DNA of 64,000 nt from Micavibrio sp. (GTDB lineage Bacteria; Pseudomonadota; Alphaproteobacteria; UBA2400). The notes below the pieces were generated by a model that was given only the letters and a program-made list of their open reading frames with translations, did no database searches and was not told the origin of the DNA. A program made the translations under genes and the position numbers. The stretch lies in contig JBEIQE010000001.1 of assembly GCA_040376705.1 (NCBI GenBank), positions 58,193 through 122,192 of the forward strand. The letters are read 5' to 3'. Positions 1 to 64,000 of the stretch are shown piece after piece. How positions within the stretch are numbered: position 1 is the first letter of the stretch; each line of letters starts with the position of its first letter.

Positions 1-4
1 TCCC

Positions 5-724
5 TTAGGCGAGTTTCGCGAGTTTCGAGTAGGCCGTACGCAGGCGGTCGTGCTCGGTTTTCATTAACTGCTGAATGTTCTGGTATTGGCGGTTGATGTC
101 GATCATCGTGGTCATCTCCACAATCGACTGCACATTCGAATCTTCCAGAAAGCCTTGGCGGATAACAACATCCTCAGCTTCGGTCGCGGTCTGGTCAGTC
201 TGATACAAGCCATTGCCCAGCTGGGTCATGAATTGTTCATTCTCGAACTTGTAAATGCCGATCTGGCCAATCTGCACGTTACCGCTTGAGATAATGCCGC
301 TGGGGCCGATGTTGATATCGCGGGCGTTGGCAGGAATGGTAATGGGATTGCCGGTATCATCGAGCACGGGCAGGCCGCCCGCTGCGGTTAGCTGGCGTTC
401 ACTGTCCATGCTGAAGTTGCCACCGCGGGTGTAGCGGGTACCATCCAGCGTATCGAGTGCGAAGTAGCCATTACCTTCAATCGCTACATCAAGCGGATTA
501 CCGGTTTGGGTAATGGGGCCTGCTGAAAGGTCGCGCAGGGTCGCGTAGTCCTGTACCAGACTGTACTTCTCATCCGGCGCGGGGCGGTTGATGTACTCTA
601 TGAATAGCGGTTGCTCGGCCTTGAAGCCGGTGGTGTTCATGTTGGCAACGTTGTTGGCAGAGATATCCATCTGCCGCTGCAAGGTCACCGCCCGTGAAAG
701 GGCAATAAGAGACGTGTTCTCCAT
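5..724 (-). CDS. Flagellar basal-body rod protein FlgF/FlgG family
   Basis: ORF track 5..829 minus. The likely start is the internal Met of MENTSLIALSRAV. An N-terminal rod motif (ANNVANMNTTGFK) and the conserved C-terminal rod domain are present. The stop sits at the window edge, at 2-4. Confidence 0.8.
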   Translation of the reverse strand: MENTSLIALSRAVTLQRQMDISANNVANMNTTGFKAEQPLFIEYINRPAPDEKYSLVQDYATLRDLSAGPITQTGNPLDVAIEGNGYFALDTLDGTRYTRGGNFSMDSERQLTAAGGLPVLDDTGNPITIPANARDINIGPSGIISSGNVQIGQIGIYKFENEQFMTQLGNGLYQTDQTATEAEDVVIRQGFLEDSNVQSIVEMTTMIDINRQYQNIQQLMKTEHDRLRTAYSKLAKLA

Positions 725-922
725 AATAACTCCCAACCTTTCCGCGGTGCCCGTTAAACGTGGTGGGTCTTTCCGCTTGCAAGTAGCTATGCACCTGCCG
801 TGCCAGATTGGAGATGTGTTGTTTTTCAATGGGTTGTGATGGAGGCTTTATCAGGGCGCGGCAGAGTTAGCCGAGCAAATTTGGCAAACGGGATTCTTAT
901 ATATGCTTATTTATGCGCTGCA

Positions 923-934
923 GGGGGGGGGGGG
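923..934. repeat. Homopolymeric G12 tract (C12 on minus strand), flanked by the inverted repeat GCGCTG/CAGCGC
   Basis: This is a direct reading of cagggggggggggggctttt. It lies in the 725-940 intergenic region between the pilin-like gene and flgF. Confidence 0.9.
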
Positions 935-940
935 CTTTTG

Positions 941-1591
941 TCAGCGCGCCATTTGAAAATCGATAGCATTTACCTTGCCCGAGGCACATGTGGAGACAAC
1001 GTCATCAACTGTGTTCCCGGTCCATCCAGATGCATCGGGGGGGACCGTAGTGCTTGATGCTCCGCCTCCATTCAGATAACCGATATTGAAACGCAGTTCG
1101 CTAAACCCAGGGAAAAGGGAGATGTTCCATATTTTGCGCGCTAGCCAGATACAATCCGCCTGATCGAGCGGGCCAAGCAGGTAGTGATAACGGCGCCCTC
1201 CACCAGCGAGACTTTCATAAAGAACAGTGAGATAGCCACTGTCGAGCGGCTTGGCCAGATAGTTGGTATCTTGGTAATACCAGGCAGTTCGAATATCCGC
1301 AGGAATGGTCGAGTGCTGAATGAGACCGACATCACCGAAAATCGGGAGTGTATAGTCACCTTGATATCCCACACCGCTAAAGCTTACATCTCGCGCCAGC
1401 ACTTCCATCTGTTGCTGCGCCCTTATTAATGTTGTGAATAATTCCTGCCGTCTTTGATTGGCGGCAACATTACTCGCCGCAACCCAAATGCCGCCGATAA
1501 CCAGGCCGATAACACCGAGCACAATAGCTGCCTCGACGAGGTTGAAACCCCGCTTGTGCTCTGAGCACTGAATTTTATCAGCAGCTACCAT
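941..1591 (-). CDS. Prepilin-type N-terminal cleavage/methylation domain protein (type IV pilin/pseudopilin-like)
   Basis: The N-terminus KRGFNLVEAAIVLGVIGLVIGGIWVAA matches a class III signal peptide (G|F-x-L-x-E plus a hydrophobic helix). The protein is 216 aa. It overlaps the upstream gene by 7 bp. Confidence 0.55.
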   Translation of the reverse strand: MVAADKIQCSEHKRGFNLVEAAIVLGVIGLVIGGIWVAASNVAANQRRQELFTTLIRAQQQMEVLARDVSFSGVGYQGDYTLPIFGDVGLIQHSTIPADIRTAWYYQDTNYLAKPLDSGYLTVLYESLAGGGRRYHYLLGPLDQADCIWLARKIWNISLFPGFSELRFNIGYLNGGGASSTTVPPDASGWTGNTVDDVVSTCASGKVNAIDFQMAR

Positions 1592-2025
1592 TCAGCAGTT
1601 ATACATCCCGGCAGATTAAAGCTCGGGCCGTTATCGCCCACCCACACATCAACATCACGCCCGATCTGGTAGCTTGTTCCGCTCACAGCGGTAAGCACAT
1701 GCTGTTCTCCGGCGGTACCATATTTAGAGGGGCCAGAGGTGCAGGAGCTGGAGAAATTGGTTTGATCGCCTGTGGTGGTTTGAGTAGTGGTGCATTCCAT
1801 GGGCGGGGCGATGCAGTTTCCGGTCGCCATTATCAGCTTCACTGTTACCTTGTCGCCTTCAACAGCAGTAATGCGAGATCCCCAGCGCACGCCAGCAACA
1901 TCTTCCTGCGCTTGAGCAGAGCTGATTAGCGCTGCGATTAGAATGACTGCACCAAGCAAAGCAGCGCCAAAAGGCCGGCCATAACGCGTTGGCTGGCGTG
2001 AGAGAGGGCAGTCGATGTATTCCAT
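1585..2025 (-). CDS. Hypothetical secreted protein (signal peptide), co-operonic with the pilin-like gene
   Basis: The N-terminus has a hydrophobic stretch, AALLGAVILIAALISSAQAQE, with an AQA cleavage-like site. The mature part is Cys/Thr/Gly-rich. The 3' end overlaps the next gene. Confidence 0.4.
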   Translation of the reverse strand: MEYIDCPLSRQPTRYGRPFGAALLGAVILIAALISSAQAQEDVAGVRWGSRITAVEGDKVTVKLIMATGNCIAPPMECTTTQTTTGDQTNFSSSCTSGPSKYGTAGEQHVLTAVSGTSYQIGRDVDVWVGDNGPSFNLPGCITAEW

Positions 2026-2191
2026 CTCATACGGATACCGCTGCGGCAGTTAAAAAGGCTTTAATGGGTATCCACACTTATTCTTTTCAGCTATCAGGTC
2101 GCTTGTGATGCTGGGTGGCAACAGTGTGTTGTCGCGCAGGCCACAAATGCGTGGTTATTTAAACCTATTTCAGTGTCTTGGCGCGATTAAG

Positions 2192-2206
2192 CTTAAAGGC
2201 GTATTA
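2192..2206 (+). promoter_or_regulatory. CtrA-box-like TTAA-N7-TTAA motif upstream of fliL
   Basis: The sequence cTTAAaggcgtaTTAAc lies about 50 bp upstream of the fliL ATG. CtrA controls class II flagellar genes in alphaproteobacteria. Confidence 0.4.
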
Positions 2207-2257
2207 ACAATTTTAGCCATATGGTTAAAATAGCTCGAAGTATTAACGGAGCAAGAC

Positions 2258-2806
2258 ATGGCCGCCGCGAAGAAAGAAGCCTCAGGAGACGAAGACGCCA
2301 AGCCGGAAGGCGGCGAAGGCGTTGATCTGCCTAAGAAAAAAGTTTCCGGCAAGAAGATGGCTCTTATTATCGTCGCTGTATTGCTGCTGTTGGGCGGTGG
2401 TGCAGGCGGTGCCTATTTCATGGGCATGTTTGGTGGCGCACCCGCTGAAGAGGCCGCCGCTGCAGCCGAGGCCAAAGCTGCTGAAGAGGCTGCTAATGCA
2501 GCGCCTGCTTACTACGAGATGCCCGCTATTGTGGTGAACCTCACCTCCACCGGCCGCCGGCCTGCTTATGTAAAGGTGCGTGTGCAGCTGCTATTGGCCA
2601 AAGAGGAAGAGCGCCCCAAGATTGAAGAGAACCAGCCGCGCATCGTCGACAGCTTCCAGACCTACCTGCGCGAACTGACCATGGAAGAGCTGCAGGGTTC
2701 GGGTGGTTTGCTGCGTTTACGCGAGGAACTACTGGTCAGGGTCAATGCGGCGGTTGCGCCGGCGATTGTTAAAGACGTGTTATTCCAGGAAATTCTGCCA
2801 CAATAA
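2258..2806 (+). CDS. fliL: Flagellar basal body-associated protein FliL
   Basis: A Lys/Glu-rich N-terminus is followed by a single TM (LIIVAVLLLLGGGAGGAYF) and a FliL periplasmic domain (YYEMPAIVVNLTS...VKVRVQL). Its position before fliM supports the call. Confidence 0.85.
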   Translation: MAAAKKEASGDEDAKPEGGEGVDLPKKKVSGKKMALIIVAVLLLLGGGAGGAYFMGMFGGAPAEEAAAAAEAKAAEEAANAAPAYYEMPAIVVNLTSTGRRPAYVKVRVQLLLAKEEERPKIEENQPRIVDSFQTYLRELTMEELQGSGGLLRLREELLVRVNAAVAPAIVKDVLFQEILPQ

Positions 2807-2840
2807 CAATAAGCGGCATAAGGATTGCAGGTAACCAAGT

Positions 2841-3896
2841 ATGAGCGAACCGACTGATGGCATGAGCGAAGAAGAGCGGATGGCAGCGGAATGGGCTGCT
2901 GCTGCCGAAGGGGGTGCCGACGAGGGCGGGACCACCCGTGTGCTTAATCAGGACGAAATCGATTCACTGCTGGGCTTTGATGGCGACAAGAACGAAGGCC
3001 AGTCCGGCATCATGGCGCTCATCAACAGCGCGCTGGTTAACTACGAGCGTCTGCCGATGCTCGAAGTGGTGTTCGACCGCCTGGTGCGCGTCATGTCCAC
3101 CAGCTTACGTAATTTCACGTCAGATAACGTCGATGTCAGCATCGACAGCATTACATCCGTCCGCTTTGGCGATTACCTCAATTCCATTCCGCTGCCCGCC
3201 ATGCTCTCGGTGTTCAAGGCCGAAGAGTGGGATAACTATGGCCTGATGGTGATTGATAGCGCGATGATCTATTCGATCGTCGACGTGCTGCTGGGTGGCC
3301 GCCGCGGTACGGCCGCCATGCGTATTGAGGGGCGCCCGTATACGACCATTGAGCGTAATCTGGTTGAGCGCATGGTGCATGTCATCATGGCTGATCTGTC
3401 GTCTGCTTTCGATCCGCTCTCGCCGGTAACCTTCAGGTTCGACCGCCTCGAGACCAACCCGCGCTTTGCCGCGCTTACCCGCCCGTCTAACGCTGCTGTG
3501 CTGGTGCGCTTGCGTGTGGATATGGAAGACCGCGGTGGGCGCGTTGAAATTGTGCTGCCCTATGCCACGCTCGAGCCAGTGCGCGAATTGCTGCTGCAGA
3601 TGTTCATGGGCGAAAAATTCGGCCGCGACTCCATCTGGGAAACCCATTTGGGTAACGAGCTTTTGGGTACCGATATTGACATTACCGCTGTACTGTCCGA
3701 AACCACAGTTGAGCTGAATGATGTGCTCAACTGGAAGCCGGGTTCGCAGGTCATCTTCAATATGAAGAAGGAAGATTTCGTGCAGCTGCGGTGTGGCGAA
3801 ATTCCGTTGTTCGAGGGCCAGATGGGCCAGTCGGGCGGGCATATCGCCATCAAGGTCGAAAAAGAGGCGCCCAAGATGCGCACGGAGGATGAGTAA
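2841..3896 (+). CDS. fliM: Flagellar motor switch protein FliM
   Basis: The N-terminus carries a CheY-P-binding LSQDEIDSLLG-like motif (VLNQDEIDSLLGF). FliM middle and C-terminal domains are present. Length is 351 aa. Confidence 0.9.
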   Translation: MSEPTDGMSEEERMAAEWAAAAEGGADEGGTTRVLNQDEIDSLLGFDGDKNEGQSGIMALINSALVNYERLPMLEVVFDRLVRVMSTSLRNFTSDNVDVSIDSITSVRFGDYLNSIPLPAMLSVFKAEEWDNYGLMVIDSAMIYSIVDVLLGGRRGTAAMRIEGRPYTTIERNLVERMVHVIMADLSSAFDPLSPVTFRFDRLETNPRFAALTRPSNAAVLVRLRVDMEDRGGRVEIVLPYATLEPVRELLLQMFMGEKFGRDSIWETHLGNELLGTDIDITAVLSETTVELNDVLNWKPGSQVIFNMKKEDFVQLRCGEIPLFEGQMGQSGGHIAIKVEKEAPKMRTEDE

Positions 3897-3898
3897 GC

Positions 3899-4339
3899 GT
3901 GCAGACACTCGGTTTGATACTGGATGGCGTTATGGTCGTCCTGCTGGCGCTGACTATCATCAGCGTATGGGTGCTTGCGGGCCGTCTTAAGTATCTGCGC
4001 GATAGCCGCCGCGAATTCGAGAAAATGATTCAGCAGTTTGACGAAGCCACCAAGCGTGCCGATGTAGGCATCAAGGGGTTGCAGCAAGCCGCCAGCAAAA
4101 CAGGTGAGGGGCTGCAGCAGCAGCTCGACCGTGCACGCAGCCTGCGCGATGAGCTTTCGATCATGATTGAGAGTGCCGATAGCCTGGCCCGCCGCCTTGA
4201 GGCTGCATCATCCAGCGGCAAGCCTGCGCCTGAAACCAGCAAGCCTGCCGATACCGGCCGTGCCGACCCGCGCTCCAAGGCCGAGATGGACCTGCTGCGT
4301 GCCATGACCAGCGGCCCGCGCCGTGAAGGGGGCACCTAA
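3899..4339 (+). CDS. Flagellar-cluster small membrane protein (DUF6468-like), function unknown
   Basis: An N-terminal TM (LILDGVMVVLLALTIISVWVL) is followed by a coiled-coil region. The gene is tightly coupled between fliM and the motE-like gene. Confidence 0.5.
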   Translation: MQTLGLILDGVMVVLLALTIISVWVLAGRLKYLRDSRREFEKMIQQFDEATKRADVGIKGLQQAASKTGEGLQQQLDRARSLRDELSIMIESADSLARRLEAASSSGKPAPETSKPADTGRADPRSKAEMDLLRAMTSGPRREGGT

Positions 4340-5065
4340 ATGACCGCGCTGCCTACCGCACGTTTACTGCCACTGCTCATGATCATGGCTGTGCTCATGC
4401 TGGGCACGCGTGGTTATAGTTTCTGGAACGAGTTGAACTACGGTGGCACCTCACAGGCCTCAGCAGCACAGGCCAGTCCGCCCTCCGAGCCGATGCGCGC
4501 GCCCGCTGCAGCGCCTGCTGCGCCAGCGGTTGAAAAGCCAACTGAAGTACCCGGCAGTACTGTATTAGGCACAGAGGCCGAGCCCGCTGCTCCGCGTGGT
4601 GTGGAGCAGATGCCCGCTGCGCCGCTTGATGAAAACATGCCCGGTGAATACACTCCCGCCGAAGTGCAGGTGCTGCAAAGCCTTGGCACGCGCCGTGCCG
4701 AGCTTGATGCCCGCGCTGCCGAGCTTGACCAGCGCGAAGCCCTGCTTGAAGCCGCGCAACAAAGTGTCAGCGACAAGGTTGGCGAGCTGCAGGCCCTGCG
4801 CACCGAGCTGCAGGAATTATTGCGTACCGTCGATACGCAACAAAATGAGCGTATCTTATCATTAGTCAAAATCTACGAGACGATGAAGCCGCGCGAAGCC
4901 GCTGCCATTCTCGAAACCCTTGAAATTCAAGTCGCTCTCGATGTTTTGGAGAAAATGCGCGAAACCAAGAGCGCTCCGATTCTGGCCTCAATGGACCCAC
5001 AAAAGGCAAGCGCCATCACGGTGGAAATGTCACGCCGGCAGCAGTTACCGGAAATTCCCCAATAG
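4340..5065 (+). CDS. MotE-like flagellar motility protein (MgtE_N-like C-terminal domain)
   Basis: Signal peptide/TM, a Pro/Ala-rich linker, a coiled coil, and a C-terminal MgtE-N-like segment (LSLVKIYETMKPREAAAILETL...LASMDPQKASAI). Confidence 0.5.
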   Translation: MTALPTARLLPLLMIMAVLMLGTRGYSFWNELNYGGTSQASAAQASPPSEPMRAPAAAPAAPAVEKPTEVPGSTVLGTEAEPAAPRGVEQMPAAPLDENMPGEYTPAEVQVLQSLGTRRAELDARAAELDQREALLEAAQQSVSDKVGELQALRTELQELLRTVDTQQNERILSLVKIYETMKPREAAAILETLEIQVALDVLEKMRETKSAPILASMDPQKASAITVEMSRRQQLPEIPQ

Positions 5066-5161
5066 TCTTTGTATTATTAACCTTTTGGCAAACAGCTCCC
5101 TTCATAACTGATATTGCGCCGCGGCAGCTGAATGCCCGGTTCATTCATGAGGAGTGGCCAA

Positions 5162-5563
5162 ATGTCGGTCGACAAGAAAATGCCTGTGCTGGTGGTTGAT
5201 GATTTCCCGACCATGCGCAAGATCATCCGCAACCTGCTCGATCAGCTTGGTTTCAACAACATCAGCGAAGCCGAAGATGGCTCGGATGCTTTGCGCAAGA
5301 TGCGCGATATGAGCAGCCGCGGTCTGTTCGGCCTTGTGATCTCCGACTGGAACATGGAGCCGATGACCGGCCTGCAGCTGCTGAAGGAAGTGCGCGCAGA
5401 TAACGTCCTCAAGGCAACGCCTTTCATCATGATTACTGCCGAAAACAAAACCGAGAACGTGGTAGCTGCCAAGCAGGCGGGCGTGAACAACTACATCGTC
5501 AAGCCGTTCAACGCGGCCACGCTCAAGTCCAAGATCGAAGCGGTCATCGGGCCTATCGGCTAA
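5162..5563 (+). CDS. cheY: Chemotaxis response regulator CheY
   Basis: Single receiver domain with VLVVDDFPTMR, a phospho-acceptor Asp in VISDWNMEPMTG, and NYIVKPF. The start is refined to MSVDKK, which has an aggag RBS. The ORF track start is 5132. Confidence 0.85.
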   Translation: MSVDKKMPVLVVDDFPTMRKIIRNLLDQLGFNNISEAEDGSDALRKMRDMSSRGLFGLVISDWNMEPMTGLQLLKEVRADNVLKATPFIMITAENKTENVVAAKQAGVNNYIVKPFNAATLKSKIEAVIGPIG

Positions 5564-5604
5564 CCAGAACACAAGCTACAGCCTACAAACAGGGGATTAT
5601 TGAT

Positions 5605-6198
5605 ATGACGCAACCCGCGCCCAAGCTCGATGGCAAGTTACTCACTCGCGAGCAGGTCAGTTCGGCCATTACCACACTGGTTGGCAAGGTGAGCAGCCAA
5701 GCCCGCGACAAGGTGGTGGAGGACCTCTACGATCTGGCCGGCCAGATTGATAATCTCTATGCCGAACTGGGCCGTTTGCAGCCGCGTAACCTCAAAGAGG
5801 GCGAGATCAAAACTGCTCATGACGAGCTGTCGGCGGTTATCACGGCCACCTCTGAAGCAACATTTCTTATCATCAGCGAAGCCGAAAAGCTCGAGAAGAT
5901 TGGGAAAGAACTGCCTGAAGCGCAGGCCCAGGCTGTTTCAAGCAGCGTGACCTCCATTTACGAAGCCTGCGGCTTCCAGGATATTACAGGCCAGCGCATC
6001 AAGAAGGTGGTTACCACCTTGCGCACCATTGAAGAGAAGATCGACGCCTTGATCGAAACCCTCGGCGGTGTGCGCCCCGGCAGTGCCGAGGCTAAGGACG
6101 AAGATACCCGCACCGGTGATGCGGCCTTGCTCAATGGGCCGTCGCTTGATGGGCAGGGTATATCGCAAGACGAGATCGACAAGCTGCTTGGGTTCTAA
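5605..6198 (+). CDS. CheZ-like CheY-P phosphatase
   Basis: The C-terminal region FQDITGQRIKKV matches the CheZ catalytic motif DFQDLTGQ. A helical hairpin is predicted. The gene sits directly downstream of cheY. Confidence 0.6.
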   Translation: MTQPAPKLDGKLLTREQVSSAITTLVGKVSSQARDKVVEDLYDLAGQIDNLYAELGRLQPRNLKEGEIKTAHDELSAVITATSEATFLIISEAEKLEKIGKELPEAQAQAVSSSVTSIYEACGFQDITGQRIKKVVTTLRTIEEKIDALIETLGGVRPGSAEAKDEDTRTGDAALLNGPSLDGQGISQDEIDKLLGF

Positions 6199-6318
6199 GC
6201 CTGCAGCCAGCGTCTCAAAAATACCACAGACTCCAATCGCTTAGCGCGTTAACACATCTGTTCGGCAAGGCCGTTTAGGGTTATTCTATCCTCAGGTTTT
6301 ACTTATGGGGATAGCGGC

Positions 6319-9300
6319 ATGCGCCGTACGGGCCAATCGTTACTGCTACGCTCGTCCATCAGCGTGATTGCGCTGATGGCATGGCTGGCGCCTGCAGTTG
6401 CGCTGGCCGATGAAGTTTCACTGCGCGCCGGCGAGCGCGGCAATGGCGTGCGTATGGTGTTCGAGTGGCCGCAGGCGGTGGAGCATTCAGCCCAGCTTTC
6501 CGGCAATCAGCTCAAGCTTACATTTGCGCGCCCGGCTGAGGCCGATGTTGCAAGCCTCACATCGCGCCTTTCTGCATGGGTGAGCGGGGCCAGCCGCTCA
6601 GCCGATGGCCGCGAGATTACCATTACCCTCAAGCAGCCCGCCAAACTGCAAAGTTTTATCTCCGGTACACGTGTGATTGTTGATCTCACGCCCGCTGCCG
6701 CCATCGCCTCAACCTCGCCAACCCCGGGCGCTGATGCACCGGTAGCTATACCCGCTGCTCCCGCTGTGCGTGATGCCGAGGTTCGTATTGGCCGCCATCA
6801 GGGCTTTAATCGCGCGGTGCTCAGGCTGGCGTCGCGCCCCACGATCAACACCAATGGCAACAAGCTTACATTAACCGCGCCCGCCGCCCGCCGCCTGACC
6901 GCCCGCCAGCTAGAGCAGTTAAAATTACCGCAGGTGGAAGATGTAAAGCAGGCTGTTGCAAACGACAGGCTAACACTGACCTTCACCCTCAAGCCGGGGG
7001 TGCATACAGATAGCTTCCGTGTGCCCTCAGGTATCGGAATTAACTTCAACGACGCGCCAGCTGCCGCAGCAGCGCGCCCTGCCGACCGTGCACCAGCACC
7101 GGTAGCGGCCCCCGCACGCAGACCGGTTGAAACAGCCCCGATTACTGCCGAAGCTAAACCACCAGTAACAGAAACCGCCGAAACGCCTGCGCCTGCGCCT
7201 GTAGCACCTGCAACTGCAGCCCCTGCGCCAGTTGCTGCGGCAACGCCCCCAGTTACAACGCCGCCTGCAGTTGTGCCGCCGGCCGGCACTGTAACAACAC
7301 CAGCTGTAAGCATTCCCGCCTCAACCGATGGGGAAGAGTCTGTAGCCACGGTGGTTGCCAGCACGCCAGCTGAAGAGGCAGCACCACCTGCACCTGTGAT
7401 GCCTATGGATGCACCCTTACCGCCGCTTGAGATGACCGTAGGCAAGGATACGCCGCTGGCCGTGTTCCAGCGCGGTGATGCTTTGTATGTGGTGGTGAAT
7501 GAGAAGAACACCCCGCGTGAGCTGATCCCGCTGGTCGGTAGTGCCATGGCCTCATCTCCGCGTGTTGAGCTACTTGCTGGTGAGGGAGGGCGTATTATCC
7601 GTATCGACCTCACCGATAAAAAAGTATTCCCCAGCATCAGCGCAACACCAACCGGCTGGAAGATTACTTTTGGCGAAGCTGCCGTAACGACTGCTGCGCT
7701 GGCCATTAAAGAAGATCCAGACTATTCGCTTGGGCCACGCCTGTTTGTAACGACAGGTAATCCCGCCAGCCCTGTGCTGTTCGCTGACCCCGTTGTAGGG
7801 GATACGCTGGCTGTTATTCCGGTACCTGCAGCCGCTACTGGTGTGGTGAGCCGTATTCGCACGGTGCAGTCTGAGCTGCTGCCGAGCTATCAGGGCCTTG
7901 TGATCAAGTCATGGACCGAGGACCTCAATGTCATTAGCACGGCTGAGGGGATCGAGATCAGTGCTCGTAGCGGTTTCAAACTGGCCGAGCGCTTGCTGGG
8001 CGAGGTTGACCCGGTGGTACCGCTTTCAACGCCCACCCCCACAAATGACTCAGGCATCAACACCAGCGCATCGCCCTATATGCCGCCGTCGTTTAACTTT
8101 GAGGCCATGGGCCAGCCTGAAATCGGCAAGTTCACGCCAGAGCGTGAGCGCTTGCAAAACGAAATCATCAAGGCAGGGGCAGGCGAAAAGCGCCGCGCAT
8201 GGCTTGATCTGGCCAATCATTTCTTCATGTATGGCATGCCGACCGAGGCGGCTGCCATCTGGCAGGACCAAGCCAAGGATAATGCTGATCTGGCTAGCAG
8301 GCCCGAGTTTGCGCTCATTCGCGCGATTGCGGCCTTCTCATCTGGCACGCTTGATAACGTGAAGGCTGCGCTTACCGCGGTAAACCAGCCGACCACCGAC
8401 AGCTCGCTCTGGCATGGCATGCTCGCCGCTAAGGAGAGCGATTGGGTGGCTGCAGCCGAGCGCTTCCGCCCAGCGCTCAACCGCATCTGGGAATATCCCG
8501 AGCCGTATCTCAGCCGTTTGGCGATAGCCGCGATTGATACCTCGCTGCAGACGCAGGATTATGCACAGGCCGAAATGTTGCTGGGCAAACTGAATGACCG
8601 CTACCGCATGGAAGAGCGCAAGCCCACGCCCGCAGTTGAGTACCTGACCGGTGCGCTTGACTTTGGCCGTAACCGTACCGATGAGGCCCGCGCGCATCTT
8701 GGCAGTGCGGCGCAAAGCTGGGACCAGCTGTGGCGTGCCCGGGCCGAGCTGATGCTGATTGATGCCGATATTAAGGACAACCGCAGCCGTCCGGCAGATC
8801 TGGCACAGCGGCTTGAGCGCCTGCGCTTTGCCTGGCGCGGGGATGGGCTTGAGTTCGAGGTGCTGCATCGCCTCGCCAAACAGCATATTGCAGCTGGCGA
8901 TTTTGCCGCCGCGTTTGAAGACTATGCGCAAATGGCCACCAAGTATCCGGCCCTTGCGACTAAAGCGAATGTCGATGCCGAGCAGAAGGCTGCCTTTGTG
9001 CGCATCTTCCAGGGTGAAGACCGCGACCGTACGCCATCTTACAGCCAGCTCGCCATCTGGGACCGTTACCCTGAGTTCCGCCCCACGCAGCCAAGCGTGC
9101 TTGATGATATCAACCTTTATCTGGCAGAGCGTGTTGCGGGCATCGACCTGCTCGACAGGGCTGCCGGTTTTTATAACGATGTGCTCAAGAGCACTACCGA
9201 TGCTGCCGCCCGTGCAGCTTTGGGCACCAAGATCTCTGGTCTTTATCTGCTGGATCACAAATATACCGAAGCGATTGAAGCGCTCGATGTGACCGAGCCC

Positions 9301-9867
9301 AAACCGGTTGAAGGCCAGCCTTCGGTGCTGCGTGAGGATGCCAAGGACGAGCGCCGCCAGTTACGTGCCCGCGCTATTGTGGGCCTTGGCAAGCCGGATG
9401 ACGCATTGGCGCTGCTGGTGAATGATTATAGTGAGCCTGCCACCCGCTTGCGGGCCGATATCAACTGGAAAACCCGCCGCTGGGCCGAGGCTGCAGCAAC
9501 CCTTGATGCCTTGATTGGCGATGCTACCGCCAGCGGCCAGCCGCTGAGTGATGAAAAGTCGGGTCTTATCTTGAAGCGTGCAACGGCACTGGCTCTGGCG
9601 GGCGATCGCACGGCTTTGCGTGACTTACGGATTAAATATGGTGAGCTGATGACCGCCACGGTTGATGGCTCGGCCTTTGCGCTGCTTACCCGCCCTGAAG
9701 TGGCCGGCGGTCTGCCAGACCGCGCGACACTCAACGGCCGTGTGGCTGAGGTTGATTTGTTCCAGAAGTTCCTTGAGCGTTACCGTAGCCCGGCGGCGGC
9801 AGCGCCGAGCGGGGAGACCAGCTCAGCGGCTGTAACGCCTGCAACACCGGCGGCTACGCAGCCGTAA
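6319..9867 (+). CDS. Large exported TPR-repeat protein with Pro/Ala/Thr-rich linker (1182 aa)
   Basis: N-terminal signal peptide (LMAWLAPAVALA). There is a roughly 120-aa proline-rich low-complexity region. The C-terminal half has TPR-like repeats. It is embedded in the flagellar cluster. Confidence 0.6.
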   Translation: MRRTGQSLLLRSSISVIALMAWLAPAVALADEVSLRAGERGNGVRMVFEWPQAVEHSAQLSGNQLKLTFARPAEADVASLTSRLSAWVSGASRSADGREITITLKQPAKLQSFISGTRVIVDLTPAAAIASTSPTPGADAPVAIPAAPAVRDAEVRIGRHQGFNRAVLRLASRPTINTNGNKLTLTAPAARRLTARQLEQLKLPQVEDVKQAVANDRLTLTFTLKPGVHTDSFRVPSGIGINFNDAPAAAAARPADRAPAPVAAPARRPVETAPITAEAKPPVTETAETPAPAPVAPATAAPAPVAAATPPVTTPPAVVPPAGTVTTPAVSIPASTDGEESVATVVASTPAEEAAPPAPVMPMDAPLPPLEMTVGKDTPLAVFQRGDALYVVVNEKNTPRELIPLVGSAMASSPRVELLAGEGGRIIRIDLTDKKVFPSISATPTGWKITFGEAAVTTAALAIKEDPDYSLGPRLFVTTGNPASPVLFADPVVGDTLAVIPVPAAATGVVSRIRTVQSELLPSYQGLVIKSWTEDLNVISTAEGIEISARSGFKLAERLLGEVDPVVPLSTPTPTNDSGINTSASPYMPPSFNFEAMGQPEIGKFTPERERLQNEIIKAGAGEKRRAWLDLANHFFMYGMPTEAAAIWQDQAKDNADLASRPEFALIRAIAAFSSGTLDNVKAALTAVNQPTTDSSLWHGMLAAKESDWVAAAERFRPALNRIWEYPEPYLSRLAIAAIDTSLQTQDYAQAEMLLGKLNDRYRMEERKPTPAVEYLTGALDFGRNRTDEARAHLGSAAQSWDQLWRARAELMLIDADIKDNRSRPADLAQRLERLRFAWRGDGLEFEVLHRLAKQHIAAGDFAAAFEDYAQMATKYPALATKANVDAEQKAAFVRIFQGEDRDRTPSYSQLAIWDRYPEFRPTQPSVLDDINLYLAERVAGIDLLDRAAGFYNDVLKSTTDAAARAALGTKISGLYLLDHKYTEAIEALDVTEPKPVEGQPSVLREDAKDERRQLRARAIVGLGKPDDALALLVNDYSEPATRLRADINWKTRRWAEAAATLDALIGDATASGQPLSDEKSGLILKRATALALAGDRTALRDLRIKYGELMTATVDGSAFALLTRPEVAGGLPDRATLNGRVAEVDLFQKFLERYRSPAAAAPSGETSSAAVTPATPAATQP

Positions 9868-10282
9868 GCGCTCTTGCTTTGTTTTTGCAATTATACGCAC
9901 TTGCCACAAACCCGGCAGTGAATGCGCTATCGATAAGTGCTTTGGCAATTTGGGTCTCGGGCATAAAGGCGCGTAGACTGTAACTGGCGCCAGTTAAGGC
10001 AAAATTCCAATGCAGGTTAGCAAGCTGGCCATAAGCCTGTTTGGGGCTGGCGGCAGCTTGCTGGTTGATGAGCTTATATGTACGGCCAAACGCGCGCGCA
10101 TTGCGATAAGTCAGGTAGGCATAGAGCGCGGTGAGTGGAAGGGTTTTATGCGGGGCAGGTACAGCACTGCGGGGCGGCATCAGCTGGCTTAGTGTGCTGA
10201 TAACGCAAAAGCTGGTAGCAATACCGGCACCTACCAGTCCGCCAATCAGCTTGGGTCGCATGGTATCGGCTGTCTGGCTCAT
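9854..10282 (-). CDS. Small membrane-anchored protein, paralog 1 of 3 (unknown family)
   Basis: 142 aa with an N-terminal TM. It shares the motifs Y-x-x-Y-R-N, DW-N/D-F and AY-x-x-x-S-x-Y-x-x-K-K-x-A with the two adjacent ORFs. Confidence 0.5.
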   Translation of the reverse strand: MSQTADTMRPKLIGGLVGAGIATSFCVISTLSQLMPPRSAVPAPHKTLPLTALYAYLTYRNARAFGRTYKLINQQAAASPKQAYGQLANLHWNFALTGASYSLRAFMPETQIAKALIDSAFTAGFVASAYNCKNKARALTAA

Positions 10283-10710
10283 GCTGCAGGCGGCGGCAGG
10301 GCCTTGGCCTTTTTCTGGTGGTCGTAGGTGCTGTAAAGCATATACGCACCAATAGCAGCTGTAAAAGCTGTAGCGACGAGATGGCTCTCAGGCGCCCTGG
10401 TCGCAAAGTCGATAGCGGCTACACCCAGCAGGCGGCTGGTGTTCCAGTCGGCCACAGCTTCATAACGGTGGAAGTTAAGCGGTGTATGCAGCTTGGTATC
10501 GTTCATGAAGCCGGTATAAGCGACCAGATCACGCTTGCTGCGCTGGAGCATATATACATAAGCGCCTGCCACCAGCGTATTGCGGATGGGCCGCTCCTTC
10601 AGATCATCAAGATTAAAGACATTGTCCCCGAACAACAGCAGGCCGCCCACCATTACCACTGCGCTAATGGTTTTGCTCACTTTCATGGTGGCGGGGTTGG
10701 GCAGGGTCAT
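10279..10710 (-). CDS. Small membrane-anchored protein, paralog 2 of 3
   Basis: 143 aa. It overlaps paralog 1 by 4 bp and shares the same conserved motifs. Confidence 0.5.
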   Translation of the reverse strand: MTLPNPATMKVSKTISAVVMVGGLLLFGDNVFNLDDLKERPIRNTLVAGAYVYMLQRSKRDLVAYTGFMNDTKLHTPLNFHRYEAVADWNTSRLLGVAAIDFATRAPESHLVATAFTAAIGAYMLYSTYDHQKKAKALPPPAA

Positions 10711-10715
10711 GATGC

Positions 10716-11147
10716 CTAGTCGGTAATTCTGGGGCCAGCCAGTTTCTTGTTCTGATAGGCACTGTGAATGCAGTAAGCACCAACCGCCACATCAATAGCG
10801 CCGCGCAGGAGCTTGGCTTCGGGCTGGGCAGTCAAATGATCGGCAGCAACAACCAGTAAGGTACGGCCAAAGTCCCAATCGAGTTGTGCCTGCTGGCGGT
10901 AAAGCTCAGCGCCCTTGAGGGGAGTGCTGTTTGGCGTAGCGCGATGATAGTTTAGCAGGCTGCGGCCATTACGGTAAGTCATATAGCCATAAGCAGCCAG
11001 CAGGCCAAAAGTGCGTGCCGGGCTTTCATCTCTGGCTTTGGTATCGGTTGCCAGACTGTGCAGGCTCATGGCGCAGGCGCCGATGGCAAGGGCACTGAAC
11101 AGTTTGTTGAAAACGGGGCCGGGTGCATAGGGGGCTGGCTTGCTCAT
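10716..11147 (-). CDS. Small membrane-anchored protein, paralog 3 of 3
   Basis: 143 aa with the same motif set (YMTYRNGRS, DWDFGR, AYQNKKLA). Confidence 0.5.
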   Translation of the reverse strand: MSKPAPYAPGPVFNKLFSALAIGACAMSLHSLATDTKARDESPARTFGLLAAYGYMTYRNGRSLLNYHRATPNSTPLKGAELYRQQAQLDWDFGRTLLVVAADHLTAQPEAKLLRGAIDVAVGAYCIHSAYQNKKLAGPRITD

Positions 11148-11228
11148 GATTGTCTCCTTAAGTGTGGCGACAATTTAGTAAGCTGGGCTAGGCGCACGCA
11201 AGCATATACTGCGTTAAGGATTATGAAC

Positions 11229-11636
11229 TTAGTGGTGCAGGTCGTCGTAGATCATTTTAACCAGCTCTTCCTTTTGCCGTGCACCATATTCGGCATTAAA
11301 CGGCTGGCCCCATACCGGCGCTGGCCACGCGGCATCGCCAATACAGCGGGCAATTACATGCACATGCAGCTGGCGGGTGATATTGCCGATGGAGGCAATA
11401 TTAAGCTTGTCTGGCGTTGTGAGCTTGCGCAGCACATGCGCAACTTTATTCACTTCGCGCAGCAGCGTGCCTTGATCAGCCTCGGAAAGGTCAATCAGGT
11501 CGTAAACTTCGGTGCGGCGGGGCACCAGAACCAGCCATGGCCAGGTCGCGTTTTTATGCAGACGTACGCTGCACAGCGTGAGATCGCAGATAAACCAGGT
11601 GTCACGTTCAAGGTTCGGGTCGAGCGCAAAGGTCAT
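11229..11636 (-). CDS. HIT family hydrolase
   Basis: Carries the histidine triad HVHVHVIAR (HxHxHxx). 135 aa. It overlaps the fliP stop by 4 bp. Confidence 0.8.
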   Translation of the reverse strand: MTFALDPNLERDTWFICDLTLCSVRLHKNATWPWLVLVPRRTEVYDLIDLSEADQGTLLREVNKVAHVLRKLTTPDKLNIASIGNITRQLHVHVIARCIGDAAWPAPVWGQPFNAEYGARQKEELVKMIYDDLHH

Positions 11637-12439
11637 GGCGTAGCTCCCACGCCGTAGCTTTGTACCAGCGAGCCCGCCAGCATGTTCCAGCCATCAATCA
11701 ACACAAAGAAGATGATCTTGAACGGGAGCGAGATAACCACTGGTGGCAGCATCATCATACCCATGGCCATGAGGACCGAGGCCACTACCATATCGATTAC
11801 CAAAAACGGCAGGAAGATGAGGAAGCCGATTTCGAATGCGCGCTTGAGCTCCGAGATCATGAAGGCAGGAATAAGCGCAACCAGTGGCGTCTCTTCCGGC
11901 TTCATTTCAGCAGTGCTGTACTTGCCCATATCGAGGAAGAGCTGCAGGTCCTTATCGCGTACATGCACCATCATGAAGGCGTGGAACGGCTCGACTGTGG
12001 CCTCATAGGCGGCTTTCTCGTCTATCGTTTCGTTCATGTACGGCTCGATGCCGTTTTCCCATGCCTTGGTAAAGGTTGGTGCCATGATGAAGAAGGTCAG
12101 GAACAGCGCAAGCGAGATCAGCACCTGATTGGGCGGTGTCTGCTGCACACCAAGCGCCGAGCGCACGAACGAGAGCACCACGATAATGCGGGTAAAGCTG
12201 GTAACCATCACCAAGATGCCCGGCGCAAGCGAGAGCACCGTAAGCATGGCGATAAGCTGGATCATACGGGCGGAGCTGGATGCGCCGCCTTCCTGCGCAG
12301 GGCCGCCCATATCGAGCGACAGGGTCTGTGCAATAGCGGGCAAGGCCAATAGCAGGAAGAGGCTGATCAGGCACAGCTTGAACAGGGCCGGCAGGTGCGG
12401 GCGCAGGTTGTGCACAAATTTCATTGGGGGCAGCTTCAT
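11633..12439 (-). CDS. fliP: Flagellar biosynthesis protein FliP
   Basis: Canonical FliP segments are present: MIQLIAMLTVLSLAPGILVMVTSFTRIIVVLSF and GVQQTPPNQVL, with 4 TM helices. Confidence 0.9.
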   Translation of the reverse strand: MKLPPMKFVHNLRPHLPALFKLCLISLFLLLALPAIAQTLSLDMGGPAQEGGASSSARMIQLIAMLTVLSLAPGILVMVTSFTRIIVVLSFVRSALGVQQTPPNQVLISLALFLTFFIMAPTFTKAWENGIEPYMNETIDEKAAYEATVEPFHAFMMVHVRDKDLQLFLDMGKYSTAEMKPEETPLVALIPAFMISELKRAFEIGFLIFLPFLVIDMVVASVLMAMGMMMLPPVVISLPFKIIFFVLIDGWNMLAGSLVQSYGVGATP

Positions 12440-12720
12440 GATGCGGGAGCCTCGGGGGGAATGTTGCGCTCAATAACTTGGGATTCGCCGGTAGATGAGA
12501 CGAGCAGCAGATGCTCGGCCTTGTCGCGGCGCACGAGGATGAGCTGATGGCGGGCGTCTATCTGCTTCCACTCAATCACGCCTAGGCGGTTGTTGGGATT
12601 ATTGCGGTTAAGCATCGGCACGTTGCGGCCAAACCGGTTGAGCAGCCACGCGCAGAGACCCAGTAGCGACAGGGTAAAGACAAGCGCCATGGCAAGGCGC
12701 AGCAGCAGCTCCAAATTCAT
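12436..12720 (-). CDS. fliO: Flagellar biosynthesis protein FliO
   Basis: A small single-TM protein immediately upstream of fliP and overlapping it. It has the FliO-like L-x-V-x-R segment (RHQLILVRRDKAEHLLLVSS). Confidence 0.6.
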   Translation of the reverse strand: MNLELLLRLAMALVFTLSLLGLCAWLLNRFGRNVPMLNRNNPNNRLGVIEWKQIDARHQLILVRRDKAEHLLLVSSTGESQVIERNIPPEAPAS

Positions 12721-12792
12721 AGGTTAATGGGTAGCTTGGTTTGCAGGGACGGGCAAGGTTTCCCTCTTCCCCTGCATAGGGGATGGACTAAA

Positions 12793-13128
12793 TCAAGCCG
12801 ACTCGTCGCTCTTGCCCAGTGCCGCTGCGCTTTTGGCATAGGCGGTGCTGGCCTTCAGGCGGGTGGAAAGCTGCTCGATGCCCGCCTTGGCGGCCTCGCG
12901 CTGGCGGCCAAAGTCCTGCGCCAGTTCGGCCAGCGCCTGATCGATTTCGAGCAGAGCCGGTATATGCATACGGCCCTCTTCCTTGGGCAGCTTTAACAGC
13001 CCGGCGTTGAGGGCCTCGAGCTTGGGGCTCAGCTCGCTCATATCGGCGGCATTGCCCTCGCTCATGAAGGTGCGTAACTGCTCGATGGTATTTTTAACGT
13101 CGGTCAGCTGGTCAGCAAATTCAGTCAT
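12793..13128 (-). CDS. Hypothetical helical protein in flagellar operon
   Basis: 111 aa, acidic, predicted coiled coil. Its start overlaps the preceding FlhB-C-like gene. Confidence 0.4.
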   Translation of the reverse strand: MTEFADQLTDVKNTIEQLRTFMSEGNAADMSELSPKLEALNAGLLKLPKEEGRMHIPALLEIDQALAELAQDFGRQREAAKAGIEQLSTRLKASTAYAKSAAALGKSDESA

Positions 13129-13394
13129 TTTTCGTTCCTTCCGTTGGCCTCGTAAACACGGGCCAGAATATCGCTTACCGCCTGCAGGGCTTCGAGCGGG
13201 ATGCTCTCCTCAAGATCGAGCGCCACAAGAATTTGCGCCAGATCGGCATCTTCACGCACTTTCACGCCATTGGCAAAGGCGAGGGCAAGAATCTCTTCGG
13301 CTACCTTGCCATAGCCGCTGGCCAATATCTGCGGCATGTCGCGGCTGCTTCCCAAAGCAGCGGCAATCTGGCGGCGGGGCTTCTCATCGCTCAT
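13125..13394 (-). CDS. FlhB C-terminal domain-like (EscU/YscU/HrcU family) small protein
   Basis: 89 aa, similar to the post-cleavage FlhB C-terminal domain (VAEEILALAFANGVKVREDADLAQILVALDLEESIPLEALQAVSDILARVY). It has no NPTH motif. Confidence 0.65.
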   Translation of the reverse strand: MSDEKPRRQIAAALGSSRDMPQILASGYGKVAEEILALAFANGVKVREDADLAQILVALDLEESIPLEALQAVSDILARVYEANGRNEK

Positions 13395-14902
13395 TTAATG
13401 TATAGTCCCAGCCATGCCGGCCGCGTTTCAGGCATATACAGCAAGCCTGCAGCTATAAGCAAAATCAGGGCCAGCGTGATCAGGGCTACCAGCCCGCCAG
13501 CCGCACTTATTGTAGCGCGCATGGGCATAACCCGCTTGATTGCCCATTGGCCAACCAGCCCTACGGTGGCCCACCCGAGCAGAGCCAGAATAACAGCAAT
13601 TGCGCCATCTACCGCCATGGGTGGGACCGGCAGGTCAAAGCGCGGGGTATTGAGCCAGCTGTAGTAAATACCGCCAGCAATAACGGCGCTAATCACAGAG
13701 GCCATAACGCGCGGCATCAGCGTGGTGCTGGCAAATACCTTTTTAAGCTGCGCATGAATGGCCATGGCCAAGGGGGCTGTGAGGCCAAACGGATAGCGCT
13801 GGCTAAAGAAGCGGGCAGGCTTTTCCCCCCGGCCCATGGCCTCGGCCAGCTCGCGGATGAGGCGGTATTTCTTGCTCATGGCCACCAGCGTACCAGCGTT
13901 CAGATCGGCGGGCACATGGCTGAGGGTATCGTCCAGCAATGGCGGGAATTCGGACAATACAGGCTTCATGCCTACAGCAATTACATCGTGAATTTCGCCC
14001 TTGAGGTTTAGGTTGTAACGGCCATAGGGCAGCAGGGCATCGTAATCTATAGCTGTACCAACCGGCGAGGGCATGGGCGTAATTACCGCATGCCCGCGTG
14101 CCAGCCCTTCGGCTCCCAGGGCATCAATCACCTGCGTTACGCCTTTGGGCGTAGAGGTGAGTGAGCCGAGCATGAAGCGGCCCTGTGCGGCCACTTTAAG
14201 TAATGTTTCCTCAACAAAAAAGCCGTGTCCCTGGCACTCGATACACAAGGTCAGGCCCGTCGCACGGCAATTGGCGCAGGGGGTGCGGCCTTTGGCCTGG
14301 CAGGTATGGCAGGCCAGTTTCATCTTGCCGCGGCAGTTAGTGCAGGGGCTGTTACGATCGTTCGGATTAACACCATTGCCACTACAGGTTGGGCACCACA
14401 TTTCGCGCGCACCGTTACAGGCCCTGCAGTTGACCTCGCGCTGGCCGTGGCACTGGCGGCAGGTTTCATTCTTCTGGCCACGGCAGATATCGCACGGCAA
14501 AACCAGCGCTACGCGCTTGGTCTGTTTGGCCAAATCCCAGTCGCCCTGCTCAAGGCCCCAGCCGCCGGTGGGGCTTTTTGCCAGCCGTGCGCGTAGCTCT
14601 TCAACCCAGCTCGGATCTTCGGCCAACTCGCTATGGAAGCTGCCGATGTAGCCCGCCAGCTCTTCGCGGCTCTTGAACACGGCAGCTTCGTTGCCCTTGG
14701 GCAAACCCGGCACGCGGGTTTCGGTCGGGACCACCTGCAGCTCAAGCATCAAGCGGCCCGGAAGATGCAGGTCAGTCTCCTGAACAGTTTTGAGTTTGAT
14801 GTCCTCGAGCGAGTAGCCGTTGCCAACCAGAAGGCGGCGGAGCAGGGCCAGGGTTTTGGCCTCGGTATCAGAAGATTTGGGGCCTTCTGGAATATTGCTC
14901 AT
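13391..14902 (-). CDS. Membrane protein with DnaJ-type CxxCxG zinc-finger repeats (8 CxxC motifs) and C-terminal multi-TM region
   Basis: Residues about 140-230 read CDICRGQ..CRQCHGQ..CRACNGA..CPTCSGNG..CTNCRGK..CHTCQAK..CANCRATG..CIECQGHG. The C-terminal roughly 120 aa are hydrophobic. The start overlaps the csrA stop (ATGA). Confidence 0.6.
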   Translation of the reverse strand: MSNIPEGPKSSDTEAKTLALLRRLLVGNGYSLEDIKLKTVQETDLHLPGRLMLELQVVPTETRVPGLPKGNEAAVFKSREELAGYIGSFHSELAEDPSWVEELRARLAKSPTGGWGLEQGDWDLAKQTKRVALVLPCDICRGQKNETCRQCHGQREVNCRACNGAREMWCPTCSGNGVNPNDRNSPCTNCRGKMKLACHTCQAKGRTPCANCRATGLTLCIECQGHGFFVEETLLKVAAQGRFMLGSLTSTPKGVTQVIDALGAEGLARGHAVITPMPSPVGTAIDYDALLPYGRYNLNLKGEIHDVIAVGMKPVLSEFPPLLDDTLSHVPADLNAGTLVAMSKKYRLIRELAEAMGRGEKPARFFSQRYPFGLTAPLAMAIHAQLKKVFASTTLMPRVMASVISAVIAGGIYYSWLNTPRFDLPVPPMAVDGAIAVILALLGWATVGLVGQWAIKRVMPMRATISAAGGLVALITLALILLIAAGLLYMPETRPAWLGLYIK

Positions 14903-15177
14903 TACTCGTCTTCATCCTCGGTTTTGGCGGTTGGAGGGGCCGGCGGTAGCGGCGAGGGCTTGACCGGCAGCATGAGGTTCGAAAGGTTGGGGGCATTTTC
15001 TGCCGCGGCACGGTTTTCCGCCTGGATGCGGTCGAATACTTCCTTACGCATTACCGTAACGTCAGGCGGGAAGTTGAAGCCCAGTTTTACGACCTTGCCG
15101 GAGACAGAAACCACAGTAACTTCAACATCTTCGTTGATTACGATGGTCTCTCCGATCTTTCGGGTCAAATAAAGCAC
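14902..15177 (-). CDS. csrA: Carbon storage regulator CsrA (with Pro-rich C-terminal tail)
   Basis: MLYLTRKIGETIVINEDVEVTVVSVSGKVVKLGFNFPPDVTVMRKEVFDRIQ matches the CsrA fold signature. Confidence 0.8.
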   Translation of the reverse strand: MLYLTRKIGETIVINEDVEVTVVSVSGKVVKLGFNFPPDVTVMRKEVFDRIQAENRAAAENAPNLSNLMLPVKPSPLPPAPPTAKTEDEDE

Positions 15178-15303
15178 TGAGTTGGCCCACTTCCTGCAAA
15201 GCCTGTGATGAGCCCAAAAGGCTCCTATTGAGTATTAACAGGCCGGACCCGTTCTGACAAAGCGAAAAGCTGCAGAACCCCAGCCTTGAAGGGTAGGGAT
15301 AAC

Positions 15304-15699
15304 ATGGACCTCAACGGATTAGCGTTGTTCCAGCAAATGGAACAAAAAATGCACTGGCTTTCGGCCCGTCAGACTGTTCTGTCGGAAAACATCGCCAATG
15401 CCGATACCCCGTACTATCAGGCACGCGACCTCAAGCCGTTTGCTGCTGAAATGGCCAACGCCATGCCGGTTGTGCGCACCAATGTGAGCCATATCTCGGG
15501 CGGCAACGCCTCAACCGTGCCGGTCGTGGCGCGCGACCGCAACTTCATCGAGATCAGCCCTGATGGCAATCAGGTGTCGCTCGAAGACCAGCTGACCAAG
15601 GTTGCCGACACCGGCATGGAATACCAGATGCTCACCAATCTGTACCGCAAGCAGCTGAGCATGATCAAAACCGCCCTTGGGCGTAACGGTTCGGCATAA
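15304..15699 (+). CDS. flgB: Flagellar basal-body rod protein FlgB
   Basis: VLSENIANADTPYYQARDL is the rod N-terminal motif. The ATG at 15304 has an aggga RBS. An alternative TTG start at 15286 is given in the ORF track. Confidence 0.85.
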   Translation: MDLNGLALFQQMEQKMHWLSARQTVLSENIANADTPYYQARDLKPFAAEMANAMPVVRTNVSHISGGNASTVPVVARDRNFIEISPDGNQVSLEDQLTKVADTGMEYQMLTNLYRKQLSMIKTALGRNGSA

Positions 15700-15713
15700 G
15701 GGGAGGACGCATC

Positions 15714-16130
15714 ATGAGCAACGATCTCGTAAATTCCCTCTCCATCTCATCCTCGGGTATGAAGGCGCAGAGCCTGCGTATGCGGGTGATTTCAGAGAAT
15801 ATCGCCAACGCCAACTCAACCGGCCTGACGCCGGGTGATATGCCCTACCGCCGCCAGGTGGTGAGCTTTGAGAACGAGCTGGACCGCGCTACCGGCGCCA
15901 ATATGGTCAAGGTGAGCGAAGTGGGTAAGGACCCCTCGCAGTTCCAGCGCAGGTTCATGCCCGGTCACCCAAGTGCTGATGCTGATGGCTATGTGATGAT
16001 GCCGAACGTCAATACCCTGATTGAGACCATGGATATGCGTGAGGCGCAGCGCAGCTACGAAGCGAATTTGAATGTTATCGAAGTTTCGCGTATGATGATC
16101 ATGCGCACTATCGATATGCTGAGAGCTTAA
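15714..16130 (+). CDS. flgC: Flagellar basal-body rod protein FlgC
   Basis: MRVISENIANANSTG and the C-terminal EMVNMI-like region NVNTLIETMDMREAQRSYEANLNVIEVSRMM are present. Confidence 0.9.
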   Translation: MSNDLVNSLSISSSGMKAQSLRMRVISENIANANSTGLTPGDMPYRRQVVSFENELDRATGANMVKVSEVGKDPSQFQRRFMPGHPSADADGYVMMPNVNTLIETMDMREAQRSYEANLNVIEVSRMMIMRTIDMLRA

Positions 16131-16144
16131 GGGAGGGCTGACAC

Positions 16145-16450
16145 ATGGTAAACATGAACCAGATTGCAGCCGCCGCTTACGGTGCTACCTCCAAGCTGCC
16201 AACCGCTGCCGGTGAGGGCGAAGCCCTGGGCGGCTCGAGCTTTGCCGATCTGGTCTCTTCAGCCCTTGATGACGCGATTGGCAGCCAGAAGGCCGCCGAG
16301 CAGATCTCGCGCGATGCCGTTATCGGTAAGGCCGATATCAATGATGTGATCCTCGCCGTACAGAACGCCGATGTGGTGCTGAATACCGTTGTCGCCATCC
16401 GCGACAAGGTAGTAAACGCCTATCAGGACATCCTGAGGATGGCCATTTAA
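16145..16450 (+). CDS. fliE: Flagellar hook-basal body protein FliE
   Basis: 101 aa, with the C-terminal FliE motif NTVVAIRDKVVNAYQDILRM. It follows flgC. Confidence 0.75.
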   Translation: MVNMNQIAAAAYGATSKLPTAAGEGEALGGSSFADLVSSALDDAIGSQKAAEQISRDAVIGKADINDVILAVQNADVVLNTVVAIRDKVVNAYQDILRMAI

Positions 16451-16492
16451 GGCGGGATTTGCCATTAAGGCCAATCGTGTTATGCTGGCTGC

Positions 16493-16771
16493 ATGACTGA
16501 AGCGGATATCATCCAAATCACCCGCGACGCGATCTGGCTGCTGCTGGTCGTGTGCTCGCCGCTTCTTATTATCGCCATGGTGGTGGGTTTCGTTATCTCG
16601 CTCATTCAGGCGCTGACGCAAATTCAGGAAGCGACTATCGCTTTCGTGCCTAAAATCATCATCATGTTCCTCTCGCTCATGTTTTTGCTGCCGTTCATGA
16701 CGCAAAAGATGATCGACTTCGGCAACCGCCTCTCACCGATGATTATTCAGGTTGGTGCCTCACAAGAGTAG
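16493..16771 (+). CDS. fliQ: Flagellar biosynthesis protein FliQ
   Basis: 92 aa with 2 TM. LLIIAMVVGFVISLIQALTQIQEATIAFVPKI is canonical FliQ. Confidence 0.9.
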   Translation: MTEADIIQITRDAIWLLLVVCSPLLIIAMVVGFVISLIQALTQIQEATIAFVPKIIIMFLSLMFLLPFMTQKMIDFGNRLSPMIIQVGASQE

Positions 16772-18299
16772 TGCCTGCAGGCAGGGTCTTCTCCCAAGCC
16801 GAGAGCGCTTTTTCTAGACGCTCAGCCTCAGCCGGATTGGCGAGGTAGAGGCTTACTGTATTGTGAGCTACCACAACGCTATCCCGATTAAAGCTAAATT
16901 CCCCTACTTTGCTCCAGCTGGCAGGTATCTGGTTGGTGAACCAAGGATCGTAAAGAATGAAGAGGCTAACCCCGTGGCGCGTAGCATAATCGGCCAGTGC
17001 CGCCTGATTCCATTTGCTGCCAAAGGCGCGTAGCTGTCTGACCTCCTCAGAGCCAAGGCCAAAAATATCATGCACCTGGTAGGGGTTTTGCCAACTTAGG
17101 TAGCCAATGTCATTCGCACCAACCGGGCCTTGCCAGAAGTTTTTTATCAGGCGCGTGTATTGCACCTGCTGCCAATAGATATCCTGACTGGCGTAGGGCA
17201 TTTTTGCTGTTGTCAGTAAACTAGCGTAAAAACAAAGCATGAATGCAAAGGCCCAGATGCAGCGCGAAGCAGGGCTGAACTTTATTGTCAGTATAACTGG
17301 GCGCAGGGTGTAGAGAAGCGCTATGAAGCCAAAGGCAAGTAGATAGCTATGATAGCGGTCACTCCAGATAACTCGCCCCCCCAGTATATGGGCAAGAATG
17401 CAAAGCATGGCCAGCAGAGCAATACGGTTTCGGTAAATCACCATCGTGATTGACAGGAAAACCAGTAAGATAATCAAAATGGATGACTGCGGATGCAGGA
17501 GGTTGAGCACGACACGCTCAAGAAAGACCTGAAACGGTTCGGCACCATTAATCGCGTCGGTTTTTATAAGAACCGAGCCCGCTACAAGAGGTAGGCCAAG
17601 TGAGTACAGATAAGCTGCATGTGCCAGCTGGATGGCTGTTTCTGTGGCGCCCACCAGCACGGCTACCAGTCTGTAACGCGTCGTCAACAGCCATAACAGG
17701 GTAAGGCCGAACAGCGCTATGCCTTCGTAGCGGATCATGGGCATAAGAATAAGCGCCGCCCAGAACCACTTGGGCAGAGGTTTATTCTCATTTAGATCGA
17801 TCAGTGCTGAGAGTACAGCCAACACGGTAGTAATATGCAGGCTGTGTTCCATGCCCAGCAGCAGCATGGTATAAATGTTGGTGGCCAGAGCAAAAAAGGC
17901 TACTAGCCAGCCAGTCGCATATGTTGGGTAAAGGTTGGTGAGGTTCAGCTGGCCAGAGATGCGGCACAGCAGCCACAGGCTGATGGCCGCAGGCACCAGG
18001 TTGAGAAACAGTGGTGCCAGCAGAAAATCAGCAAATGGCACCAGCAACCACGGATAGATTATTGATGAAGAGGCTGCCGCCGGAATGCCTGCCGTCGTAC
18101 CGTATTGGCCCGGCAAGAGGCTGGCGATAGCCAAATGAATATAGGTATCGTCTATCGGATAGGTGAAATGTCCCTCGGTCATATACAGGCTGCACGCCAG
18201 AAAAATGGCGATGATCAGCCCAGAGAGGGCAAGGGTTTGGGCATAAATACGCGGTGATGTACTTGAGTAAACCATATGCTTAACTTCGCCAGTGCTCAT
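16743..18299 (-). CDS. Multi-pass membrane protein with C-terminal soluble domain, paralog A (GT-C-like?)
   Basis: 518 aa. About 10 TM helices are followed by a roughly 180-aa C-terminal domain. A DD motif after the first TM (FTYPIDDTYIHL) is present. It is highly similar to the adjacent paralog B. It is antisense to the fliQ/fliR operon, and its 3' end overlaps the fliQ 3' end. Confidence 0.6.
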   Translation of the reverse strand: MSTGEVKHMVYSSTSPRIYAQTLALSGLIIAIFLACSLYMTEGHFTYPIDDTYIHLAIASLLPGQYGTTAGIPAAASSSIIYPWLLVPFADFLLAPLFLNLVPAAISLWLLCRISGQLNLTNLYPTYATGWLVAFFALATNIYTMLLLGMEHSLHITTVLAVLSALIDLNENKPLPKWFWAALILMPMIRYEGIALFGLTLLWLLTTRYRLVAVLVGATETAIQLAHAAYLYSLGLPLVAGSVLIKTDAINGAEPFQVFLERVVLNLLHPQSSILIILLVFLSITMVIYRNRIALLAMLCILAHILGGRVIWSDRYHSYLLAFGFIALLYTLRPVILTIKFSPASRCIWAFAFMLCFYASLLTTAKMPYASQDIYWQQVQYTRLIKNFWQGPVGANDIGYLSWQNPYQVHDIFGLGSEEVRQLRAFGSKWNQAALADYATRHGVSLFILYDPWFTNQIPASWSKVGEFSFNRDSVVVAHNTVSLYLANPAEAERLEKALSAWEKTLPAGTTLVRHQPE

Positions 18300-19843
18300 T
18301 TATATTGATGCCTTATAAGTGTTGTGCCGGCTGGCAGCGTCTTCTGCCATGCCATGAGGGCTTTTTCAAGCCGCTCGGCCTCAGCTGGATTGGCGAGATA
18401 AAGACTTACATAATTGTAGGCAACATTAACGTGTGGCCGGTTGAAGCTGAAATCTGCAACCTTGACCCAGCTGTCAGGCAGCTGTCCTGTAAACCAGGGG
18501 TCATAAATAATAAACAGGCTTAGATTATATCTGTTTGCATAGTCGTCCAGCTCTGCCGGATCCCAGCGATTACCATGCACGCGCAGCTGTCGCACTTCCT
18601 CAGAGCCGAGGCCGTAAATATCGTAAATCGGATAGGGGCTTTGCCAGCTTAGATAACCTATGTCGTTTGCACCAACTGGGTCTTGCCAAAAATCGCGTAC
18701 CAGCCGCGTGAATTGTACCTGCTGTAGATAAATATCCTGACTGGCATAAGGGGTTTTAAGCGTTGTCCAGAAGCTGCTGTGATAACTGGCAACAAAAACA
18801 ATCAGCCACAGTAGCCGGGAAATTGCATTGAACTCTATGCGAGCGATAGTTGGGCGCAGCAAATACATCAATACGATGAAGCTGAACGCGAGCAGATAGC
18901 TTTGGTAACGATCGCCCCATACAATTTTTCCCCCAATAAAATGAGCAATAATGCAGATAAACGCCAGTGCCACGATGCGATTGGCATGTTTGCCTGGCGC
19001 GAACAGCAGAAGTGCTGAGATAATAAGTAATATCCAGCTTCGTGGCTGAATCAGGTTATTGCGGATACGATCAAGAATACTGATGATTGGAGTGTCTATG
19101 TTGTTTACGCCGGTTTTTATCAGAATTGAGGCCGCTACCATGGGCAAGCCAGATGAATGCATATAAGCGGCGTGAATAAGGTGGACGCCCATCTCTATCC
19201 CGCCAACTATTAGGGCTGACATCCTGTATTGTGTGGTGAGCAGCCAGAGCAATGTAATGCCGAACATCGCAAATCCTTCGTAACGGATCATCGGCATCAG
19301 GATGAGTGCTGCCCAGAACCATTTGGGCAGTGGCTTCTTGTCATTCAGGTCGATCAGGCCGGAGAGTACAGCCAGAACAGCTGTAATATGCAGGCTGTGC
19401 TCCATCCCCAGCAGCGGCATACTGTAAAGGTTGCCCGCCAAACCAAGCAGCAAAATTATAGGGGCTGTTGCCCACGCGGGATAAAGAGTGATGAGGTTAA
19501 GCTGGGCCGAGATGCGGCAGAGCAGCCATAGGCTGGTTGCAAGTGCCAGCAGGTTAAGTACAAGTGGGGCAAACACCAAGTCGGCAAAGGGTGCCAGAAG
19601 CCACGGATATATAAGTGAGGATGAGGCTGCTGCCGGAATACCTGCCGTTGTGCCATATTGCCCCGGCAAGAGGCTGGCGATGGCCAGATGGATATAGGCA
19701 TCGTCAACCGCATAAGTGAAATGCCCGTCAGTCAGGTACAGGCTGCAACCCACAAGAACGGCAATAACCAGGCCCGAGAGGGCAAGCGTTTGGGCGTAAA
19801 TACGGGCAGAAGGCATGACGGCACATATAGCTGAGAGCGCCAT
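18296..19843 (-). CDS. Multi-pass membrane protein with C-terminal soluble domain, paralog B (GT-C-like?)
   Basis: 515 aa. It aligns along its full length with paralog A (FTYAVDDAYIHLAIASLLPGQYGTTAGIPAAASS...ANPAEAERLEKAL). Confidence 0.6.
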   Translation of the reverse strand: MALSAICAVMPSARIYAQTLALSGLVIAVLVGCSLYLTDGHFTYAVDDAYIHLAIASLLPGQYGTTAGIPAAASSSLIYPWLLAPFADLVFAPLVLNLLALATSLWLLCRISAQLNLITLYPAWATAPIILLLGLAGNLYSMPLLGMEHSLHITAVLAVLSGLIDLNDKKPLPKWFWAALILMPMIRYEGFAMFGITLLWLLTTQYRMSALIVGGIEMGVHLIHAAYMHSSGLPMVAASILIKTGVNNIDTPIISILDRIRNNLIQPRSWILLIISALLLFAPGKHANRIVALAFICIIAHFIGGKIVWGDRYQSYLLAFSFIVLMYLLRPTIARIEFNAISRLLWLIVFVASYHSSFWTTLKTPYASQDIYLQQVQFTRLVRDFWQDPVGANDIGYLSWQSPYPIYDIYGLGSEEVRQLRVHGNRWDPAELDDYANRYNLSLFIIYDPWFTGQLPDSWVKVADFSFNRPHVNVAYNYVSLYLANPAEAERLEKALMAWQKTLPAGTTLIRHQYK

Positions 19844-19861
19844 ATTGCGCTATCCTAAGTT

Positions 19862-20638
19862 ATGCCTGAGTCGGTACTGCAAGAGCTGCTCACAACCAAT
19901 GTCTTCGCGTGGATGCTAATCTTCACGCGGGTGGGCTCCGCTTTTATCGTTTTGCCGGGTGTTGGCGAGGCGTTTGTGCCGTCGCGCATTCGTCTGCTGT
20001 TCGCGCTTACGGTCAGTGCGCTGCTGGTGCCGGTAATTGGCCCCAAGTTACCTGCCATGCCAGCACAGGTGCTCGACCTGCTGGCACTGATTGCGGGTGA
20101 AGCATTCTACGGCCTGTTCATTGGTATTGTGGCACGGCTCATCATGTCCACAGTTGAAACTGCGGGTATGATCATCGCCATGCAGATATCGCTTTCCAAC
20201 GCGTCGGTTTTCAACCCCGCCATGGCAGCGCAAAGCTCGCTCACCTCGGCGCTTTTGGGCGTAGCTGCGCTGGCGCTGATGTTCGCGGCTGATTTGCACC
20301 ACTTGCTGCTCTGGGCGGTGGCGGATAGTTATACGGTATTCACTCCCGGCACCTTCCCGCAAATGGGCGATCATGCCACCACTTATGCAAGGTTACTGGG
20401 GCAGAGCTTTGGTGTGGCCACGCAGCTTTCGGCGCCGTTTTTGGTGCTAGGTCTTGTTTTTTATCTCGGCCTTGGCCTGCTGGCGCGCCTCATGCCGCAG
20501 TTGCAGATCTTCTTCATCGCCATTCCAGCGCAGATTTATCTCGGGCTTATCATTTTGGGCTTAACCCTCTCCACCATGATGATGGTGTGGCTGAACTACG
20601 CCCGCTTTACAATCAACGCTTTGATGGGGGTCGAATAA
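19862..20638 (+). CDS. fliR: Flagellar biosynthesis protein FliR
   Basis: 258 aa, 6-7 TM. The FliR N-terminal region is FAWMLIFTRVGSAFIVLPGVGE. Confidence 0.85.
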   Translation: MPESVLQELLTTNVFAWMLIFTRVGSAFIVLPGVGEAFVPSRIRLLFALTVSALLVPVIGPKLPAMPAQVLDLLALIAGEAFYGLFIGIVARLIMSTVETAGMIIAMQISLSNASVFNPAMAAQSSLTSALLGVAALALMFAADLHHLLLWAVADSYTVFTPGTFPQMGDHATTYARLLGQSFGVATQLSAPFLVLGLVFYLGLGLLARLMPQLQIFFIAIPAQIYLGLIILGLTLSTMMMVWLNYARFTINALMGVE

Positions 20639-20639
20639 G

Positions 20640-21731
20640 ATGTCCGAAGGCGAAGATGACTCCAGTAAAACGGAAGAGCCCTCCCAAAAAAAGCTAGAAG
20701 ACGCACGAAAAAAGGGCGAGACGGTCCTTTCCCGTGAAATCTCCCACTGGTTCATGATTTTGGCTGGCATGATGTTCATCATGCTCATCGCCGGGCCGCT
20801 GATGCGCGATCTGGGGCAGGCGCTGCTGCCGTTCATCACACGGCCACATGATTTGCCGGTCAGCACTATGGGCGAGATTGGCGCTGTGCTGAGCATCATG
20901 CTCAAGGCCACCATCATTGCCCTCTTGCTGCCGTTTTTGGCCTTCATCATCGGTGCGATTGCAGGCCCCATGCTGCAGGTGGGCCCCATGTGGTCGCCTG
21001 ACAGTATGATGCCCAAGCTTGAGCGTGTTTCGCTGATCGCGGGTATTGGCCGTATGTTCTCCAAGCGCAATCTGGTTGAGTTTATCAAGGGTCTGCTCAA
21101 GCTCACGATTGTCGCGATTGTGGTGATCTGGAGCGCATGGCCTTCTACGCCCACCATCGAGCATAGTATCGACCTGAGCCTTGTCGCCATGATGCTGCTG
21201 GTGAAAGAGATCAGCATGGATATTCTGGTCAGTGTGCTGGTGGTGATGTTCTGTATTGCCGCCGCCGACTATCTGGCTCAGCGTTTCATGTTCATGTCGC
21301 GCATGCGCATGAGCCGCTCGGAAATGAAGGAAGAATACAAACAGAGCGAAGGTGACCCGATCATCAAGCAGCGTCTGCGCCAGTTGCGTATGGAGCGTGC
21401 GCGCCAGCGCATGATGGCCTCTGTCCCCACGGCCGACGTTGTTATTACAAACCCTGAGCATTACGCGGTTGCTCTTAAATACAACCCGCCCGAGGATGCC
21501 GCACCTATTGTTGTGGCCATGGGTATGGACAATATCGCCCAGAAAATTAAGGAAGTCGCGCGCGAGCATGATATCCCGGTTGTCGAGAACCCGCCATTGG
21601 CCCGTGCGCTGTATGCGACTGCCGATATTGACCGGCAGATTCCCGGCGAGCACTACCGTGCGGTGGCCGAAATCATCAGCTATGTCTTCAAGCTCAAGAA
21701 CAAGATTATTAAACCCCAGCCAAAGAAGTAA
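20640..21731 (+). CDS. flhB: Flagellar biosynthesis protein FlhB
   Basis: 363 aa with 4 TM. An NPxH autocleavage site is present as NPEH (VVITNPEHYAVAL). The C-terminal domain is conserved. Confidence 0.9.
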   Translation: MSEGEDDSSKTEEPSQKKLEDARKKGETVLSREISHWFMILAGMMFIMLIAGPLMRDLGQALLPFITRPHDLPVSTMGEIGAVLSIMLKATIIALLLPFLAFIIGAIAGPMLQVGPMWSPDSMMPKLERVSLIAGIGRMFSKRNLVEFIKGLLKLTIVAIVVIWSAWPSTPTIEHSIDLSLVAMMLLVKEISMDILVSVLVVMFCIAAADYLAQRFMFMSRMRMSRSEMKEEYKQSEGDPIIKQRLRQLRMERARQRMMASVPTADVVITNPEHYAVALKYNPPEDAAPIVVAMGMDNIAQKIKEVAREHDIPVVENPPLARALYATADIDRQIPGEHYRAVAEIISYVFKLKNKIIKPQPKK

Positions 21732-21734
21732 GGC

Positions 21735-22658
21735 TTAAGGGGCAGGGTGCGTTAGCGCTTTGGGGTCGAAATACTCGGGCAGCACGCGGCGTAATTGCTG
21801 CTGGCGCAGCGTGAGGCGCTCAATATCAGTGGTAAAATTCTGTGTCCACTGCGCATAGGGCTGCAGGCGTGCAGCCAGCTGCTGCATGCGGCTCTGCGGG
21901 TAATGCTCAATTGCGGTAACAGCGGCTTCAACATAAGGCGCGATTTTATCTGGCGGCAGGGTGAACAGCGCCCAGCGCTGGTCCTGGTCGAGTGCGGTTG
22001 GAATGCGATCTGGCGGGTCGATATAGAAATTCACTTTATCGAGGTCGACGCCATACATTTGCGTATAGCGGCCCTGTGCACCCCGTGCGCCCAGTACAAT
22101 GCTGCCACTGTGGCGGTCATAATTACGCATCCAGATATCGGCTACGCTCAGCGCGGCAAAGGCGGGGGCCAGCTCAGGGTTCTCCTGCAGGAACACAGGG
22201 TAGTGCCGGTCGACCATCATCAGGCTGCACCTGCCGCCTGTGCATACCTCATCAATCGACTTGGCATTTTCATAGGCTACAAGGCTGATGAGAGCATTCG
22301 GCACATCAGGGCGCTGCGGGTTTGTTGCCATAAGCGCTGCTGGAGCATGCGGCAGGCGCAGGTCTTGCAGGATGTCGCTAAAGAATTTCTCACGCAGCAG
22401 GCTGCCGCTGGGCTTATAGCTCTCGCTGTTACAGAAATGATCAGGTTTGAGGTAGCCTATAGCTGTCTCGCTGGCCCTGTATTGGTGCCAGGATTTATAG
22501 CGCGAAGGGCCGATTATTTCGGTAAAACGCTGCGTGATGACTTCCCCGCTCAGGCGGTCAGCCTCCTGCTCAATCGCTACGCTAAAGCTGCGCAGCTCGC
22601 TTAAGCGCGCTACAGCAGCGTTAAAAGCCGGTGAGGGAGCTTTTTTGAAAGCGAGCAT
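21735..22658 (-). CDS. Hypothetical protein (308 aa)
   Basis: The ORF track extends to 23057, but that region overlaps the convergent kinase gene. The internal Met MLAFKK at 22658 is the likely start. There is a Y-D-R-H-S-G-S motif. Confidence 0.5.
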   Translation of the reverse strand: MLAFKKAPSPAFNAAVARLSELRSFSVAIEQEADRLSGEVITQRFTEIIGPSRYKSWHQYRASETAIGYLKPDHFCNSESYKPSGSLLREKFFSDILQDLRLPHAPAALMATNPQRPDVPNALISLVAYENAKSIDEVCTGGRCSLMMVDRHYPVFLQENPELAPAFAALSVADIWMRNYDRHSGSIVLGARGAQGRYTQMYGVDLDKVNFYIDPPDRIPTALDQDQRWALFTLPPDKIAPYVEAAVTAIEHYPQSRMQQLAARLQPYAQWTQNFTTDIERLTLRQQQLRRVLPEYFDPKALTHPAP

Positions 22659-22788
22659 GTCGCGAGGATAGCGACTCCGCGCCTTGAATTTCAAGCGATT
22701 AGAGTAAATCTTTATTAACCATAACCTGCCCAAATGCACAGGGAATTGAAGTCGATTCCTTTTTGACGGGAATTGGCAGAGGGAATTT

Positions 22789-25410
22789 ATGGACGAGAGC
22801 AACAAACCAGCACCCGATAACAAGCCGATGGTAAACGAAATTCCGTTCGCTGTGCCGGCTGTTGTCGTGCCCGAAGTGCTGGTTGCGGTGCAGACGATTG
22901 AAGAGCTCAAGTCCACCACGGCAGGGGTAAAGCCCAGCCGCGTGTTGCTGTTCTCGGGTGGGGTAATTCTCGCTACCGCCATGGCGGGCCTGTTTGTGGC
23001 CTTGGGCGGCAAGAATTTTGGTCTTGAGGTGGACGTACCGGTTATTGCCTCGGTCATGGCGGGTCTGGCGAGCTTCTCGGCGCTGGTGCTGCTGATGGTC
23101 GATCGCTACCAATCCCAGCTTGAGCGCGAACGCGCCCTGATGGTCGAGACAATTGACGAAGGCCTCACTGGCCGCTTCATCACCGGCCCCAATGGCGAGC
23201 TGGTCTTTGCCAATCAGGCGTTCTGGCGGCAGCTGGCCCCATTACCTGAAGGCGCGGACCGCACTAAACCTGAGGCCGTACTGATGAGCTACTTCGCCCG
23301 TGACCCGGGTAGGGATGCTGACTTCAAGCGCGTATCGCAGCAGGCACATGCCGGTCAGTTCAGCGCGTGCGAATTGTTCCTGCGCGATGCTGCAGGCGTA
23401 ACCCATTGCTATCTGCTCGAGGGTTGGCCCTCAGCCAACTACAAGGGCTATGTAAACTGGCGCCTTGAAGACATTACCCCGCGCCTGCAGGTGCAAGAGG
23501 CCATTCAGCGCGAGCAGGCCCGCTGGGCTGATTTTATGGACCATGCGCCGGTTGGTTTCTACTCGGCCGATGCCGAGGGCAAGTTCATCTTCGCCAATTC
23601 GACATTGGCGCGCTGGTTGGGCAGCAATGCCCGCGAAGTGATGGATGGCCTGCGCCTGCATGATGTGATGGTGAAAGCCCCGCTCGATGGCACCAAGTTT
23701 GATATTACGGTTGAGGGCGGCGAGTTCCAGCAGGGCGAATTCACCCTGCGTGGCCCGGGTGGCCGCCAGTTCCAGGCACTGATTGCGCAGACTGTTGATA
23801 AAAGCCGTGAAGGGCTTATCCGCACCCGCGCTGTGGTGCACGATCTTACCGCCGAGCGTGAATGGCAAAGCGCCCTGCAAGAGAGCCAGGCGCGCTTCCG
23901 CCGCTTCTTTGAAGAAAGCCCGATTGGTGTGGCGCTGGTGGCCGAAGGCGGCATGCTGGCGGAGTGCAACCCGGCCTTCCTGAAGATGATTGGTTCGGAT
24001 GCCGCGCATATTCTGGCCCAGCCGCTCGACCGCTTTGTGATTGGTGCGCAGGGTGGGCTTGAGCAGAACCTGGCCCGCGTTGCCTCAGGCGAAGTAACCG
24101 GCATGACGCAAGAAGTGAAGCTGAAGGGCAGTGCCGATCGCGAAATCATGGCACAGCTCTACATTCGCCGCCTTGAGGCAGATGATGTAACCGGCGCGAA
24201 GCTTATTCTGCACTTCATCGATTTGTCTGAGCAGAAGAACCTTGAAGCGCGCTTTGCCCAGTCGCAGAAGATGCAGGCCATTGGCCAGCTGGCGGGCGGT
24301 GTGGCGCACGATTTCAACAACCTCCTTACTGCCATGATCGGTTTCTGCGATCTACTGCTCCTGCGTCACAAGCCGGGCGATGCTTCGTTTGCCGATATCA
24401 TGCAGATCAAGCAGAATGCCAATCGCGCAGCCGGCCTTGTGCGTCAGCTGCTGGCTTTCTCGCGTCAGCAGACACTGCAGCCACGCGTGCTGAACCTTAC
24501 CGATGTGCTGGTTGAACTCTCGAACCTGCTGCGCCGCCTGATTGGCGAGAATATTCAGCTCAACATGCAGCATGGCCGCGAATTGGGCCTCGTGAAAGCC
24601 GATCAGGGCCAGATCGAGCAGGTCATCATCAATATGGCGGTAAACGCGCGCGATGCCATGCCCGCGGGCGGTAAACTCTCCATCACTACCAGCAACTTTG
24701 CGCTCAAGGCACCGCTGCGCCGCGAGCACGATGAAGTGCCGCCGGGTGAGTGGATTGTGACCGAAATATCGGATACCGGTACCGGCATTCCGGCCGATAT
24801 CATTGGCCGTATTTTTGATCCGTTCTTCTCGACCAAAGAAGTGGGCAAGGGCACAGGCTTGGGCCTCTCTACCTGCTACGGTATTGTAAAGCAGACCGGT
24901 GGCTTTGTGTTCGTGGACAGCGAAATGGGCCGCGGCACCAAGTTTACGGTTTACTTGCCGCGCTACACCCGCACGGCGGATGAAATTGCTGAAGTGCAGA
25001 AGCAGGAAACAGCAGCGCAGATTTCGCCCGACCTGACCGGCGCTGGCGTGATCATGCTGATTGAAGATGAAGATGCCGTACGCATGTTCGCGTCGCGTGC
25101 GCTCAAGAACAAGGGTTATACAGTGGTTGAGGCCCGCTCGGGCGACCATGCGCTTGAAGTACTCAAGACCTATACCGGCAAAATCGACCTCATCGTGTCA
25201 GACGTTATGATGCCGGGTACCGATGGCCCGACCACGCTGAAGGAAATTCGCCGCAGCCTGCCCACCATCAAGGCCATTTTCATTTCGGGTTACTCGGAAG
25301 AGCGCCTGAAAGAAAGCTTCGAGACCGGCGAGGCGGTACACTTCCTGCCCAAGCCATTCTCGCTCAAGCAATTGGCCGAGAAGGTGAAAGAAGTTCTGCG
25401 TGAAGGCTGA
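22789..25410 (+). CDS. Hybrid sensor histidine kinase/response regulator, CckA-like (TM - PAS x2-3 - HisKA - HATPase - REC)
   Basis: An N-terminal TM pair is followed by PAS-like segments. The H-box is HDFNNLLTAMIGF, the G-box is GTGLGLS, and the C-terminal receiver is LIVSDVMMPGTDG. Total length is 873 aa. Confidence 0.85.
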   Translation: MDESNKPAPDNKPMVNEIPFAVPAVVVPEVLVAVQTIEELKSTTAGVKPSRVLLFSGGVILATAMAGLFVALGGKNFGLEVDVPVIASVMAGLASFSALVLLMVDRYQSQLERERALMVETIDEGLTGRFITGPNGELVFANQAFWRQLAPLPEGADRTKPEAVLMSYFARDPGRDADFKRVSQQAHAGQFSACELFLRDAAGVTHCYLLEGWPSANYKGYVNWRLEDITPRLQVQEAIQREQARWADFMDHAPVGFYSADAEGKFIFANSTLARWLGSNAREVMDGLRLHDVMVKAPLDGTKFDITVEGGEFQQGEFTLRGPGGRQFQALIAQTVDKSREGLIRTRAVVHDLTAEREWQSALQESQARFRRFFEESPIGVALVAEGGMLAECNPAFLKMIGSDAAHILAQPLDRFVIGAQGGLEQNLARVASGEVTGMTQEVKLKGSADREIMAQLYIRRLEADDVTGAKLILHFIDLSEQKNLEARFAQSQKMQAIGQLAGGVAHDFNNLLTAMIGFCDLLLLRHKPGDASFADIMQIKQNANRAAGLVRQLLAFSRQQTLQPRVLNLTDVLVELSNLLRRLIGENIQLNMQHGRELGLVKADQGQIEQVIINMAVNARDAMPAGGKLSITTSNFALKAPLRREHDEVPPGEWIVTEISDTGTGIPADIIGRIFDPFFSTKEVGKGTGLGLSTCYGIVKQTGGFVFVDSEMGRGTKFTVYLPRYTRTADEIAEVQKQETAAQISPDLTGAGVIMLIEDEDAVRMFASRALKNKGYTVVEARSGDHALEVLKTYTGKIDLIVSDVMMPGTDGPTTLKEIRRSLPTIKAIFISGYSEERLKESFETGEAVHFLPKPFSLKQLAEKVKEVLREG

Positions 25411-25419
25411 TGCCTGCCG

Positions 25420-26043
25420 TTAGCTTTGGTTGAATGGCTTGGCAATAGCGCTTTGTATAGTGGCATGCGTTGCGCGCAGGTTATGCGAGAGCATTACGTC
25501 ATTACCGGCTTCAGATAGTTTGGCAAAAGCAGTGCAAACAATGCGGTCGGCCTCTGCGGGCTCAATCTTATAGAGCCTGCCAATGTTGGCGCAGATCTTT
25601 TTCCATGCACTCGAGGGCTCGGCGAAAGCGCCGGGGCGCAGTTCCTGCTCGGTCACATTAACAGTTTCTGATCTGTCATCCATACCGCGTGCAACCCTGA
25701 TGTCGGTTGAAACCATATGCACGAAGTGATTGGCACTGCCACAAGCCGCCATATCAGCCTGATCGGCATGAGCCTGCTGCACAAACTGGCGCGCGGCTTC
25801 ATCATCCTTCAGGACTGGTTCAAGCACAGCGAAAAATTCCTTATCTCCCTTCAGAAGGGGGCTGCTCGTCAGCTCAGCGCGGGCTTCGGCAATCTGCTGC
25901 TCAATTGGCGGCTGCGGTTTAGCCAGCATGACCGCATGAGCCGACTCCCTGAAGGCATTATACAATGTGCTGCTAATCTCTTCGCGTGTCGCATAGTCCT
26001 GATTGCTGATGGCGATCTGGCTGAGATACTGGCTGCGGATCAT
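25420..26043 (-). CDS. Hypothetical protein (207 aa), downstream of the J-domain gene
   Basis: No recognisable motifs. It is on the same strand as, and 90 bp after, the J-domain gene. Confidence 0.45.
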   Translation of the reverse strand: MIRSQYLSQIAISNQDYATREEISSTLYNAFRESAHAVMLAKPQPPIEQQIAEARAELTSSPLLKGDKEFFAVLEPVLKDDEAARQFVQQAHADQADMAACGSANHFVHMVSTDIRVARGMDDRSETVNVTEQELRPGAFAEPSSAWKKICANIGRLYKIEPAEADRIVCTAFAKLSEAGNDVMLSHNLRATHATIQSAIAKPFNQS

Positions 26044-26132
26044 GGTGATCTCCGGAAAATGTTACTCAAAGGCAAGCTAGCACCCTGCATCAAGCGACTT
26101 CCAGCAAAATCACTCCACTAGATGCCGGTGTT

Positions 26133-27422
26133 TTAGCCCATTAAATCAGTGTGTTGGTTTGATATGCCGGGCCAGGGCGCGGCTCCCGGCAAACGGCTTT
26201 TTATAGCGCTTACCGCACGCTGCCACCATTTGGGATCGGGGCTGTTTTCAAGCTGCGTGGCGGCGAAGGTCACTTCCATGAAGTAGTCGGGGATATGGCT
26301 TGAGTGAATAACCGCGATTGACGGAATATCCTTAGGCGCAGCGGCGCGGGCCATGGCGATGGTCGGTGCGTCGCCTTCTGGCAGGGTGCAGCCTACCATC
26401 TTGAATGCATCGCCTTGCCTGACCATCTCGAAGGTAGCCATAAGGGCGGGCTCAGCCTGCTCATCTGCCTTGAACAGATAGACATGCCGCATGCCATCGC
26501 TCAGTTTGGCAGGGCGGTTGAACATATGGGTCACACTGAGCGGCAATAGCTCTTCAAGTGTGGCCTGCTTCTGCCGCGCAATATCGCGAATGCGGTCAGC
26601 CCGCACATCAAAATTTTCCTGCGCCTTGGCGATAATGTTATTGGTAACCTCTTCGCTCATCACCGTGGGAGGGGCGGTCTCATCTACCGGGTTATCGGGG
26701 TTATCATAGGTCAGTAGCAGGGGCGGCTGGGCGATGCCAATAGCTACCGCCGTGCGGCGTTGATCGACTGAATTGATAATCACTTCATCGCGCGTATAGG
26801 TAATCGCGAGTTGGGCGGCCTGAGCATATTCATCCGGATACAGAACATGGCCTTTAGTAGTTTCAGCGCCAGTATAGCCTGCGCAAATCCATGCAACGCT
26901 TTCGAGCAGGCTCAGGTAGGTGAGCTTGCTGCCCAGCTGGTCGCGGTAGGTATTACGCAGATCAGTATTCTTAGGGTCAGCTTTATAAAGTTTTGCGATT
27001 AACTCGGTATGGCCTTCAACATAGCCGCTCATGGCCTTAGCTTGCTCAGCCATTCTCTCAAAATTATCATCTCCGTCTTCAAGTAGCGAGTTAAGGTCGA
27101 AACGACCGCCACTCAGGCTGATGATGGCTGTGCCGTTAGTGCTTACAAACTCCGGCTTCTCGGCTTTGAACTTGGCAAGGCGCTCGTCGTACAGCGGGCG
27201 CAGCGCATCGTTGAGCAGAATGGTGGTGCAGTCTTTCACCAGATTACGGGTACGTTCGGCAGCACGCTGAATTTCAGCACCAAGGCGGATCATTTTGTCC
27301 GGGTGGTTTTCGGCCAAACGCTGGCGTGCAGTTGCGTGGATCTCGTCCTTACTGGCGTCGGGTGTAAGCCCAAGGAACGCATAGCGGTCGAAAATATAGT
27401 CAACGCCTTCAACTGGATCCAT
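26133..27422 (-). CDS. J-domain (DnaJ N-terminal domain) protein with roughly 350-aa unknown C-terminal region
   Basis: The N-terminus YAFLGLTPDASKDEIHATARQRLAENHPDK has the HPD tripeptide of J-domains. There is no zinc-finger or DnaJ C-terminal domain. Length is 429 aa. Confidence 0.65.
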   Translation of the reverse strand: MDPVEGVDYIFDRYAFLGLTPDASKDEIHATARQRLAENHPDKMIRLGAEIQRAAERTRNLVKDCTTILLNDALRPLYDERLAKFKAEKPEFVSTNGTAIISLSGGRFDLNSLLEDGDDNFERMAEQAKAMSGYVEGHTELIAKLYKADPKNTDLRNTYRDQLGSKLTYLSLLESVAWICAGYTGAETTKGHVLYPDEYAQAAQLAITYTRDEVIINSVDQRRTAVAIGIAQPPLLLTYDNPDNPVDETAPPTVMSEEVTNNIIAKAQENFDVRADRIRDIARQKQATLEELLPLSVTHMFNRPAKLSDGMRHVYLFKADEQAEPALMATFEMVRQGDAFKMVGCTLPEGDAPTIAMARAAAPKDIPSIAVIHSSHIPDYFMEVTFAATQLENSPDPKWWQRAVSAIKSRLPGAAPWPGISNQHTDLMG

Positions 27423-27546
27423 GGCATCCCCCCTGTAAAGGCAAGCAGGCTAGCACTAGCGCTGGCGCTTTTGCACTGGTTTTCCGGCAATTTCAGCTGC
27501 TTGTTTAATGGGTAATTCCCCGCTAGGCTCGGGTTAATAAATAAGT

Positions 27547-28581
27547 ATGGGCAGGGTATATATGGGGCAATCACGGGACAGGCGTAATCCGCATGGCTGG
27601 CTTGGCGCGCTTGCGGGTTTTAACGGCCAGCAACAGCGCTGGGCTGCGGCAGCATTGGCGCATCTCGAGACACAATATAATAACGACCCACACAATATAC
27701 TTAAACTGGCCGAGGCGGCGCCTGCTGGCCTGACCGGCGAGATCCAACTGCGCCAGCTGGGGCGGGATTATGCAGCTTTCTGGTTGCTGCAGCGGTTTGA
27801 TTACAAGCAGGACCCAACGCCCGAACAGCAACAGGCCTTGTGGGAGCGCACATTAAGCATCCCCACCTTCCGCACGTTCGATTTGGTGCATGCGGCCATG
27901 GGGTGGGATATAACCACTCTGCGCGTTGGTGTGTCTCGGGATACTGCCGCCATGCGTTTTGCGGCCAGCCCGTTTGCTGATGAGCTGGAAGAGCTGTTGG
28001 CCTATGTGCCGGTGGCCGATAAAAAGGCTTATCTAGCCCTGCGCAACAGGCAGGGGTTTACTGCTGTGCATACGAGCGCGCATGCCAGCACACTGGCCGT
28101 GCTGGCGGCGCAGGGCGCCAGCCTTGAGGCCACTACGCGCATAGAGGTTGCAGGCTGCAAGATGGATGTGACTATAGCCCACCTCGCGGTACTCAATGGT
28201 CGCGTGGGCCAGACGCTTGAGCTGGTGCGCCTGCAGCCAGAGTTGTTCAAGCCAGACAAGCTGCTTGATTACACGCCGATGGAAGCCGGGCAGATGCAGC
28301 TTGAAGACATGCTCGAGGGCTATGGCCGCAAGCAGTTCAGCCAGCTTATCATCAGCGCGTTTACGGCCATTGCCAGCAAGGGCGAGCTGAATGCTGTTAG
28401 CCAGGTACCTGCCGAACAGCAGGATGCACTGGCCCAGCATTACGCCAATATTGCGCGCTGTGTGAATATCCCTGCGCATGTGCAGGGCAAGCCGCTGCCT
28501 TACCCCGAGCATGCGGATGTGCTGGGCCAGCTTGTTAAAACAGCACCGGTCAAGCCGCCAGAGAAAATGGGGCTGAATTGA
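27547..28581 (+). CDS. Ankyrin-repeat protein, paralog 1 (shared novel N-terminal domain plus ANK repeats)
   Basis: ANK-like repeats are GFTAVHTSAHASTLAVLAAQGASLE and TIAHLAVLNGR. The N-terminal domain NPHGWLGALAGFNGQ...DYAAFWLLQRF is shared with the next two ORFs. Confidence 0.65.
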   Translation: MGRVYMGQSRDRRNPHGWLGALAGFNGQQQRWAAAALAHLETQYNNDPHNILKLAEAAPAGLTGEIQLRQLGRDYAAFWLLQRFDYKQDPTPEQQQALWERTLSIPTFRTFDLVHAAMGWDITTLRVGVSRDTAAMRFAASPFADELEELLAYVPVADKKAYLALRNRQGFTAVHTSAHASTLAVLAAQGASLEATTRIEVAGCKMDVTIAHLAVLNGRVGQTLELVRLQPELFKPDKLLDYTPMEAGQMQLEDMLEGYGRKQFSQLIISAFTAIASKGELNAVSQVPAEQQDALAQHYANIARCVNIPAHVQGKPLPYPEHADVLGQLVKTAPVKPPEKMGLN

Positions 28582-29519
28582 GCATGAACCAGCGCAAACC
28601 CACCGGCAGCTTTAACAACCCCTATGGCCGCCTTGGCGAAATGGCAGGCTTTAAGGGTAAGCCAGCTGCATGGCAGGCTGCAGCCGAAGCGCGGCTGATG
28701 GAGCGCTATTATAGCGACCCGGATGGTATCATTTATGAAACCAAACGGGCAGCACTCGCCGCCAGTAAGAGCGTAGAAGGCGCGCAGGAAGCGCTGGATG
28801 AGCTGCGGCAGGATTATGCCGCCTATTGGCTAATTAAACGCCTGAAGGGCGAGCCGCTGCCGGATAAAGATGAGCAGGCGCACCACTGGAAATCGGCCTT
28901 CATCGCTGCGCCAGACCGCCAGCTGGCACTCACGCTTGCTGTTGCCGGATTTGAGACGGTGGATATGCGGGTGGACGATGACCCGATACTCAGCTCTTTT
29001 GTGTTTTCGGCCACCGCCAATGAGCTTGAGGATTTCTTGCAGCTTATGCCGGCTGATAAGCGCGCCGAGCATATCAACATCAAAGGCGATGCTGATATGA
29101 CACCCATGCACATCGCCAGCTTTGCGGCAGGGCCGGGTAGCTTGGCGGTTTTACAGCAGCATGGTGGCGACCTGACGGCGCTTATGACCATCACCATGGG
29201 GACGGGTGAAATTATAAGGGGAAATCCTGCGCATCTGGCGGTACTGAACGGTCGGCCGGATATGACTGCCGAACTGATGGCGCTCGACCGCGGCCTGTTT
29301 ACCCGCTACGTGCCTGAAATAAAGTATACGCCGGATGAAATGGTTGAGGCCTGTGCCAAGGTCACCAACAATATCAATAAGGAAATTCGCAAGGCGGCTA
29401 ATATTGCTGCGTATGCAATCGACCGGCCGGTACCATTCCCCGAAGTAGGCTGGATCCTCAAGCAGCTGACATCGGCCACGGCACCACGTGCGCGGGTTAT
29501 GGGGCATACACTCAATTAG
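28578..29519 (+). CDS. Ankyrin-repeat protein, paralog 2
   Basis: MTPMHIASFAAGPGSLAVLQQHGGDL and NPAHLAVLNGRPD are ANK-like. The N-terminus is NPYGRLGEMAGFKGK...DYAAYWLIKRL. It overlaps paralog 1 by 4 bp. Confidence 0.65.
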   Translation: MSMNQRKPTGSFNNPYGRLGEMAGFKGKPAAWQAAAEARLMERYYSDPDGIIYETKRAALAASKSVEGAQEALDELRQDYAAYWLIKRLKGEPLPDKDEQAHHWKSAFIAAPDRQLALTLAVAGFETVDMRVDDDPILSSFVFSATANELEDFLQLMPADKRAEHINIKGDADMTPMHIASFAAGPGSLAVLQQHGGDLTALMTITMGTGEIIRGNPAHLAVLNGRPDMTAELMALDRGLFTRYVPEIKYTPDEMVEACAKVTNNINKEIRKAANIAAYAIDRPVPFPEVGWILKQLTSATAPRARVMGHTLN

Positions 29520-29581
29520 GGCTTGCACTGCCGCGTGCAGCCGCTAGCCTCATAGCCAAATATAAAAGGGAGTATGGGATT

Positions 29582-30616
29582 ATGGCCAAACGTAAAAGCA
29601 AATCGCTGCTGGGTATCTATGCATCGCTCACCTCGAGCAGCCCTATCGCGCGCGAACAGGCCTTAACCCGCATCAACGGTATGTATGATGGCGATGGCCA
29701 GCGTATTGCCTATGCCTCCGAGTGTGCTTCTAAAAAGATTTTCTTTTACGGTAACAGTGAGCACGGTATGCAGCCCGACCCCAATGTCGTGCGCGCCGAC
29801 TTTGCCGCATGGCTGGTGATCAACAAGGTCAACCCGGGGCCGGACAGCAAACCGCTAAGTGCTGAAGCCGAATGGAAGTTGATGGAGCGTATCAGCAAGA
29901 TCGACGACAAGTTGCTAACGCTCATGGCGCTTGAGGCCGGTATTTCACCAATGCCACCCGCCAGAGCTGAGCTTAAGGAGACCAGCGCGCTGCAGCTGTT
30001 CTGCGAGAGTGCCAAGGCGGCCGAGGTGCATGCGTTTCTGGCGCTGGTGCCCGAGGCTACGCGCACCGAGGTCGTCAATTATATCGATGGCAAAGGCCGC
30101 AACGCCGTGCACTGCGCCACCCATAACCCAAATGTAGGCGTTATAACCGAGCTGAAGGGGGCGGGAGCAGATCTGGACGTGGTCTGGCAGGCCAGACTCG
30201 GCAAGCGCGAGCCTAAGCGCGCGGCGCATATGGCCGTGCTGGCGGGTAATCTGGGCGTAGCGACTGAGCTGGGCGGCTTGGCCCTGCACCAGTTTACCGC
30301 ATCGCCCGCATGCCCTGTGACTCCGTATGAGATGGGGATGCTGCGTATTCAGAATAATTTGTCCGAAGTGCCGCGCCCTGTGCCGATGAATGCTAAAGCC
30401 GAACACGCCAAGAACCCGATGCAGATGCTACCCCCCACCAACCCGCAAGAGGCGGACGAGGCCAAAGAGCGCGCCCTGCGCCTGCAGCGTATTATGGAAG
30501 CTACGGATATTGCGGCTGGCTTTTTGGGTATAAGCGCACCATTTGGTAACACAGGCAAGGTTGAGGCTGCGCAGCGTGCTGTTGGCGCCAAAAGCAACCA
30601 GCATGGTCTTAACTAA
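29582..30616 (+). CDS. Ankyrin-repeat protein, paralog 3
   Basis: GRNAVHCATHNPNVGVITELKGAGADLD and AAHMAVLAGNLG are ANK-like. The N-terminal region is more diverged (DFAAWLVINKV). Confidence 0.6.
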   Translation: MAKRKSKSLLGIYASLTSSSPIAREQALTRINGMYDGDGQRIAYASECASKKIFFYGNSEHGMQPDPNVVRADFAAWLVINKVNPGPDSKPLSAEAEWKLMERISKIDDKLLTLMALEAGISPMPPARAELKETSALQLFCESAKAAEVHAFLALVPEATRTEVVNYIDGKGRNAVHCATHNPNVGVITELKGAGADLDVVWQARLGKREPKRAAHMAVLAGNLGVATELGGLALHQFTASPACPVTPYEMGMLRIQNNLSEVPRPVPMNAKAEHAKNPMQMLPPTNPQEADEAKERALRLQRIMEATDIAAGFLGISAPFGNTGKVEAAQRAVGAKSNQHGLN

Positions 30617-30796
30617 CTTGCCCGTAAGCATAATGCCAAATACGCTTATATTATAGGCATTAGGGCCGGTATTTTTTACATAGCCTTTCGCTGCCCCTTT
30701 GCACTTGCAAAAATTGTTAAGAACACCCACCTTATAAGTTAATGAGCAGGGATTCGCGTTTGTCTTTGCTTCTGATTTTTACAGAAGGGTTTTCCC

Positions 30797-33205
30797 ATGG
30801 TCGATCTTCCCCCCAAAGGTGTTCTCTTTCCGGTCCTGCCGCTGCGTGACATCGTCGTTTTCCCGCACATGATTGTGCCGCTCTTTGTCGGGCGCGAAAA
30901 GTCGGTCAAGGCCCTTGAGGACGTGATGAAGGAGGACAAGCAGATCCTGCTCGTCACCCAGAAGAACGCCGGTCAGGATGACCCGGGCCCGGCCGACCTC
31001 TACTCAATTGGTGTGCTTGGCACTGTGCTGCAGCTCCTCAAGCTGCCGGACGGCACCGTGAAGGTGCTGGTCGAAGGCCAGCAGCGTGCCCGCATTATGC
31101 GCTATTCGGATAACCCCGAGTTCTATCAGGCCTATGCCGAGCTGGTGAAGGACACCGAGCCGGAAGGTCAGGAAACTGATGCCCTCATGCGCGCTGTAAC
31201 TTCGGAGTTCGAGCAGTATGTAAAGCTCAACAAGAAGATTCCGCCAGAAGTCCTGGTCTCACTCGGCCAAATCGACGGTGCAGGCAAGCTGGCCGATACT
31301 GTAGCCTCGCATCTTGCTCTCAAGCTGGCTGAAAAGCAGCAGCTGCTCGAAGCCGCTGACGTGACCGAGCGCCTAGAGAAGATCTACGGCCATATGGAAG
31401 GCGAGATCGGTGTTCTGCAGGTCGAAAAGCGCATCCGTAACCGCGTGAAGCGCCAGATGGAGAAGACCCAGCGTGAGTACTACCTGAATGAGCAGATGAA
31501 GGCCATTCAGAAGGAACTTGGCGACGGTGAAGATGGCCGCGACGAGATGAGCGAGCTTGAAGACCGCATCAAGAAAACCAAGCTGAGCAAAGAAGCGCGC
31601 GACAAGGCCATGGGCGAGCTCAAGAAGCTGCGCAACATGAGCCCGATGAGCGCTGAAGCAACGGTGGTACGCAACTACCTCGACTGGATGCTGAGTATTC
31701 CCTGGAAAAAGCGCAGCAAGCTCAAGCATGACATCAACTATGCCGAAGACGTGCTGAACGAAGACCACTACGGCCTCGAGAAGGTCAAGGAGCGTATCCT
31801 TGAGTATCTCTCGGTGCAGCAGCGTACCGAGAAGGTGCGTGGTCCCATCCTCTGCCTCGTTGGTCCTCCGGGTGTGGGTAAAACCTCGCTGGGCAAGTCC
31901 ATCGCCAAGGCCGTAGGCCGCAGCTTTGTGCGTATGTCGTTGGGCGGCGTGCGTGATGAAGCCGAAGTACGCGGCCACCGCCGTACCTACATCGGCTCCA
32001 TGCCCGGCAAGGTCATTCAAGGGATGAAGAAGGCCAAGCAGAGCAATCCGCTGTTCCTTCTCGATGAAATTGACAAGCTGGGTCAGGACTATCGTGGCGA
32101 TCCGTCATCGGCGCTTCTTGAGGTGCTGGATCCGGAGCAGAACGCTACATTCAATGACCACTATCTCGAGGTTGATTACGACCTTTCGGATACGCTGTTC
32201 ATCTGCACGGCCAACTCGCTCAACATGCCGCAGCCGCTGCTTGACCGTATGGAAATCATCCGCCTCTCGGGTTACACCGAAGATGAGAAGGTTGAAATCG
32301 CCAAGCGCCATCTGGTTGCCAAGCAGGTAAAGGACAACGGCCTCAAGCCGGAAGAATTCGAGCTGGCGGACGATGCTTTGCGGGCTGTTATCCGTACGTA
32401 TACCCGCGAAGCTGGTGTGCGTAGCCTCGAGCGTGAAATCGCCAAACTGTGCCGCAAGGCCGTGAAACTGATTGTCAGCAAGAAAGAGGAAAAGGTGGTG
32501 GTAACTACCGACAAGCTCGAGAAGCTGCTGGGCGTTGCCAAGTACCGTTATGGTGAGATTGAGGATACCGATATGGTGGGTGTTACCACCGGCCTCGCCT
32601 GGACCGAGGTTGGCGGCGATATCCTGCAGATCGAAGCTGTTGCCCTGCCGGGCAAGGGCAAGGTCTCGGCTACCGGTAAGCTTGGCGATGTCATGAAGGA
32701 ATCGGTACAAGCTGCCGAGAGCTTCGTGAAGTCGCGCGCTACCATCTATGGTATCAAGCCCACTTACTTCGGTCGCCGCGATATCCATGTGCATGTGCCG
32801 GAAGGTGCGACGCCCAAGGATGGCCCAAGTGCGGGTGTAGCAATGGTGGTCTCGATTGTTTCCGTCATGACTGGTATTCCGGTACGCAAGGATGTCGCCA
32901 TGACCGGCGAGATCTCGCTGCGTGGCCGCGTATTGCCTATCGGCGGCCTGAAGGAGAAGCTGCTGGCAGCCCTGCGTGCAGGCATCAAGACAGTGCTGAT
33001 CCCGAAGGAAAACGAGAAGGATCTGGCCGAGATTCCGGCCAACGTGAAGGAAGGCCTCGAGATTGTGCCTGTGACTATGGCGGATGAAGCTTTGGCCCGT
33101 GCGCTCTCCCGTCCGCTGGTACCGATCGAGTGGAGCGAGAAGGATGAAATCGCCGAGAATGCCCGCCTGAAAGGCGATGGCGGCGATGAAGCCCGCGCTC
33201 ACTAA
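30797..33205 (+). CDS. lon: ATP-dependent Lon protease
   Basis: An N-terminal LON domain is followed by an AAA+ Walker A (GPPGVGKTS) and a C-terminal protease domain with catalytic Ser in PKDGPSAG. Length is 802 aa. Confidence 0.95.
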   Translation: MVDLPPKGVLFPVLPLRDIVVFPHMIVPLFVGREKSVKALEDVMKEDKQILLVTQKNAGQDDPGPADLYSIGVLGTVLQLLKLPDGTVKVLVEGQQRARIMRYSDNPEFYQAYAELVKDTEPEGQETDALMRAVTSEFEQYVKLNKKIPPEVLVSLGQIDGAGKLADTVASHLALKLAEKQQLLEAADVTERLEKIYGHMEGEIGVLQVEKRIRNRVKRQMEKTQREYYLNEQMKAIQKELGDGEDGRDEMSELEDRIKKTKLSKEARDKAMGELKKLRNMSPMSAEATVVRNYLDWMLSIPWKKRSKLKHDINYAEDVLNEDHYGLEKVKERILEYLSVQQRTEKVRGPILCLVGPPGVGKTSLGKSIAKAVGRSFVRMSLGGVRDEAEVRGHRRTYIGSMPGKVIQGMKKAKQSNPLFLLDEIDKLGQDYRGDPSSALLEVLDPEQNATFNDHYLEVDYDLSDTLFICTANSLNMPQPLLDRMEIIRLSGYTEDEKVEIAKRHLVAKQVKDNGLKPEEFELADDALRAVIRTYTREAGVRSLEREIAKLCRKAVKLIVSKKEEKVVVTTDKLEKLLGVAKYRYGEIEDTDMVGVTTGLAWTEVGGDILQIEAVALPGKGKVSATGKLGDVMKESVQAAESFVKSRATIYGIKPTYFGRRDIHVHVPEGATPKDGPSAGVAMVVSIVSVMTGIPVRKDVAMTGEISLRGRVLPIGGLKEKLLAALRAGIKTVLIPKENEKDLAEIPANVKEGLEIVPVTMADEALARALSRPLVPIEWSEKDEIAENARLKGDGGDEARAH

Positions 33206-33226
33206 GCGCTAAAACAAACAGAGAAA

Positions 33227-33256
33227 AGGCCGGGGCTCAAATCCCGGCCTTTTAAT
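33227..33256 (+). terminator. Rho-independent terminator after lon
   Basis: aaaaggccggggctcaaatcccggcctttt forms a GC stem followed by a T-run. Confidence 0.6.
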
Positions 33257-33269
33257 TCATAAGGATTTT

Positions 33270-33974
33270 ATGATGGCCCGTTTAAAGACGCATAGTGAGA
33301 GTCATCTGGTCGCCCGCGTTGGCTGGCTGCGTGCTGCAGTTCTGGGGGCAAATGACGGGCTGATTTCTACTGCCAGTCTTATCGTTGGTGTGGCCGCTGC
33401 AGCAGCCACCAAGGGCGATATCATGATTGCCGGTACGGCTGGGTTAGTTGCTGGAGCTATGTCGATGGCAGCAGGTGAGTATATATCTGTTAGTTCGCAG
33501 CATGACACAGAGCAGGCCGATCTTAATCGTGAGCGAAAAGAGCTGGCAGAAAGCCCTAAGGCTGAACTCTATGAGTTGATGCAAATATATCAAAAACGGG
33601 GTATTACACCTGAATTAGCACAGCAAGTAGCGGCACAGCTCATGCAAAAAGACGCGCTGGCTGCCCATGCACGCGATGAACTGGGTATCAGCGAGCATTC
33701 TATCGCTCGGCCGGTTCAGGCGGCTGTTACATCAGCTTTCACTTTCTCTGTTGGTGCAATCCTGCCTCTAGTGGTGGTTATGCTGTCACCGCCCGCTATA
33801 CTTGTTACAACTGTTGCTGCATCATCGCTGGTATTTCTGGCCATTCTCGGTGCTCTAGGTGCCAAAGCAGGTGGAGCAGGTATGTTGCGCGCAACTTTGC
33901 GTGTAACTTTTTGGGGCACTTTGGCGCTGATGGTAACAGCTATAATCGGTAAAGTTTTTGGAACTGTTGTTTAA
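33270..33974 (+). CDS. VIT1/CCC1 family iron/manganese transporter
   Basis: The VIT-family signatures LRAAVLGANDGLISTASLIVGVA and AMSMAAGEYISVSSQ are present, with a C-terminal TM bundle. Confidence 0.8.
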   Translation: MMARLKTHSESHLVARVGWLRAAVLGANDGLISTASLIVGVAAAAATKGDIMIAGTAGLVAGAMSMAAGEYISVSSQHDTEQADLNRERKELAESPKAELYELMQIYQKRGITPELAQQVAAQLMQKDALAAHARDELGISEHSIARPVQAAVTSAFTFSVGAILPLVVVMLSPPAILVTTVAASSLVFLAILGALGAKAGGAGMLRATLRVTFWGTLALMVTAIIGKVFGTVV

Positions 33975-34048
33975 GCAAAAGCGCAACTAAAAACGGAAAA
34001 CTGATTTAGATATCAGCCTAAAATTGGGATGATAGATCCTCAGCCTTT

Positions 34049-35512
34049 TTAGTTAGGCTTGGTGAACTCATAAATCGCGGTTATGCCCGTGCGATAGCGC
34101 TCATGAATGGTATATCCGGCAGATAGCAGGCCATTTTTGATATCCATATCGTTATACCAGTCATCCGCAAATACGCCCCAAAGCGCGCCGGAGGTATGGG
34201 CGATTTCAGCAATCGCAGCTGGCCTTGCAGTACCACAGCTTGGCGCTGTTATGCGGCTATGCACCTGTGCAGTCCATTGAGTTTTAAGGCCGACGATATC
34301 AACCAGTTTAAAGCGGGTGCTAGCATGCGCAATGTAACCGGCATCATGCACCAGCAGAGCGTTATTTGCTGGAATATGCTGGTTCGCCCATGTAATAGCG
34401 CTTTTATTGTCATCTCCACGGCGCAGTACATGCGGTGTGATGGCAAAGGTAAGGCTGCAGATAATACCAATCGCGCAAACTAGCAGACTGCTGTGCTGAA
34501 TGTTTTTAGTGGCCTTTGGGCTGGTAGCCATAACAGTCAGGAAGCAGAAAATCCATGCAGGGATCAGTATGGGGCTGTAACGGCCGGTATAGAAATTGAG
34601 CAGTAATGCCGAGGGAAAAATAAGGCCATAGGTAATCAAGAAGGCTGTTGTAAAAACAATTGAGCAGATAAAAAGTTTCTGTCGGCTCGGGAAAAACAGG
34701 AACAGGCAGATAGGCATGCTGATGAGCATCAGTTCAATCAGCCCCTTGAGGCTGATACCTGCTTTTTGTAATAGCGGCAGGCAGCTTTGCGCATAGAACA
34801 TCGACTTGGCGGTCCATGTCTGCGGTAGCCACAGACCAGTTTGTGCATGCACAAACAATACTGGCGGTAGCGCTGCCGCCAGCCCCAACAGGCCCATAAA
34901 TATGGGGGCAGGGAGTTGCATAACCTTATGCTGCCTCAGCTCATATGCCTTAAACAGAAAAGCCGGAATAGCCAGTGCCGCCAGCTCGATGCGCACATGG
35001 ACAGCAAGGCCGCACAAGGCCGCCAGCACAAAGGCGCTGCTGGTACGTTTATCCATAAGTAAAACCAGGAGCCACAGGCTGGTGCCCAGAGCGAGGCCGG
35101 TTTCGAGGCCGTTGAGCAGGTGTAAAGGCATGATGCCGACCAGCAGGAACATCGCCAGCGCATAGGGGGCAGCTTTGCCAAGCTTGAGCTGCTGCGTTAC
35201 CGCAAAGGCAGCTGCAGCATAAACCCAGCAACCAAGTATCGCGGCACAGAGCAGGGCAGGCTCGGTAGGCATGACTCTGGAGAAGATAGCAACCACCAGC
35301 AGGTGGATAGTACTGGTTGATCCGCTGATGGATGGCGTGCCGTAAAGTGGATCGACGGTGGTGCCTTGTAGCAGGAGGAAGGCATTACGGCCTGTTATAT
35401 AAGCATCATCCAGAAAGAAAGCTGGATGAATCAGGCCTGCAAAGGCCAGTGCCATAGCGGCTAATGCGCTTAGAGCGATAGCTGTTTGCATGCTGCACAG
35501 GGATAATTTCAT
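34049..35512 (-). CDS. Multi-pass membrane protein with C-terminal soluble domain, paralog C (same family as 16743-19843)
   Basis: PAFFLDDAYITGRNAFLL and the C-terminal DAGYIAHASTRFKLVDIVGLKT align with paralogs A and B. The ORF track runs to 35635. The likely start is the internal Met (MKLSL/MQTAIAL), near 35512-35491. Confidence 0.55.
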   Translation of the reverse strand: MKLSLCSMQTAIALSALAAMALAFAGLIHPAFFLDDAYITGRNAFLLLQGTTVDPLYGTPSISGSTSTIHLLVVAIFSRVMPTEPALLCAAILGCWVYAAAAFAVTQQLKLGKAAPYALAMFLLVGIMPLHLLNGLETGLALGTSLWLLVLLMDKRTSSAFVLAALCGLAVHVRIELAALAIPAFLFKAYELRQHKVMQLPAPIFMGLLGLAAALPPVLFVHAQTGLWLPQTWTAKSMFYAQSCLPLLQKAGISLKGLIELMLISMPICLFLFFPSRQKLFICSIVFTTAFLITYGLIFPSALLLNFYTGRYSPILIPAWIFCFLTVMATSPKATKNIQHSSLLVCAIGIICSLTFAITPHVLRRGDDNKSAITWANQHIPANNALLVHDAGYIAHASTRFKLVDIVGLKTQWTAQVHSRITAPSCGTARPAAIAEIAHTSGALWGVFADDWYNDMDIKNGLLSAGYTIHERYRTGITAIYEFTKPN

Positions 35513-35751
35513 AGCGCGGTATAGCTCTTGAAGGGAAACGCTAGTTGCTGACCGCACAGCATGATATTTTTGTCGTAGTTGAAATTCGCTTGGGCCATAG
35601 TCTTGCTTTGGTAGCAGCTTTTTGCCCCGGGCCATGCGGCCCAGCTGATGAATGTTTTGAACGGGCCGTTTGGTCTCATGCCTGCAAGTTAGCGGGTGTA
35701 AGGTAATTTGACAGCCCTTTTTTATTGGCGGTTTTGGGTTATGTTCTGGCT

Positions 35752-36495
35752 ATGAACGACACACTCAAAATCATCGCCGACCATCGCTCGTCCCGCAGTT
35801 ATACCGAGGAGCCCGTTGATGATGCGCTACTTGATGAGCTGATTGCCACCTGCCAGCGCGCGCCGACCTCGGGTAATACGCAGCATGTATCGCTGATGGT
35901 GATTAAAGATCCTGCCAAGCGCGCTAAAATAGCCGAGCTGGCGGGTGGGCAGCCGTGGATTGCGCGGGCGCCAGTCTTCATGGTCATTCTGGTCGATCAC
36001 TACAAAACCGCTCAGGCGATGGAAATTGCAGGCCATCCGCATGTCATACAAGAGCATATCGAAGGTACGATCTCGGCTGTTACTGATGCAGGCATTTTGT
36101 TGGGGCAGCTCATGATTGCAGGGCAGGCGCTAGGCCTTGGAATAGTGCCGATAGGCGCTGTTCGCAATGATGCAGATGCGATGATCGATCTGCTCGAGCT
36201 GCCGCCCAATGTGTTTCCGGTGGTGGGCCTGTGCCTTGGCCATATCAAGAACCCGGCACAGCAGCGGCCTCGTTTACCGCTTGAGACCTTCAGGTTTAAT
36301 GAGCGTTATGGCACACCCGACCTCAAGCCCGCGATCAAGGCGTATGATGACGCGCTGCTGGCGCATTGGAAGCGGGTGGGGCGCGAGGATGGCGAGGCAT
36401 GGACTACGGCCATTACCCATTACAGCGACCACAACTACCGCCCGGCGCTGATGGCTTCACTTTTGCGCCAAGGTTTCAGGTTCGATAAGGGCTAG
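35752..36495 (+). CDS. NfsA-like NADPH nitroreductase family protein
   Basis: HRSSRSYTEEPVDDALLDELIATCQRAPTSGNTQHVSLMVI is a nitroreductase fold signature. The start is refined to MNDTLKI. The ORF track TTG start is at 35725. Confidence 0.8.
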   Translation: MNDTLKIIADHRSSRSYTEEPVDDALLDELIATCQRAPTSGNTQHVSLMVIKDPAKRAKIAELAGGQPWIARAPVFMVILVDHYKTAQAMEIAGHPHVIQEHIEGTISAVTDAGILLGQLMIAGQALGLGIVPIGAVRNDADAMIDLLELPPNVFPVVGLCLGHIKNPAQQRPRLPLETFRFNERYGTPDLKPAIKAYDDALLAHWKRVGREDGEAWTTAITHYSDHNYRPALMASLLRQGFRFDKG

Positions 36496-36630
36496 CGAGA
36501 CAAACAGGGGATATGGGGTGTGAGTTCCTGTTTGGTTTCGGGGCCCGCGTTTTTTGTTAAAATATACAATGATGGTTGACCTCGCCGCCTCTATGTGTTT
36601 GCATCTGCTGGGATATTCAGGGAGAACACC

Positions 36631-36921
36631 ATGAACAAAAATGACCTTATTGAACAGATTGCCGGTAAAACCGGTCTGACCAAAGCTGCCACCAGCGAGG
36701 CTGTAGAAGCTTTGCTTGAGACCATCAGCGTCACCCTCGAACAGGGCGAAGAAGTGCGCCTTACCGGGTTTGGCAGTTTCCGCATGACCGAGCGCAAGGG
36801 CAGTGAAGGCCGTAACCCGCGTACGGGCGAAGTCATCCAGATCCAGCCGTCCAAGAACATCAAGTTCCGCGTTGGTACCGAGCTTAAAGAACGCGTTAAC
36901 AAGCGCCGTTCGGCTGGCTGA
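36631..36921 (+). CDS. HU family DNA-binding protein
   Basis: MNKNDLIEQIAGKTGLTKAATSEAVEAL...GFGSFRMTERKGSEGRNPRTGEVIQI is the HU/IHF beta-arm signature. The refined start has a gggaga RBS. Confidence 0.85.
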   Translation: MNKNDLIEQIAGKTGLTKAATSEAVEALLETISVTLEQGEEVRLTGFGSFRMTERKGSEGRNPRTGEVIQIQPSKNIKFRVGTELKERVNKRRSAG

Positions 36922-37020
36922 TAAGCTGGAAGCTCCGGGGCTCAAAAAGATACGATTCTTTAAAGGGTTGCGCCTTACAACATCCCTGCTAGCCTGTATG
37001 GGCTGAAAGGGATTCTGGTT

Positions 37021-38277
37021 ATGGGTGTAGGTCTTCCCCGCGGGGCTAATACGTCAATTCAGGCTGCAATTGCCCCTGAAAACGGCATTTTCCGCGTGAA
37101 TCTTGAGTATAACGGGGATAATCCTGCGCGTCCGTCGATCGATGCGGTCGCCTTCCTGCTCACCGATACCGGCAAGGTTCGCGGCGACTCCGATATGGTT
37201 TTCTATAACCATAAAACCATCGCCGAAGGCGGGGTGGAGATGCTCGATGGCGCAGATGTCGCCGGCCTGCGCCAACAGCCTTTTATCATCGACCTCAACA
37301 AGCTGCCAGCTGGGATTGTACGCATCTGCTTCTGCCTGGTTGCGGATGGCACCGGTGTGCAGTACATCGCCCAGCTCAGCCGTATGGCCATTCGCCTCAT
37401 GGGTGGCACCACCCGCACCGAGGTTGCCAGTAGCAGCCTTGAGCTGGCCGGCGCCGCCAAGGAAACGGCGCTTGTATTGGGCGAACTTTATTTGCGTAAT
37501 GGCGAATGGAAGTTCAAGTCCATCGGGCAGGGGTATGAGCAAGGTCTGGCTGCTTTGGCGCAGAGCTATGGTATTGTAGTTGCCGAAGCTGCGCAGGCCA
37601 CCGGCACCATGGCCCGCCCTAACGAAACACTGCCGCCTTCAGCGGCTGATCGTTCGGCCATTCCCAAGCAGCGGTTTGACCGGCCGGCTATGGGGTTTGA
37701 CGAAATCGTGATCAATCTGGTGTGGAACGCCACGCCGCCGGAAGAGCCGATAACCGATGCGCCGGTGGCTAAAAAGGGCCTGTTCAGCTCCATCGTCGCG
37801 CCGTCCAAGCCGCGCCCGATCGATCTTGACCTCTGCTGCCTTTACGAGCTGAACGATGGCTATCGTGGCGTGATCTCGGCTTTGGGCGATAATTACGGTG
37901 CCTTCAATTCGGCCCCGTTCATGGAGCTGATGGGTGATGAGCGCAAGGGCACCGGCACCCAAGGCGAGGTTATCCGTATCAACGGTGTGCGCTGGAACGA
38001 AATTACCCGCATTCTTGTTTATGCCATGATTTTTGAGGGCTCGCCTAATTGGGCACTGGCATCGGGGCGCTGCGTTATCCGTGTGCCGGATCAGATGCCG
38101 CTGAACGTGAAGCTCGATCAGAATGTGAACGACAAGCGCGCCTGCACCATTGCCTTGATTGAGAATGATGGCGGCCACATCAGCATCCAGAAGCGGGTTG
38201 AGGCGTTCAAGAACCCGCGCGAGGTCGATCTGTATTACGGTTGGGGGCTGCGCTGGGGCGCAGGCACCAAGGAATAG
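37021..38277 (+). CDS. TerD-domain protein (two-domain, 418 aa)
   Basis: The N-terminal half aligns with the downstream TerD (VAFLLTDTGKVRGDSDMVFYNH...GELYLRNGEWKFKSIGQGY). The C-terminal half is a second, diverged TerD-like domain. Confidence 0.65.
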   Translation: MGVGLPRGANTSIQAAIAPENGIFRVNLEYNGDNPARPSIDAVAFLLTDTGKVRGDSDMVFYNHKTIAEGGVEMLDGADVAGLRQQPFIIDLNKLPAGIVRICFCLVADGTGVQYIAQLSRMAIRLMGGTTRTEVASSSLELAGAAKETALVLGELYLRNGEWKFKSIGQGYEQGLAALAQSYGIVVAEAAQATGTMARPNETLPPSAADRSAIPKQRFDRPAMGFDEIVINLVWNATPPEEPITDAPVAKKGLFSSIVAPSKPRPIDLDLCCLYELNDGYRGVISALGDNYGAFNSAPFMELMGDERKGTGTQGEVIRINGVRWNEITRILVYAMIFEGSPNWALASGRCVIRVPDQMPLNVKLDQNVNDKRACTIALIENDGGHISIQKRVEAFKNPREVDLYYGWGLRWGAGTKE

Positions 38278-38307
38278 AAACAGCGAATTAAACCAGAGGA
38301 GTAGAAT

Positions 38308-38895
38308 ATGCCTGTAGCATTATCCAAGGGCGAAAACGTAAGTCTGACGCGGGAAGCTCCTGACCTTACCAACATTATTGTTGGTCTGGGCTGGAGCCCG
38401 CGCGAAACCGATGGCGAAGATTTTGATCTTGATGCCTCTGCCTATCTGCTCGATGCGGATGGAAAAGTGCCGAGCGATAACGACTTCATCTTCTACAACA
38501 ACCTCGTATCACCCTGTGCCTCGGTGGTGCATTCCGGCGATAATCTGACCGGTGGTGCCGAGGGGGTTGCGTCTGATTCCGAGCAGCTGAAGATCAATCT
38601 GGTGACCCTGCCGCCAGTGATCGAGCGGATTGCCATTTGCGTTTCCATTCACATGGCTGAGCTGCGCCAGCAGAACTTCGGTATGGTGGGCGGGGCTTAT
38701 ATCCGCATCATCAACGACCGCGGTGGCAGCGAGCTGGCCCGTTTCGATTTGAGTGAAGACGCCTCGGTTGAAACGGCCATGATCTTTGGTGAGCTGTACC
38801 GTTATGGTGCCGAGTGGAAGTTCCGCGCTTCGGCTCAGGGCTTCCCGGGCGGATTGGGCGAGCTGGCCCGTCACTTTGGTGTGAACGTCGAATAA
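38308..38895 (+). CDS. TerD family stress protein
   Basis: 195 aa. GLGWSPRETDGEDFDLDASAYLLDADGKV...DNDFIFYNN...GDNLTGG...GELYRYGAEWKFRASAQGF are classic TerD/TerZ signatures. Confidence 0.8.
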   Translation: MPVALSKGENVSLTREAPDLTNIIVGLGWSPRETDGEDFDLDASAYLLDADGKVPSDNDFIFYNNLVSPCASVVHSGDNLTGGAEGVASDSEQLKINLVTLPPVIERIAICVSIHMAELRQQNFGMVGGAYIRIINDRGGSELARFDLSEDASVETAMIFGELYRYGAEWKFRASAQGFPGGLGELARHFGVNVE

Positions 38896-38920
38896 GCCGA
38901 AAGCAGGACAAATAAAAACT

Positions 38921-38950
38921 CCGGCACCTTGCGATGCCGGAGTTTTTTAT
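38921..38950. terminator. Bidirectional rho-independent terminator between terD and amtB
   Basis: aaaactccggcaccttgcgatgccggagtttttt forms a stem, with A-runs on one side and T-runs on the other. Confidence 0.65.
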
Positions 38951-38963
38951 TATGCAGCTTGGT

Positions 38964-40313
38964 TTAAGAAGCCTGCTGCTCGCGGTAACGGGCAAGCTCA
39001 CCATGCTGGCTGTCATCAAGGCCGGCCTTTTCCTCTTCTTCGCTCACACGGAGCTTCATGAAGAGGCCAACTAGCTTGATCAGCACATAGGTAACGATAA
39101 CCGAGTACACAATCACCGTTGCTGTAGCAGCCAGGTTGGCCTTCAGCAGGGCGGTTGAGCCATCCACGAAGTAACCCTGATTGGTCACAGCCGAGTTAAC
39201 TGCTGTGGTGGCAAACATGCCGGTCATGAGCGCGCCTAGAATACCGCCCACACCGTGGCAGCCGAACACGTCCAGCGCGTCGTCAAGGCGGGTTGCGCGC
39301 TTGATCATGCGTGAGGCGAGGTTACACAGCACGCCACCAATAGCACCCATGAACATGGCGCTTTGAATGGTAACAAAGCCAGCTGCAGGCGTGATGACCA
39401 CCAGACCAGCCACCAGACCAACCGCCGAACCTACAGCCGAGGGCTTGCCGTTTACCAGCCAGTCATAAGCCATCCAGGTGAGGAAGGCACAGGCAGCAGC
39501 CACAAAGGTGGTAGCAAACGCATGTGCAGCCAGACCGTTGGCAGCCAGAGCCGAACCAGCGTTAAAGCCGAACCAGCCAAACCACAGCAGGGCAGCGCCG
39601 AGCAGAACCATGCTTACATCGTTCGGGCGTGCGTGATCCTTGCCATGGCCAGCATTACGGCGACCGAAGATGAGCGCAGCCACCAGTGCCGAAACACCAG
39701 ACGAGATGTGCACAACCAGACCACCAGCAAAGTCGAGACCACCAGCAGCGAAGATCCAGCCATCCGGACCCCAAACCCAGTGGGCGATGGGGGCATAAAC
39801 CAAGAGGCTCCACAGGGCCATGATCACCAACCAAGCCGCAAAGTTGATACGTTCAACCAGCGAGCCGATGATGAGTGCCGGGGTAATAATGGCAAACATC
39901 ATCTGGAACACAACGAACAGAATGTGCGGAATGTTGTTGGTTGTACCGTTCAGCACAAAGCCATTGGTATCGACATTCGCGAGCATGAAGTAGGCTTTCC
40001 AGTCGCCAATCCACATGCCGCCTTCGCCAAACGCGAGCGAGTAGCCAACTACAACCCACAGCACGCCCACAATCGCGAGGGCTACATAGTTCTTGAACAA
40101 TGTGGAAACCACGTTCTTGTTTTTCACCATACCGGCGTAGAAGAACGCCAGACCGGGGGTCATGAGCATCACGAGCGCAGCTGACATAAGCAGCCAGGCG
40201 GTGGCACCGGCATCAATAGGAATTGGGGTAGAAGCGGCTGCGGCGTCCTGTGCCATTGCGGCAGAAGGTGCCAATAGCGCCAGTGCGAGCGCATACCATC
40301 GTGATTTGAACAT
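38964..40313 (-). CDS. amtB: Ammonium transporter AmtB
   Basis: Signal peptide plus 11 TM. Amt family signatures include DFAGGLVVHISSG, GAIGGVLCN and GCHGVGGILG. Confidence 0.9.
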   Translation of the reverse strand: MFKSRWYALALALLAPSAAMAQDAAAASTPIPIDAGATAWLLMSAALVMLMTPGLAFFYAGMVKNKNVVSTLFKNYVALAIVGVLWVVVGYSLAFGEGGMWIGDWKAYFMLANVDTNGFVLNGTTNNIPHILFVVFQMMFAIITPALIIGSLVERINFAAWLVIMALWSLLVYAPIAHWVWGPDGWIFAAGGLDFAGGLVVHISSGVSALVAALIFGRRNAGHGKDHARPNDVSMVLLGAALLWFGWFGFNAGSALAANGLAAHAFATTFVAAACAFLTWMAYDWLVNGKPSAVGSAVGLVAGLVVITPAAGFVTIQSAMFMGAIGGVLCNLASRMIKRATRLDDALDVFGCHGVGGILGALMTGMFATTAVNSAVTNQGYFVDGSTALLKANLAATATVIVYSVIVTYVLIKLVGLFMKLRVSEEEEKAGLDDSQHGELARYREQQAS

Positions 40314-40559
40314 GTTTCCGGGCCTCCTAGTAGGTGAGTGTGCTGTTAGTTGATTCTTTCAGCAGTCCCGGGAATTGACCCTAACGGAATGCCGGTTAAC
40401 TGGAGGTTAACGGAATTGATAAAGAGCAAGAGTCGTAGGGACTTAGCAAGCACTTTGTTGCATTGCATATAAAATCAGCCTGCGACTCGATAGATAATTC
40501 CAAAAGCCCTTAACATCAGGGCAGCATCGCTATTTAATGCCGGTTGTACAGGAGACACC

Positions 40560-41738
40560 ATGAGCCAGTCATATCGCGAAGTTACCCATACCGGATATTT
40601 CAAGAATGTGAAGAACGCCTTTGCCGGGCTGCTGTTCGGCTTGCTGTTCTTCATCGGCTCGTTCTTCCTGCTCAGCTGGAACGAGGGCAACTCGGTCAAG
40701 ACGCATGCTGCGCTTAACTGGGCGCAAGCGCAAATGCTGACCGCCGAGCCGCAACCGCTCGACCGCACGCTTGAAGATCGCATCGTCTACTTGGCGGGCG
40801 ATACGACTGTAACACAGCCTATTCTTGATAGTACTTTTGCCGTAAGCGCACCGGATGCGCTACGCTTGCGCCGCATGGTTGAAATGTATCAGTGGCGTGA
40901 AAGCAAAAATACGCGTGAAGAAAACACCTACGGCGGCGGTACCAACAAGGTAACCACGTATACCTATAGCAAGGGCTGGTCAGAGAAGGCCGAGAATTCG
41001 GCTGAATTCCATATTCCTGCAGGTCATCAGAACCCACCCATGCCGGTACGCTCGGAAACACTGAACGCGCAAACCGCAACGCTGGGCGATTATGTGCTCA
41101 CCCCGCGTATTCTGGCTGAGCTTGAGAATTATACGCGTACGGTTATGCCTGCTGCCACCGGCGAGTATCGCGTCATCAACGAGCAGCTCTATAAGGGCGC
41201 AACGCCTGAGGACCCGCAGGTGGGCGATATCCGCGTCAGTTTTGCAGCTGTACCGGCTGATGAAGTCAGCATCATTGGGCAGCAGCGGGGTAACAGTATT
41301 GTCGAGGCCAAGGGCCCAAGCGATCGTAATGTGCTGCTGGTTGAACCCGGTATCCAGAGCGCCGAGAGTATGTTTGATAATGCACACCGCACCGCCAGCC
41401 TGTTGACTTGGGCCATCAGGGCAGGGGGCTGGTTCCTCATGTACCTTGGGTTGGTGCTCATTCTCAACCCGATCAAGATGGTAGCGGGCTTCATTCCCGG
41501 CGCGCGGCCACTGTTGGGTTTTGGTATCGGGCTGGTCAGCGCCATTCTGGCTCTTCTGCTCTCTGGCGTTACTATTGCAATTGCATGGCTGGCTTACCGC
41601 CCGCTGTTCTCGCTTGGGGCGATTGCCACTGGCATTGGCCTGGCCTTTGTGCTGGCCATGTTCCAGCGCGGTAAGTCACGCAGCGCCATTCCTGACCACC
41701 GCCAGAGTGCAGAGCAAGCCGCTATAATACAGCGCTAA
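40560..41738 (+). CDS. Hypothetical membrane protein (N-terminal TM, large soluble middle, C-terminal TM cluster; TMEM43-like topology)
   Basis: 392 aa. There is a TM at about 25-45 and 3-4 TM in the C-terminal roughly 120 aa. No catalytic motifs. Confidence 0.5.
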   Translation: MSQSYREVTHTGYFKNVKNAFAGLLFGLLFFIGSFFLLSWNEGNSVKTHAALNWAQAQMLTAEPQPLDRTLEDRIVYLAGDTTVTQPILDSTFAVSAPDALRLRRMVEMYQWRESKNTREENTYGGGTNKVTTYTYSKGWSEKAENSAEFHIPAGHQNPPMPVRSETLNAQTATLGDYVLTPRILAELENYTRTVMPAATGEYRVINEQLYKGATPEDPQVGDIRVSFAAVPADEVSIIGQQRGNSIVEAKGPSDRNVLLVEPGIQSAESMFDNAHRTASLLTWAIRAGGWFLMYLGLVLILNPIKMVAGFIPGARPLLGFGIGLVSAILALLLSGVTIAIAWLAYRPLFSLGAIATGIGLAFVLAMFQRGKSRSAIPDHRQSAEQAAIIQR

Positions 41739-41796
41739 TCTACAGCGCGTTATCCAGCGCTAATCTACAGCGCATATCCAGCGCCAGTAAAAGCGA

Positions 41797-43275
41797 TTAC
41801 TTGCGCGATCGGGTGAGCACCGCCATCTGGTCGACCACGCCCAGCAGCTTGCTGGCTGTGCGCCAGGCATGGCTGGCCTTTTCGCGCTGTTCCTCGGTAA
41901 TTTCCTTGTTTTGCAGTACCGCGCTGATCGAGCTCATGATGCTGCCCAAGGGGCTGCGCAGGTCATCCGAGATATCCTTGATCAGCTGGCTTTTTGCGGT
42001 TACTGACTGCTCAAGTTTGAGCTTCATCTCGTCCAGCTCAGCTTCAAGGTGCTTGCGTGCACTGATATCGGTGAGCGAGCCTGCCATGCGGATGGCGCGG
42101 CCGTTCTGGTCGCTGATGCTGGCTCCCGAGGCCTTAACCCACAGGTAGCTGCCATCTTCGCGGCGCATACGGAACTCTGCATCATAAGGCAGCTGGTTGC
42201 GTGTATGCGCTTCGAGCTTTTTGGTGATGCGCTCGCGATCTTCGGGATGCAGACGATTCTTGAACTCGCCATATCCGGGCTGGAAGTCGGCATCTTCAAT
42301 GCCCAGCATGGCCTTGAAATGGTCTGACCAGTAGAGCTTGTTGGCGGGGATGTTCCAGTCCCACAGGCCGGCATTCGAGCCTTTAACCGCCAGTTCGTAG
42401 CGCTCTTCGCTTTCGCGCAGCTTGGCTTCGGCTTTTATACGCTCGCTGGTATCACGCAGAATAACCGAGAAGCAGCACTGGCCGTCCAGCATGAACTCGG
42501 AGATTGAGTATTCTGCGGCAAAGCTGGTACCATCCTTGCGGGTGATAATCTCAACCTGATCGGTATGCTCACCTTTAATGGCATGGGCATAGATCACCGG
42601 AATGATTTTGGCGATGTTACTGCCCAGCACCTCAAAGCGGTGATAGCCCAGTACGGTTTCGCAGGCGCTGTTAAAGCCGGTAATCATACCGTCTTCGTTA
42701 AAGGTAATCACGCCTTCACGGATGTTATCGAGTACTGCACGCTCGCGCAGCTGCAGACTCTTCTGCAGACGGTCGTAGAGGTCGATGTTTTCCATCGCAA
42801 TTGAAGTGGCATCAGCCAGAGCCTGTAGAATATGGATTTCCTCTTCAGTTGGCTGACGCAGGTTAGCCCAATAAGTGCCAATCGCGCCGATGGGCGAGGT
42901 CTGGCGAATGGGCACCATGGCCATACTCTTTACAAAGGTGGTGCGGTAGGCATCAACCGGGATGCGCTCATCAGCATAGATATCACCAATAATGGCAGGC
43001 TGTGCGTTCTGCATGACCCAGCCGCTGATGCAGCGGTTCATGAGGAAGCGCTGGCCCTTCCACAGCGGGCTTACGGCTTCTTCATCTGCATAGTAGCAGA
43101 AGTCGGCATCGCGCAGAATAAAGGCCGCACCATCGGCGCCGACAAGGCTGCGGGCTGCACTGCGTACAATCGACATGACACTGCCGATGTCGCGTGTGTG
43201 TGAAAGGTTCTGAATGATGTCCGGCAGCTGACCAATAGCCTCAAGATAGCGTCTGCCTTGTTCTGTCTGTCGCAT
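41797..43275 (-). CDS. GAF-PAS-PAS sensor protein with degenerate DHp (HisKA-like) C-terminus and no ATPase domain
   Basis: The N-terminal GAF is followed by two PAS-like repeats. The C-terminal region reads ISDDLRSPLGSIMSSI, where the canonical H-E-L-R-T-P-L His is replaced by Asp. There is no HATPase_c. Confidence 0.65.
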   Translation of the reverse strand: MRQTEQGRRYLEAIGQLPDIIQNLSHTRDIGSVMSIVRSAARSLVGADGAAFILRDADFCYYADEEAVSPLWKGQRFLMNRCISGWVMQNAQPAIIGDIYADERIPVDAYRTTFVKSMAMVPIRQTSPIGAIGTYWANLRQPTEEEIHILQALADATSIAMENIDLYDRLQKSLQLRERAVLDNIREGVITFNEDGMITGFNSACETVLGYHRFEVLGSNIAKIIPVIYAHAIKGEHTDQVEIITRKDGTSFAAEYSISEFMLDGQCCFSVILRDTSERIKAEAKLRESEERYELAVKGSNAGLWDWNIPANKLYWSDHFKAMLGIEDADFQPGYGEFKNRLHPEDRERITKKLEAHTRNQLPYDAEFRMRREDGSYLWVKASGASISDQNGRAIRMAGSLTDISARKHLEAELDEMKLKLEQSVTAKSQLIKDISDDLRSPLGSIMSSISAVLQNKEITEEQREKASHAWRTASKLLGVVDQMAVLTRSRK

Positions 43276-43500
43276 TTTACCAACCCCGCAAGTTTCTTGT
43301 TCTTATATTTTGATGGTACATCAATGCGAGTTGGATCACCTTGACATTGGTTATTTTGCGCAAAAATTTTTTCATGCGACTTATGCCTGTAAATACAGGC
43401 TTTTTCATGCATCTGGCGATGCATAAAACATCTGATAAACCGAAGATGAATCGATCTTAGTAAAGTGATGAATCAATCTTAGCCAAGAGATGAACCGATT

Positions 43501-44097
43501 TTAGGATTTGCTGCCTACTTCGGTGCATTCAAGGTCGCGCATGAGGCCGTCACGTAAACTATAAACCGCTCCATGTATCTGCAGCTGCTGGCCGCGGGCC
43601 CAGGCACTTTGCACAATCGGGGTAGAGGAGAGGCGTGCAACCTGCTTGCGTACACTCAGGTCGCATAGATGGTTGGCCCTGTCATTTACATCAACAATTG
43701 CTTTCAGTTCGTCTGCATGATGCTGCGCGAGTTCGGCCAGCGGATTGAGCCAGTAGTCGATAAGGCCGAACTTCTGCTTGTCGATAACCGCACGCACGCC
43801 GCCACAACCATGGTGGCCGCACACAACAATGTGTTTTACCTTGAGTACATCCACTGCAAACTGCAGCACTGAAAGGCAGTTGAGATCGCCGGGATTGACC
43901 AGATTGGCCACGTTACGGTGCACAAACACAGCGCCGGGATCGAGGCCGGTAATCACGTTAGCGGGCACGCGGCTGTCCGAGCAGCCAATCCACAGATAAT
44001 TGGGAGCCTGCTGGCCTTGCAGGCGGGTGAAAAACTCGGGGTCAGAGCGCTTACGCTCGGCTGCCCAGAGCTTGTTGCCGTCGAGAAGTTCTTTCAT
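43501..44097 (-). CDS. Beta-class carbonic anhydrase
   Basis: CSDSRV...HRNVANLV...VVCGHHGCGGV are the beta-CA zinc-ligand motifs. Confidence 0.85.
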   Translation of the reverse strand: MKELLDGNKLWAAERKRSDPEFFTRLQGQQAPNYLWIGCSDSRVPANVITGLDPGAVFVHRNVANLVNPGDLNCLSVLQFAVDVLKVKHIVVCGHHGCGGVRAVIDKQKFGLIDYWLNPLAELAQHHADELKAIVDVNDRANHLCDLSVRKQVARLSSTPIVQSAWARGQQLQIHGAVYSLRDGLMRDLECTEVGSKS

Positions 44098-44140
44098 ACG
44101 GCAAGATTAGCAGGTCATTTCAAATTGGCTAGAGCGTGCT

Positions 44141-45175
44141 TTAGGCCTCGGCATCGGGCTTCTGGATGATAACGCCAGTCCAGCCAAGGCCGTTATATTC
44201 CTGATAGCCGATGGTTTTGGCAAAGGCCACGAGGGTACCATCACTCTCATAATAATGGCCTTTGGTTTTACCCTGCGCGTTGAGGACAAAGCTTTGCAGC
44301 ATGCCCTGTCCATCGCTGGCGGCAATCACGCGGTTCTTGTTATCGAGCAGCAGCACGCGGCTACGCTTCCATTCATCAGCCGAGAGGGTAGGCTCACTGC
44401 ATACAATGGTTTTCGATTGTTCCGGCCAGTCGAAGAACACACCGATAACGCCCAGCGTTTCGCCATGTACTTCGCCACCACGGCGCACCGCTGTTGCGTA
44501 AACGGAAACGGGCAGGTTCTCATGCAGGGGGTCGTTGAAGATATCGTCCACCACATATTCATCGCCGCTGCGGGTGGCGATTGCGCCGTTGAACCATTGG
44601 GTGCGGCCCACGCTGGCCCCCATGACGCGCTGGTATTTACCGGCGTTGGAGCAGGCCACTACATTGCCGGTTTTATCAACCAGCACGAGGTTCATATAAA
44701 CCGAGTAGAAGCGGTTGATCAGCGCCAGACGCTTGATGGCGTGTTCGATATTCGCAGGGGTGAGGTCGGCCATGCACTTGTAGAAGGCGTCATCAGTGGC
44801 CCACCAGCGCACGTCGGCAGTGCGCTCGTAAAGATTACGTACAATCAGCTGCACCAGCGTTTGCGCCATTTCCGTCAGGCGGGTGCTGTCGCGCTCGGCA
44901 AACTGGTCCGAGAGCTGGCTGGTCTGGGTCATGATGTCGCCCAGCACGCGGGTACGCAGATCCTTGGAATTCTTGGCCGCCTGAGAGGCCAGTGATTTTA
45001 CCTCGCCCGCAACCACGGCAAAGCCCTTGCCGAAATCACCCGCACGCACGGCTTCAATCGTGGCATTGAGGGCGAGCAGGTTAGTCTGATGGGCGATTTT
45101 CTCGTTGGTAGCGGCAAATTTCTGCACTTCGATCTGAATGGTATCGATAATCTCACGGATTTTGATATTCGACAT
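44141..45175 (-). CDS. MCP signalling-tip fragment fused to C-terminal Cache-like sensor domain (atypical soluble chemoreceptor-like protein)
   Basis: The N-terminal roughly 70 aa read [39 protein letters not shown], the methyl-accepting tip consensus. There is no TM or HAMP. The C-terminal roughly 200 aa have a Cache-like pattern ([11 protein letters not shown]...GVIGVFFDW). Confidence 0.6.
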
Positions 45176-45454
45176 TGTGAGTTATCTCCCCTGATTCATC
45201 TATGCTGCGCACATCCAACTATGCGTACGCTGCCTTGCAATATGGTTAACGATTGTGACCAATGTTGACTAATATCAATAAAAAAGCCAGCGGCTTGTTC
45301 TTTTTAAACAGCAATACGGGATCTTGCGGAATAATATTACCCAACGGCAGGCGGCTGATTTTATGAGGCTATTCGGCGGTTTTGGCAAGCGCCCGGGCCA
45401 AACGCGGGTTTGTAGTGAGTCTCAGGGCGGTTACGGCGGGGCTTAAGAGCTGTC

Positions 45455-45481
45455 TTGACTTAAACGCGCCAGACCTATAAA
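45455..45481 (+). promoter_or_regulatory. Sigma70-like promoter for tRNA-Gln
   Basis: TTGACT, a 15-16 nt spacer, and TATAAAT end about 15 bp before the tRNA 5' end. Confidence 0.5.
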
Positions 45482-45495
45482 TCAGCCCCCACTGC

Positions 45496-45569
45496 TGGGG
45501 GATCGTCTAACGGTAGGACCACGGACTCTGACTCCGTTTGTCTAGGTTCGAATCCTAGTCCCCCAGCCA
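45496..45569 (+). tRNA. tRNA-Gln (anticodon CUG), CCA-encoded
   Basis: Manual fold: acceptor TGGGGGA/TCCCCCA; D-arm with GG; anticodon stem ACGGA/TCCGT with loop cTCTGac; T-arm CTAGG-TTCGAAT-CCTAG; discriminator G; CCA. Confidence 0.85.
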
Positions 45570-45570
45570 A

Positions 45571-45600
45571 CAAAAGCCCCGCCTCGTGCGGGGTTTTTTG
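45571..45600 (+). terminator. Rho-independent terminator after tRNA-Gln
   Basis: aaaagccccgcctcgtgcggggttttttg. Confidence 0.7.
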
Positions 45601-45682
45601 TTGGCATACGGGCCTGAAGCTGAAGGGCCGGTTGGTTCGACATAACAGTGTGGGGCACTGTTATGCGCGCGGGCCGTCCACC

Positions 45683-46138
45683 TCAGGCGGTTTTGGCGTT
45701 AATACCGTGCTTGGCCAGAAAGTAGCGCACCTGATGCGGCTGCTGGCCGCCTTCAAATCCATCCAGTTTTTCACCATTACGGAACAGCGCTATAGTGGGA
45801 ATGCAGGTAACCTTGAAATGTTTGACCAGCTGCGGGTTCTGGTCGAAATCAACCCGTGCCAGTAAAAAGCTGCCGTTATAGTCGCGTGCCATTTCGGCCA
45901 TCACCGGCGCAAAGTCGTGGCAGGGGCCGCACCAACGGGCATAGAAATCAACTACCACCGGCACCTCGTTTGAGGTTTTGAGCACCATATCGGCAAACTC
46001 ATCGCCGCTGATATCGCGCTCATAAGGGCTGATGGGGGCGGGCAAGGCAGGGTAGCGTTCGCGCTTCTGCTGCCAGAGAATGAACAGGATGAAGCCCGCA
46101 ACGGCGAGCACAGCAAGAAGGGCAGGCATGGTATGCAT
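45683..46138 (-). CDS. Membrane-anchored thioredoxin-family protein
   Basis: WCGPC active site, N-terminal TM (LLAVLAVAGFILFILW), 151 aa. Confidence 0.8.
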   Translation of the reverse strand: MHTMPALLAVLAVAGFILFILWQQKRERYPALPAPISPYERDISGDEFADMVLKTSNEVPVVVDFYARWCGPCHDFAPVMAEMARDYNGSFLLARVDFDQNPQLVKHFKVTCIPTIALFRNGEKLDGFEGGQQPHQVRYFLAKHGINAKTA

Positions 46139-46205
46139 AATATAGCAGCCCTAATATTCCTTATAAACGGCTATTTTATGCATGTAAGGCAACCCATAAT
46201 CAGAG

Positions 46206-46236
46206 GGAACGTTTGCTCCACTTGGTGATTGGCCTG
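46206..46236 (+). promoter_or_regulatory. EcfG-type (general stress sigma) promoter-like motif GGAAC-N16-GATT upstream of yciE-like gene
   Basis: GGAACgtttgctccacttggtGATT lies about 45 bp upstream of the ATG at 46281. Confidence 0.3.
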
Positions 46237-46280
46237 TTACCGCGCAGCTGCGTGGCAACCCTCAAGCAAGGATTTCTCAC

Positions 46281-46781
46281 ATGCAGGAAAAAACATTCGA
46301 CACGCTCTTTCACGATCACCTGAAAGACATCTACTACGCCGAGAAGAAAATCTACAAGGTACTGCCGAAAATGGAGAAGGCCGCACAGTCGCCGCAGTTG
46401 AAGGCAGCATTTGCCAAACACCGTGAGGAGACTGAAGGCCAGATCGAGCGCCTCGAGCAGGTATTCGAGATTTTTGGCAAGCGTGCACAGGGCAAAACCT
46501 GTCTCGCGATTGACGGTATTCTTGAAGAGAGCACCGAAGTGATGGAGGAGTACAAAGATTCTCCCGCACTCGATGCTGGCCTTGTGGCTTCAGCACAGGC
46601 CGTAGAGCACTATGAAATCGCGCGCTATACGACGTTGCGCCGTTTGGCCTTGCTGATTGGCCTTAATGATGCAGCCCGTCTGCTTGATGAAACCCTGAAG
46701 CAGGAAACCAAAACCGATATGGATCTCTCGAAGCTTGCCGATATGCAAACAGACGGACCTGCCATACGTAAAGTTGCCTGA
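46281..46781 (+). CDS. YciE/YciF-type ferritin-like (DUF892) stress protein
   Basis: LKDIYYAEKKIYKVLPKM...AVEHYEIARYTTL is the ferritin-like four-helix signature of the YciE family. Confidence 0.7.
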   Translation: MQEKTFDTLFHDHLKDIYYAEKKIYKVLPKMEKAAQSPQLKAAFAKHREETEGQIERLEQVFEIFGKRAQGKTCLAIDGILEESTEVMEEYKDSPALDAGLVASAQAVEHYEIARYTTLRRLALLIGLNDAARLLDETLKQETKTDMDLSKLADMQTDGPAIRKVA

Positions 46782-46962
46782 TCTTGCAATAAAATGAGGG
46801 GGCGTAGAGGCGGTGCGCCCCTTTATTTATGCATTATTGCGATGCAGTGATGCAGATACAAAACTGAAACAAAAGTTTTTCACGCCGCTTACAAACCAGA
46901 CAAAAAAATGTAACGCTGAGCTGTGAACCTGCAGTTGCTTCAACGCAAACAGGAGAAACATC

Positions 46963-47214
46963 ATGAACCTCATTCCCCATGTTATCTCAGGTGTTAACCA
47001 TCCGCTGGTGAGTCAGGTCTATGTTAAGGAGGGCCTGAGGCTACGTAACAAGACCGAGCATGTGCTGGTCATTCGCACCAACATCGAGCGCGATATTGAA
47101 GTGGCTGATGATGATGTGCTGATGTCTTTGTTCGCGGCACTGCCCGCTATCAAGGACAAGGCGCGGAGCCAGACCGGCAATTCAATCGAACGTCTTGAGA
47201 TCCGTTATAACTAA
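46963..47214 (+). CDS. Hypothetical small protein (83 aa)
   Basis: ORF with the upstream RBS aggaga. No motifs. Confidence 0.35.
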   Translation: MNLIPHVISGVNHPLVSQVYVKEGLRLRNKTEHVLVIRTNIERDIEVADDDVLMSLFAALPAIKDKARSQTGNSIERLEIRYN

Positions 47215-47227
47215 TTAATCTCGCGGG

Positions 47228-47983
47228 CTATGCCACTTCCTCTACGGGAGTAAGGCAGCACATATAGCCCACGCCGCGCACGGTTTTGATCATCCGTGGT
47301 GTGCGTGGGCTATCGCCCAGCTTCTTGCGGATACGGCCGATCTGGATATCTATCGCGCGGTCGAAGGATTCGAAATTTCCATCACGGGTGAGGTCGAACA
47401 GATGATCGCGTGTTAAAACGCGGTTGGGCGACAGCACCAGAGCTTCAAGCAGCTTGAACTCACCAGTGGTGAGGTCGAGCGAGGTGCCATGCGCATCGAA
47501 AACCTGATACTGGTTACGGTCGAGGCACATACCCTCAAACATCAGCCGCACCGGGCCACTCTGCGCGTGCTTGTCTTCAATGGCAGCGGCAGCAGGTGTA
47601 GCCGAGGGGGCAGGGGCCGCACGGCGGCGCAGTACGGCTTTAATACGCGCGGCTAGCTCACGCAGCTCATAGGGTTTGGTCAGGTAATCATCCGCGCCCA
47701 TTTCAAGGCCGACGATCTTCTCGGTGGTCTCTGACTTGCCGCTGGCAATGATAACGCCCGCATCACACGCATTCTTGATACGGCCTAATACACTAAAGCC
47801 ATCTGCATCCGGCAGGCCAAGGTCGAGGATCACCACATCCGGCTTCAGGTTCTGTAATGCTGTATCAACCGCAGCACTGCTTTGCGCGGTGTGCACGGTA
47901 TAGCCCTCGTCTTCGAGGTAATGACCGACCACGGTGATAAGTGCCGTATCGTCATCGATATAGAGAACGGAGGCTTTAGTCAT
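47228..47983 (-). CDS. OmpR-family two-component response regulator
   Basis: REC (VLYIDDD...VILDLGLPDADG...KPY) plus a winged-helix C-terminus (LTRDHLF...TVRGVGY). The start is refined to MTKAS, which has a gaggat RBS. Confidence 0.8.
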   Translation of the reverse strand: MTKASVLYIDDDTALITVVGHYLEDEGYTVHTAQSSAAVDTALQNLKPDVVILDLGLPDADGFSVLGRIKNACDAGVIIASGKSETTEKIVGLEMGADDYLTKPYELRELAARIKAVLRRRAAPAPSATPAAAAIEDKHAQSGPVRLMFEGMCLDRNQYQVFDAHGTSLDLTTGEFKLLEALVLSPNRVLTRDHLFDLTRDGNFESFDRAIDIQIGRIRKKLGDSPRTPRMIKTVRGVGYMCCLTPVEEVA

Positions 47984-48133
47984 GAAATCCTCAAAAATGG
48001 TGCGCAAACCTAGCCCAGTTACAAAACTGATACAAACTCTTTCCTGTCAGAAACATTCCGGAAGAATTACAGCAGCATAGCGGGCCTACATTGCGCTCCA
48101 GTAGTTGATGTTAACGATTACCCGGAGGATGTT

Positions 48134-48634
48134 ATGTTTACACACGATCAGCTTATGCCCCAGCTCGAGGGTTTGCGCCGCTTCTCCATGAAGCTGACCA
48201 GCAACCGTCCAGACTCGGACGATCTGCTGCAGTCCACCGTTCTGCGTGCCATCGAGAAGCAGCATTTGTTTGAAGATGGTACCAACCTGTTCCACTGGAC
48301 CAGCCGTATCATGTTCAACATTTTTGTAAGCAACTACAAGCGCCGTACCCAGCGCGAGTGTCAGTTCGACCCCGAGGCGCTCATCGCGTCGCTTTCGGTC
48401 ATGCCTGACCAGGAAAGCCGTATGCACTTCAAGTCGGTATGTGGCGCGATTGAAAAGCTCTCGCCGCAGCACCGCGAGATCATCACCGTTATCTGCTGGG
48501 ATGGACTCTCATATGAAGAGGCCGCACAGAAGCTCGGCATCGCTATTGGCACCGTGCGTTCGCGCCTTGCCCGTGCCCGTGAAAAGCTGATGGAGCGTCT
48601 GGGTGATGTGCCTGAAGGTACCACCATTCAGTAA
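48134..48634 (+). CDS. ECF-family RNA polymerase sigma factor
   Basis: Sigma-2 (LLQSTVLRAIEK...FHWTSRIMFN) and sigma-4 (LSPQHREIITVICWDGLSYEEAAQKLGIAIGTVRSRL) regions are present. It is divergent from the OmpR-type regulator. Confidence 0.8.
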   Translation: MFTHDQLMPQLEGLRRFSMKLTSNRPDSDDLLQSTVLRAIEKQHLFEDGTNLFHWTSRIMFNIFVSNYKRRTQRECQFDPEALIASLSVMPDQESRMHFKSVCGAIEKLSPQHREIITVICWDGLSYEEAAQKLGIAIGTVRSRLARAREKLMERLGDVPEGTTIQ

Positions 48635-48715
48635 ACACTGCCCGGAGCGGGGAACTATTCCTTCCGCTCCGGGTTCTTTGCATGTTGATTTACCGTCTTG
48701 AAGGAGACAGATAAA

Positions 48716-49540
48716 ATGAAGACCCAGCTTTTAGCCACCACGGCAATTGCCATTCTTATGGCACTGCCCGTTGCGGCCAACGCCGAAACCACCACGACCA
48801 CCACCAAGGTCGAGCATTCAGCAACAGTTCCGGCTGCATCCCCCACAGTCGGTCAGCGCCTTGATAGCGGTATCGAAAGTACCCGCGAAGGTATCGCTGC
48901 TGCAGCCGAAAGTGTGCGTGATTTCATGACTCCGTCAGATGCAGCTGGTGGCCTTGCCACTGTCAGCATCAACAAGCGTAATACCGTAGCCGGTATCATC
49001 GGCGAGAAGGTATACAACGTGCGTAATGAGCAGGTTGCGACTATCGACGACGTACTGTTCAACGCCGACGGCACCGCTTCCAAGATCATTCTCGCCAACG
49101 GTGGCATCATGGGTATGGGCGCCAAGCATGTAGCGGTAGATTTTGGTCTGCTCTACACCCGCGCTAATAACGATGACGTGATCGTACCGATTACCGAAGA
49201 AACCATCAAGCGTATGGCCCCTTTCTCGTATGAAGCGGCAGATGCCAAAGATGGCGCACAGACAATGGCCGCAGGCCAGGTCAGTGCCAAGGCGATGCTG
49301 GACGGCGAACTGCTCAATGCCCGTGGCACTGAAGTTGGTTCGATCGACAACATCACCATCAGCGAAGGCCATGCCAGCCAAGTGATTGTAGCTTACAACA
49401 CCACACTGGGCATGGGCGGCGAGAAGATGGCGATTGCCTACGACCAGCTGCAGAAGAGCGGCGACAATACCGAGGTAGACTTCAAGCTGCCGGGCACGTT
49501 GTCTTCGCGCTTTGAGACCTACGTCAAGGCTGCCAACTAA
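48716..49540 (+). CDS. Exported PRC-barrel domain protein (two PRC-barrel repeats)
   Basis: Signal peptide MKTQLLATTAIAILMALPVAANA. There are two copies of G-x-x-V-Y-N-x-x-x-E-x-V-x-x-I-D-D-V-L-x-x-x-D-G. The start is refined to 48716, with an aaggag RBS. Confidence 0.7.
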   Translation: MKTQLLATTAIAILMALPVAANAETTTTTTKVEHSATVPAASPTVGQRLDSGIESTREGIAAAAESVRDFMTPSDAAGGLATVSINKRNTVAGIIGEKVYNVRNEQVATIDDVLFNADGTASKIILANGGIMGMGAKHVAVDFGLLYTRANNDDVIVPITEETIKRMAPFSYEAADAKDGAQTMAAGQVSAKAMLDGELLNARGTEVGSIDNITISEGHASQVIVAYNTTLGMGGEKMAIAYDQLQKSGDNTEVDFKLPGTLSSRFETYVKAAN

Positions 49541-49567
49541 TTTAACCCACCAACCAAGGAGAAGATC

Positions 49568-49783
49568 ATGAATAGCGATATCATTCAGGGTAAATGGGAA
49601 CAGGTTAAGGGTGAAGTCATCAAGCAGTGGGGCAAGCTCACAGATGACACCATGACCGAGATTAACGGTAACCGCACCAAGCTTCTGGGCAAGATCCAGG
49701 AGACCTACGGTGTGGCTCAGGATGAAGCCGAACGTCAGGTTTCTGAATGGGAAAAGGCACGTGACAAGAGCAAAGCTGCCTAA
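49568..49783 (+). CDS. CsbD-family general stress protein
   Basis: KWEQVKGEVIKQWGKLTDDTMTEINGNRTKLLGKIQETYGVAQDEAERQVSEW is canonical CsbD. Confidence 0.8.
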   Translation: MNSDIIQGKWEQVKGEVIKQWGKLTDDTMTEINGNRTKLLGKIQETYGVAQDEAERQVSEWEKARDKSKAA

Positions 49784-49805
49784 AAACAGCCTGCTTATGT
49801 GAGGA

Positions 49806-49838
49806 AAGGGTGCAACTTGCGGGTTGCGCCCTTTCTTT
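49806..49838 (+). terminator. Rho-independent terminator after csbD
   Basis: aaagggtgcaacttgcgggttgcgccctttctttttt. Confidence 0.7.
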
Positions 49839-49858
49839 TTTATCCGTGTTTTATTTTA

Positions 49859-49887
49859 TGGAACGTTTATACGCGCCGGTTGTTCTT
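49859..49887 (+). promoter_or_regulatory. EcfG-type promoter-like motif GGAAC-N16-TGTT upstream of ompA-like gene
   Basis: GGAACgtttatacgcgccggtTGTT lies about 50 bp upstream of the ATG at 49935. Confidence 0.3.
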
Positions 49888-49934
49888 CCTGCGGCGGCAA
49901 TCATCGCCCTAACCAGAATATCGAGGAGCTTAAT

Positions 49935-50552
49935 ATGCACAAGTTTACTGCTACTGCCTTTGTCATGCTGACCGCGCTGACATTTGCCCATCCTGTTCAT
50001 GCCGATACGGCACTGAGCAACAATGCAATTGTTACCGACTCATCGGGTAAGCCGGTTCATGGTCTGGCCAGTGGTACGTGCGTACGCACTAGCTGGGAAA
50101 AGGGCGAGAACGTCTGTGCACCTGCACAGCAGACCCGCACAGTAACCCAGACCGTACTGACCGATGACGAGCGCGTTGTTTACTTCGCGTTCAACAGTGC
50201 CGAGCTGACGCCAGCTGCGCAGAACAACCTGAACGCAGTGGCCCAGCGCCTTGCCAAGGCTGACGACGTCGCCAGTGCCGAAATCGTTGGCTTTGCCGAC
50301 CGTATTGGCAGCAACGACTATAACGACAAGCTTTCGGCCCGTCGTGCGGCAGCTGTAAAGGACTATCTGGTCCGTAACGGCTACCTTAATGTTAACGTAA
50401 CGCAGGTACGTGCCATGGGCGAAAACCGCCCCACCACCAGCTGCCCGACAGATGCTGCGCGTAACAGCCAGATCGCCTGTCTCAGCCCTGACCGTCGCGT
50501 TGAAATTGAGCTGACCTATGTTGACCGTATGCGTCTGACCTCAACCCGCTAA
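49935..50552 (+). CDS. OmpA-family (OmpA C-terminal-like domain) exported protein
   Basis: Signal peptide MHKFTATAFVMLTALTFAHPVHA. The C-terminal OmpA-like domain reads VYFAFNSAELTPAAQNNL...GFADRIGSNDYNDKLSARRAAAV. Confidence 0.8.
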   Translation: MHKFTATAFVMLTALTFAHPVHADTALSNNAIVTDSSGKPVHGLASGTCVRTSWEKGENVCAPAQQTRTVTQTVLTDDERVVYFAFNSAELTPAAQNNLNAVAQRLAKADDVASAEIVGFADRIGSNDYNDKLSARRAAAVKDYLVRNGYLNVNVTQVRAMGENRPTTSCPTDAARNSQIACLSPDRRVEIELTYVDRMRLTSTR

Positions 50553-50631
50553 TACCGGACAGGTTTTTATAAAGAGCGGGCGGCCTGCGGGTCGCCCGTT
50601 TTTTCATACCGTTTTTTATGCCCATTTTAGA

Positions 50632-50656
50632 GGAACACTGGCCAACAGCAGGTGTT
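50632..50656 (+). promoter_or_regulatory. EcfG-type promoter-like motif GGAAC-N16-TGTT
   Basis: GGAACactggccaacagcaggTGTT lies about 45 bp upstream of the small ORF at 50701. Confidence 0.35.
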
Positions 50657-50700
50657 GGTAAAGCAAGAAGCATAGCTTCTCTGATCTAACTTAAACAAGG

Positions 50701-50907
50701 ATGACGATCATGACCAAGTTCAATCAGCCTCAGGCTTTGCAGGATATCAATTCGCCCGACCGTGTTGCCCGGAATCCGGACAACAAGAAGAAGGGTGAAG
50801 CGATGATTGATGTCGAAGAGCAGGGCGCCCGCAGTCCACAGGCCAAGGATAAGGCACCTTTGCATGATTTTCAGCAGGAGCCACGCAAGGTTTCCGGTGA
50901 CCGTTAA
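50701..50907 (+). CDS. Small hydrophilic disordered stress-type protein (KFNQP family), copy 1
   Basis: 68 aa, Lys/Asp/Gln-rich. The N-terminus M(TIM)TKFNQP is shared with the ORF at 51099. It is followed by a GC hairpin. Confidence 0.4.
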   Translation: MTIMTKFNQPQALQDINSPDRVARNPDNKKKGEAMIDVEEQGARSPQAKDKAPLHDFQQEPRKVSGDR

Positions 50908-50961
50908 ACCAGATTTTTCTGCCCTCCGGGCTGAATGATCCGGACTAACTCCCGGGATAGA

Positions 50962-50986
50962 GGGCCGCCTTCGCAAGAGGCGGCCC
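50962..50986. repeat. Conserved hairpin element copy 1 (GGGCCGCC-TTCGCAAGA-GGCGGCCC)
   Basis: An 8-bp GC stem with a TTCGCAAGA loop. It shares the loop core with copies at 51299 and 55996. Confidence 0.6.
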
Positions 50987-51019
50987 TCACTCTTTACAGC
51001 CATTTTACGGGCAAAGGGG

Positions 51020-51044
51020 GGAACATGTACCAGCCCCTCGTATT
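51020..51044 (+). promoter_or_regulatory. EcfG-type promoter-like motif GGAAC-N16-TATT
   Basis: GGAACatgtaccagcccctcgTATT lies about 55 bp upstream of the ATG at 51099. Confidence 0.3.
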
Positions 51045-51098
51045 GGTAAGGCACAAGGCCAGGAGCCTTTCCGATTTTAACATTGAGAGGAAACGATC

Positions 51099-51266
51099 AT
51101 GAACAAGTTCAATCAGCCTGACAACAAGAATAAGCCTGCCACCACTGGCAAGCCTGAGTCAGCCAACCCGCAGCAGGGTAATAACAAGCCCAAGGGCGAA
51201 GGTAAGGTTGAAGTCGGCGATCCTGATGCACAGGATGAGCAGACCAAGGCACAGGGCAGCCGTAAA
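51099..51266 (+). CDS. Small hydrophilic disordered protein (KFNQP family), copy 2 (55 aa, below ORF-track cutoff)
   Basis: Manual translation: MNKFNQPDNKNKPATTGKPESANPQQGNNKPKGEGKVEVGDPDAQDEQPDQGTGQP. RBS gagagg. Followed by hairpin copy 2. Confidence 0.35.
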
Positions 51267-51298
51267 GCCTCATAAGCTTTACTCACGCTAATGAATAG

Positions 51299-51325
51299 GG
51301 GCCACCTTCGCCAAGATGGTGGCCC
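51299..51325. repeat. Conserved hairpin element copy 2 (GGGCCACC-TTCGCCAAGAT-GGTGGCCC)
   Basis: It lies between the small ORF and the convergent histidine kinase gene. Confidence 0.6.
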
Positions 51326-51330
51326 TTGTT

Positions 51331-53580
51331 TTATGAAGCAAGGTTACTGTGCCTGAGGTTCATATGGCGGGCCAGCATATCGCGCAGATCATCGCCAAAA
51401 ATGGGTTTGGTCAGGTAGTCATCCATGCCGCTGGCAATTACGCGGTCTTTATCGTGCATCATGGCATGTGCTGTCATACAGATTATAGGCGTGCGGGGCA
51501 GGCCGCGGGCCTCCTCGATCTCGCGAATAGCTTTGGTTGCGGTAAAGCCATCCATAACCGGCATCTGCACGTCCATAAGAATGGCATCGTAATGGCCGGC
51601 CTCAAACTTATCGACTGCTTCCTTGCCATTTATGGCTACATCATAGGCCAGGCCCATCTCTTCAAAGATGAACGAGATAACCGCGATATTGCCATTATAG
51701 TCTTCGGCCAGCAGCACCTTCTTCTCATGCAGGGCCACAATGCGCGGGCGGGCTTGCGGCTCGGCGGTATCGGCCTCTTCAAGCGTGGCAGTTATCCCGC
51801 GGTGCGGCACCAGCAGGGTAAAGATGGAGCCACGGCCCAATACGCTATCAACATGAATATGCCCGCCCATAAGCGTGGCGAGGTTTTGCGAAATGGTGAG
51901 GCCAAGGCCAGTACCGCCAAACTTTTTGGTGATAAAGGCATCGCCCTGTTTGAATTGCTCGAAGATCTTTTCTTTCACACCATCGGCAATACCAATACCT
52001 GTATCAGTCACTGTAACGGAGAGGAATGGCGCGCCATCAAGGTCGATCAGCTTGGGCGTAACCGTAACCGAGCCTATTTCAGTAAACTTGATGGCATTAC
52101 CTACCAGATTGAGTAGCACTTGGCGCAGGCGCGGGCCGTCATAATACCCCACCACGCGGCTGAATGAGCGGTAATCAAGGTTATAGGTAATACCCTTCTC
52201 CTTGGCGGTGAGGGTGGTAATTTCATAAACCTCGCGCAGGATATGGCCGAGGTTGACCTCGCGCAGGTCAAGCTCCACCTGGCCGCTTTCAATACGCGAG
52301 AAATCGAGAATATCGGTTACCAGTTCGCGCAGTGTGATTGAGCTGGTATGCAACACATGCACCAGCTGCTTTTGCTTGTCGCTCAGGTTACCGGTGTTCT
52401 TCTGTAAAATTTCTGCCACGCCGTTAATGGCCGTAAGTGGCGTACGGATTTCGTGGCTCATATGCGCCAGAAACGCGCTCTTCGCAGCGCTGGCGCGCTC
52501 GGCTTCTTCCTTTTCAGCTGCCACCTTCTCCTGATAGAGGCGCAGGTAAGTAACATCCGCCGTGGCGCCTACCAGCCGCTCGACTTTGCCATTGGCGTCA
52601 ACAATGCAGCGGCCACGCGAGTTCACCCAGATCCAGCGTCCATCGCTATGGCTCAGGCGATACATATCGGTATACTCAGGTGTTTCATTGCGGCAGCCAG
52701 CCTCGATGTTCTTGAGCACATGCTCTTTATCATCCGGGTGCACCAGCTGCATAAACTCTTCTAGCGGAATGCCGGTTGTAATAGGGGCGCGGCCTAAAAG
52801 ATCAAAGAGCTGGCGCGAGTAGAACAGCTGGTTCTTCTCGATATCCATATCAAAGATACTGTCGTTACTGCCGCGCATGGCCATCTGGAAGCGCTGGCGC
52901 GCATCTTCAAGCCGCTTCTCGGCCTGTTGGCGCTTGCCCTGCACATAAAACAGGAAAGTGTTGAACACCAGCAGCAGGAGAATAGCTGCCGTACCGCCAA
53001 AAATAAGTGAAGTGAAATACTGCTGGCGCTTGTCGCTGGTCTCCTGCGTGCGCCGGATCATGATGTTCTGCTCATGGCTGATAAAGTCGCGAATAGCGGC
53101 AGTCAGGTCAGTGCGGGTTTTCTCTAGTGCGTCGTAGCCTTCCATAAAGCGGGGCAGACTAAAGCTTCGGCCCTGCAGGTCGGCAAGGCGTGTGTCGAGC
53201 TGGTCGATATAGGTTACGAAAAGGGCGCGAATGGCGGCCAGCTGTGCACTCTGGTCGGCATTATCAACAGTGCTTTTTTCGATATTCTCGATCTGCAGCA
53301 GGGCTTCTTCGCGTGCGGCTTTATAGGCATTCAGAAAACTTTCATCGCCGGTGAGCAGGTAGCTGCGTTCCTCCAGCAGCATGCGATTAGGCAGGGAGCT
53401 GAGCTTTTGCGTAGCGATAATTACATTATAGCTATGCATAACCCATGAGTTGCTCTCGGCGACATTGCTGCGGCCGCTGACAAAGATCTGCACAAAAACA
53501 CCTGCAGAAATGAGCAGGATGAATGAGAATAAAAGGAGGTCGCGCAGATTTCTATGGTTCATCACTTGCCCTTGTCGCAA
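51331..53580 (-). CDS. Hybrid sensor histidine kinase/response regulator with CHASE3-like periplasmic sensor, PAS, HisKA, HATPase and REC
   Basis: A TM is followed by NSWVMHSYNVIIATQKL...ERSYLLTGDESFL (CHASE3-like), a second TM, PAS, an H-box HMSHEIRTPL, a G-box GGTGLGL, and a C-terminal REC (ILMDVQMPVMDG). Confidence 0.85.
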   Translation of the reverse strand: MRQGQVMNHRNLRDLLLFSFILLISAGVFVQIFVSGRSNVAESNSWVMHSYNVIIATQKLSSLPNRMLLEERSYLLTGDESFLNAYKAAREEALLQIENIEKSTVDNADQSAQLAAIRALFVTYIDQLDTRLADLQGRSFSLPRFMEGYDALEKTRTDLTAAIRDFISHEQNIMIRRTQETSDKRQQYFTSLIFGGTAAILLLLVFNTFLFYVQGKRQQAEKRLEDARQRFQMAMRGSNDSIFDMDIEKNQLFYSRQLFDLLGRAPITTGIPLEEFMQLVHPDDKEHVLKNIEAGCRNETPEYTDMYRLSHSDGRWIWVNSRGRCIVDANGKVERLVGATADVTYLRLYQEKVAAEKEEAERASAAKSAFLAHMSHEIRTPLTAINGVAEILQKNTGNLSDKQKQLVHVLHTSSITLRELVTDILDFSRIESGQVELDLREVNLGHILREVYEITTLTAKEKGITYNLDYRSFSRVVGYYDGPRLRQVLLNLVGNAIKFTEIGSVTVTPKLIDLDGAPFLSVTVTDTGIGIADGVKEKIFEQFKQGDAFITKKFGGTGLGLTISQNLATLMGGHIHVDSVLGRGSIFTLLVPHRGITATLEEADTAEPQARPRIVALHEKKVLLAEDYNGNIAVISFIFEEMGLAYDVAINGKEAVDKFEAGHYDAILMDVQMPVMDGFTATKAIREIEEARGLPRTPIICMTAHAMMHDKDRVIASGMDDYLTKPIFGDDLRDMLARHMNLRHSNLAS

Positions 53581-53640
53581 TACTGAGGGGCAGGTTAGCC
53601 GCTAACATCTCTGGCAGCAATGGTGGTGAAGTCTGTTATT

Positions 53641-53823
53641 TTAAAGCGGATTCGGCGGCTTCCTGCCGGTAATCACATGCGCCAGCGCGGTGATGATGAA
53701 CAGCACAATGAAGATCAGGAAGATCAGCTGTGCCATCTCCATGGATATGGAAGCAATACCCGAGAAGCCTAAAGCGGCAGCTACAAGTGCAAGTACAAGA
53801 AAGGTCAGGGCCCAGCTCAGCAT
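53641..53823 (-). CDS. DUF1328 family small membrane protein
   Basis: 60 aa. MLSWALTFLVLALVAAALGFSGIA...IFLIFIVLF is a two-helix hydrophobic peptide typical of the DUF1328/YtjA family. Confidence 0.6.
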   Translation of the reverse strand: MLSWALTFLVLALVAAALGFSGIASISMEMAQLIFLIFIVLFIITALAHVITGRKPPNPL

Positions 53824-53998
53824 AATTTTTCCTCCATCTGCTGGGCTAATACATAAGGCGGGGGCTGAGTTCCGGCCCTTCTACAATAATTAGAAGGTGC
53901 ATTTATAAAATAATTATCTGAAAGGCGGTTCTATTGATGAACTTTTTCCGGCGCCAATCGTTAGCACTACATCAATACCATTCTTTCAGGAGCAAAAC

Positions 53999-54154
53999 AT
54001 GGTGACCACAAAGTTCATGAATACATTCTTCCTCGCCTGTCTGGCTTTAGGCGCAACCAGCGTTCTGACCGGCTGCAACACTTTTGAGGGCGCAGGGCAG
54101 GATATCCAGAATGGTGGCGAAGCGATTGAAGATGCCGCTCAAAACAACAAGTAA
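53999..54154 (+). CDS. Entericidin EcnA/B family lipoprotein (51 aa, below ORF-track cutoff)
   Basis: Manual translation: MVTTKFMNTFFLACLALGATSVLTGCNTFEGAGQDIQNGGEAIEDAAQNNK. A lipobox LTGC and a caggag RBS are present. Confidence 0.55.
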   Translation: MVTTKFMNTFFLACLALGATSVLTGCNTFEGAGQDIQNGGEAIEDAAQNNK

Positions 54155-54168
54155 CGGAAGGTGCAGCT

Positions 54169-54240
54169 ATGCGCAGTGTTATTCTTTTCCTGATTGGCGT
54201 GCCAATTCCCGTCATCATTATCTATAACCTGTTCTTCTAG
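54169..54240 (+). CDS. Possible 23-aa hydrophobic peptide (MRSVILFLIGVPIPVIIIYNLFF)
   Basis: A ggaaggtg RBS sits 7 nt upstream. It is immediately downstream of the entericidin gene. Very short and speculative. Confidence 0.25.
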   Translation: MRSVILFLIGVPIPVIIIYNLFF

Positions 54241-54297
54241 GCTGGTGCCCGAAGGCAGGGCCGCATATAACTATCCTCTCTGCTTTCGGGATACCCT

Positions 54298-55296
54298 ATG
54301 AAAACGCTTCAATTATTATTGCCCATTTTCCTGCTTTCTGGCACTGCCATGGCAGCAGATGATATGACCCGCCACGAGCCGGATACAAACAGCGGTATTA
54401 CTTTTGCGCTGGAAAACGATCTGTTTAACGGGCGTGACGATGGCTATACCAATGGCGTTCGCGCGGCCTACATGTCGCCCGAAGATGAAATGCCGTACTG
54501 GCTTTCGAGCACGGTTAACAACATTCCCTTCTTTGCGCGCGATGGCCACAAGCGCTGGCACCTTGAGGTCGGACAAAGTATGTTCGCACCCGAGGACCTC
54601 ACCATCAGCACGCTTCAGGCCAACGACCGGCCCTATGCCGGCTGGCTTTATGGCAGCGTGGGTGTGATCTCGGATACAGGCTCGCGCCTCGATAACCTGC
54701 AGCTTACCCTTGGTATGGTTGGCCCTGCCTCTGGCGCGGCTGAAGCTCAGCGCGTTGTGCACAAGATTGTCGGTGCGCCCATTCCGCAAGGCTGGGGTCA
54801 TCAGCTGAATAACGAGCCCGGCGTTATGCTTACCTATGAGCGCAAATGGCGTAATATGTATGAGCTTACACCGTTCGGTATGGGTGTTGATATTACCCCC
54901 AGTATGGGCGGTAGTGTGGGTAATGTTTATACCCACGCCTCAGTAGGTGCGATTGCCCGTATTGGATATGATTTACCGTCCGACTACGGACCGCCGGTTA
55001 TCAGGCCCAATCTACCGGGCTCAGACTTCTTCAAGCCCAGTGGTAATGTTAGTTGGTATTTCTTTGCCGGTGTAGAGGGCAGAGCGGTTGGCCATAACAT
55101 CTTCCTTGATGGTAATTCATTTACCGAGAGCCATAGCGTCGATAAAAACCTGTTTGTCGGGGGCGCGCAGGCTGGCGTGGCCATAACCTATAAGAGTACG
55201 CGCCTTGCTTATACGCAGATCTTCCGTACCCGCGAGTTTGAGGGGCAGCCGCGTAACGACCAGTTCGGTGCGCTCACACTATCGGTGCGCTACTAA
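54298..55296 (+). CDS. Outer-membrane beta-barrel protein, LpxR (lipid A 3-O-deacylase, DUF2219)-like
   Basis: Signal peptide plus GITFALENDLFNGRDDGYTNGVRAAY (ENDxF...DRxYTxG-like start) and a C-terminal aromatic residue. Family assignment is tentative. Confidence 0.5.
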   Translation: MKTLQLLLPIFLLSGTAMAADDMTRHEPDTNSGITFALENDLFNGRDDGYTNGVRAAYMSPEDEMPYWLSSTVNNIPFFARDGHKRWHLEVGQSMFAPEDLTISTLQANDRPYAGWLYGSVGVISDTGSRLDNLQLTLGMVGPASGAAEAQRVVHKIVGAPIPQGWGHQLNNEPGVMLTYERKWRNMYELTPFGMGVDITPSMGGSVGNVYTHASVGAIARIGYDLPSDYGPPVIRPNLPGSDFFKPSGNVSWYFFAGVEGRAVGHNIFLDGNSFTESHSVDKNLFVGGAQAGVAITYKSTRLAYTQIFRTREFEGQPRNDQFGALTLSVRY

Positions 55297-55401
55297 CAGG
55301 TTTTATAAGGGTTTTATAAAGTTACGGTATCTCGCAGCTCGATAATTTATCGGATTGGTCAGATATTGTGTGGGCACATCACTCTGTTACAGGAGGCTAT
55401 T

Positions 55402-55662
55402 ATGCCCACACCACGTCCGGCTGCCGATCCCAAGCTTTCTTCAACTGGCGAAGATAAGGCCCGTAAGGCAACGCTTGACCCTGCTAAAGGTCATATCACG
55501 CAATCAGGTCATAGCCGCGATATGTATCAGCGTGATAGCGATGGCGAGTTCATGGGTAATACCGACCGTGGTTACGGTGGCGGCTCAAGAGTTGATAATG
55601 GCGAGGCCCAGGGCGGCATAGCCGACCCTGCGCCTAAACAGGTCAAGCTGTTCAGGCGCTAG
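55402..55662 (+). CDS. Hypothetical small Gly/Asp-rich protein
   Basis: Refined start MPTPRPAAD with an aggagg RBS. Low complexity. Confidence 0.4.
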   Translation: MPTPRPAADPKLSSTGEDKARKATLDPAKGHITQSGHSRDMYQRDSDGEFMGNTDRGYGGGSRVDNGEAQGGIADPAPKQVKLFRR

Positions 55663-55877
55663 TGCCGAATGATATATGCATGGCCGCATCTTCACCCCGT
55701 AAGCGCAATCGCCACAATAACGAGCTGATAGTTGCTCTGGCGGGTGTCATGCTGCCCACACTGTTTATCATCATTATTGGTTTGGGGTATGGCATGGTTT
55801 ATAAATCAGCCCCCAGTTTTGAGGTGCAAAAGGTTTATATTGCCAAGGATTGCGATACGCGCGTCATGCGCCCATAG
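55662..55877 (+). CDS. Hypothetical small membrane protein
   Basis: Single TM IVALAGVMLPTLFIIIIGLGYGMV. 71 aa. Confidence 0.35.
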   Translation: MPNDICMAASSPRKRNRHNNELIVALAGVMLPTLFIIIIGLGYGMVYKSAPSFEVQKVYIAKDCDTRVMRP

Positions 55878-55995
55878 GCGGAACTCTTTTTCTGCCTATG
55901 TGTTGATAACGCAGGACAGCCAAGAACGTATAGCTTTCCGGGATCCGTCAGGTAGATGATCTGGACTTGTTCAGAATGTCTGCTTGTCCCGGAAC

Positions 55996-56025
55996 GAGGC
56001 CACTTTTCGCAAGAGAAGTGGCCTC
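55996..56025. repeat. Conserved hairpin element copy 3 (GAGGCCACTT-TTCGCAAGAG-AAGTGGCCTC)
   Basis: A 10-bp stem with the same TTCGCAAGA loop core as copies 1 and 2. Confidence 0.6.
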
Positions 56026-56047
56026 ACTTCTTAGATGTCTGATATGG

Positions 56048-56072
56048 GGAACTCTCAGCGCCAAGCGGGGTT
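56048..56072 (+). promoter_or_regulatory. EcfG-type promoter-like motif GGAAC-N16-GGTT upstream of DUF883 gene
   Basis: GGAACtctcagcgccaagcggGGTT lies about 35 bp upstream of the ATG at 56108. Confidence 0.3.
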
Positions 56073-56107
56073 TAACCTCTGCACTTACCTTTACCAAGGA
56101 GATGATT

Positions 56108-56437
56108 ATGGATTCCAATACAAAGATTCAGGACTACGCCGCTGCCGCCAAGAAGGTGGGCTATCCTGAGGTTGAGAGCATTCGCGGTGATCTGCGTGCG
56201 CTCAAGACTGATACAGTTGACCTCGGTCGCCATGTTGTGGCCGATGGCCGCGAGAAGCTGACCGAGCTGGCTGCCAACGCCAAGGATATGGCCAAGGACG
56301 AGTATGCAGAGCTGAGCAATCTCACCAAGGAAAAGAGCCGTGTGCTTGCCTCCTTCATTAAAGACAAGCCGTTCCAGGGTGCAGCTGCTGCATTTCTTAC
56401 CGGTTTTGTTATCAGCATGATGATGCGGAAGCGCTAA
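56108..56437 (+). CDS. DUF883 (ElaB/YqjD/YgaM) family stress-induced membrane-anchored protein
   Basis: A helical N-terminus plus a C-terminal TM (AAAAFLTGFVISMMMRKR). Start chosen for aaggag spacing. Confidence 0.7.
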   Translation: MDSNTKIQDYAAAAKKVGYPEVESIRGDLRALKTDTVDLGRHVVADGREKLTELAANAKDMAKDEYAELSNLTKEKSRVLASFIKDKPFQGAAAAFLTGFVISMMMRKR

Positions 56438-56440
56438 ACC

Positions 56441-56869
56441 ATGCCCGGATTAGCAGAGTACGCCGCCCTCGTGCAACTTCTTAGCCCGGCTTTGCCGCAG
56501 CAGGGAAGGCGCATCATTGCCCTTAACGAGCTTTGGCTGGTGGCAACTTTGCTGTCCGTGGTTGGTTTTATCGCCATACTGGTGGGGCTGTTTCTTTGGT
56601 TGGATAATCATTATCCCCGCGAAATAGCCCTGCTGGTGATTGGCGGTATTATGGTGGCGGTGAGCCTTATGCTGGTTGGCATATCGCTGTTCATAACCCG
56701 CCGGGTGGAACGCCCGGTGCGTGATATGGCCGATAATCTGGCCCATAACAGCACCGATTTCATCAAGTCGCTGATCGATGAGCTTGATGATCCCATCCGG
56801 GAGAACCCGGCCATGGCCATGGGCGTGGCGGCACTCTCCGGTTTCATCGCTGCCGAAAAGATGATGTAG
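56441..56869 (+). CDS. YqjE-like (DUF1469) inner membrane protein
   Basis: Two TM helices. It is tightly coupled (4 bp) after the DUF883 gene, which mirrors the E. coli yqjD-yqjE arrangement. Confidence 0.55.
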   Translation: MPGLAEYAALVQLLSPALPQQGRRIIALNELWLVATLLSVVGFIAILVGLFLWLDNHYPREIALLVIGGIMVAVSLMLVGISLFITRRVERPVRDMADNLAHNSTDFIKSLIDELDDPIRENPAMAMGVAALSGFIAAEKMM

Positions 56870-56923
56870 CCCACAGGCGGCATCATTCGTTTGTCAGCTT
56901 TACCCCTTACAAGGAGCATAACC

Positions 56924-57232
56924 ATGACCGAAGTTAAACCCTTGCAGCCTGTAGCCGCTAACATGAGCCCAATTGCCAATCCATCCGGCGAAAAGACATT
57001 ACCTCTAGATGCCGAGCTGTATGCCGGCAACCACCAGGCCGAGCATCTGGTTGGCAAAATTAAGGCCAAATGGAACGAGCTGTCGGATGAGGATGTTACT
57101 GCCTATCACAGCCAGCCTGAGCACTTCTATACCCGCCTTAATGAGAAGTACGGAATTACCCGTGAGCAGGCCGAGCTGGATGTTGCAGCCATGATCCCGC
57201 CACCAGTGGTGCCGGTTGAAGAAGAGGTATAG
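56924..57232 (+). CDS. CsbD-like diverged paralog 1
   Basis: KAKWNELSDEDVTAYHSQPEHFYTRLNEKYGITREQAE parallels the CsbD W-G-K-L-T-D-D...G-K-I-Q-E-x-Y-G pattern. Start refined to MTEVKP with an aaggag RBS. Confidence 0.5.
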   Translation: MTEVKPLQPVAANMSPIANPSGEKTLPLDAELYAGNHQAEHLVGKIKAKWNELSDEDVTAYHSQPEHFYTRLNEKYGITREQAELDVAAMIPPPVVPVEEEV

Positions 57233-57298
57233 CCATCGCGCCATAGAAAAACCCCCGCTCTCCAGATCGGACAGCGGGGGTATTATTTTGCGCAGAAG

Positions 57299-57784
57299 TT
57301 ATGAAGCCTTTTTGATACCAGCCTCAGCATCCAGGGCAGGCTGCACAATCTGCTCAAGGTTAGGCAAGACTTCATCAATCTTGCGGGAGGCGCGCAACAA
57401 TTGCTCACTCAAGGCCGCTTGGTCCTTGGTCAGTGGCGTGCCGCCTTCATCTGCCTGACGGCCCATCTCATCGGCAGCCATTTTCAGGCGGCCGCGCAGG
57501 TCGGTCAACCAGGCAGGGCCCAGTTCCGAAATTTTGCCCGCTGCCTTAATGCCGCGACGGTAAGATTCGGCCCAGCGCTCAAGTGTTTCCACCTGTTCGC
57601 GAATGCCTTCGGCTTCCAGTGTGGCCTCACAGTTTACCAGCAGGCGTTTTAGCTCGTTGGTCAGCTCCTCTACCTGTGCCAGCTGGCTGCCAAAGGCGGC
57701 CTGCTTGTCACCGGTATCCGGCACTGCAGTGGTTTCGGCCTCTGGTGCTGCGCCAGCGGGTGGCTGAGAGTAGGTGCTATGCAT
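57299..57784 (-). CDS. Hypothetical helical protein (161 aa)
   Basis: An ORF with an acidic N-terminus, followed by a T-rich region. Confidence 0.45.
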   Translation of the reverse strand: MHSTYSQPPAGAAPEAETTAVPDTGDKQAAFGSQLAQVEELTNELKRLLVNCEATLEAEGIREQVETLERWAESYRRGIKAAGKISELGPAWLTDLRGRLKMAADEMGRQADEGGTPLTKDQAALSEQLLRASRKIDEVLPNLEQIVQPALDAEAGIKKAS

Positions 57785-57811
57785 GCGTATCTCCTTGTAA
57801 CAGTTTAAGTT

Positions 57812-58039
57812 TTAAGGCGTACCGTCGGTCGCATCCTTAACGGTATCGGTTACACGCTCGGCCGGTGTACGGTCCTCAAGTTCGCGCGCAGCATTATCGA
57901 TACCATTCGGCAGCTCGGAAATGGCATCGCCAAGACGTTCGGCGCCATTACGGTTGTCCCTCATGTTAAAGAAGGCATAGCCGCCAACGGCTACAAGCGC
58001 GATCACGAGAACCGTGATGATGGTGTTGGTATTCTGGGT
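57812..58039 (-). CDS. Small single-TM protein (start MATQNTNTI)
   Basis: TM ITVLVIALVAVGGYAFF. ORF track runs to 58189. Start approximate. Confidence 0.4.
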   Translation of the reverse strand, partial: TQNTNTIITVLVIALVAVGGYAFFNMRDNRNGAERLGDAISELPNGIDNAARELEDRTPAERVTDTVKDATDGTP

Positions 58040-58227
58040 TGCCATGTAGATATCCTTGAATTGTGGGTGAATATGAAACTTAACAGCCGGTGGCGTGTTC
58101 AGTTCCCTGAGTAGCGCTGTTTTTGACAAAATCTCATAAAAACCGGAACTAAAACGGTAAGTTTCCCGTTCATGTATCAGCGGGCACACAGGTGCCGGTA
58201 GCCAGATACATTTACATGAGGGACCTC

Positions 58228-58926
58228 ATGAACCAGCTTAGAAATACCGTTCTCGTGATTGAGGACGACCAGTCGATCCGCAAGCTTTATGGCCTTACAC
58301 TGGATTCCGATGAGTTCAGGGTAATTGACTGTGAGAATGGCCGCTCGGGCATCCGCAGCGTCGCTTCGGTCAAGCCCGACCTGGTGCTGCTCGACCTCGG
58401 CCTGCCGGATATGAATGGCAAGGATGTGTTGCGGGCGATCCGTGAGTGGTCGCAGGTGCCCATCATCGTCTGCTCGGCGCGGGATGAAGATAGTGAAATT
58501 CTCGAGGCGTTTGAGAGCGGGGCCGATGATTATGTGATCAAGCCCTTCAGCCCCGATATACTGGTGGCGCGCATCATGGCCAATTTGCGCAAGTCAGTTA
58601 CGGTTGAGGCCGGCGAGCCTGAATTGGTGAATGGTGCCCTGCGGATTGACCTTGTACGGCATGAGGTGTTTTTGGGCGATGACAAGATATCGCTCACGCC
58701 CAAGGAGTTTGCGCTACTGCGCTATCTGCTCATCAACCGCGGCAAGATGCTGACGCATCAGCAGATTCTGTCCGAAATCTGGGGGCCAGCCCATATCAAT
58801 AATAATCAGTACCTGCGTGTTTATGTCGGCCATCTGCGTGATAAGCTTTCGAGCGATATACCCGGCGCACCGCACATCATGACCGAAGTGGGTATCGGCT
58901 ACCGTATGGAAGTAGCAGCTGCTTAA
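58228..58926 (+). CDS. OmpR/KdpE-like two-component response regulator
   Basis: VLVIEDDQSIRK...LVLLDLGLPDMNG...VIKPF plus a winged-helix C-terminus. Start refined to MNQLRN with a gaggga RBS. Confidence 0.8.
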   Translation: MNQLRNTVLVIEDDQSIRKLYGLTLDSDEFRVIDCENGRSGIRSVASVKPDLVLLDLGLPDMNGKDVLRAIREWSQVPIIVCSARDEDSEILEAFESGADDYVIKPFSPDILVARIMANLRKSVTVEAGEPELVNGALRIDLVRHEVFLGDDKISLTPKEFALLRYLLINRGKMLTHQQILSEIWGPAHINNNQYLRVYVGHLRDKLSSDIPGAPHIMTEVGIGYRMEVAAA

Positions 58927-60134
58927 ACCGTCTCGCTACCTTGCCCCAGTTCGGTGGTCGGGAAGGTGAGGCGCCATGTAGTACCGTTATCGGATGTCAT
59001 CTCGGCAGTGCCTTTGGCCTGTTCCATCAGCCGTTTGATGAGGCCAATACCGTGCCGTTTGCTACCTTCTTTTAACACAAATCCTACACCATCATCTGTA
59101 ATGGTCAGGACATTCAGGCCAGCCTCCTGTACAAGTGAGATCTTGATTGTACCGGCCTTGCTTTTAAATGCATGCAGATAGGCATTTGAGGTAACCTCGG
59201 TTACCACAATCCCCAGTGCAGTTACCAAATCGAGCCCTAGAGCGATGGGGGTGGCCTCGCAAGTGAGAATAACAGGGAACTCGCCTTTTTCCTGGAAATT
59301 AGCCAGATTGGTGCAAAGCGACTGTAAATACGCCGCAAAGTCGATGGTGGGGGCAAGGCCGTGGCCGAGTAAATGGTCGTAGATAAGCGAGAGGCTCACC
59401 ACACGGCGTGCTATAGCGCGGATGCCTTCCTTGCCGCTATCATCCGCCAGTTCGATCTGCCGTAGCAGCATACCGTGCACCAGCTGCAGGTTGTTGCGCA
59501 CACGATGCTGCAGCTCTGCTGCCAGTATGTTCTTCTCTTCCAATAATGTAGCGCGCTCGGCTGCCAGTGCTTCCATTTGTGCCAGCATGGCCTGCAGCAT
59601 GGCGGTGCGCTCGGCAGTGCCAATTGCCTGAGCGACTACATTGGCAAAACCGGTAAGGAAGTCGATATCATGTGTATCGAACTTGTGCTGTACCGAGCAG
59701 TCGGCTTCAAGTACCCCCCATGAACCGCCGTCTCCTTTAATCAGTACATCAACTGTTGAGACAATACCGTGCTGAGCATAAAAATCCGGTAGGTCATAGC
59801 TATTGCTTTTTGTGATGTCCTCAAGAATAACCGGCTCGCCAGTTACAAAGGCACGGCCCTGGGTTGAACTTTGGTCGGCTTGCGAAATAACATGGCCAAC
59901 CACGCCAGCTTCCCAGCCATAACCGGCCACGACCAGCAGGTCGTGCTCATCAGCACGGTAGCGGCAGATTTTTGAAAAAGGTACGCCCAGACTTTCGGCA
60001 CAGATGCGTGCTGCTTCAGACAGGATTTTTTCAAGACTGTTCTCGCTAAACGCAAAGCTGCCAAAATTGGCAAGTGCAGCCTGTTGCCGTAACAGGCGTT
60101 CTACCGTATGCGGAAAAACTTCTGGCTCTGTCAT
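58923..60134 (-). CDS. GAF-domain sensor histidine kinase of the HWE/HisKA_2 type
   Basis: N-terminal GAF-like region. The H-box HRVRNNLQLV is a HisKA_2/HWE signature. The C-terminal ATPase has GIGL. No TM. Confidence 0.8.
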   Translation of the reverse strand: MTEPEVFPHTVERLLRQQAALANFGSFAFSENSLEKILSEAARICAESLGVPFSKICRYRADEHDLLVVAGYGWEAGVVGHVISQADQSSTQGRAFVTGEPVILEDITKSNSYDLPDFYAQHGIVSTVDVLIKGDGGSWGVLEADCSVQHKFDTHDIDFLTGFANVVAQAIGTAERTAMLQAMLAQMEALAAERATLLEEKNILAAELQHRVRNNLQLVHGMLLRQIELADDSGKEGIRAIARRVVSLSLIYDHLLGHGLAPTIDFAAYLQSLCTNLANFQEKGEFPVILTCEATPIALGLDLVTALGIVVTEVTSNAYLHAFKSKAGTIKISLVQEAGLNVLTITDDGVGFVLKEGSKRHGIGLIKRLMEQAKGTAEMTSDNGTTWRLTFPTTELGQGSETV

Positions 60135-60574
60135 ATCATCGGGCTCCTGTACTCGTTCACTACATTCTTGAGCAGATGGAAGTTATGCGGAAACAGCTCT
60201 GGCGCAGATGCATGATTGGTTTTAATTTCGCTGACTATACGCAGGGCTTTGAGCAGGTCGGCCATCATGTAAGGCTTCTGGATATAGCCCTCACCATCAG
60301 CTTGTATCAGGTCGTGGTTGAGGCTGTCGCCACTGGCATAAAGAATAGCCATGGTGCGTTTGTGGGCCAGAAGCGGGCTTATCTGTGAGCCAAATCCACC
60401 ATCGGCGAGGCGATAATCAATAATCGCTATATCAGGTTGATGCAGGTCAGCGAGTGTGACGGCTTCATCTACCGTGCGCGCGATACCACATACACTATGG
60501 CCGCCTATCACGACAAATTCCTCAAGGATATCGGCGATCATTACATTGTCTTCGGCGATAAGGACATTTGACAT
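60131..60574 (-). CDS. Single-domain response regulator (REC only)
   Basis: MSNVLIAEDNVMIADIL...DIAIIDYRLADGG...IQKPY. Its 4-bp overlap with the upstream HWE kinase suggests a cognate pair. Start approximate (ORF track 60646). Confidence 0.7.
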   Translation of the reverse strand: MSNVLIAEDNVMIADILEEFVVIGGHSVCGIARTVDEAVTLADLHQPDIAIIDYRLADGGFGSQISPLLAHKRTMAILYASGDSLNHDLIQADGEGYIQKPYMMADLLKALRIVSEIKTNHASAPELFPHNFHLLKNVVNEYRSPMI

Positions 60575-60827
60575 GATGGTCTCCGTGTAGTGCGAATTGA
60601 TCTGTTTAATTACGCAGGAGCACAATGCTGCCGGAGACATGGGCAATTGAGTTTTGCTGTGGGCTGACCTTAGTCGATTGCTGGCTTCATGTATTCAACT
60701 ATATAGAGAAATATTCGGTTTATGGCTTCTTTACGGTATGACGGGTCTAAGGCATCGCATCCTTATGCCTCAAGCCCCATATACACAGTGTGCCGCTTGA
60801 AGCGGCGAAAGTTCAAAGGAGAACATC

Positions 60828-61103
60828 ATGACTACTGAAAACAACAATCCGACTGCCAAGCCAGTTACCCCTATCGTGGCCGCACCTGTGCAGCCCAAAG
60901 ATGACAAGTCGGCTGCAGTAAGTGCCGAAATGCAGAAGAGCTGGGACAAGCTGTCGCCTGAAGATATGAAGCTGTATGAGACAAGCCCTGACAAGTTCTT
61001 CGGCGTACTGAAAGACAAGCAGGGTGTGACCCGCGAGAATGCTGAAAAGCGCCTCACCGAGATCAAGAACAGCTGCGGTTGTAGTACAGAAAAAGCTGCT
61101 TAA
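60828..61103 (+). CDS. CsbD-like diverged paralog 2 (C-terminal CGC motif)
   Basis: KSWDKLSPEDMKLYETSPDKFFGVLKDKQGVTRENAEKRLTEIKNSCGCS. Confidence 0.5.
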   Translation: MTTENNNPTAKPVTPIVAAPVQPKDDKSAAVSAEMQKSWDKLSPEDMKLYETSPDKFFGVLKDKQGVTRENAEKRLTEIKNSCGCSTEKAA

Positions 61104-61172
61104 TCAGCAGTCAGTTATTGAAGGGGCCGGGTTCGCCCGGCCTCTTTCTTGTTTTACGGAAAATGCACAGAC

Positions 61173-61352
61173 ATGTTGTTGAAATTTGCTCTTCTATTCT
61201 TTGTGGTGGCGAGTGTGGCGGCCATTCTTGCGCTTGGCGATGCTGCCGCAGCCTATGCGCCGCTGGCCAGAAAAATATTCATGATCTCAATGGGTTTGTT
61301 TATTGTTTCAACAATTGCACATGCTTTTCGCAAGCGTACGCCCAAGCTCTAA
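61173..61352 (+). CDS. DUF1328-like small membrane protein, second copy
   Basis: MLLKFALLFFVVASVAAILALGDAAAAYAPLARKIFMISMGLFIV parallels the 53641-53823 protein. ORF track start 61149. Confidence 0.45.
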   Translation: MLLKFALLFFVVASVAAILALGDAAAAYAPLARKIFMISMGLFIVSTIAHAFRKRTPKL

Positions 61353-61500
61353 TCCAATCTGTGATTGTATATAATACATATGTCGGCAATTTTATGGCGT
61401 TTTTGCAGTGGGGCATCTCTCCCGTCTGGAAAAGTGATGCGCATGCGCGCAAGATGATCATATCACTTGTTTGCACAGCAGCAGTTCTGAGGAGGGTGCT

Positions 61501-61749
61501 ATGGCAGCAGGAAATAATACTCTGGTCGCAAAAGCCACGAGCTGGCCCGACCGCTACGCCGACATATGCATAGAAATGAAAGAGCTGTGGGACAAACTCA
61601 GCAATGAGGATGTGCGCCTTTATCACATCGAGCCTGAGCAGTTTTTCATCCGCCTTAAAGAGAAGCAGGGTGTGAGCCGCGAAGTTGCCGAGCGCTGTAT
61701 GGCGCAGATCAAGGCCGAGTGTGGCTGCGATAATGGCCGGTTTGCCTGA
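61501..61749 (+). CDS. CsbD-like diverged paralog 3 (C-terminal CGC motif)
   Basis: KELWDKLSNEDVRLYHIEPEQFFIRLKEKQGVSREVAERCMAQIKAECGCD. Start refined to MAAGNN with a gaggagg RBS. Confidence 0.5.
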   Translation: MAAGNNTLVAKATSWPDRYADICIEMKELWDKLSNEDVRLYHIEPEQFFIRLKEKQGVSREVAERCMAQIKAECGCDNGRFA

Positions 61750-61761
61750 AGAGCGTGCTTA

Positions 61762-61800
61762 AGCAAAAAGCCTGCCCGCAGGAGCGGACAGGCTTTTTTG
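61762..61800. terminator. Bidirectional terminator between CsbD-like gene and AlaRS-like gene
   Basis: aaaaagcctgcccgcaggagcggacaggcttttttg. Confidence 0.65.
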
Positions 61801-61818
61801 TTGCTTATCTTCTGATGA

Positions 61819-63699
61819 TTACGAAGCGGTGAGTACCGCCTTGATACGGCGTACGCCAACCGAGCTGCTCTCTTCCTTCTGGATGGCGAACTTGCCCAGC
61901 TTGCCGATTTCGCTGGTGTTGGCCACATGCGGGCCACCGCACAGCTCGCGGCTCCAGATCTTGCCAGTTGCATCCTTGAACTGGAAGACCTTCACAACAT
62001 CGGGGTACTTCTCCCAGAAACTGCCCTCAACGCCTTCGGCCTTGGCCTGTTCCTTGGGCATTTCAACAATGGTCATCTCGGCATTGGCGTTGATGGCTTC
62101 ATTCACATAAATCTCAACTGCCTTTTTCTGTTCTTCAGTCATCTTTTCGTGATGGCTGAAGTCGAAGCGGGCGCGCTCAGCCGTAATATTGCTACCCTTC
62201 TGGTGCACGTGATCGCCCAAAATACTGCGCAGACCAGCCAGCATGAGGTGGGTAGCAGTGTGCAGGGCTGTAGTGACTTCGCTATGGTCGGCCAAGCCAC
62301 CCTTGAACTTGCCGGCAGCAGCGGTACGGCTCAGCTCGGCATGCTCTTTAGCGGCAATATTAAAGGCCTCAGGCTCAAGCATTTGCTTGCCGTTTTCCTC
62401 AAGGAATTCTTCGGTCAGCTCACGCGGGAAGCCATAAGTCTCGTAGAAGTGGAAGGCATCCTTGCCACTGATGGTACCATGTTGCTCGATATGGCGTTTC
62501 ATCTCACGCTCACCGCTCTGCAGGGTCTTCTGGAACTGTGCTTCTTCAGCAGCAATGGTGGCCAGAATATCTTTTTTGTTGAGCGCCATTTCCGGGTAGG
62601 CGGTGGCGTCATCGATATAGATTTCGGCAATCTGGGTCATGAACGCGCCGTTAAAGCCCAGCTTGCGGCCCACGCGAATGGCGCGGCGCATGAGGCGGCG
62701 GGTTACATACCCCGCATCAATATTGGCAGGCTTGGCGCCATCATTAATCAGGAAGGTGGCGGCGCGGGTATGGTCCAGCACGATGCGGAAGTTCTTGGTC
62801 TCCTCAGCATACTTCTTGCCAGTCAGCTCTTCGATTTTGGCAATCGGGCGGGTAAAGAAGGCACTGAGGTAAATATCCGAATTGCCGTTCATGGCGGCGG
62901 CTACGCGCTCGAGACCTCCACCGTAGTCGATGTTCGGGCGCGGCAGGGGCATGAAGCCGTTCTCGGTCTTCTTGTGTGACATGAACACGTTATTACCGAT
63001 TTCAAGGAAACGCGGTGTGTCGGTCGCCGGATGGTCGAGCGGGTCGCCAGCCGGGTTAAAGTCGTAGAACATTTCGCTGTCAGGGCCACCGGGTTCACCA
63101 ACCGGCATCTTTTCGGGGCGGCCAGCGCGGCTCCACCAGTTTTCGCCTTCATCATACATAAAGATACGGCCACCGCGCGATACACCATACTTCCAGGGTT
63201 CACGCTCAACCACGGGGTCGATGCCCACGCTCTTGAACAGGTCAGTCCAGATGGCAACCGCTTCGTCATCCGGTGCGATGCCCATGTCCTTGTTGCCCTG
63301 ATAAACGCTGACGTAGAAATTCTTGGGGTCGATGCCCAGCTCTTCAATCTGCCACTTCCACATGAAAGTAACCTGTTGGCGCTTGAAGGTGGCCGGATCG
63401 GCACCAAACGACCAGCGGCCAATCATCTCGAAGAAAGTGAGGTGCGAGTTATCGCCCACTTCGTTGATGTCGCCAGTGCGCAGGCACTTCTGGGTATTGG
63501 AGATATCGTTGCCCGACGGATGCTTTTCACCCAGCAGATACGGGATCATCGGCTGCATGCCGCTGCCGGTAAACAGGGTGGTGGGGTCGTTCTCGGGCAG
63601 CAGGCTGGACGACGGAACATTGACCGAGCCTTGCGCGGTCATGAAATCGAGGAACGATTTGCGCAGAAGGTTAGGGTCGTTCTTGATGCTCTTGCTCAT
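61819..63699 (-). CDS. Alanyl-tRNA synthetase-like protein with catalytic and editing domains but no C-Ala domain (about 626 aa)
   Basis: Class II AlaRS motifs are TLFTGSGMQ, HLTFFEMIGRWSFG and GGGLERV. The editing site is HTATHL...HHE...CGGPHV. The ORF terminates right after the editing domain at a clean terminator. Start refined to MSKSIK. ORF track start 63777. Confidence 0.8.
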   Translation of the reverse strand: MSKSIKNDPNLLRKSFLDFMTAQGSVNVPSSSLLPENDPTTLFTGSGMQPMIPYLLGEKHPSGNDISNTQKCLRTGDINEVGDNSHLTFFEMIGRWSFGADPATFKRQQVTFMWKWQIEELGIDPKNFYVSVYQGNKDMGIAPDDEAVAIWTDLFKSVGIDPVVEREPWKYGVSRGGRIFMYDEGENWWSRAGRPEKMPVGEPGGPDSEMFYDFNPAGDPLDHPATDTPRFLEIGNNVFMSHKKTENGFMPLPRPNIDYGGGLERVAAAMNGNSDIYLSAFFTRPIAKIEELTGKKYAEETKNFRIVLDHTRAATFLINDGAKPANIDAGYVTRRLMRRAIRVGRKLGFNGAFMTQIAEIYIDDATAYPEMALNKKDILATIAAEEAQFQKTLQSGEREMKRHIEQHGTISGKDAFHFYETYGFPRELTEEFLEENGKQMLEPEAFNIAAKEHAELSRTAAAGKFKGGLADHSEVTTALHTATHLMLAGLRSILGDHVHQKGSNITAERARFDFSHHEKMTEEQKKAVEIYVNEAINANAEMTIVEMPKEQAKAEGVEGSFWEKYPDVVKVFQFKDATGKIWSRELCGGPHVANTSEIGKLGKFAIQKEESSSVGVRRIKAVLTAS

Positions 63700-63889
63700 A
63701 ATCCGGGCTCGTCTCTCTGGTGCAGATGTGGGGCGCTGTGCGCGGTTTCCCCTGTGATATAGGGGATTTTCGGGCAAGATTCAATTGCCATAGGTAGCGC
63801 TGCGGCAGGGACGCGGGGCAGGCGGGCTGCCCTTGCAGAATGGGCGAAAACAGAGCAAAATGCGGCCTCATTCATTCACAGAGGTAAAT

Positions 63890-64000
63890 ATGACGGTAGA
63901 CCTGAAGGCACGTATTGCAGAGCTCACATCGCTGGAGCAGGCCGAACAGCTCTATCCTGCGCGTAATCTGCCTGCCGGTGCCGAAGTGGTGCGCGTCGCG
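63890..64000 (+). CDS. 5' partial CDS, possibly phenylalanine--tRNA ligase alpha subunit N-terminus
   Basis: MTVDLKARIAELTSLEQAEQLY...AEVVRVA resembles the PheS N-terminal helix ending in VRV-x-x-LGKKG. It runs off the window. Confidence 0.3.
   Translation, partial: MTVDLKARIAELTSLEQAEQLYPARNLPAGAEVVRVA

Follow-up and report, generated by a model that had tools for sequence, protein, structure and literature searches.

In the usual picture, a chemoreceptor is a long coiled coil that is anchored in the membrane and can be methylated, and Cache domains are the principal sensors that prokaryotes use outside the cell. Transmembrane (TM) receptors with a double Cache (dCache) sensor, including P. 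aeruginosa PctA and PctC, C. jejuni Tlp3 and H. pylori TlpA and TlpC, are built in the order TM1, periplasmic dCache, TM2, HAMP, long methylatable coiled coil and signalling tip. H. pylori TlpD and other class IV receptors are soluble and carry the sensor C-terminal to the signalling hairpin; in TlpD, a full-length signalling coiled coil is joined to a zinc-binding CZB domain. Soluble receptors are also encoded in che operons, where MCPs of the IcpA type hold the first position in S. meliloti and A. fabrum; IcpA and Atu0514 are full-length MA-domain proteins of approximately 500 aa or more that carry no Cache domain. Receptor tips of T. maritima have further been crystallised as isolated 'protein interaction region' fragments (PDB 3ur1 and 4jpb), which are binding-competent and form complexes with CheA and CheW. 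Intracellular use of dCache domains has been described for stand-alone dCache_1AM proteins of Actinobacteria (Cerna-Vargas et al. 2023, preprint, doi 10.1101/2023.04.06.535858).

The window, meaning the whole 64-kb stretch of DNA analysed here, encodes a protein of 344 aa, referred to below as the mini-chemoreceptor, in which a receptor tip comes first and a dCache domain last. In a structural model, the C-terminal arm of the tip hairpin runs as a single helix into the stalk of a complete dCache domain. The gene is intact and widely conserved. It lies on the minus strand, which corrects the preliminary description of this locus, and the peptide quoted there corresponds to residues 30-63 of the protein. 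Two other ORFs of 344 aa in the window (27547..28581 and 29582..30616) were considered as paralogues and rejected, their sequences being unrelated. A search by eye for a sigma-54 element (GG-N10-GC) in the 110 bp 5' of the gene yielded nothing convincing, and a sigma-70 scan returned zero sites 5' of the gene. Coordinates of the gene, its parts and its neighbours are collected in Table 1.

Table 1. Features of the mini-chemoreceptor gene, its encoded parts and its neighbours, in window coordinates
Feature	Position	Strand	Details and basis
Mini-chemoreceptor, complete CDS	44141..45175	-	344 aa plus stop, ATG start; ORF list
Shine-Dalgarno-like GGGGAGA	45185..45191	-	10 nt 5' of the ATG; read from the sequence
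Divergent tRNA-Gln(CTG) gene	45496-45569		5' of the mini-chemoreceptor gene
N-arm helix of the signalling hairpin	45044..45169	-	Residues 3-44, ~6 heptads; model and Tsr alignment
Hairpin U-turn A-G-D-F-G	45029..45043	-	Residues 45-49, equivalent to Tsr A389-G393; helix break at 45
C-arm helix, pairing with the N-arm	44900..45028	-	Residues 50-92; MCPsignal, Tsr alignment and model
Stalk helix, unbroken continuation of the C-arm	44792..44899	-	Residues 93-128; model helix 46-126
Upper ('membrane-distal' type) PAS-like module	44426..44791	-	Residues 129-250; usual dCache ligand pocket
Lower ('membrane-proximal' type) PAS-like module	44156..44425	-	Residues 251-340; model
Beta-carbonic anhydrase gene	43501..44097	-	44 bp downstream; Pfam Pro_CA, E=5e-52
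Ammonium transporter (Amt) gene	38964..40313	-	3.8 kb downstream; Pfam Ammonium_transp, E=1.3e-118
CheY-like receiver and CheZ phosphatase genes	5132..6198	+	Pfam Response_reg, E=5.7e-28; CheZ, E=3.6e-13
Flagellar region (FlgF/G-type rod, FliM, FliP, FliR, FlhB)	5..21731		Pfam

The preliminary description had recognised an MCP signalling tip at the N-terminus of a protein devoid of TM segments, of HAMP, and of the methylation helices and the rest of the cytoplasmic coiled coil, and each of these points was borne out. The MCPsignal domain (Pfam PF00015) was matched at residues 20-93 with E=1.6e-21 and 77 bits (gathering score 34.6), covering only positions 38-110 of the 172-position profile. 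Residues 12-78 aligned without gaps to residues 356-422 of E. coli Tsr (offset 344). Matches in a search of PDB sequences were confined to residues 6-111, and residues 6-75 aligned with the T. maritima fragments 3ur1_C and 4jpb_B (85-90 aa; E of approximately 1e-11). NCBIfam gave partial matches to MCP equivalogs via the tip only and no family-specific model. Pfam searches of the protein returned zero matches to HAMP and to the CheW-like domain (PF01584). The highest Kyte-Doolittle hydropathy over 19 residues was only 0.87, so a TM segment is absent, and no signal peptide-like N-terminus was found. The structure was predicted with AlphaFold2 as a single chain from a 46-sequence alignment (mean pLDDT 82.9, pTM 0.68); in this model a helix at residues 3-44, a break at 45 and a very long single helix at 46-126 form the tip hairpin and stalk, followed by two alpha/beta modules at approximately 129-250 and 251-340.

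The N-arm, which carries a conserved 13-residue segment, is 45 residues long in the window protein and typically 44-63 residues (approximately 6-9 heptads) in the family. MCPs were reportedly sorted by Alexander and Zhulin in 2007 into length classes from 24H to 64H, 24H being the shortest recognised; the window protein, whose hairpin is far shorter still, belongs to no recognised heptad class with a flexible bundle. The methylation consensus [ASTG]xx[EQ][EQ]xx[ASTG] was present in only 1 of 46 close and 9 of 64 diverse family members, compared with 17% of composition-matched shuffles, so methylation sites are not conserved. In the helical part of the window protein (residues 1-126) there is no adjacent E/Q pair.

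Conservation of the tip was assessed in 64 diverse members sharing 26-58% identity with the window protein, at the residues that form the trimer-of-dimers contacts of Tsr (F373, I377, L380, N381, V384, E385, R388, V398 and E402). The equivalent of N381 (window N37) is kept in 63 of the 64, that of V384 (I40) is Ile in 57, that of E385 (E41) is kept in 55, those of R388 (R44), V398 (V54) and E402 (E58) in 54 each and that of L380 in 46; the equivalent of F373 is variable. Overall, the contact residues are retained across the mini-chemoreceptor family.

For the C-terminal 200 residues or so, the preliminary description had proposed a Cache/PAS-like sensor. The Cache type stands, and the model shows more than one module of that size: it is a double Cache, with a long N-terminal helix leading into two PAS-like alpha/beta modules as in the dCache fold. 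The protein ends where the lower module ends, with neither a helix nor a TM segment beyond, and the domain does not have the extracytoplasmic placement between two TM helices that is usual for dCache. Pfam dCache_1 (PF02743) was matched at residues 79-238 below the gathering score (24.5 bits against 45), some relatives exceeded that score (P0146, 78 bits; P0188, 65 bits; P0135, 60 bits), and in a profile search against the PDB the family matched the dCache domain of Tlp3 (4xmq) with E=0.004.

The most conserved segment of the family is a 22-residue hallmark (residues 107-128; motif form RNLYERxxDVRWWA) at the end of the stalk beside the upper module. Within it, at least 90% of the 64 members (26-58% identity) retain R113, L115, E117, R118, D121, R123, W124, W125 and A126, and further conserved sensor positions are R149-L150, Y157, Y160, W194-F195, R231, G242 and W250. 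A variant of the hallmark, DRNLFERYSDV, occurs in the periplasmic dCache of a TM MCP encoded beside a family member, and in the one cluster examined, the cytoplasmic dCache was aligned by hhalign to the periplasmic dCache of the neighbouring MCP with a probability of 93% (E=2.5e-7). Hallmark and alignment together therefore indicate that a dCache subfamily of the periplasm gave rise to the cytoplasmic domain.

The amino-acid-binding (dCache_1AA) motif was considered as a clue to the ligand. Its pocket comprises a carboxylate-binding Arg or Lys two positions before a W-Y pair, together with a Tyr and an Asp, represented in PctA by R126, W128, Y144 and D173 (Gumerov et al. 2022). By profile alignment, W194-F195 of the window protein corresponds to the W-Y pair of the Tlp3 amino-acid pocket and Asp249 falls two positions past Tlp3 D196; by sequence alignment only, the basic residue two before W194-F195 is variable in the family. 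Because the basic residue is unconserved and the pocket Asp is offset, the family is not an amino-acid sensor of known type, and this clue was set aside.

A protein search with the window sequence returned more than 7,900 matches with shared sequence, of which the best 120 were 61-100% identical and, except for one fragment, full-length (339-360 aa). The tip pattern LALNATIEA is generic, so a sensor-only alignment was used for the metagenome scan. In a separate search, the sensor part (residues 96-344) was compared with 1.84 billion cluster representatives; 560 clusters (50% identity) were matched at E<1e-10 and 895 at E<0.001, the majority with the domain at approximately 96-340 of a protein of approximately 340-380 aa. 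Named carriers comprise Micavibrio, Ciceribacter, many Azospirillum, Skermanella, Niveispirillum, Nitrospirillum, Magnetospirillum and Roseomonas, and members come from several orders of Alphaproteobacteria and from other metagenome bins at the level of phyla. Its members carry generic annotation only ('methyl-accepting chemotaxis protein' or 'hypothetical'). A scan of genome contigs, in which matches to the generic tip pattern predominated, yielded at least three full-length family loci, in Micavibrio (L006), Ciceribacter (L007) and Azospirillum (L059).

The sensor also occurs in sister architectures. It is joined to a longer MCP hairpin in proteins of 450-475 aa (P0129 and P0133; MCPsignal positions 6-144), repeated in tandem together with the tip (P0146), present two or three times alongside degenerate tips (P0135, P0160 and P0162), or present as two dCache units with a CheW domain behind them (P0188, P0213 and P0221, each about 870 aa long). 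The hallmark motif was found again in every one of these architectures. As the sensor is joined to either a receptor tip or CheW, chemosensory arrays are indicated as its destination.

Genomic neighbourhoods were compared over 86 family loci, which were reduced to 60 groups by merging proteins at least 95% identical; 51 of these had at least two neighbours within 5 kb. Neighbours were counted by category within 5 kb, some loci falling into several categories, and labels were confirmed with Pfam on representatives. Among the 51 non-redundant loci, che genes were found at 18, an ammonium transporter gene (amt) at 13, flagellar genes at 5 and none of the three at 21. With the family gene written as X, a typical che cluster reads cheA-cheW-mcp-X-cheR-cheD-cheB-(Tll0287-like)-cheY-cheW-mcp and a flagellar cluster flaG-fliD-fliS-pilZ-X-cheY-cheZ-motA, and one locus (L122) reads amt-X-STAS-cheY-cheA-cheW-mcp. 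A gene for a large TM MCP adjoins the family gene at many loci. The 64-kb window contains no cheA or cheW, and its cheY-cheZ pair and flagellar genes indicate that the host is flagellated and has a chemotaxis output.

Loci with amt fall mainly in the clade nearest the window, whose proteins share 55-100% identity with that of the window, and all four relative arrangements of family gene and amt were seen; by rough expectation, an estimate that was not computed, amt would lie within 5 kb of a random gene in less than 1% of cases. In the closest relatives (L086-L089 and L001) amt directly adjoins the receptor gene in the order X-amt-terD-terD. The window order is X, then genes for a beta-carbonic anhydrase, a GAF/PAS/HisKA protein and TMEM43, then amt-terD-terD, and from the order in the relatives its 3.8-kb gap appears to have arisen when genes were inserted between an ancestrally adjacent X and amt. 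No P-II (GlnK/GlnB) gene was found in the 86 loci with a query that had been checked against Pfam as a positive control. In L003, a GlnD gene lies about 1 kb away. The beta-carbonic anhydrase gene is possibly co-transcribed with the mini-chemoreceptor gene; it is absent from the other 85 family loci, and was therefore rejected as a conserved partner that would point to CO2 or bicarbonate as ligand.

We consider it reasonably likely that the protein acts as a soluble mini-chemoreceptor without adaptation, which docks on CheA/CheW to report on a ligand inside the cell. Motile bacteria would probably use it to steer by an internal metabolite, one that is possibly linked to ammonium uptake. The preliminary description had suggested a minimal ligand-responsive element that inserts into chemoreceptor arrays, and this role is supported indirectly by the kept trimer-contact residues, the family members in che and flagellar operons and the CheW-fused sisters. 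In a homodimer, two hairpins would form a four-helix tip bundle. This bundle would touch both CheW and the CheA P5 domain and assemble as trimers of dimers, so that the mini-chemoreceptor would sit inside a chemosensory array or on its margin. When the dCache domain binds a small ligand from inside the cell, the stalk helix would move; as the same helix forms the C-arm of the tip, its movement would act directly on CheA, altering the activity of the kinase and, through CheY-P, flagellar switching. With the methylation helices missing, the mini-chemoreceptor cannot itself adapt via CheR/CheB, and adaptation would come from neighbouring receptors or from ligand turnover. Several findings count against this explanation, namely the unconserved F373 equivalent, the 21 of 51 loci lacking che, flagellar and amt neighbours, the lack of cheA and cheW in the 64-kb window and a hairpin far below the 24H class in length. 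In addition, a bulky dCache dimer positioned only approximately 6 nm from the baseplate might collide with the full-length receptors beside it in a membrane array.

The difficulty of fitting so short a hairpin among long receptors, and a near-consensus tip without adaptation helices, would suit a ligand-regulated decoy or array modulator, a role that the preliminary description had also raised. Such a protein would compete for CheW and CheA or cap trimers, tuning array size or kinase output, and its dCache ligand would set the strength of the competition. The large TM MCP genes adjoining many family genes fit this reading, as does the homology of one such neighbour's periplasmic dCache detected by hhalign. 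We nevertheless regard a decoy as the less likely reading: conservation of the trimer-contact residues, and of the sensor over its whole length, is as strong as in functioning receptors, and the CheW-fused sisters suggest a sensor that feeds a signal into arrays more than one that blocks them.

To return to the docking mini-chemoreceptor, its weakest step is the ligand. A signal of nitrogen status (ammonium or methylammonium after import, glutamine or 2-oxoglutarate) is offered as a weak guess, because in the window clade the gene is persistently linked to an amt that lacks the usual glnK. A bolder version, which we consider distinctly doubtful, proposes a taxis to ammonium, or by nitrogen status, that is coupled to transport, with the protein as its receptor in the cytoplasm and as the partner of the GlnK-less Amt in Micavibrio-like Alphaproteobacteria, with the unit of tip hairpin and dCache as a new sensor class. 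The protein would then sense Amt-imported ammonium, or dock on Amt, and signal to CheA by way of a tip shorter than that of any other known natural receptor; the tip-dCache proteins and their CheW-fused relatives would together be an unrecognised class of intracellular metabolite sensors that operate without membrane, HAMP or methylation.

The same linkage can also be read without chemotaxis, the protein being an Amt-associated nitrogen regulator that replaces GlnK in the window clade and uses its hairpin as a dimerisation or oligomerisation element. The frequency of amt within 5 kb (13 of 51 loci, in all orientations and mostly in the clade nearest the window), the missing P-II gene beside these amt genes and the nearby GlnD gene in L003 would agree with such a regulator. 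It is, however, very unlikely, since a plain dimerisation helix would need to retain neither CheA/CheW-facing nor trimer-contact residues, and yet a 27-residue tip segment of the Amt-linked clade is invariant in 46 sequences and as canonical as that of any MCP. Moreover, L122 unites amt, the family gene and cheY-cheA-cheW-mcp in one cluster, other clades sit inside che and flagellar operons, and the window's host has cheY, cheZ and flagella. Finally, a pseudogene left by truncation of a conventional MCP, or a fragment of one called in error, to which the restriction of the MCPsignal match to the central 73 of 172 profile positions might point, is ruled out for practical purposes by an intact reading frame with a Shine-Dalgarno sequence, by thousands of homologues from several orders of Alphaproteobacteria and beyond that agree in length, start and order of domains, and by the 500 bp 5' of the gene, in which a decayed MCP N-terminus was sought and only the divergent tRNA-Gln gene and terminator-like hairpins were found. 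The preliminary description had itself named a C-terminal part without a sensor fold and a truncated gene as grounds for refutation, and neither was found: a sensor fold was strongly predicted, and more than 100 homologues at 61-100% identity share the length of approximately 340 aa and the start.

Literature on cytoplasmic or intracellular Cache chemoreceptors, on links between Amt and chemoreceptors and on unusual soluble receptors was searched, and the architecture was undescribed in what was searchable. Inverted domain order, a signalling module consisting of the tip only and an intracellular dCache in a chemoreceptor-family protein make up a new combination, which contradicts the usual pictures of both chemoreceptors and Cache domains: an intracellular dCache is wired by its own stalk helix to a tip of approximately 6 heptads. 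If the proposed signalling is true, this would be the smallest natural unit leading from sensor to kinase control, attractive for structural study of how a helix shift reaches CheA without HAMP, membrane or adaptation region. It would also be a widespread route for metabolism-dependent, internal-state taxis (approximately 560 sensor clusters at 50% identity), and the recurrent pairing with a GlnK-less amt would give a testable handle on the link between nitrogen uptake and motility. Members occur in Azospirillum and Magnetospirillum, genera in experimental use. Owing to their generic annotation, mini-chemoreceptors are probably misfiled in genome counts of chemoreceptors and of their length classes.

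Compared with the TM dCache receptors, the window protein is inverted, with the tip first and the dCache last, and is cytoplasmic throughout, having no TM segment, HAMP or methylation region; given this order, the signal must exit the dCache by the N-terminal stalk helix and not by the C-terminal end. TlpD shares its solubility and the C-terminal position of its sensor, but in the window protein each arm of the coiled coil is reduced to approximately 6 heptads and a dCache serves as sensor. The natural hairpin equals the T. maritima fragments of 3ur1 and 4jpb in extent, which shows that this length suffices for a stable tip; those fragments are engineered and sensorless, whereas the window protein is natural and has a sensor attached.

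Two further MCP-like proteins were compared. The MamK-binding Amb0994 of M. magneticum is probably a different protein, the peptide implied by its published sgRNA (...IMVDIT...) being unlike the N-termini (MSEPERI...) and motif region of the retrieved Magnetospirillum members. The cytosolic formaldehyde-taxis protein MtpA of Methylobacterium aquaticum, in which 'only an MCP signaling domain' was detected, is a possible relative when compared by description only. With IcpA-type proteins one family member shares an operon position, the L122 gene likewise standing first in an X-STAS-cheY-cheA-cheW operon. The actinobacterial dCache_1AM proteins re-use a dCache inside the cell, as the window family does, but lack an MCP tip, are paired with a transcription factor and have an amine-binding motif; the window family instead has the hallmark RNLYERxxDVRWWA and would plug into chemotaxis. 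P0188, P0213 and P0221 have the cytoplasmic dCache subfamily and its hallmark in common with the window protein and likewise carry an array-docking module, although with two sensor units in about 870 aa they would dock by a CheW-like domain and not by a tip.

The 344-aa mini-receptor (an MCP tip hairpin with a C-terminal cytoplasmic dCache) is encoded among the window features collected in the table. Upstream, a tRNA-Gln(CTG) gene, flanked by terminator-like hairpins, stands between the receptor gene and a thioredoxin gene. Between the receptor gene and the ammonium transporter gene amt lies a gene for a 492-aa GAF-PAS-PAS protein, found at this position in the window's lineage only. Its HisKA domain occupies residues 427-489, the protein stops directly thereafter and no HATPase_c catalytic domain is present in it. 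Either this is a kinase that lacks the ATPase part, or the protein serves as a partner in phosphotransfer or regulation. Synteny of the TerD-domain gene pair with amt is shared by the window and its closest relatives. The TMEM43-family gene is present in the window only.

Features of the window and of other loci collected around receptor-family genes
Feature	Location	Strand	Remark
Flagellar gene region	window 5-21731		FlgF/G-type rod protein, FliM, FliP, FliR, FlhB
cheY-cheZ pair	window 5132-6198		embedded in flagellar region
Large ORF, 1182 aa	window 6319-9867		within flagellar region
Other large ORFs (examples)	window 13391-14902, 16743-18299, 18296-19843		within flagellar region
Three tandem paralogous ORFs	window 27547-30616	+	344, 313, 344 aa
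TerD-domain gene pair	window 37021-38895	+	
TMEM43-family membrane protein gene	window 40560-41738	+	
GAF-PAS-PAS-HisKA gene	window 41797-43275	-	
tRNA-Gln(CTG) gene	window 45496-45569	+	divergent from receptor gene
Thioredoxin gene	window 45683-46138		
RCC1/WD40-RLD repeat proteins, three consecutive, large	L004 9041-16014		adjoining receptor gene
Tll0287-like protein gene, CxxCH motif	L134 13949-14710		equivalents in L104, L110, L111

The large ORFs scattered through the flagellar region lack a Pfam match, and none was found at E<1e-5 for the first of the three tandem ORFs. All three of the latter end in (G/T)LN and have the motif NP(H/Y)G(W/R)LG..AGF(N/K)G at the N-terminus; they seem to belong to a family that expanded specifically in this lineage and may be secreted effectors.

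In the mini-receptor-containing che clusters of L134, L104, L110 and L111, the gene for the Tll0287-like CxxCH protein sits between cheB and cheY, which suggests redox input into the same pathway as the mini-receptor. The run of repeat proteins in L004, a locus of an alphaproteobacterial MAG (GCA_036770365.1), is unusual in bacteria.

The dCache subfamily of the mini-receptor also occurs in other architectures. Proteins P0188, P0213 and P0221 (~870 aa) carry two such cytoplasmic dCache units and a C-terminal CheW domain, and P0135, P0160, P0162 and P0146 consist of 2-3 tandem hairpin-dCache units with degenerate MCP tips (e.g. ISLNGIVFASKLGRKGAALAPIF). Both the CheW-fused and the tandem architectures appear to be undescribed so far, and these proteins may be of equal interest to that of the window.

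Follow-up and report, generated by a model that had tools for sequence, protein, structure and literature searches.

Small stress and envelope genes are clustered over 12 kb in the genome of an uncultured alphaproteobacterium, and eleven promoters of one pattern among them seem to be served by a single alternative sigma factor. The cluster lies within the 64-kb stretch of DNA that was analysed (the window). As judged from sequence, it is probably a stress regulon of EcfG-like type in which a two-component system controls transcription of the sigma gene and positive feedback operates; confidence in this reading is moderate. The promoters exist, are correctly placed and are conserved; from the family of the sigma factor and its constant co-localisation with them, we infer that it reads them. 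The features are given in Table 1.

Table 1. Features of the island (L numbers are related loci)
Position	Strand	Feature	Evidence and conservation
46206-46230	+	promoter GGAAC-N16-GATT, 75 nt before DUF892 start codon	motif, PWM
46281-46781	+	DUF892 (YciE-like, ferritin-like)	Pfam PF05974, 190 bits
46963-47214	+	conserved 83-aa ORF	no family match, no motif
47228-47983	-	OmpR/PhoB-family response regulator, REC + winged helix	Pfam, NCBIfam
48018-48072		tandem boxes GTTACA-N5-GATACA ... GAAACA ... ATTACA, putative regulator sites	regulator-sigma intergenic, conserved
48087-48092	+	TAnnnT (TACATT), likely sigma-70-type -10 of sigma gene	conserved
48134-48634	+	EcfG-related ECF sigma factor, divergent clade	Pfam, NCBIfam, structure matches
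48651-48675	+	promoter GGAAC-N16-GGTT for PRC-CsbD	motif; equivalent site before PRC in L008, L009, L012, L014, L015, L016
48716-49540	+	PRC-barrel protein with signal peptide	Pfam
49568-49783	+	CsbD	Pfam
49860-49884	+	promoter GGAAC-N16-TGTT for OmpA-like gene	motif; conserved in L008, L009, L011, L015
49935-50552	+	OmpA-family protein	Pfam PF00691
50632-50656	+	promoter GGAAC-N16-TGTT for 50701-50907	motif
50701-50907, 51099-51275	+	two small hydrophilic 'KFNQP' proteins	counterparts with motif in front in L008, L009, L011
51020-51044	+	promoter GGAAC-N16-TATT for second KFNQP gene	motif
51331-53580	-	hybrid histidine kinase TM-CHASE3-TM-PAS-HisKA-HATPase-REC	Pfam; downstream of DUF1328
53641-53823	-	DUF1328 membrane peptide	Pfam
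53848-53873	-	promoter GGAAC-N17-TATT for DUF1328	motif
53938-53962	+	promoter TGAAC-N16-CGTT for entericidin, 23-aa peptide, LpxR	motif variant; also before entericidin in L008, L011
53999-54154	+	entericidin lipoprotein	Pfam
54169-54240	+	23-aa hydrophobic ORF	
54298-55296	+	LpxR lipid A deacylase	Pfam; entericidin-LpxR order kept in L008, L011
55880-55904	+	promoter GGAAC-N16-TGTT, no ORF behind	motif
55912-56034	+	candidate structured small RNA, ~120 nt	long hairpin + terminator hairpin 55996-56025
56048-56072	+	promoter GGAAC-N16-GGTT for ElaB/YqjD-like, YqjE-like, CsbD-like operon	motif; equivalent site before orthologues in L013, L014, L016
56108-56437	+	membrane-anchored ElaB/YqjD-like protein	coiled coil + C-terminal anchor
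56441-56869	+	YqjE-like membrane protein	PF07332, 23.6 bits (cut-off 28.4)
56891-57232	+	CsbD-like protein	weak NF007748 match
57299-57784	-	orf161	
57812-58045	-	orf77, small membrane protein	
58082-58106	-	promoter GGAAC-N16-TGTT for orf77 and orf161	motif; before orthologues in L008 (position 1099), L009 (position 8041)
58145-58170	+	promoter GGAAC-N17-CGTT for second response regulator	motif
58192-58926	+	KdpE-like OmpR-family response regulator	
58923-60134	-	GAF-HisKA_2 kinase	Pfam HisKA_2
60131-60574/60646	-	single-domain receiver	
60828-61749	+	CsbD-like, DUF1328-like, CsbD-like small genes	no upstream motif

The promoter motif

The motif GGAAC-N16/17-N[GA]TT was matched 12 times between 46.15 and 61.8 kb, compared with an average of 1.28 and no more than 5 in any of 300 Markov-1 simulations, which confirms the dense island of GGAAC-N16-xxTT motifs described by the first-pass annotation. 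Correct placement was defined as intergenic, facing a gene and 40–130 nt before its start; nine sites were so placed (mean 0.088, maximum 2 in 500 simulations), all on the right strand and 47–79 nt from the start codon. The sites listed previously at 46206 (GATT), 48651 (GGTT), 49860 (TGTT), 50632 (TGTT), 51020 (TATT), 55880 (TGTT), 56048 (GGTT) and 58106 minus (TGTT) were all found, and three were added, at 53873 minus (N17, TATT), 58145 (N17, CGTT) and 53938 (TGAAC-N16-CGTT). The remaining 48 kb of the window contained 4 matches, about the chance prediction, and two of the 12 island matches lie inside genes (57072 and 59276), also at about the chance rate. Sigma-70-type promoter-like sites were not enriched (9 against 13.7 expected).

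The proposed likeness to the EcfG consensus was borne out, as the island motif matches those published for R. etli and S. granuli (GGAAC-N16-CGTT) and S. melonis (GGAAC-N17-20-GTT), the sites of the latter including the -10 variants GGTT, GATT and CATT and a PRC-barrel gene (PMC3892343, PMC7083833, PMC6599016). A position weight matrix (PWM) built solely from 45 sites of related loci returned the island promoters as its top hits in the window, the highest score being 18.1 for the 50632 site, with 15.9 for the 46206 site. The sigma-clade loci contained 67 strict sites in 239 kb compared to 14 expected. In loci whose sigma factor is 45–76% identical to that of the window, the motif is kept before orthologues of PRC, OmpA, DUF1328, entericidin, ElaB-like, orf77/161 and the small peptides, with diverged spacers. 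The -10 box varies with lineage: distant loci have CGTT, and the group of the window has TGTT, GGTT and TATT, as expected if a co-localised sigma factor reads the promoters.

Genes of the island

Pfam upheld the earlier assignments of DUF892/YciE-like, PRC-barrel, CsbD, OmpA-like, DUF1328, entericidin and both kinases. The three genes named CsbD-like were weakly matched (NF007748, E 3e-7 to 6e-3), as were the second DUF1328 (18.6 bits, cut-off 27) and the YqjE-like protein, and the name DUF883 was drawn solely from architecture, a coiled coil and C-terminal anchor. The PRC-barrel and CsbD genes, 28 nt apart, probably form an operon, as do orf77 and orf161. A terminator-like hairpin (48641–48673) lies 3' of the sigma gene, and its loop contains the -35 element of the 48651 promoter. 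The 58145 promoter stands back to back with that of orf77; the KdpE-like regulator behind it is a probable regulon member. The products of the regulon are mostly envelope-located. Membership had also been claimed for CsbD-like 60828 and 61471, the second DUF1328 (DUF1328b), the HisKA_2 kinase and the single-domain receiver beside it; these have neither a motif nor a counterpart in the related loci and their membership is not supported, the regulon linkage of the last pair (58923–60646) being unproven.

The stretch at 55912–56034 would encode a candidate sigma-dependent RNA. Its minimum free energy is -55.2 kcal/mol (z = -5.75; -7.48 for the counterpart in L008), and the 256-nt aligned stretch containing it (55870–56125) is 74% identical to L008. 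No ORF is conserved in this region and there was no Rfam match.

The sigma factor

The ECF sigma gene reported at 48134 was recognised by Pfam. The top solved-structure match was 5uxx_A (90 bits, runner-up 64 bits), a Bartonella EcfG protein; R. phaseoli EcfG1, with which it shares 80% identity, is encoded in a locus of the order HWE kinase, PhyR, NepR, EcfG. The five best NCBIfam models were common to the window sigma factor and canonical EcfG, and the Pfam PhyR_sigma2 domain was detected at 28.3 bits (cut-off 27). By these comparisons the protein is nearest to bona fide EcfG, though as an outlier that shares 36% identity with a canonical EcfG1 and scores under all five curated EcfG-type NCBIfam cut-offs. 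There was no nepR upstream of the sigma gene, and no anti-sigma factor was visible at the locus.

The divergent regulator and the CHASE3 kinase

The best match of the regulator at 47228–47983 was OmpR, at 190 bits, under the cut-off of that model. An orthologue was present in 19 of the 20 related loci with a sigma factor at least 45% identical, and in 17 of the 20 it is divergent from the sigma gene across a gap of 118–186 bp. Loci with a sigma factor at most 40% identical contained no close orthologue and mostly gave no hit, the OmpR-family genes of L062 and L065 being just 39–42% identical compared to 47–71% in the clade. The regulator is proposed as a candidate activator of sigma transcription.

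Alignment of 18 loci, the window and the 17 with a divergent regulator gene, gave the consensus GtTACAaAA..GA.ACAAA.cttTTTCa....tga.ACA for the tandem boxes, which are proposed as putative response-regulator binding sites and agree in format with published OmpR boxes (PMC9861516). Both the boxes and the likely -10 of the sigma gene were conserved in all 18, and none, the window included, had a GGAAC motif upstream of the sigma gene. L015 retains the core of the boxes although its regulator gene has moved; in L001, with no regulator nearby, the boxes are absent. Within the subgroup of the window the boxes closest to the -10 depart more from the canonical form. On the minus strand, a weak ECF-like match (GGAAT-N16-AGTT at 48059) overlaps the boxes, and part of their conservation could reflect the promoter of the regulator gene.

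The CHASE3 hybrid kinase is convergent right after the sigma gene in 11 related loci and is proposed as the candidate sensor of the module. DUF1328 is probably the first gene of a DUF1328-kinase operon, an order found in the window and 10 related loci, and its promoter probably serves the kinase also. Of 13 related loci, 9 have the motif no more than 130 nt in front of DUF1328; L018 and L024 have GGAAC-N16-CGTA instead, and the site in L009 is 167 nt upstream. The translated sequences show intact catalytic residues in the kinase and in both receiver domains. Hybrid kinases normally depend on an Hpt protein, and no such partner was seen. The OmpR-type regulator and the kinase form a conserved module with the sigma factor, likely regulators that the first-pass annotation had missed.

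Discussion

The regulon had been described as EcfG/PhyR. Its EcfG type was retained, but neither phyR nor nepR was found across the 64-kb window, the 2.5 kb past its right end or the 20 related loci. A master phyR-nepR-ecfG1 could nevertheless lie elsewhere and drive an ordinary PhyR-NepR-EcfG response, the local sigma factor being an accessory of the EcfG2/SigU type and the two-component system merely modulating it; this is a possible but tentative reading. Additional EcfG copies that have no anti-sigma factor or regulator beside them occur in about half of alphaproteobacterial genomes (PMC3892343), and S. granuli ecfG2 likewise has no EcfG-type promoter (PMC7083833). The island also contains a HisKA_2 kinase (best NCBIfam match PhyK, 82 bits, far under cut-off) and a single-domain receiver (PRK13435 / PhyR-receiver type) whose best match is a generic receiver family, the PhyR receiver being second-best at 59 bits, far under cut-off. 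Such kinases and receivers usually signal to PhyR, and the promoters may therefore also be read by a canonical PhyR-NepR-EcfG system encoded elsewhere; PhyR is reported as nearly universal in free-living Alphaproteobacteria. However, the regulon genes accompany the local sigma factor in different lineages, even where its identity is as low as 45%, the -10 box drifts as it would for a co-localised reader, and the sigma gene has no motif in front, which argues that it is not downstream of an EcfG1 in a cascade.

It is unlikely that the regulator and kinase are mere neighbours or targets of a constitutive sigma factor that is controlled post-translationally by an unrecognised anti-sigma factor, such as the 83-aa ORF product or one of the membrane proteins of the cluster. 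Anti-sigma factors are used by 114 of 157 ECF groups (PMC7826278), and the kinase, being behind a sigma-dependent promoter, would be at least a target. The regulator gene lacks a conserved sigma motif, yet is divergent from the sigma gene in most loci, with OmpR-box-like tandem repeats directly upstream of the sigma -10. The 83-aa ORF may be an undescribed sigma regulator, such as an anti-sigma factor: it is of no known family (no match in Pfam at E≤0.01 or NCBIfam at E≤1e-4) and is conserved close to the module in five loci, adjoining the regulator gene in the window, L008 and L009 and PRC in L014 and L016, but it is absent from most clade loci.

Although the motif is short and degenerate and has matches elsewhere in the window and inside island genes, chance occurrence in AT-richer intergenic DNA is refuted by the enrichment of well-placed sites, by conservation before orthologues in more than 10 independent loci with diverged spacers, and by recovery with a PWM trained on other loci.

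Under the favoured reading, two-component control of the sigma gene, the region of ~46.2–58.9 kb would hold an EcfG-related sigma factor, its regulon and its regulators together. Eleven (G/T)GAAC-N16/17-n(G/A)TT promoters would direct sigma-carrying RNA polymerase to DUF892; PRC-CsbD; the OmpA-like gene; the two small hydrophilic peptides; DUF1328 then the CHASE3 kinase; entericidin then LpxR; the ~120-nt RNA; the ElaB-like/YqjE-like/CsbD-like operon; orf77-orf161; and the second OmpR-type regulator. An extracytoplasmic signal would be sensed by the membrane CHASE3-PAS hybrid kinase, which would phosphorylate the regulator, directly or via an Hpt protein, and the regulator would bind the boxes and activate sigma transcription. 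The sigma factor would then produce more kinase through the motif-driven DUF1328-kinase operon, a positive feedback based on the order of motif, DUF1328 and kinase in the window and 10 related loci. As the locus shows no anti-sigma factor, this control logic would be closer to that of ECF sigma factors transcribed under two-component control, such as Streptomyces sigE-cseBC, than to the PhyR-NepR partner switch.

Organization of the island

The gene order of the island was obtained from an ORF listing combined with family searches, and is given in the table below. Most of the family assignments made in the first-pass annotation held; the three additional CsbD-like ORFs, the second DUF1328 gene, YqjE and DUF883 gave sub-threshold scores or were recognized by architecture only. 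The kinase previously described as HWE-type is a HisKA_2 kinase and not strictly an HWE kinase, as its HWE_HK score of only 18.8 bits is below the cut-off. The translation of the OmpR-family regulator contains the receiver residues DD...D...T...K, including the phospho-acceptor aspartate.

Genes of the island, with window positions, strand and domain scores
Feature	Position	Strand	Domain scores
DUF892/YciE-like	46281-46781	+	
Conserved 83-aa ORF, no family	46963-47214	+	
OmpR/PhoB-family response regulator	47228-47983	-	PF00072 82.7 bits; PF00486 (Trans_reg_C winged helix) 83 bits
ECF sigma factor	48134-48634	+	
PRC-barrel protein with signal peptide	48716-49540	+	
CsbD	49568-49783	+	
OmpA-like	49935-50552	+	
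Two small hydrophilic peptides, KFNQP in common	50701-50907, 51099-51275	+	
TM-CHASE3-TM-PAS-HisKA-HATPase-REC hybrid kinase	51331-53580	-	
DUF1328	53641-53823	-	
Entericidin	53999-54154	+	
23-aa hydrophobic ORF	54169-54240	+	
LpxR (outer-membrane lipid A deacylase)	54298-55296	+	
Two unconserved ORFs	55366-55877	+	
ElaB/YqjD-like membrane-anchored protein	56108-56437	+	
YqjE-like	56441-56869	+	
CsbD-like	56891-57232	+	
orf161	57299-57784	-	
orf77	57812-58045	-	
KdpE-like response regulator	58192-58926	+	
GAF-HisKA_2 kinase	58923-60134	-	PF07568 HisKA_2 56.9 bits
Single-domain receiver	60131-60646	-	
Three small genes: CsbD-like, DUF1328-like, CsbD-like	60828-61749	+	

Horizontal acquisition of the island was considered and rejected: the GC content of 0.50-0.55 is only slightly lower than the comparison value of ~0.55-0.59, and the same gene set is found, rearranged, in related lineages. 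The island is a regulon neighbourhood and not a demonstrable foreign island.

Several smaller features were observed in and around this region. The 23-codon ORF between the entericidin gene and lpxR encodes a very hydrophobic peptide (MRSVILFLIGVPIPVIIIYNLFF) and is probably on the same transcript as these two genes. The 83-aa ORF adjoins the regulator gene in the window and in two related contigs (L008, L009), or the PRC-barrel gene in two others (L014, L016); it has no Pfam or NCBIfam match, its homologues have the motif HPL(V/I)S..Y(V/L)K...VLVI(R/E)TN in common, and it may have a role in control of the sigma factor. Housekeeping genes follow on the 3' side of the island. The AlaRS-like gene at 61819-63699 (-) encodes only 626 aa (652 aa from a TTG start), keeping the catalytic and second additional domains with the usual C-terminal part missing, and adjoins a GluRS/GlnRS-type gene just past the window end (contig L098). 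The ORF at 41797-43275 (-) has a GAF-PAS-PAS-HisKA arrangement that stops right after HisKA with no HATPase domain detected, and may be a truncated or split sensor kinase.

A conserved GGAAC promoter motif

The first-pass annotation had reported a GGAAC motif repeated upstream of stress genes, and this was borne out by counting. The pattern GGAAC-N16/17-N[GA]TT occurs 12 times in the island, compared with a mean of 1.28 and a maximum of 5 in 300 Markov-1 simulations, and 4 times in the other 48 kb of the window. The looser pattern used in that annotation (GGAAC, 18 nt, TT) gave 12 matches in the window where 5.2 were expected; nine lie in the interval 46.2-59.3 kb. Nine of the 12 island matches are intergenic and point towards a gene whose start codon follows 47-79 nt after the beginning of the site; 500 randomisations of the intergenic DNA gave a mean of 0.088 and a maximum of 2 such sites. 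Reading of the upstream regions added TGAAC-N16-CGTT at 53938 before the entericidin gene, GGAAC-N17-CGTT at 58145 before the second response regulator gene, and an orphan site at 55880 that no ORF follows. Eleven island sites conform to the EcfG-type promoter GGAAC-N16/17-CGTT with -10 variants that lie within the published range (PMC6599016). Matches within genes (57072, 59276) and outside the island (1128 (-), 36528 (-), 37994 (+), 62053 (-)) were treated as chance occurrences.

Several island promoters come right after the hairpin terminator of the gene before them, the layout expected of separate transcription units. The genes that do not have a site of their own are mostly second in tight operons (CsbD, YqjE-like, the first CsbD-like gene and orf161); LpxR also has no site of its own and is encoded behind entericidin, an order that is kept in L008 and L011. 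A scan for sigma-70 promoters showed no enrichment of sites and was therefore uninformative for the motif-less genes.

Four further observations concern individual sites or genes. A hairpin at 48641-48673, with a 10-bp stem (CCCGGAGCGG...CCGCTCCGGG) followed by TTCTTT, lies directly after the sigma stop codon, and its loop contains the GGAAC -35 element of the PRC-barrel promoter; it may double as terminator and promoter. The match at 36528 (GGAAC-N17-TGTT) ranks third in the window by matrix score (16.3); it runs antisense to the nitroreductase gene at 35725-36495, at the 3' end of that gene, and has no obvious gene behind it. The flagellar cluster that fills the first third of the window, at 1-22000 (FlgB/C, FliR and FlhB-like ORFs), has no motif in promoter position, and neither does the pair of TerD-domain genes at 37021-38895.

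The motif was also followed through fetched loci whose sigma homologues are 69-76% (L008, L009/L010, L011) or 50-54% (L012-L016) identical to the window sigma. In all of these loci it lies 43-84 nt before the orthologues of PRC, OmpA, DUF1328, ElaB-like/YqjE-like, orf77/orf161, CsbD and the small hydrophilic peptide, with entericidin orthologues keeping the TGAAC variant, while the 16-17 nt spacers are unrelated from locus to locus. A position weight matrix trained on 45 sites from the other loci only (consensus GGAACtTtt...cGTTnG) placed the island promoters at the top across the whole window. Strict GGAAC-N16/17-nGTT sites numbered 67 in 239 kb of loci with a sigma at least 45% identical to that of the window (the sigma clade), vs 14 expected, and 60 in 581 kb of loci of more distant ECF sigmas, vs 28 expected. 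On this comparative evidence the motif sites are functional, conserved promoters. CGTT is the commonest -10 box in L012-L016; in the window, L008, L009 and L011 the boxes are mainly TGTT, GGTT, TATT and GATT, and two low-GC loci (L018, L024) have GGAAC-N16-CGTA before DUF1328. This shift of the -10 box with lineage suggests that the sigma factor and its promoter are co-evolving.

The sigma factor is an EcfG outlier

The first-pass annotation had proposed classification of the ECF sigma (EcfG/ECF15 group) as a check on its EcfG reading. The top match of known structure was 5uxx_A (E 1.3e-24, 90 bits), followed by Mtb SigH/SigE at 64 bits. Bartonella sigma factors are 92-93% identical to 5uxx, and R. 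phaseoli P0191, encoded in the canonical order HWE kinase, PhyR, NepR, EcfG, is 80% identical to it. Through these homologues and their locus, which carries PhyR and NepR, 5uxx was identified as a member of the Bartonella and Rhizobium EcfG1 family; a literature search retrieved no paper on PDB code 5UXX or on a crystal structure of Bartonella NepR. The window sigma and two canonical EcfG1 proteins have their five best NCBIfam models in common, and the characterised relatives closest to it are bona fide EcfG proteins. Membership of the EcfG/ECF15 group is supported by the nearest relatives; however, all of the curated cut-offs were missed (PRK12546 122 vs 270, PRK12547 114 vs 219, PRK12511 108 vs 185, PRK12540 105 vs 307 and PRK12516 100 vs 321 bits), cut-offs that the canonical EcfG1 proteins pass with 395 and 337 bits, and identity to R. 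phaseoli EcfG1 is 36%. The Pfam PhyR_sigma2 domain was just above threshold (28.3 vs 27). The best non-EcfG matches reached only 72-74 bits. The sequence does not belong to ECF39 (Streptomyces SigE), whose model SigE-fam_strep gave 72 bits against a cut-off of 141.6 and came after the EcfG-type models. The window sigma is EcfG-related but a clear outlier; these scores neither put it in a different ECF group nor decisively rule out such a placement.

The host is alphaproteobacterial, with the nearest named Lon relatives in Azospirillaceae and Rhodospirillales (77-79%), a placement that is only loose. Most named sigma homologues come from Alphaproteobacteria, Rhodospirillales or Micavibrio MAGs, and two are labelled Kapabacteria and Pseudobdellovibrionaceae. 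The window motif agrees with the published EcfG motifs, which are GGAAC-N16-CGTT in R. etli and S. granuli (PMC3892343, PMC7083833) and GGAAC-N17-20-GTT in S. melonis, where experimentally EcfG-dependent genes, including a PRC-barrel gene, have GGTT, GATT and CATT -10 boxes (PMC6599016). Direct general-stress targets in S. granuli include csbD, ecnAB, osmC and yiaD (PMC7083833).

Conserved neighbours of the sigma gene

Neither a second sigma-like ORF nor a sigma-like domain in a receiver-domain ORF was found when sigma and receiver domains were compared with all window ORFs using phmmer. R. phaseoli PhyR, the PhyR N-terminal domain and NepR were used as tblastn queries against the window and 97 loci, and no phyR or nepR was revealed: the PhyR matches reflected generic receiver similarity only, and what the N-terminal domain matched in distant loci was in each case the ECF gene. 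The 2.5 kb beyond the right end of the window contained no phyR, only tRNA synthetase genes and Rce1. The NepR family PF18557 was absent among the called genes of L006-L016, and no nepR lies immediately upstream of the sigma gene, where the 150 nt are intergenic and shared with the divergent regulator gene. Anti-sigma Pfam families were found neither in the proteins scanned here nor in the called genes of L006-L016; an unrecognised anti-sigma factor may be encoded by the conserved 83-aa ORF or by one of several small membrane proteins. The PRC-barrel gene downstream of the sigma gene was rejected as an anti-sigma factor, having its own promoter and a signal peptide and being located elsewhere in most related loci.

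A metagenome scan with the clade alignment gave 80 more loci, and at least 20 independent metagenome contigs, of soil, freshwater and ocean origin, carry a sigma of the clade. The window organism belongs to this clade, as do TARA ocean contigs and several MAGs with the label Rhodospirillales or Alphaproteobacteria. PhyR or NepR was found in none of the 20 clade loci. An orthologue of the regulator (47-71% identical) is present in 19 of the 20, divergent from the sigma gene in 17 with a gap of 118-186 bp, and an orthologue of the CHASE3 kinase follows the sigma gene immediately, in convergent orientation, in 11; in L008, L009 and the window this kinase is within 5 kb of the sigma gene. The conservation of a response regulator and a histidine kinase beside an ECF gene corresponds to the two-component logic of ECF39. 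Loci with a sigma of at most 40% identity have no close regulator orthologue and most have no match, the OmpR-family genes of L062 and L065 being only 39-42% identical to the regulator. The single exception within the clade, L001 (Micavibrio sp. UBA6212, sigma 53% identical), has neither regulator nor kinase nearby; at a distance of 8 kb it keeps genes for DUF1328, CsbD, entericidin and a YqjE-like protein, and a YflT-like stress gene next to the sigma gene has GGAAC-N16-CGTT on its strand. No paper combining EcfG with CHASE3, or an ECF sigma with CHASE3, was retrieved in the literature searched.

This sigma clade, to date known only from uncultured Alphaproteobacteria, has an OmpR-type regulator and a CHASE3 hybrid kinase as its conserved partners in place of NepR and PhyR. 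The earlier description of the island as an EcfG/PhyR regulon is retained in part, for the EcfG-type regulon and the EcfG-related sigma.

The promoter of the sigma gene

The 135-nt regions preceding the sigma gene were aligned for 18 loci. The GGAAC motif is absent from all 18 regions, and an autoregulatory promoter of this type was rejected. These regions have a strikingly conserved layout instead: GTTACA is followed 11 bp on by GA(A/T)ACAAAcTTTTTC, a third box G(A/T)(A/T)ACA lies about two helical turns further, and GACAAA and GTTACA come next. An invariant TAnnnT is placed 8-9 nt after the last box, with the ribosome-binding site and ATG ~35 nt later. The boxes occupy 48018-48072 of the window and the -10 element 48087-48092.

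Activators of the PhoB/OmpR type typically recognise tandem repeats located in place of the -35 element or next to it. The best family match of the regulator is OmpR (190 bits vs an equivalog cut-off of 331), and published OmpR boxes are tandem (G/T)TTACA-type hexamers one helical turn apart (PMC9861516). In L015, where the regulator gene now lies 1.6 kb off, the box core is still upstream of the sigma gene; in L001, which does not have the regulator, the boxes are absent. From this conservation we infer that sigma transcription is probably driven by the regulator through the boxes, with the phosphorylated regulator activating a putative sigma-70-type promoter of the sigma gene. Since the third box reads GGAAT-N16-AGTT on the opposite strand in the window, L011 and L012, part of the box element may double as the promoter of the regulator gene. 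Extra TTACA-N5/6-GAAACA box pairs away from the sigma promoter were seen at L012 3448 (-), L014 1615 (-) and L027 11711 (+), near EF-hand or DUF1328 genes that also have GGAAC promoters, and the regulator may have further targets.

The CHASE3 kinase and the regulon products

The CHASE3 kinase gene is directly behind the DUF1328 gene in the window and in ten related loci. Nine of 13 related loci have the motif no more than 130 nt before DUF1328, in L009 the site is 167 nt upstream, and reading of the 60-nt gap between the two genes in the window revealed no convincing terminator hairpin. The kinase is probably co-transcribed from the sigma-dependent promoter, which would close a positive loop. 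The CHASE3 domain is flanked by two transmembrane segments, indicating that the kinase senses outside the cytoplasm. It is a hybrid kinase, and no Hpt protein was seen. Envelope proteins make up most of the regulon products (PRC with its signal peptide, OmpA-like, entericidin lipoprotein, LpxR, DUF1328, ElaB/YqjD-like, YqjE-like and orf77), so that the response looks envelope-centred.

A candidate small RNA

No conserved ORF lies behind the orphan promoter at 55880. A strong hairpin with a short U-rich tail lies ~120 nt on (55996-56025), immediately followed by the next GGAAC promoter at 56048, that of the ElaB-like operon. Between these tandem promoters (55880-56072), the predicted transcript 55912-56034 folds at -55.2 kcal/mol with z = -5.75. 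The same arrangement is found at L008 2372-2541 (-), where the RNA has a counterpart between two GGAAC sites, with a similar fold (z = -7.48). Over the 256 nt that align, the window and L008 are 74% identical, and the RNA counterpart is kept in L008 although the downstream protein genes are degraded there. An Rfam scan of 46-62 kb at E<=1 gave no match. The segment is a possible sigma-dependent small RNA, a lead obtained from two sequences. It resembles the GsrN-type EcfG-dependent small RNAs of Caulobacter (PMC5869019) in being a short structured transcript directly behind a GGAAC-type promoter with its own terminator; it differs in having no Rfam match and in being known from two sequences only.

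Discussion

The general stress response of Alphaproteobacteria is taught as one mechanism, in which phosphorylation of PhyR leads to capture of NepR and release of EcfG. The sigma clade described here keeps the regulon and the promoter code, and its conserved neighbours are a DNA-binding regulator and a hybrid kinase that senses outside the cytoplasm. As features of the clade we infer, from sequence comparison, a sigma promoter that is box-dependent and not autoregulated, and a kinase gene behind a sigma-dependent promoter. A tentative reading, to which we give rather less than even weight, is that a clade of mostly uncultured Alphaproteobacteria runs its stress response, general or envelope, without PhyR-NepR: an EcfG-derived sigma has been freed of its anti-sigma factor and is made through the CHASE3 kinase, the OmpR-type regulator and the boxes, with DUF1328-kinase feedback and small RNA output. 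The signal would be perceived by the periplasm-sensing CHASE3 kinase, the OmpR-type regulator would act on the boxes, the sigma factor would be made on demand, and the sigma-dependent DUF1328-kinase operon would form the positive feedback arm.

The alternative that stays in contention is a canonical phyR-nepR-ecfG locus elsewhere in these genomes. HisKA_2 kinases and PhyR-receiver-type proteins usually feed PhyR, and the island encodes one of each: PhyK is the best, though weak, match of the HisKA_2 kinase, and the adjacent single-domain receiver is of the PRK13435/PhyR-receiver type. These two genes have no motif and no counterpart in related loci, so that they reveal little about the module of sigma, regulator and CHASE3 kinase; they do leave room for this alternative. 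Two observations, that the regulon genes travel with the local sigma across lineages and that the -10 box changes with lineage, argue that the co-localised sigma reads the island promoters.

The system resembles PhyR-NepR-EcfG (ECF15) in the nearest relatives of its sigma, which are genuine EcfG proteins, in its alphaproteobacterial host, in the GGAAC-N16/17-(C)GTT promoter and in a regulon of CsbD, entericidin, PRC-barrel, OmpA/YiaD-like and many small proteins of unknown function (PMC7083833, PMC6599016). It differs in that the sigma gene has no co-transcribed nepR and no autoregulatory GGAAC promoter, phyR is absent near it in the window and in the 20 related loci, the similarity to canonical EcfG1 is low (36% identity, all curated model cut-offs missed), the genes conserved beside the sigma gene encode an OmpR-type DNA-binding regulator and a CHASE3 hybrid kinase, and the -10 box in the lineage of the window is mostly TGTT, GGTT or TATT and not CGTT. 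The EcfG paralogues R. etli EcfG2, C. crescentus SigU and S. granuli EcfG2 likewise have no cognate anti-sigma gene upstream, and S. granuli ecfG2 is also without an EcfG-type promoter (PMC7083833). Unlike the window sigma gene, however, R. etli ecfG2 has no regulator or anti-sigma gene nearby (PMC3892343) and S. granuli ecfG2 is inside the phyR-nepR locus; none of these paralogues was reported with a conserved OmpR-type regulator and CHASE3 kinase in the literature searched.

The proposed control logic is closer to that of ECF39 (sigE-cseABC of Streptomyces), ECF32 and ECF234, in which a response regulator and a kinase are conserved beside the ECF gene with no recognisable anti-sigma factor. 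In ECF39 (sigE-cseBC) the regulator switches on sigma transcription, and the same has been proposed for ECF234 (PMC7826278). The resemblance is in control logic only, as these sigmas belong to an unrelated lineage in another phylum. In the window the kinase is a CHASE3 hybrid, the genes are divergent or convergent and do not form an operon, and a putative feedback arm runs through the sigma-dependent DUF1328-kinase unit. With EnvZ-OmpR the system has in common the arrangement GTTACA-N5-GA(A/T)ACA, which resembles 20-bp OmpR boxes such as GTTACAACTTGTTACATAAG (PMC9861516). The half-sites of these putative boxes are 11 bp apart and not 10 bp, the partner kinase is a CHASE3 hybrid and not EnvZ, and the regulator falls short of the OmpR model (190 vs 331 bits).

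If a canonical PhyR system does exist elsewhere in these genomes, the finding would be that of a well-documented secondary EcfG circuit, useful but ordinary. If the proposed wiring is true, an ECF system can trade post-translational for transcriptional control while its regulon is kept, and the boxes, the -10 element, the eleven promoters and the feedback arm would make up a compact, testable module. It would also tie ubiquitous small proteins without a known function (DUF1328, the ElaB/YqjD-like and YqjE-like proteins, PRC, CsbD and the small hydrophilic peptides), together with LpxR-type remodelling of lipid A, to a single envelope-signal pathway.

What the first reader, a model, noticed from the sequence alone, without database searches (positions are those of the whole stretch)
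61819..63777. Alanyl-tRNA synthetase-like gene lacking the C-Ala domain, located at the edge of the stress island
The ORF has clear class-II AlaRS catalytic motifs and a complete editing domain (HTATHL...CGGPHV). It ends about 150 residues after the editing histidines, at a clean bidirectional terminator, so it is not a frameshift. Canonical bacterial AlaRS is about 870-880 aa, with a C-terminal C-Ala oligomerisation and tRNA-binding domain. The catalytic core also shows divergent sequences (HLTFFEMIGRWSFG, K-x-L-R-T-G-D). This is either a second, stress- or antibiotic-related AlaRS paralog or an unusually minimal primary enzyme.
Basis: partly seen in the sequence, partly recalled or inferred. 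Interest (0 to 1): 0.55.

Follow-up and report, generated by a model that had tools for sequence, protein, structure and literature searches.

The report
Compact alanyl-tRNA synthetase (small-AlaRS) gene
This is an intact gene for an already described compact type of alanyl-tRNA synthetase ("small-AlaRS") that lacks two domains of the standard enzyme; in this group of alphaproteobacteria it appears to have replaced the standard gene, so it is probably the ordinary housekeeping enzyme here, not a stress or resistance extra.

Summary
A minus-strand ORF at 61819-63777 (likely start ATG 63702, 627 aa) encodes an AlaRS with intact catalytic, tRNA-recognition and editing-core regions. It stops at a hairpin terminator. 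It lacks C-Ala, the helical linker and the beta-barrel before the editing core.

The architecture is known. The protein passes NCBIfam NF002436 (a 595-position "alanine--tRNA ligase" model), and a 2023 bioRxiv preprint calls this form "small-AlaRS". About 60 homologues end at 614-631 aa, so the length is typical of the family.

Related alphaproteobacterial genomes share a conserved locus, UDG-SLT-alaS-NDK. Some carry a canonical alaS there and others carry the small type. One carries a chimera: a small core fused to a C-Ala about 80% identical to the neighbours' canonical C-Ala. Another has C-Ala as a separate downstream ORF. This indicates in-place displacement of the canonical gene followed by loss of C-Ala. 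The window's gene has native codon composition. It is therefore most likely the organism's primary alaS, though I could not search the whole genome.

In Firmicutes the same family spreads as a 2.3-kb cassette behind an alanine T-box. More distant relatives sit in antibiotic-like gene clusters on plasmids. A resistance role is possible elsewhere in the family but is not supported here.

The parts
61819..63702 (-). small-AlaRS coding sequence (627 aa plus stop codon 61819-61821), counted from the likely ATG start
   Evidence: ORF list. Pfam PF01411 + PF07973. NCBIfam NF002436 at 578 bits against a cutoff of 529, over the full length. Homologues align from residue 2-10.
63703..63777 (-). 5' extension of the mechanical ORF back to a TTG; probably untranslated leader, not coding
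   Evidence: No homologue aligns to these 25 residues. The conserved promoter-like -35/-10 site overlaps it.
62893..63702 (-). Class II catalytic domain, about residues 1-270. Carries motif 2 (KCLRTGD...HLTFFEMIGRWSFG), R75, W189, N237, D259 and G261.
   Evidence: Alignment to A. aeolicus AlaRS 1riq. Invariant columns. Model and Foldseek matches to 1riq, 3hxu and 9jc7, TM 0.82-0.86.
62332..62892 (-). Helical tRNA-recognition (acceptor-stem, ATL) domain, about residues 271-457. Carries N327 (= E. coli N303) and E421 (in place of E. coli D400).
62281..62331 (-). Short flexible linker (residues 458-474) in place of the beta-barrel domain of canonical AlaRS
   Evidence: pLDDT is below 50 for residues 458-471. 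S. meliloti residues 436-563 have no counterpart.
61822..62280 (-). Editing core (residues 475-627), AlaX-S-like. Zinc motifs HTATH 481-485 (62248-62262) and CGGPH 588-592 (61927-61941).
   Evidence: PF07973. Foldseek: AlaX-S structures 1v7o and 1wnu are covered over their whole length (TM about 0.8), while AlaX-M is only half covered. 43% identical to S. meliloti AlaRS residues 564-708.
61774..61793 (.). G+C-rich hairpin flanked by an A-run and a T-run, between the two convergent genes; likely terminator for alaS and possibly for the CsbD-like gene
   Evidence: Sequence. Terminator scan hit on the minus strand. On the plus strand the stem has one C-A mismatch.
63756..63784 (-). Promoter-like TTGAAT-N17-TATATC upstream of alaS, conserved in the 94%-identical relative L064
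   Evidence: Alignment of the intergenic regions. The strict consensus scan did not flag it. Inferred, not shown.
63705..63720 (-). Purine-rich ribosome-binding region (CCAGAGAGACGAGCC) just upstream of the ATG, identical in L064
   Evidence: 16 of 16 identical.
63890..64000 (+). Start of a divergently transcribed GluRS-type gene, cut by the window end. Context only, not part of alaS.
   Evidence: The N-terminus matches the 543-aa tRNA-synt_1c + Anticodon_2 gene next to alaS in L064-L067.

Best explanation
The gene encodes a functional, compact alanyl-tRNA synthetase of the known "small-AlaRS" type. It has a catalytic domain, an acceptor-stem recognition domain, a short flexible linker and an AlaX-S-like editing core. 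It has no beta-barrel, no helical linker and no C-Ala domain.

Inferred mechanism: the N-terminal 457 residues activate alanine and charge tRNA-Ala. They select the tRNA through the acceptor stem (G3:U70) alone, without the elbow contact that C-Ala provides. The tethered editing core hydrolyses Ser- or Gly-tRNA-Ala. Without C-Ala the enzyme is probably a monomer.

Evolution, supported by comparison of loci: in an ancestor of this Micavibrio-like alphaproteobacterial group a foreign small-AlaRS core replaced the native canonical alaS in place. The native C-Ala at first remained fused. It was then split off and lost in most descendants, including this one, and the gene later moved next to a GluRS-type gene.

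The window's gene is therefore most likely the organism's only, housekeeping alaS. It is a lineage-typical short form and has no connection to the neighbouring stress genes.
For: **Identity and integrity**
- NF002436 scores 578 bits against a cutoff of 529, end to end. PF01411 and PF07973 are found.
- Residues equivalent to E. coli R69, W170, N212, D235, G237 and N303, and the HxxxH/CxxxH zinc motifs, are kept and invariant in 40 homologues.
- The AlphaFold model has mean pLDDT 85. Its two halves match AlaRS catalytic fragments and AlaX-S.

**Known architecture**
- The bioRxiv preprint 10.1101/2023.05.29.542759 defines small-AlaRS with exactly these three domains.

**Function as AlaRS**
- In six of six Firmicutes loci tested, the homologue (63% identical) is preceded by a T-box leader (112-128 bits, gathering score 93) whose specifier reads GAA-GCA-G, an alanine codon.

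**Lineage-typical length**
- ORFs end at 614-631 aa in nearly all of 63 loci.

**Displacement in place**
- At the shared locus UDG-SLT-alaS-NDK, loci L079, L080 and L082 carry a canonical alaS. It is 57-64% identical to S. meliloti AlaRS and 29-32% identical to the small type.
- L002, L004, L044, L074, L075, L076 and L078 carry the small type downstream of the same UDG/SLT genes; NDK was also found downstream in L044, L075, L076 and L078.
- P0077 (locus L075) is a chimera. Its core is 34-35% identical to both S. meliloti and Bacillus AlaRS. Its C-Ala is 61% identical to S. meliloti's, 37% to Bacillus's, and 78% identical to the C-Ala of L082 (75% to those of L079 and L080).
- L072, which groups close to the window, has C-Ala as a separate 132-aa ORF that overlaps the alaS stop codon.

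**Residence in the genome**
- The gene's GC3 is 0.70, against 0.71 for Lon and 0.70 for CckA.
- In the tree the window groups with L064, L001 and L072 inside a deep alphaproteobacterial clade.
- A GluRS-type gene and a class Ia synthetase gene recur near alaS in L064 and L072.
Against: - The source genome could not be searched, so a canonical alaS elsewhere in it is not excluded.
- The window's own locus is not the UDG-SLT-NDK locus, and its flanks share no synteny with the GTDB relatives. Displacement is therefore inferred for the lineage, not seen in this genome.
- The family transfers readily between lineages and acts as an extra copy in other bacteria.
- The tree is a simple neighbour-joining tree with midpoint rooting and no support values.
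- The D400-equivalent residue is E. The motif-2 loop is 4 residues shorter. Other active-site neighbours differ (EIWN to EIGN, DTGMG to DYGGG). I found no biochemical study of any small-AlaRS in the papers I searched. Activity, tRNA selectivity and editing are therefore inferred.
Confidence: 0.7

Rival explanations
1. It is an accessory second AlaRS that coexists with a canonical alaS elsewhere in the genome. It would be kept as a back-up under alanine or tRNA stress, or because it is insensitive to a natural AlaRS inhibitor.
For: - In Firmicutes the same subfamily moves as a 2.3-kb promoter + Ala T-box + gene cassette. Proteins are 91-97% identical and leaders 94-100% identical across Bacilli and Clostridia. 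This is the pattern of inducible second synthetases.
- Those genera are expected, from general knowledge, to have a canonical alaS as well. I did not check this.
- Relatives 43% identical lie on Exiguobacterium and Peribacillus plasmids. Their neighbours are AsnA-like, ATP-grasp, methyltransferase, MFS and S66 (MccF-like) peptidase genes.
- Copies also occur in Rhodobacteraceae isolates.
Against: - In the window's own alphaproteobacterial group the small type occupies the ancestral alaS position, and a chimera retains the native C-Ala.
- Codon composition is native.
- The window has no T-box, and no biosynthetic or immunity genes were recognised beside the gene.
- The neighbouring CsbD-like genes are not conserved neighbours.
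Confidence: 0.22
2. It is not a translation enzyme. Instead it supplies or consumes Ala-tRNA or alanyl-adenylate for a secondary-metabolite or cell-envelope pathway, or acts only as an editing factor.
For: Distant family members lie inside biosynthetic-looking plasmid clusters.
Against: - All catalytic, tRNA-recognition and editing residues are under strong conservation.
- There are no pathway genes nearby, and no neighbour is conserved across loci.
- It is the gene found at the alaS locus in relatives.
- Homologues are controlled by an Ala T-box.
Confidence: 0.04
3. It is a truncated or decaying remnant of a canonical alaS, that is, a pseudogene or an assembly artefact.
For: It is about 250 residues shorter than canonical AlaRS. 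A few Paenibacillus copies look broken (L056, L059, L060).
Against: - The frame is open and ends at a terminator.
- The length is shared by about 60 homologues.
- The protein is only 35% identical to canonical AlaRS, yet 60% mean column identity holds within the family.
- The structure is predicted with confidence.
Confidence: 0.01

Closest known systems
small-AlaRS (bioRxiv 10.1101/2023.05.29.542759) / NCBIfam NF002436 (PRK01584) "alanine--tRNA ligase"
   Same: - The three-domain architecture is the same: catalytic, acceptor-stem recognition and editing, with no cradle-loop barrel and no C-Ala.
- The protein passes the NF002436 cutoff over the full length.
   Different: - The preprint reports the type from CPR bacteria and some archaeal groups. 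Here it is in a Micavibrio-like alphaproteobacterium.
- The window's subfamily (about 620 aa, with a roughly 30-aa insertion in the catalytic domain) scores only 534-578 bits. The Firmicutes plasmid type scores 916-922 and a CPR member scores 750.
Canonical bacterial AlaRS (TIGR00344; E. coli, S. meliloti, A. aeolicus)
   Same: - It shares the class IIc catalytic fold, the alanine-pocket residues, the Asn of the G3:U70 recognition pair and the zinc-dependent editing core.
- Identity is 35% over the catalytic and recognition domains and 43% over the editing core.
   Different: - It lacks the barrel (S. meliloti residues 436-563) and the helical linker plus C-Ala (709-887).
- The motif-2 loop is shorter, and D400 is replaced by E.
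- The TIGR00344 score sits exactly at the cutoff (457.7 against 457.05) and covers only positions 2-431 of 847.
Naturally shortened AlaRS: Tupanvirus mini-AlaRS and C. elegans mitochondrial AlaRS (PMC10036535, PMC8887476)
   Same: These are natural AlaRS enzymes without a functional C-Ala. The Tupanvirus enzyme still charges tRNA-Ala through the acceptor stem and replaces yeast AlaRS in vivo. This shows the proposed mechanism is feasible.
   Different: The viral enzyme also lacks the editing domain and the conserved N/D pair. The window's protein keeps the editing core and the Asn.
AlaX-S free-standing editing proteins (P. horikoshii PH0574; 1v7o, 1wnu)
   Same: The C-terminal 150 residues adopt the same barrel-less editing fold (TM about 0.8 over the whole AlaX-S chain).
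   Different: Here the fold is fused to a synthetase. By sequence it is closest to bacterial AlaRS editing domains (43% identity).
Inducible or resistant second synthetases of Firmicutes (T-box-controlled extra copies such as mupirocin-resistant IleRS2; recalled from general knowledge and mentioned in PMC2494555)
   Same: The Firmicutes members of this family have the same layout: a T-box of the cognate amino acid in front of a divergent, horizontally acquired synthetase.
   Different: I know of no inhibitor or resistance phenotype for small-AlaRS. The window's copy has no T-box and appears to be a replacement, not an addition.

Membership tests
small-AlaRS / NF002436 (PRK01584) | Scores above the curated NF002436 cutoff over the full length | tested here: met
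   578.1 bits against a cutoff of 529; residues 11-625 match profile positions 4-593 of 595.
small-AlaRS / NF002436 (PRK01584) | Catalytic, acceptor-stem recognition (ATL) and editing domains all present | tested here: met
   Pfam; PDB alignment; model and Foldseek.
small-AlaRS / NF002436 (PRK01584) | No cradle-loop barrel between the recognition and editing domains | tested here: met
   A 16-residue, low-confidence linker stands in place of S. meliloti residues 436-563. AlaX-S is matched over its whole length and AlaX-M only over half.
small-AlaRS / NF002436 (PRK01584) | No C-Ala (DHHA1) domain | tested here: met
   The protein ends 35 residues after CGGPH. There is no PF02272 hit. tblastn with three C-Ala queries finds nothing in the window.
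Functional class II alanyl-tRNA synthetase | Alanine and ATP pocket residues (E. coli R69, W170, N212, D235, G237) | tested here: met
   R75, W189, N237, D259 and G261 are present and invariant in 40 homologues.
Functional class II alanyl-tRNA synthetase | Asn/Asp pair that reads G3:U70 (E. coli N303, D400) | tested here: inconclusive
   The Asn is kept (N327). The Asp position is an invariant Glu (E421). Enzymes that lack both residues still read G3:U70 (PMC10036535).
Functional class II alanyl-tRNA synthetase | Editing-site zinc ligands HxxxH and CxxxH | tested here: met
   H481, H485, C588 and H592 are invariant.
Functional class II alanyl-tRNA synthetase | Charges tRNA-Ala and clears Ser- or Gly-tRNA-Ala | not testable with these tools
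   Indirect support only: Ala-specifier T-box leaders precede homologues in Firmicutes.
Canonical bacterial AlaRS (TIGR00344) | Full five-domain architecture including barrel and C-Ala, about 870-890 aa | tested here: not met
   627 aa. The TIGR00344 match covers only profile positions 2-431 of 847, at 457.7 bits against a cutoff of 457.05.
Auxiliary or resistance synthetase paralogue | A housekeeping copy of the same synthetase coexists in the genome | not testable with these tools
   Only 64 kb of the genome is available, and it holds no other alaS. Relatives show replacement at the alaS locus, not addition.
Auxiliary or resistance synthetase paralogue | Linked to a biosynthetic or immunity cluster, or to starvation-responsive control | tested here: not met
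   The window has no T-box or other Rfam element, and the neighbours are unrelated. The feature is met only by relatives in Firmicutes and on plasmids.

The most novel reading that the evidence does not exclude
small-AlaRS may be an inhibitor-insensitive AlaRS that spreads between bacteria as a resistance determinant against a natural alanyl-adenylate-like antibiotic.

- The plasmid clusters in Exiguobacterium and Peribacillus (small-AlaRS with AsnA-like, ATP-grasp, MFS and MccF-like S66 peptidase genes) would be producer loci.
- The 2.3-kb Ala-T-box cassettes in Paenibacillus and Clostridia would be inducible resistance copies.
- In Micavibrio-like bacteria the insensitive enzyme would have replaced the sensitive canonical one outright.
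- The altered motif-2 loop and active-site neighbours (EIGN, DYGGG) would be the basis of insensitivity.
Probability: 0.1. Interest if true: 0.75.

Novelty: new member of a known kind. Interest (0 to 1): 0.38.

Why it matters
AlaRS is usually described as keeping one prototype architecture throughout biology (PMC10036535, PMC8887476), with C-Ala as the main tRNA-binding module. This locus and its relatives show a free-living alphaproteobacterial lineage that most likely lives on an enzyme without C-Ala and without the barrel. They also preserve the steps of the change: canonical gene, chimera, split gene, small gene.

That gives a natural series for testing what C-Ala and the barrel contribute to charging and editing. 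It also documents a clear case of in-place displacement of an essential gene.

For this window the practical conclusion is modest. The gene is most probably the ordinary alaS of its lineage. It should be annotated as alanine--tRNA ligase and not as part of a stress island.

Tried and rejected
- **A canonical alaS in the window.** The 873-aa ORF at 22789-25410 is CckA, not AlaRS. tblastn with the barrel and C-Ala of S. meliloti and Bacillus AlaRS, the P0077 C-Ala and the L072 ORF found nothing in the window.
- **recA-alaS synteny.** The pairing is confirmed in S. meliloti. No recA occurs in the window or near any small-alaS locus, so this gave no information.
- **Exact look-up of the window protein.** It is not on record. 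The best match is 94% identical.
- **Synteny with GTDB loci.** There is none around the window's gene. No neighbour is conserved across the family.
- **Free-standing C-Ala proteins.** The C-Ala search returned many proteins of 200 aa or fewer. All four that I inspected on long contigs were pieces of canonical alaS. L082 is split by a scaffold gap of Ns, L080 and L081 by frameshifts, and in L079 an intact 1143-aa ORF was simply not called. I therefore reject the idea of a widespread trans-acting C-Ala. Only L072 shows a genuine split.
- **Linking both types to one contig.** I compared contig lengths across the search results and found no coincidence.
- **Literature.** A search for "alaS2" returned only the human ALAS2 gene. 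Searches on T-box plus paralogue, and on Micavibrio plus synthetase, found nothing relevant.
- **Pseudogene or frameshift.** Rejected.
Full report
**1. What is in the sequence**

The window holds a minus-strand ORF at 61819..63777, 652 aa from a TTG. The likely start is the ATG at 63702, which gives 627 aa.
- Homologues align only from residue 2-10 of that form.
- A 16-nt purine-rich stretch just upstream of the ATG is identical in the 94%-identical relative L064.
- A TTGAAT-N17-TATATC promoter-like site at 63784-63756, also conserved in L064, overlaps the TTG.

The gene ends 25 bp before a G+C-rich hairpin (61774-61793). The hairpin is flanked by A and T runs and lies between this gene and a convergent CsbD-like gene.

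Pfam finds tRNA-synt_2c (residues 13-474) and tRNA_SAD (577-620). HTATH is at 481-485 and CGGPH at 588-592.

**2. Architecture**

An AlphaFold model built on 40 homologues has mean pLDDT 85. The only low-confidence internal segment is residues 458-471.
- Foldseek matches the N-terminal 457 residues to AlaRS catalytic fragments (1riq, 3hxu, 9jc7; TM 0.82-0.86 on the target).
- It matches the last 150 residues to the barrel-less trans-editing protein AlaX-S (1v7o, 1wnu; TM about 0.8 over the whole chain). AlaX-M is covered only by half.
- Against S. meliloti AlaRS, residues 11-464 align to 5-435 (35% identity) and 481-623 align to 564-708 (43%). S. meliloti residues 436-563 (barrel) and 709-887 (helical linker plus C-Ala) have no counterpart.

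So two modules are missing, not one.

The residues equivalent to E. coli R69, W170, N212, D235, G237 and N303, and the four zinc ligands, are present and invariant in the family. The D400 position is an invariant Glu. The motif-2 loop is four residues shorter, EIWN is EIGN, and DTGMG is DYGGG.

**3. The architecture is already known**

- The protein passes NCBIfam NF002436 (PRK01584, a 595-position equivalog named alanine--tRNA ligase) at 578 bits against a cutoff of 529, over the full length. It only touches the cutoff of the canonical model TIGR00344.
- A 2023 bioRxiv preprint (10.1101/2023.05.29.542759) describes a subgroup of AlaRS with only catalytic, ATL and editing domains, lacking the cradle-loop barrel and C-Ala. 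It names the subgroup small-AlaRS and reports it from CPR bacteria and some archaeal groups.
- The experimental AlaRS papers I read still describe one prototype architecture. As natural exceptions they treat the Tupanvirus mini-AlaRS and the C. elegans mitochondrial enzyme.
- I found no biochemical work on small-AlaRS.

**4. Distribution**

- The protein database holds thousands of homologues. The best 120 are 64-94% identical and almost all are 600-640 aa.
- A scan of one genome per species found 63 loci:
  - MAGs labelled Micavibrio, Bdellovibrionales or Alphaproteobacteria (63-76% identity);
  - Paenibacillus, Neobacillus, Clostridium, Anaeromicropila and Lachnospiraceae (about 63%);
  - Rhodobacteraceae, including cultured Tateyamaria and Palleronia (57-61%);
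  - Patescibacteria (45-52%).
- Nearly all of these ORFs stop at 614-631 aa.
- Canonical AlaRS of any phylum is only 36-39% identical.
- A neighbour-joining tree (no support values) makes the roughly 620-aa family monophyletic. Patescibacteria-like sequences are basal. The window sits with L064, L001 and L072 in a deep alphaproteobacterial clade. A very shallow Firmicutes clade is nested beside alphaproteobacterial MAGs.

**5. Evidence that the family acts as AlaRS**

All six Firmicutes loci tested have a T-box leader (112-128 bits, gathering score 93) directly upstream. The specifier loop reads GAA-GCA-G, an alanine codon followed by the usual purine. These genes are therefore switched on by uncharged tRNA-Ala.

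**6. Is the window's gene a second copy or the primary one?**

The whole genome is not available, so I looked for indirect evidence.

*Composition.* The gene's GC3 is 0.70, equal to that of Lon and CckA in the window.

*A conserved locus with two alternative occupants.*
- In many alphaproteobacterial relatives the small alaS lies in a conserved housekeeping neighbourhood. UDG and SLT lie upstream, NDK and a hybrid histidine kinase lie downstream, and rnpA-yidC is nearby. This holds for L002, L004, L044 and L073-L078.
- A search with the C-Ala domain of the one fused family member led to three related contigs: L079 (GCA_020638295.1), L080 and L082.
- In these, the same UDG-SLT...NDK-kinase locus carries a canonical alaS. 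It is 57-64% identical to S. meliloti AlaRS and only 29-32% identical to the small type.
- The flanking genes are about as similar between canonical-type and small-type loci (SLT 42-50%, NDK 74-79%) as between canonical-type loci (SLT 47-58%, NDK 83%).

*Intermediate forms.*
- The fused member, P0077 (L075, 779 aa), is a chimera. Its core is equidistant from S. meliloti and Bacillus AlaRS (34-35%). Its C-Ala is 61% identical to S. meliloti's, 37% to Bacillus's, and 78% identical to the C-Ala of L082 (75% to L079 and L080).
- Its nearest relatives (82-85% identical) have no C-Ala.
- In L072, on a 1.64-Mb contig and close to the window in the tree, C-Ala is a separate 132-aa ORF. It overlaps the alaS stop codon (TGATGA) and has a degraded glycine-rich motif.

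*Reading.* A foreign small-AlaRS core replaced most of the resident alaS in place. The native C-Ala persisted for a time and was then split off and lost. Under this model the small enzyme is the only AlaRS of these genomes.

*The window's own locus.* The gene here has moved. It is transcribed divergently from a GluRS-type gene, as in the 94% relative L064. In L064 a ThrRS gene and a class Ia synthetase gene lie within 10 kb. L072 also has a class Ia synthetase and a GluRS gene nearby.

I put the probability that the window's gene is the sole, housekeeping alaS at about 0.7.

**7. The rival reading**

The accessory or resistance reading fits other parts of the family.
- The Firmicutes copies are 91-97% identical across Bacilli and Clostridia. 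Their leaders are 94-100% identical at the DNA level. The shared DNA is only a 2.3-kb promoter + T-box + gene cassette set in unrelated contexts. That indicates recent transfer of an add-on gene. I did not verify that those genomes also hold a canonical alaS.
- More distant members (43% identity, the core of NF002436 at 916-922 bits) sit on an Exiguobacterium plasmid and a Peribacillus plasmid. Around them are AsnA-like, SAM-methyltransferase, ATP-grasp, glycosyltransferase, kinase, MFS and S66 (MccF-like) peptidase genes. This looks like a cluster for an aminoacyl-nucleotide antibiotic.
- None of this is present in the window. It has no T-box. The CsbD-like genes beside alaS are not conserved neighbours. 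The "stress island" position is therefore incidental.

**8. Mechanism**

*Shown:* the domain content, the conserved residues, and alanine T-box control in relatives.

*Inferred:* charging of tRNA-Ala through acceptor-stem recognition alone; editing in cis by the tethered core; a monomeric state. Feasibility rests on published work: C-Ala-less fragments and the viral mini-AlaRS charge acceptor-stem substrates and tRNA-Ala (PMC10036535).

**9. Verdict**

This is a real, intact gene of a known but little-studied kind. It is most likely the lineage-typical primary alaS.

New relative to what I found in the literature:
- its presence in Micavibrio-like alphaproteobacteria;
- the displacement series of canonical gene, chimera, split gene and small gene;
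- the T-box cassette in Firmicutes.

Interest is moderate.

Noticed in passing
L068 (NZ_CP053558.1, 74644-92404) and L069 (NZ_CP068052.1, 35392-53149): Two Bacillales plasmids carry a 595-aa small-AlaRS inside a cluster of AsnA-like, SAM-methyltransferase, ATP-grasp, glycosyltransferase, deoxynucleoside kinase, phosphotransferase, MFS and S66 (MccF-like) peptidase genes. L069 also has a 386-aa "alanine--tRNA ligase-related protein". It looks like a cluster for an aminoacyl-nucleotide antibiotic, with AlaRS acting in immunity or biosynthesis.
   Followed up: partly
L010, L015, L017, L019, L020, L022, L045, L047 (about 9560-11884 in each locus): A 2.3-kb cassette (promoter, Ala-specifier T-box, small alaS) is shared at 89-96% DNA identity between Paenibacillus, Neobacillus, Clostridium hydrogenum and Anaeromicropila (79% with a Lachnospiraceae MAG). 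The homology does not extend into the flanks and no mobile-element genes were seen. How it moves is unexplained.
   Followed up: partly
L079 4686-5245 (GCA_020638295.1, contig JACKIU010000001.1): The canonical alaS of this Rhodospirillales MAG is an intact 1143-aa ORF with an in-frame insertion of about 186 aa in the barrel region. By eye the insertion resembles a GNAT (RimJ/RimL-type) acetyltransferase domain; I ran no domain search on it. The source annotation called only the last 143 aa as a protein. In L075 an Acetyltransf_3 gene lies directly downstream of the chimeric alaS.
   Followed up: no
window 63890-64000 (+); L064 1-9807; L072 14650-18773: The neighbourhood is rich in synthetase genes. 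A GluRS-type gene (543 aa in L064, with an N-terminal extension) is transcribed divergently from alaS. In relatives, a ThrRS gene and an 851-868-aa class Ia synthetase gene lie within 3-10 kb.
   Followed up: partly
window 60828-61103 (+) and 61471-61749 (+): Two paralogous 91-92-aa ORFs share the motif K..WDKLS.ED..LY...P..FF..LK.KQGV.RE.AE. One gives a weak hit to PRK10428, and a CsbD gene sits near alaS in L064. They are not conserved neighbours of alaS.
   Followed up: partly
window 13391-14902, 16743-19843, 21735-23057, 26133-30616, 34049-35635: Nine ORFs of 313-528 aa in a 22-kb stretch have no Pfam hit at E <= 1e-5. This is an unusual density of unannotatable genes between CckA and Lon, and fits a poorly studied, Micavibrio-like lineage.
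   Followed up: no
L056, L059, L060 (Paenibacillus sp. DMB20, P. fonticola, P. rhizoplanae), about 10001-11850: In three Paenibacillus genomes the small-alaS reading frame breaks after 256-354 aligned residues. This points to frameshifted or decaying copies, as expected if the gene is dispensable there.
   Followed up: no
L072 11908-12306: This separate C-Ala ORF overlaps the alaS stop codon (TGATGA). Its glycine-rich motif is degraded (GGAFDGGARDCAQGG in place of GGKGGGGRPDMAQAGG). It may be a decaying remnant and not a working trans-acting C-Ala.
   Followed up: partly
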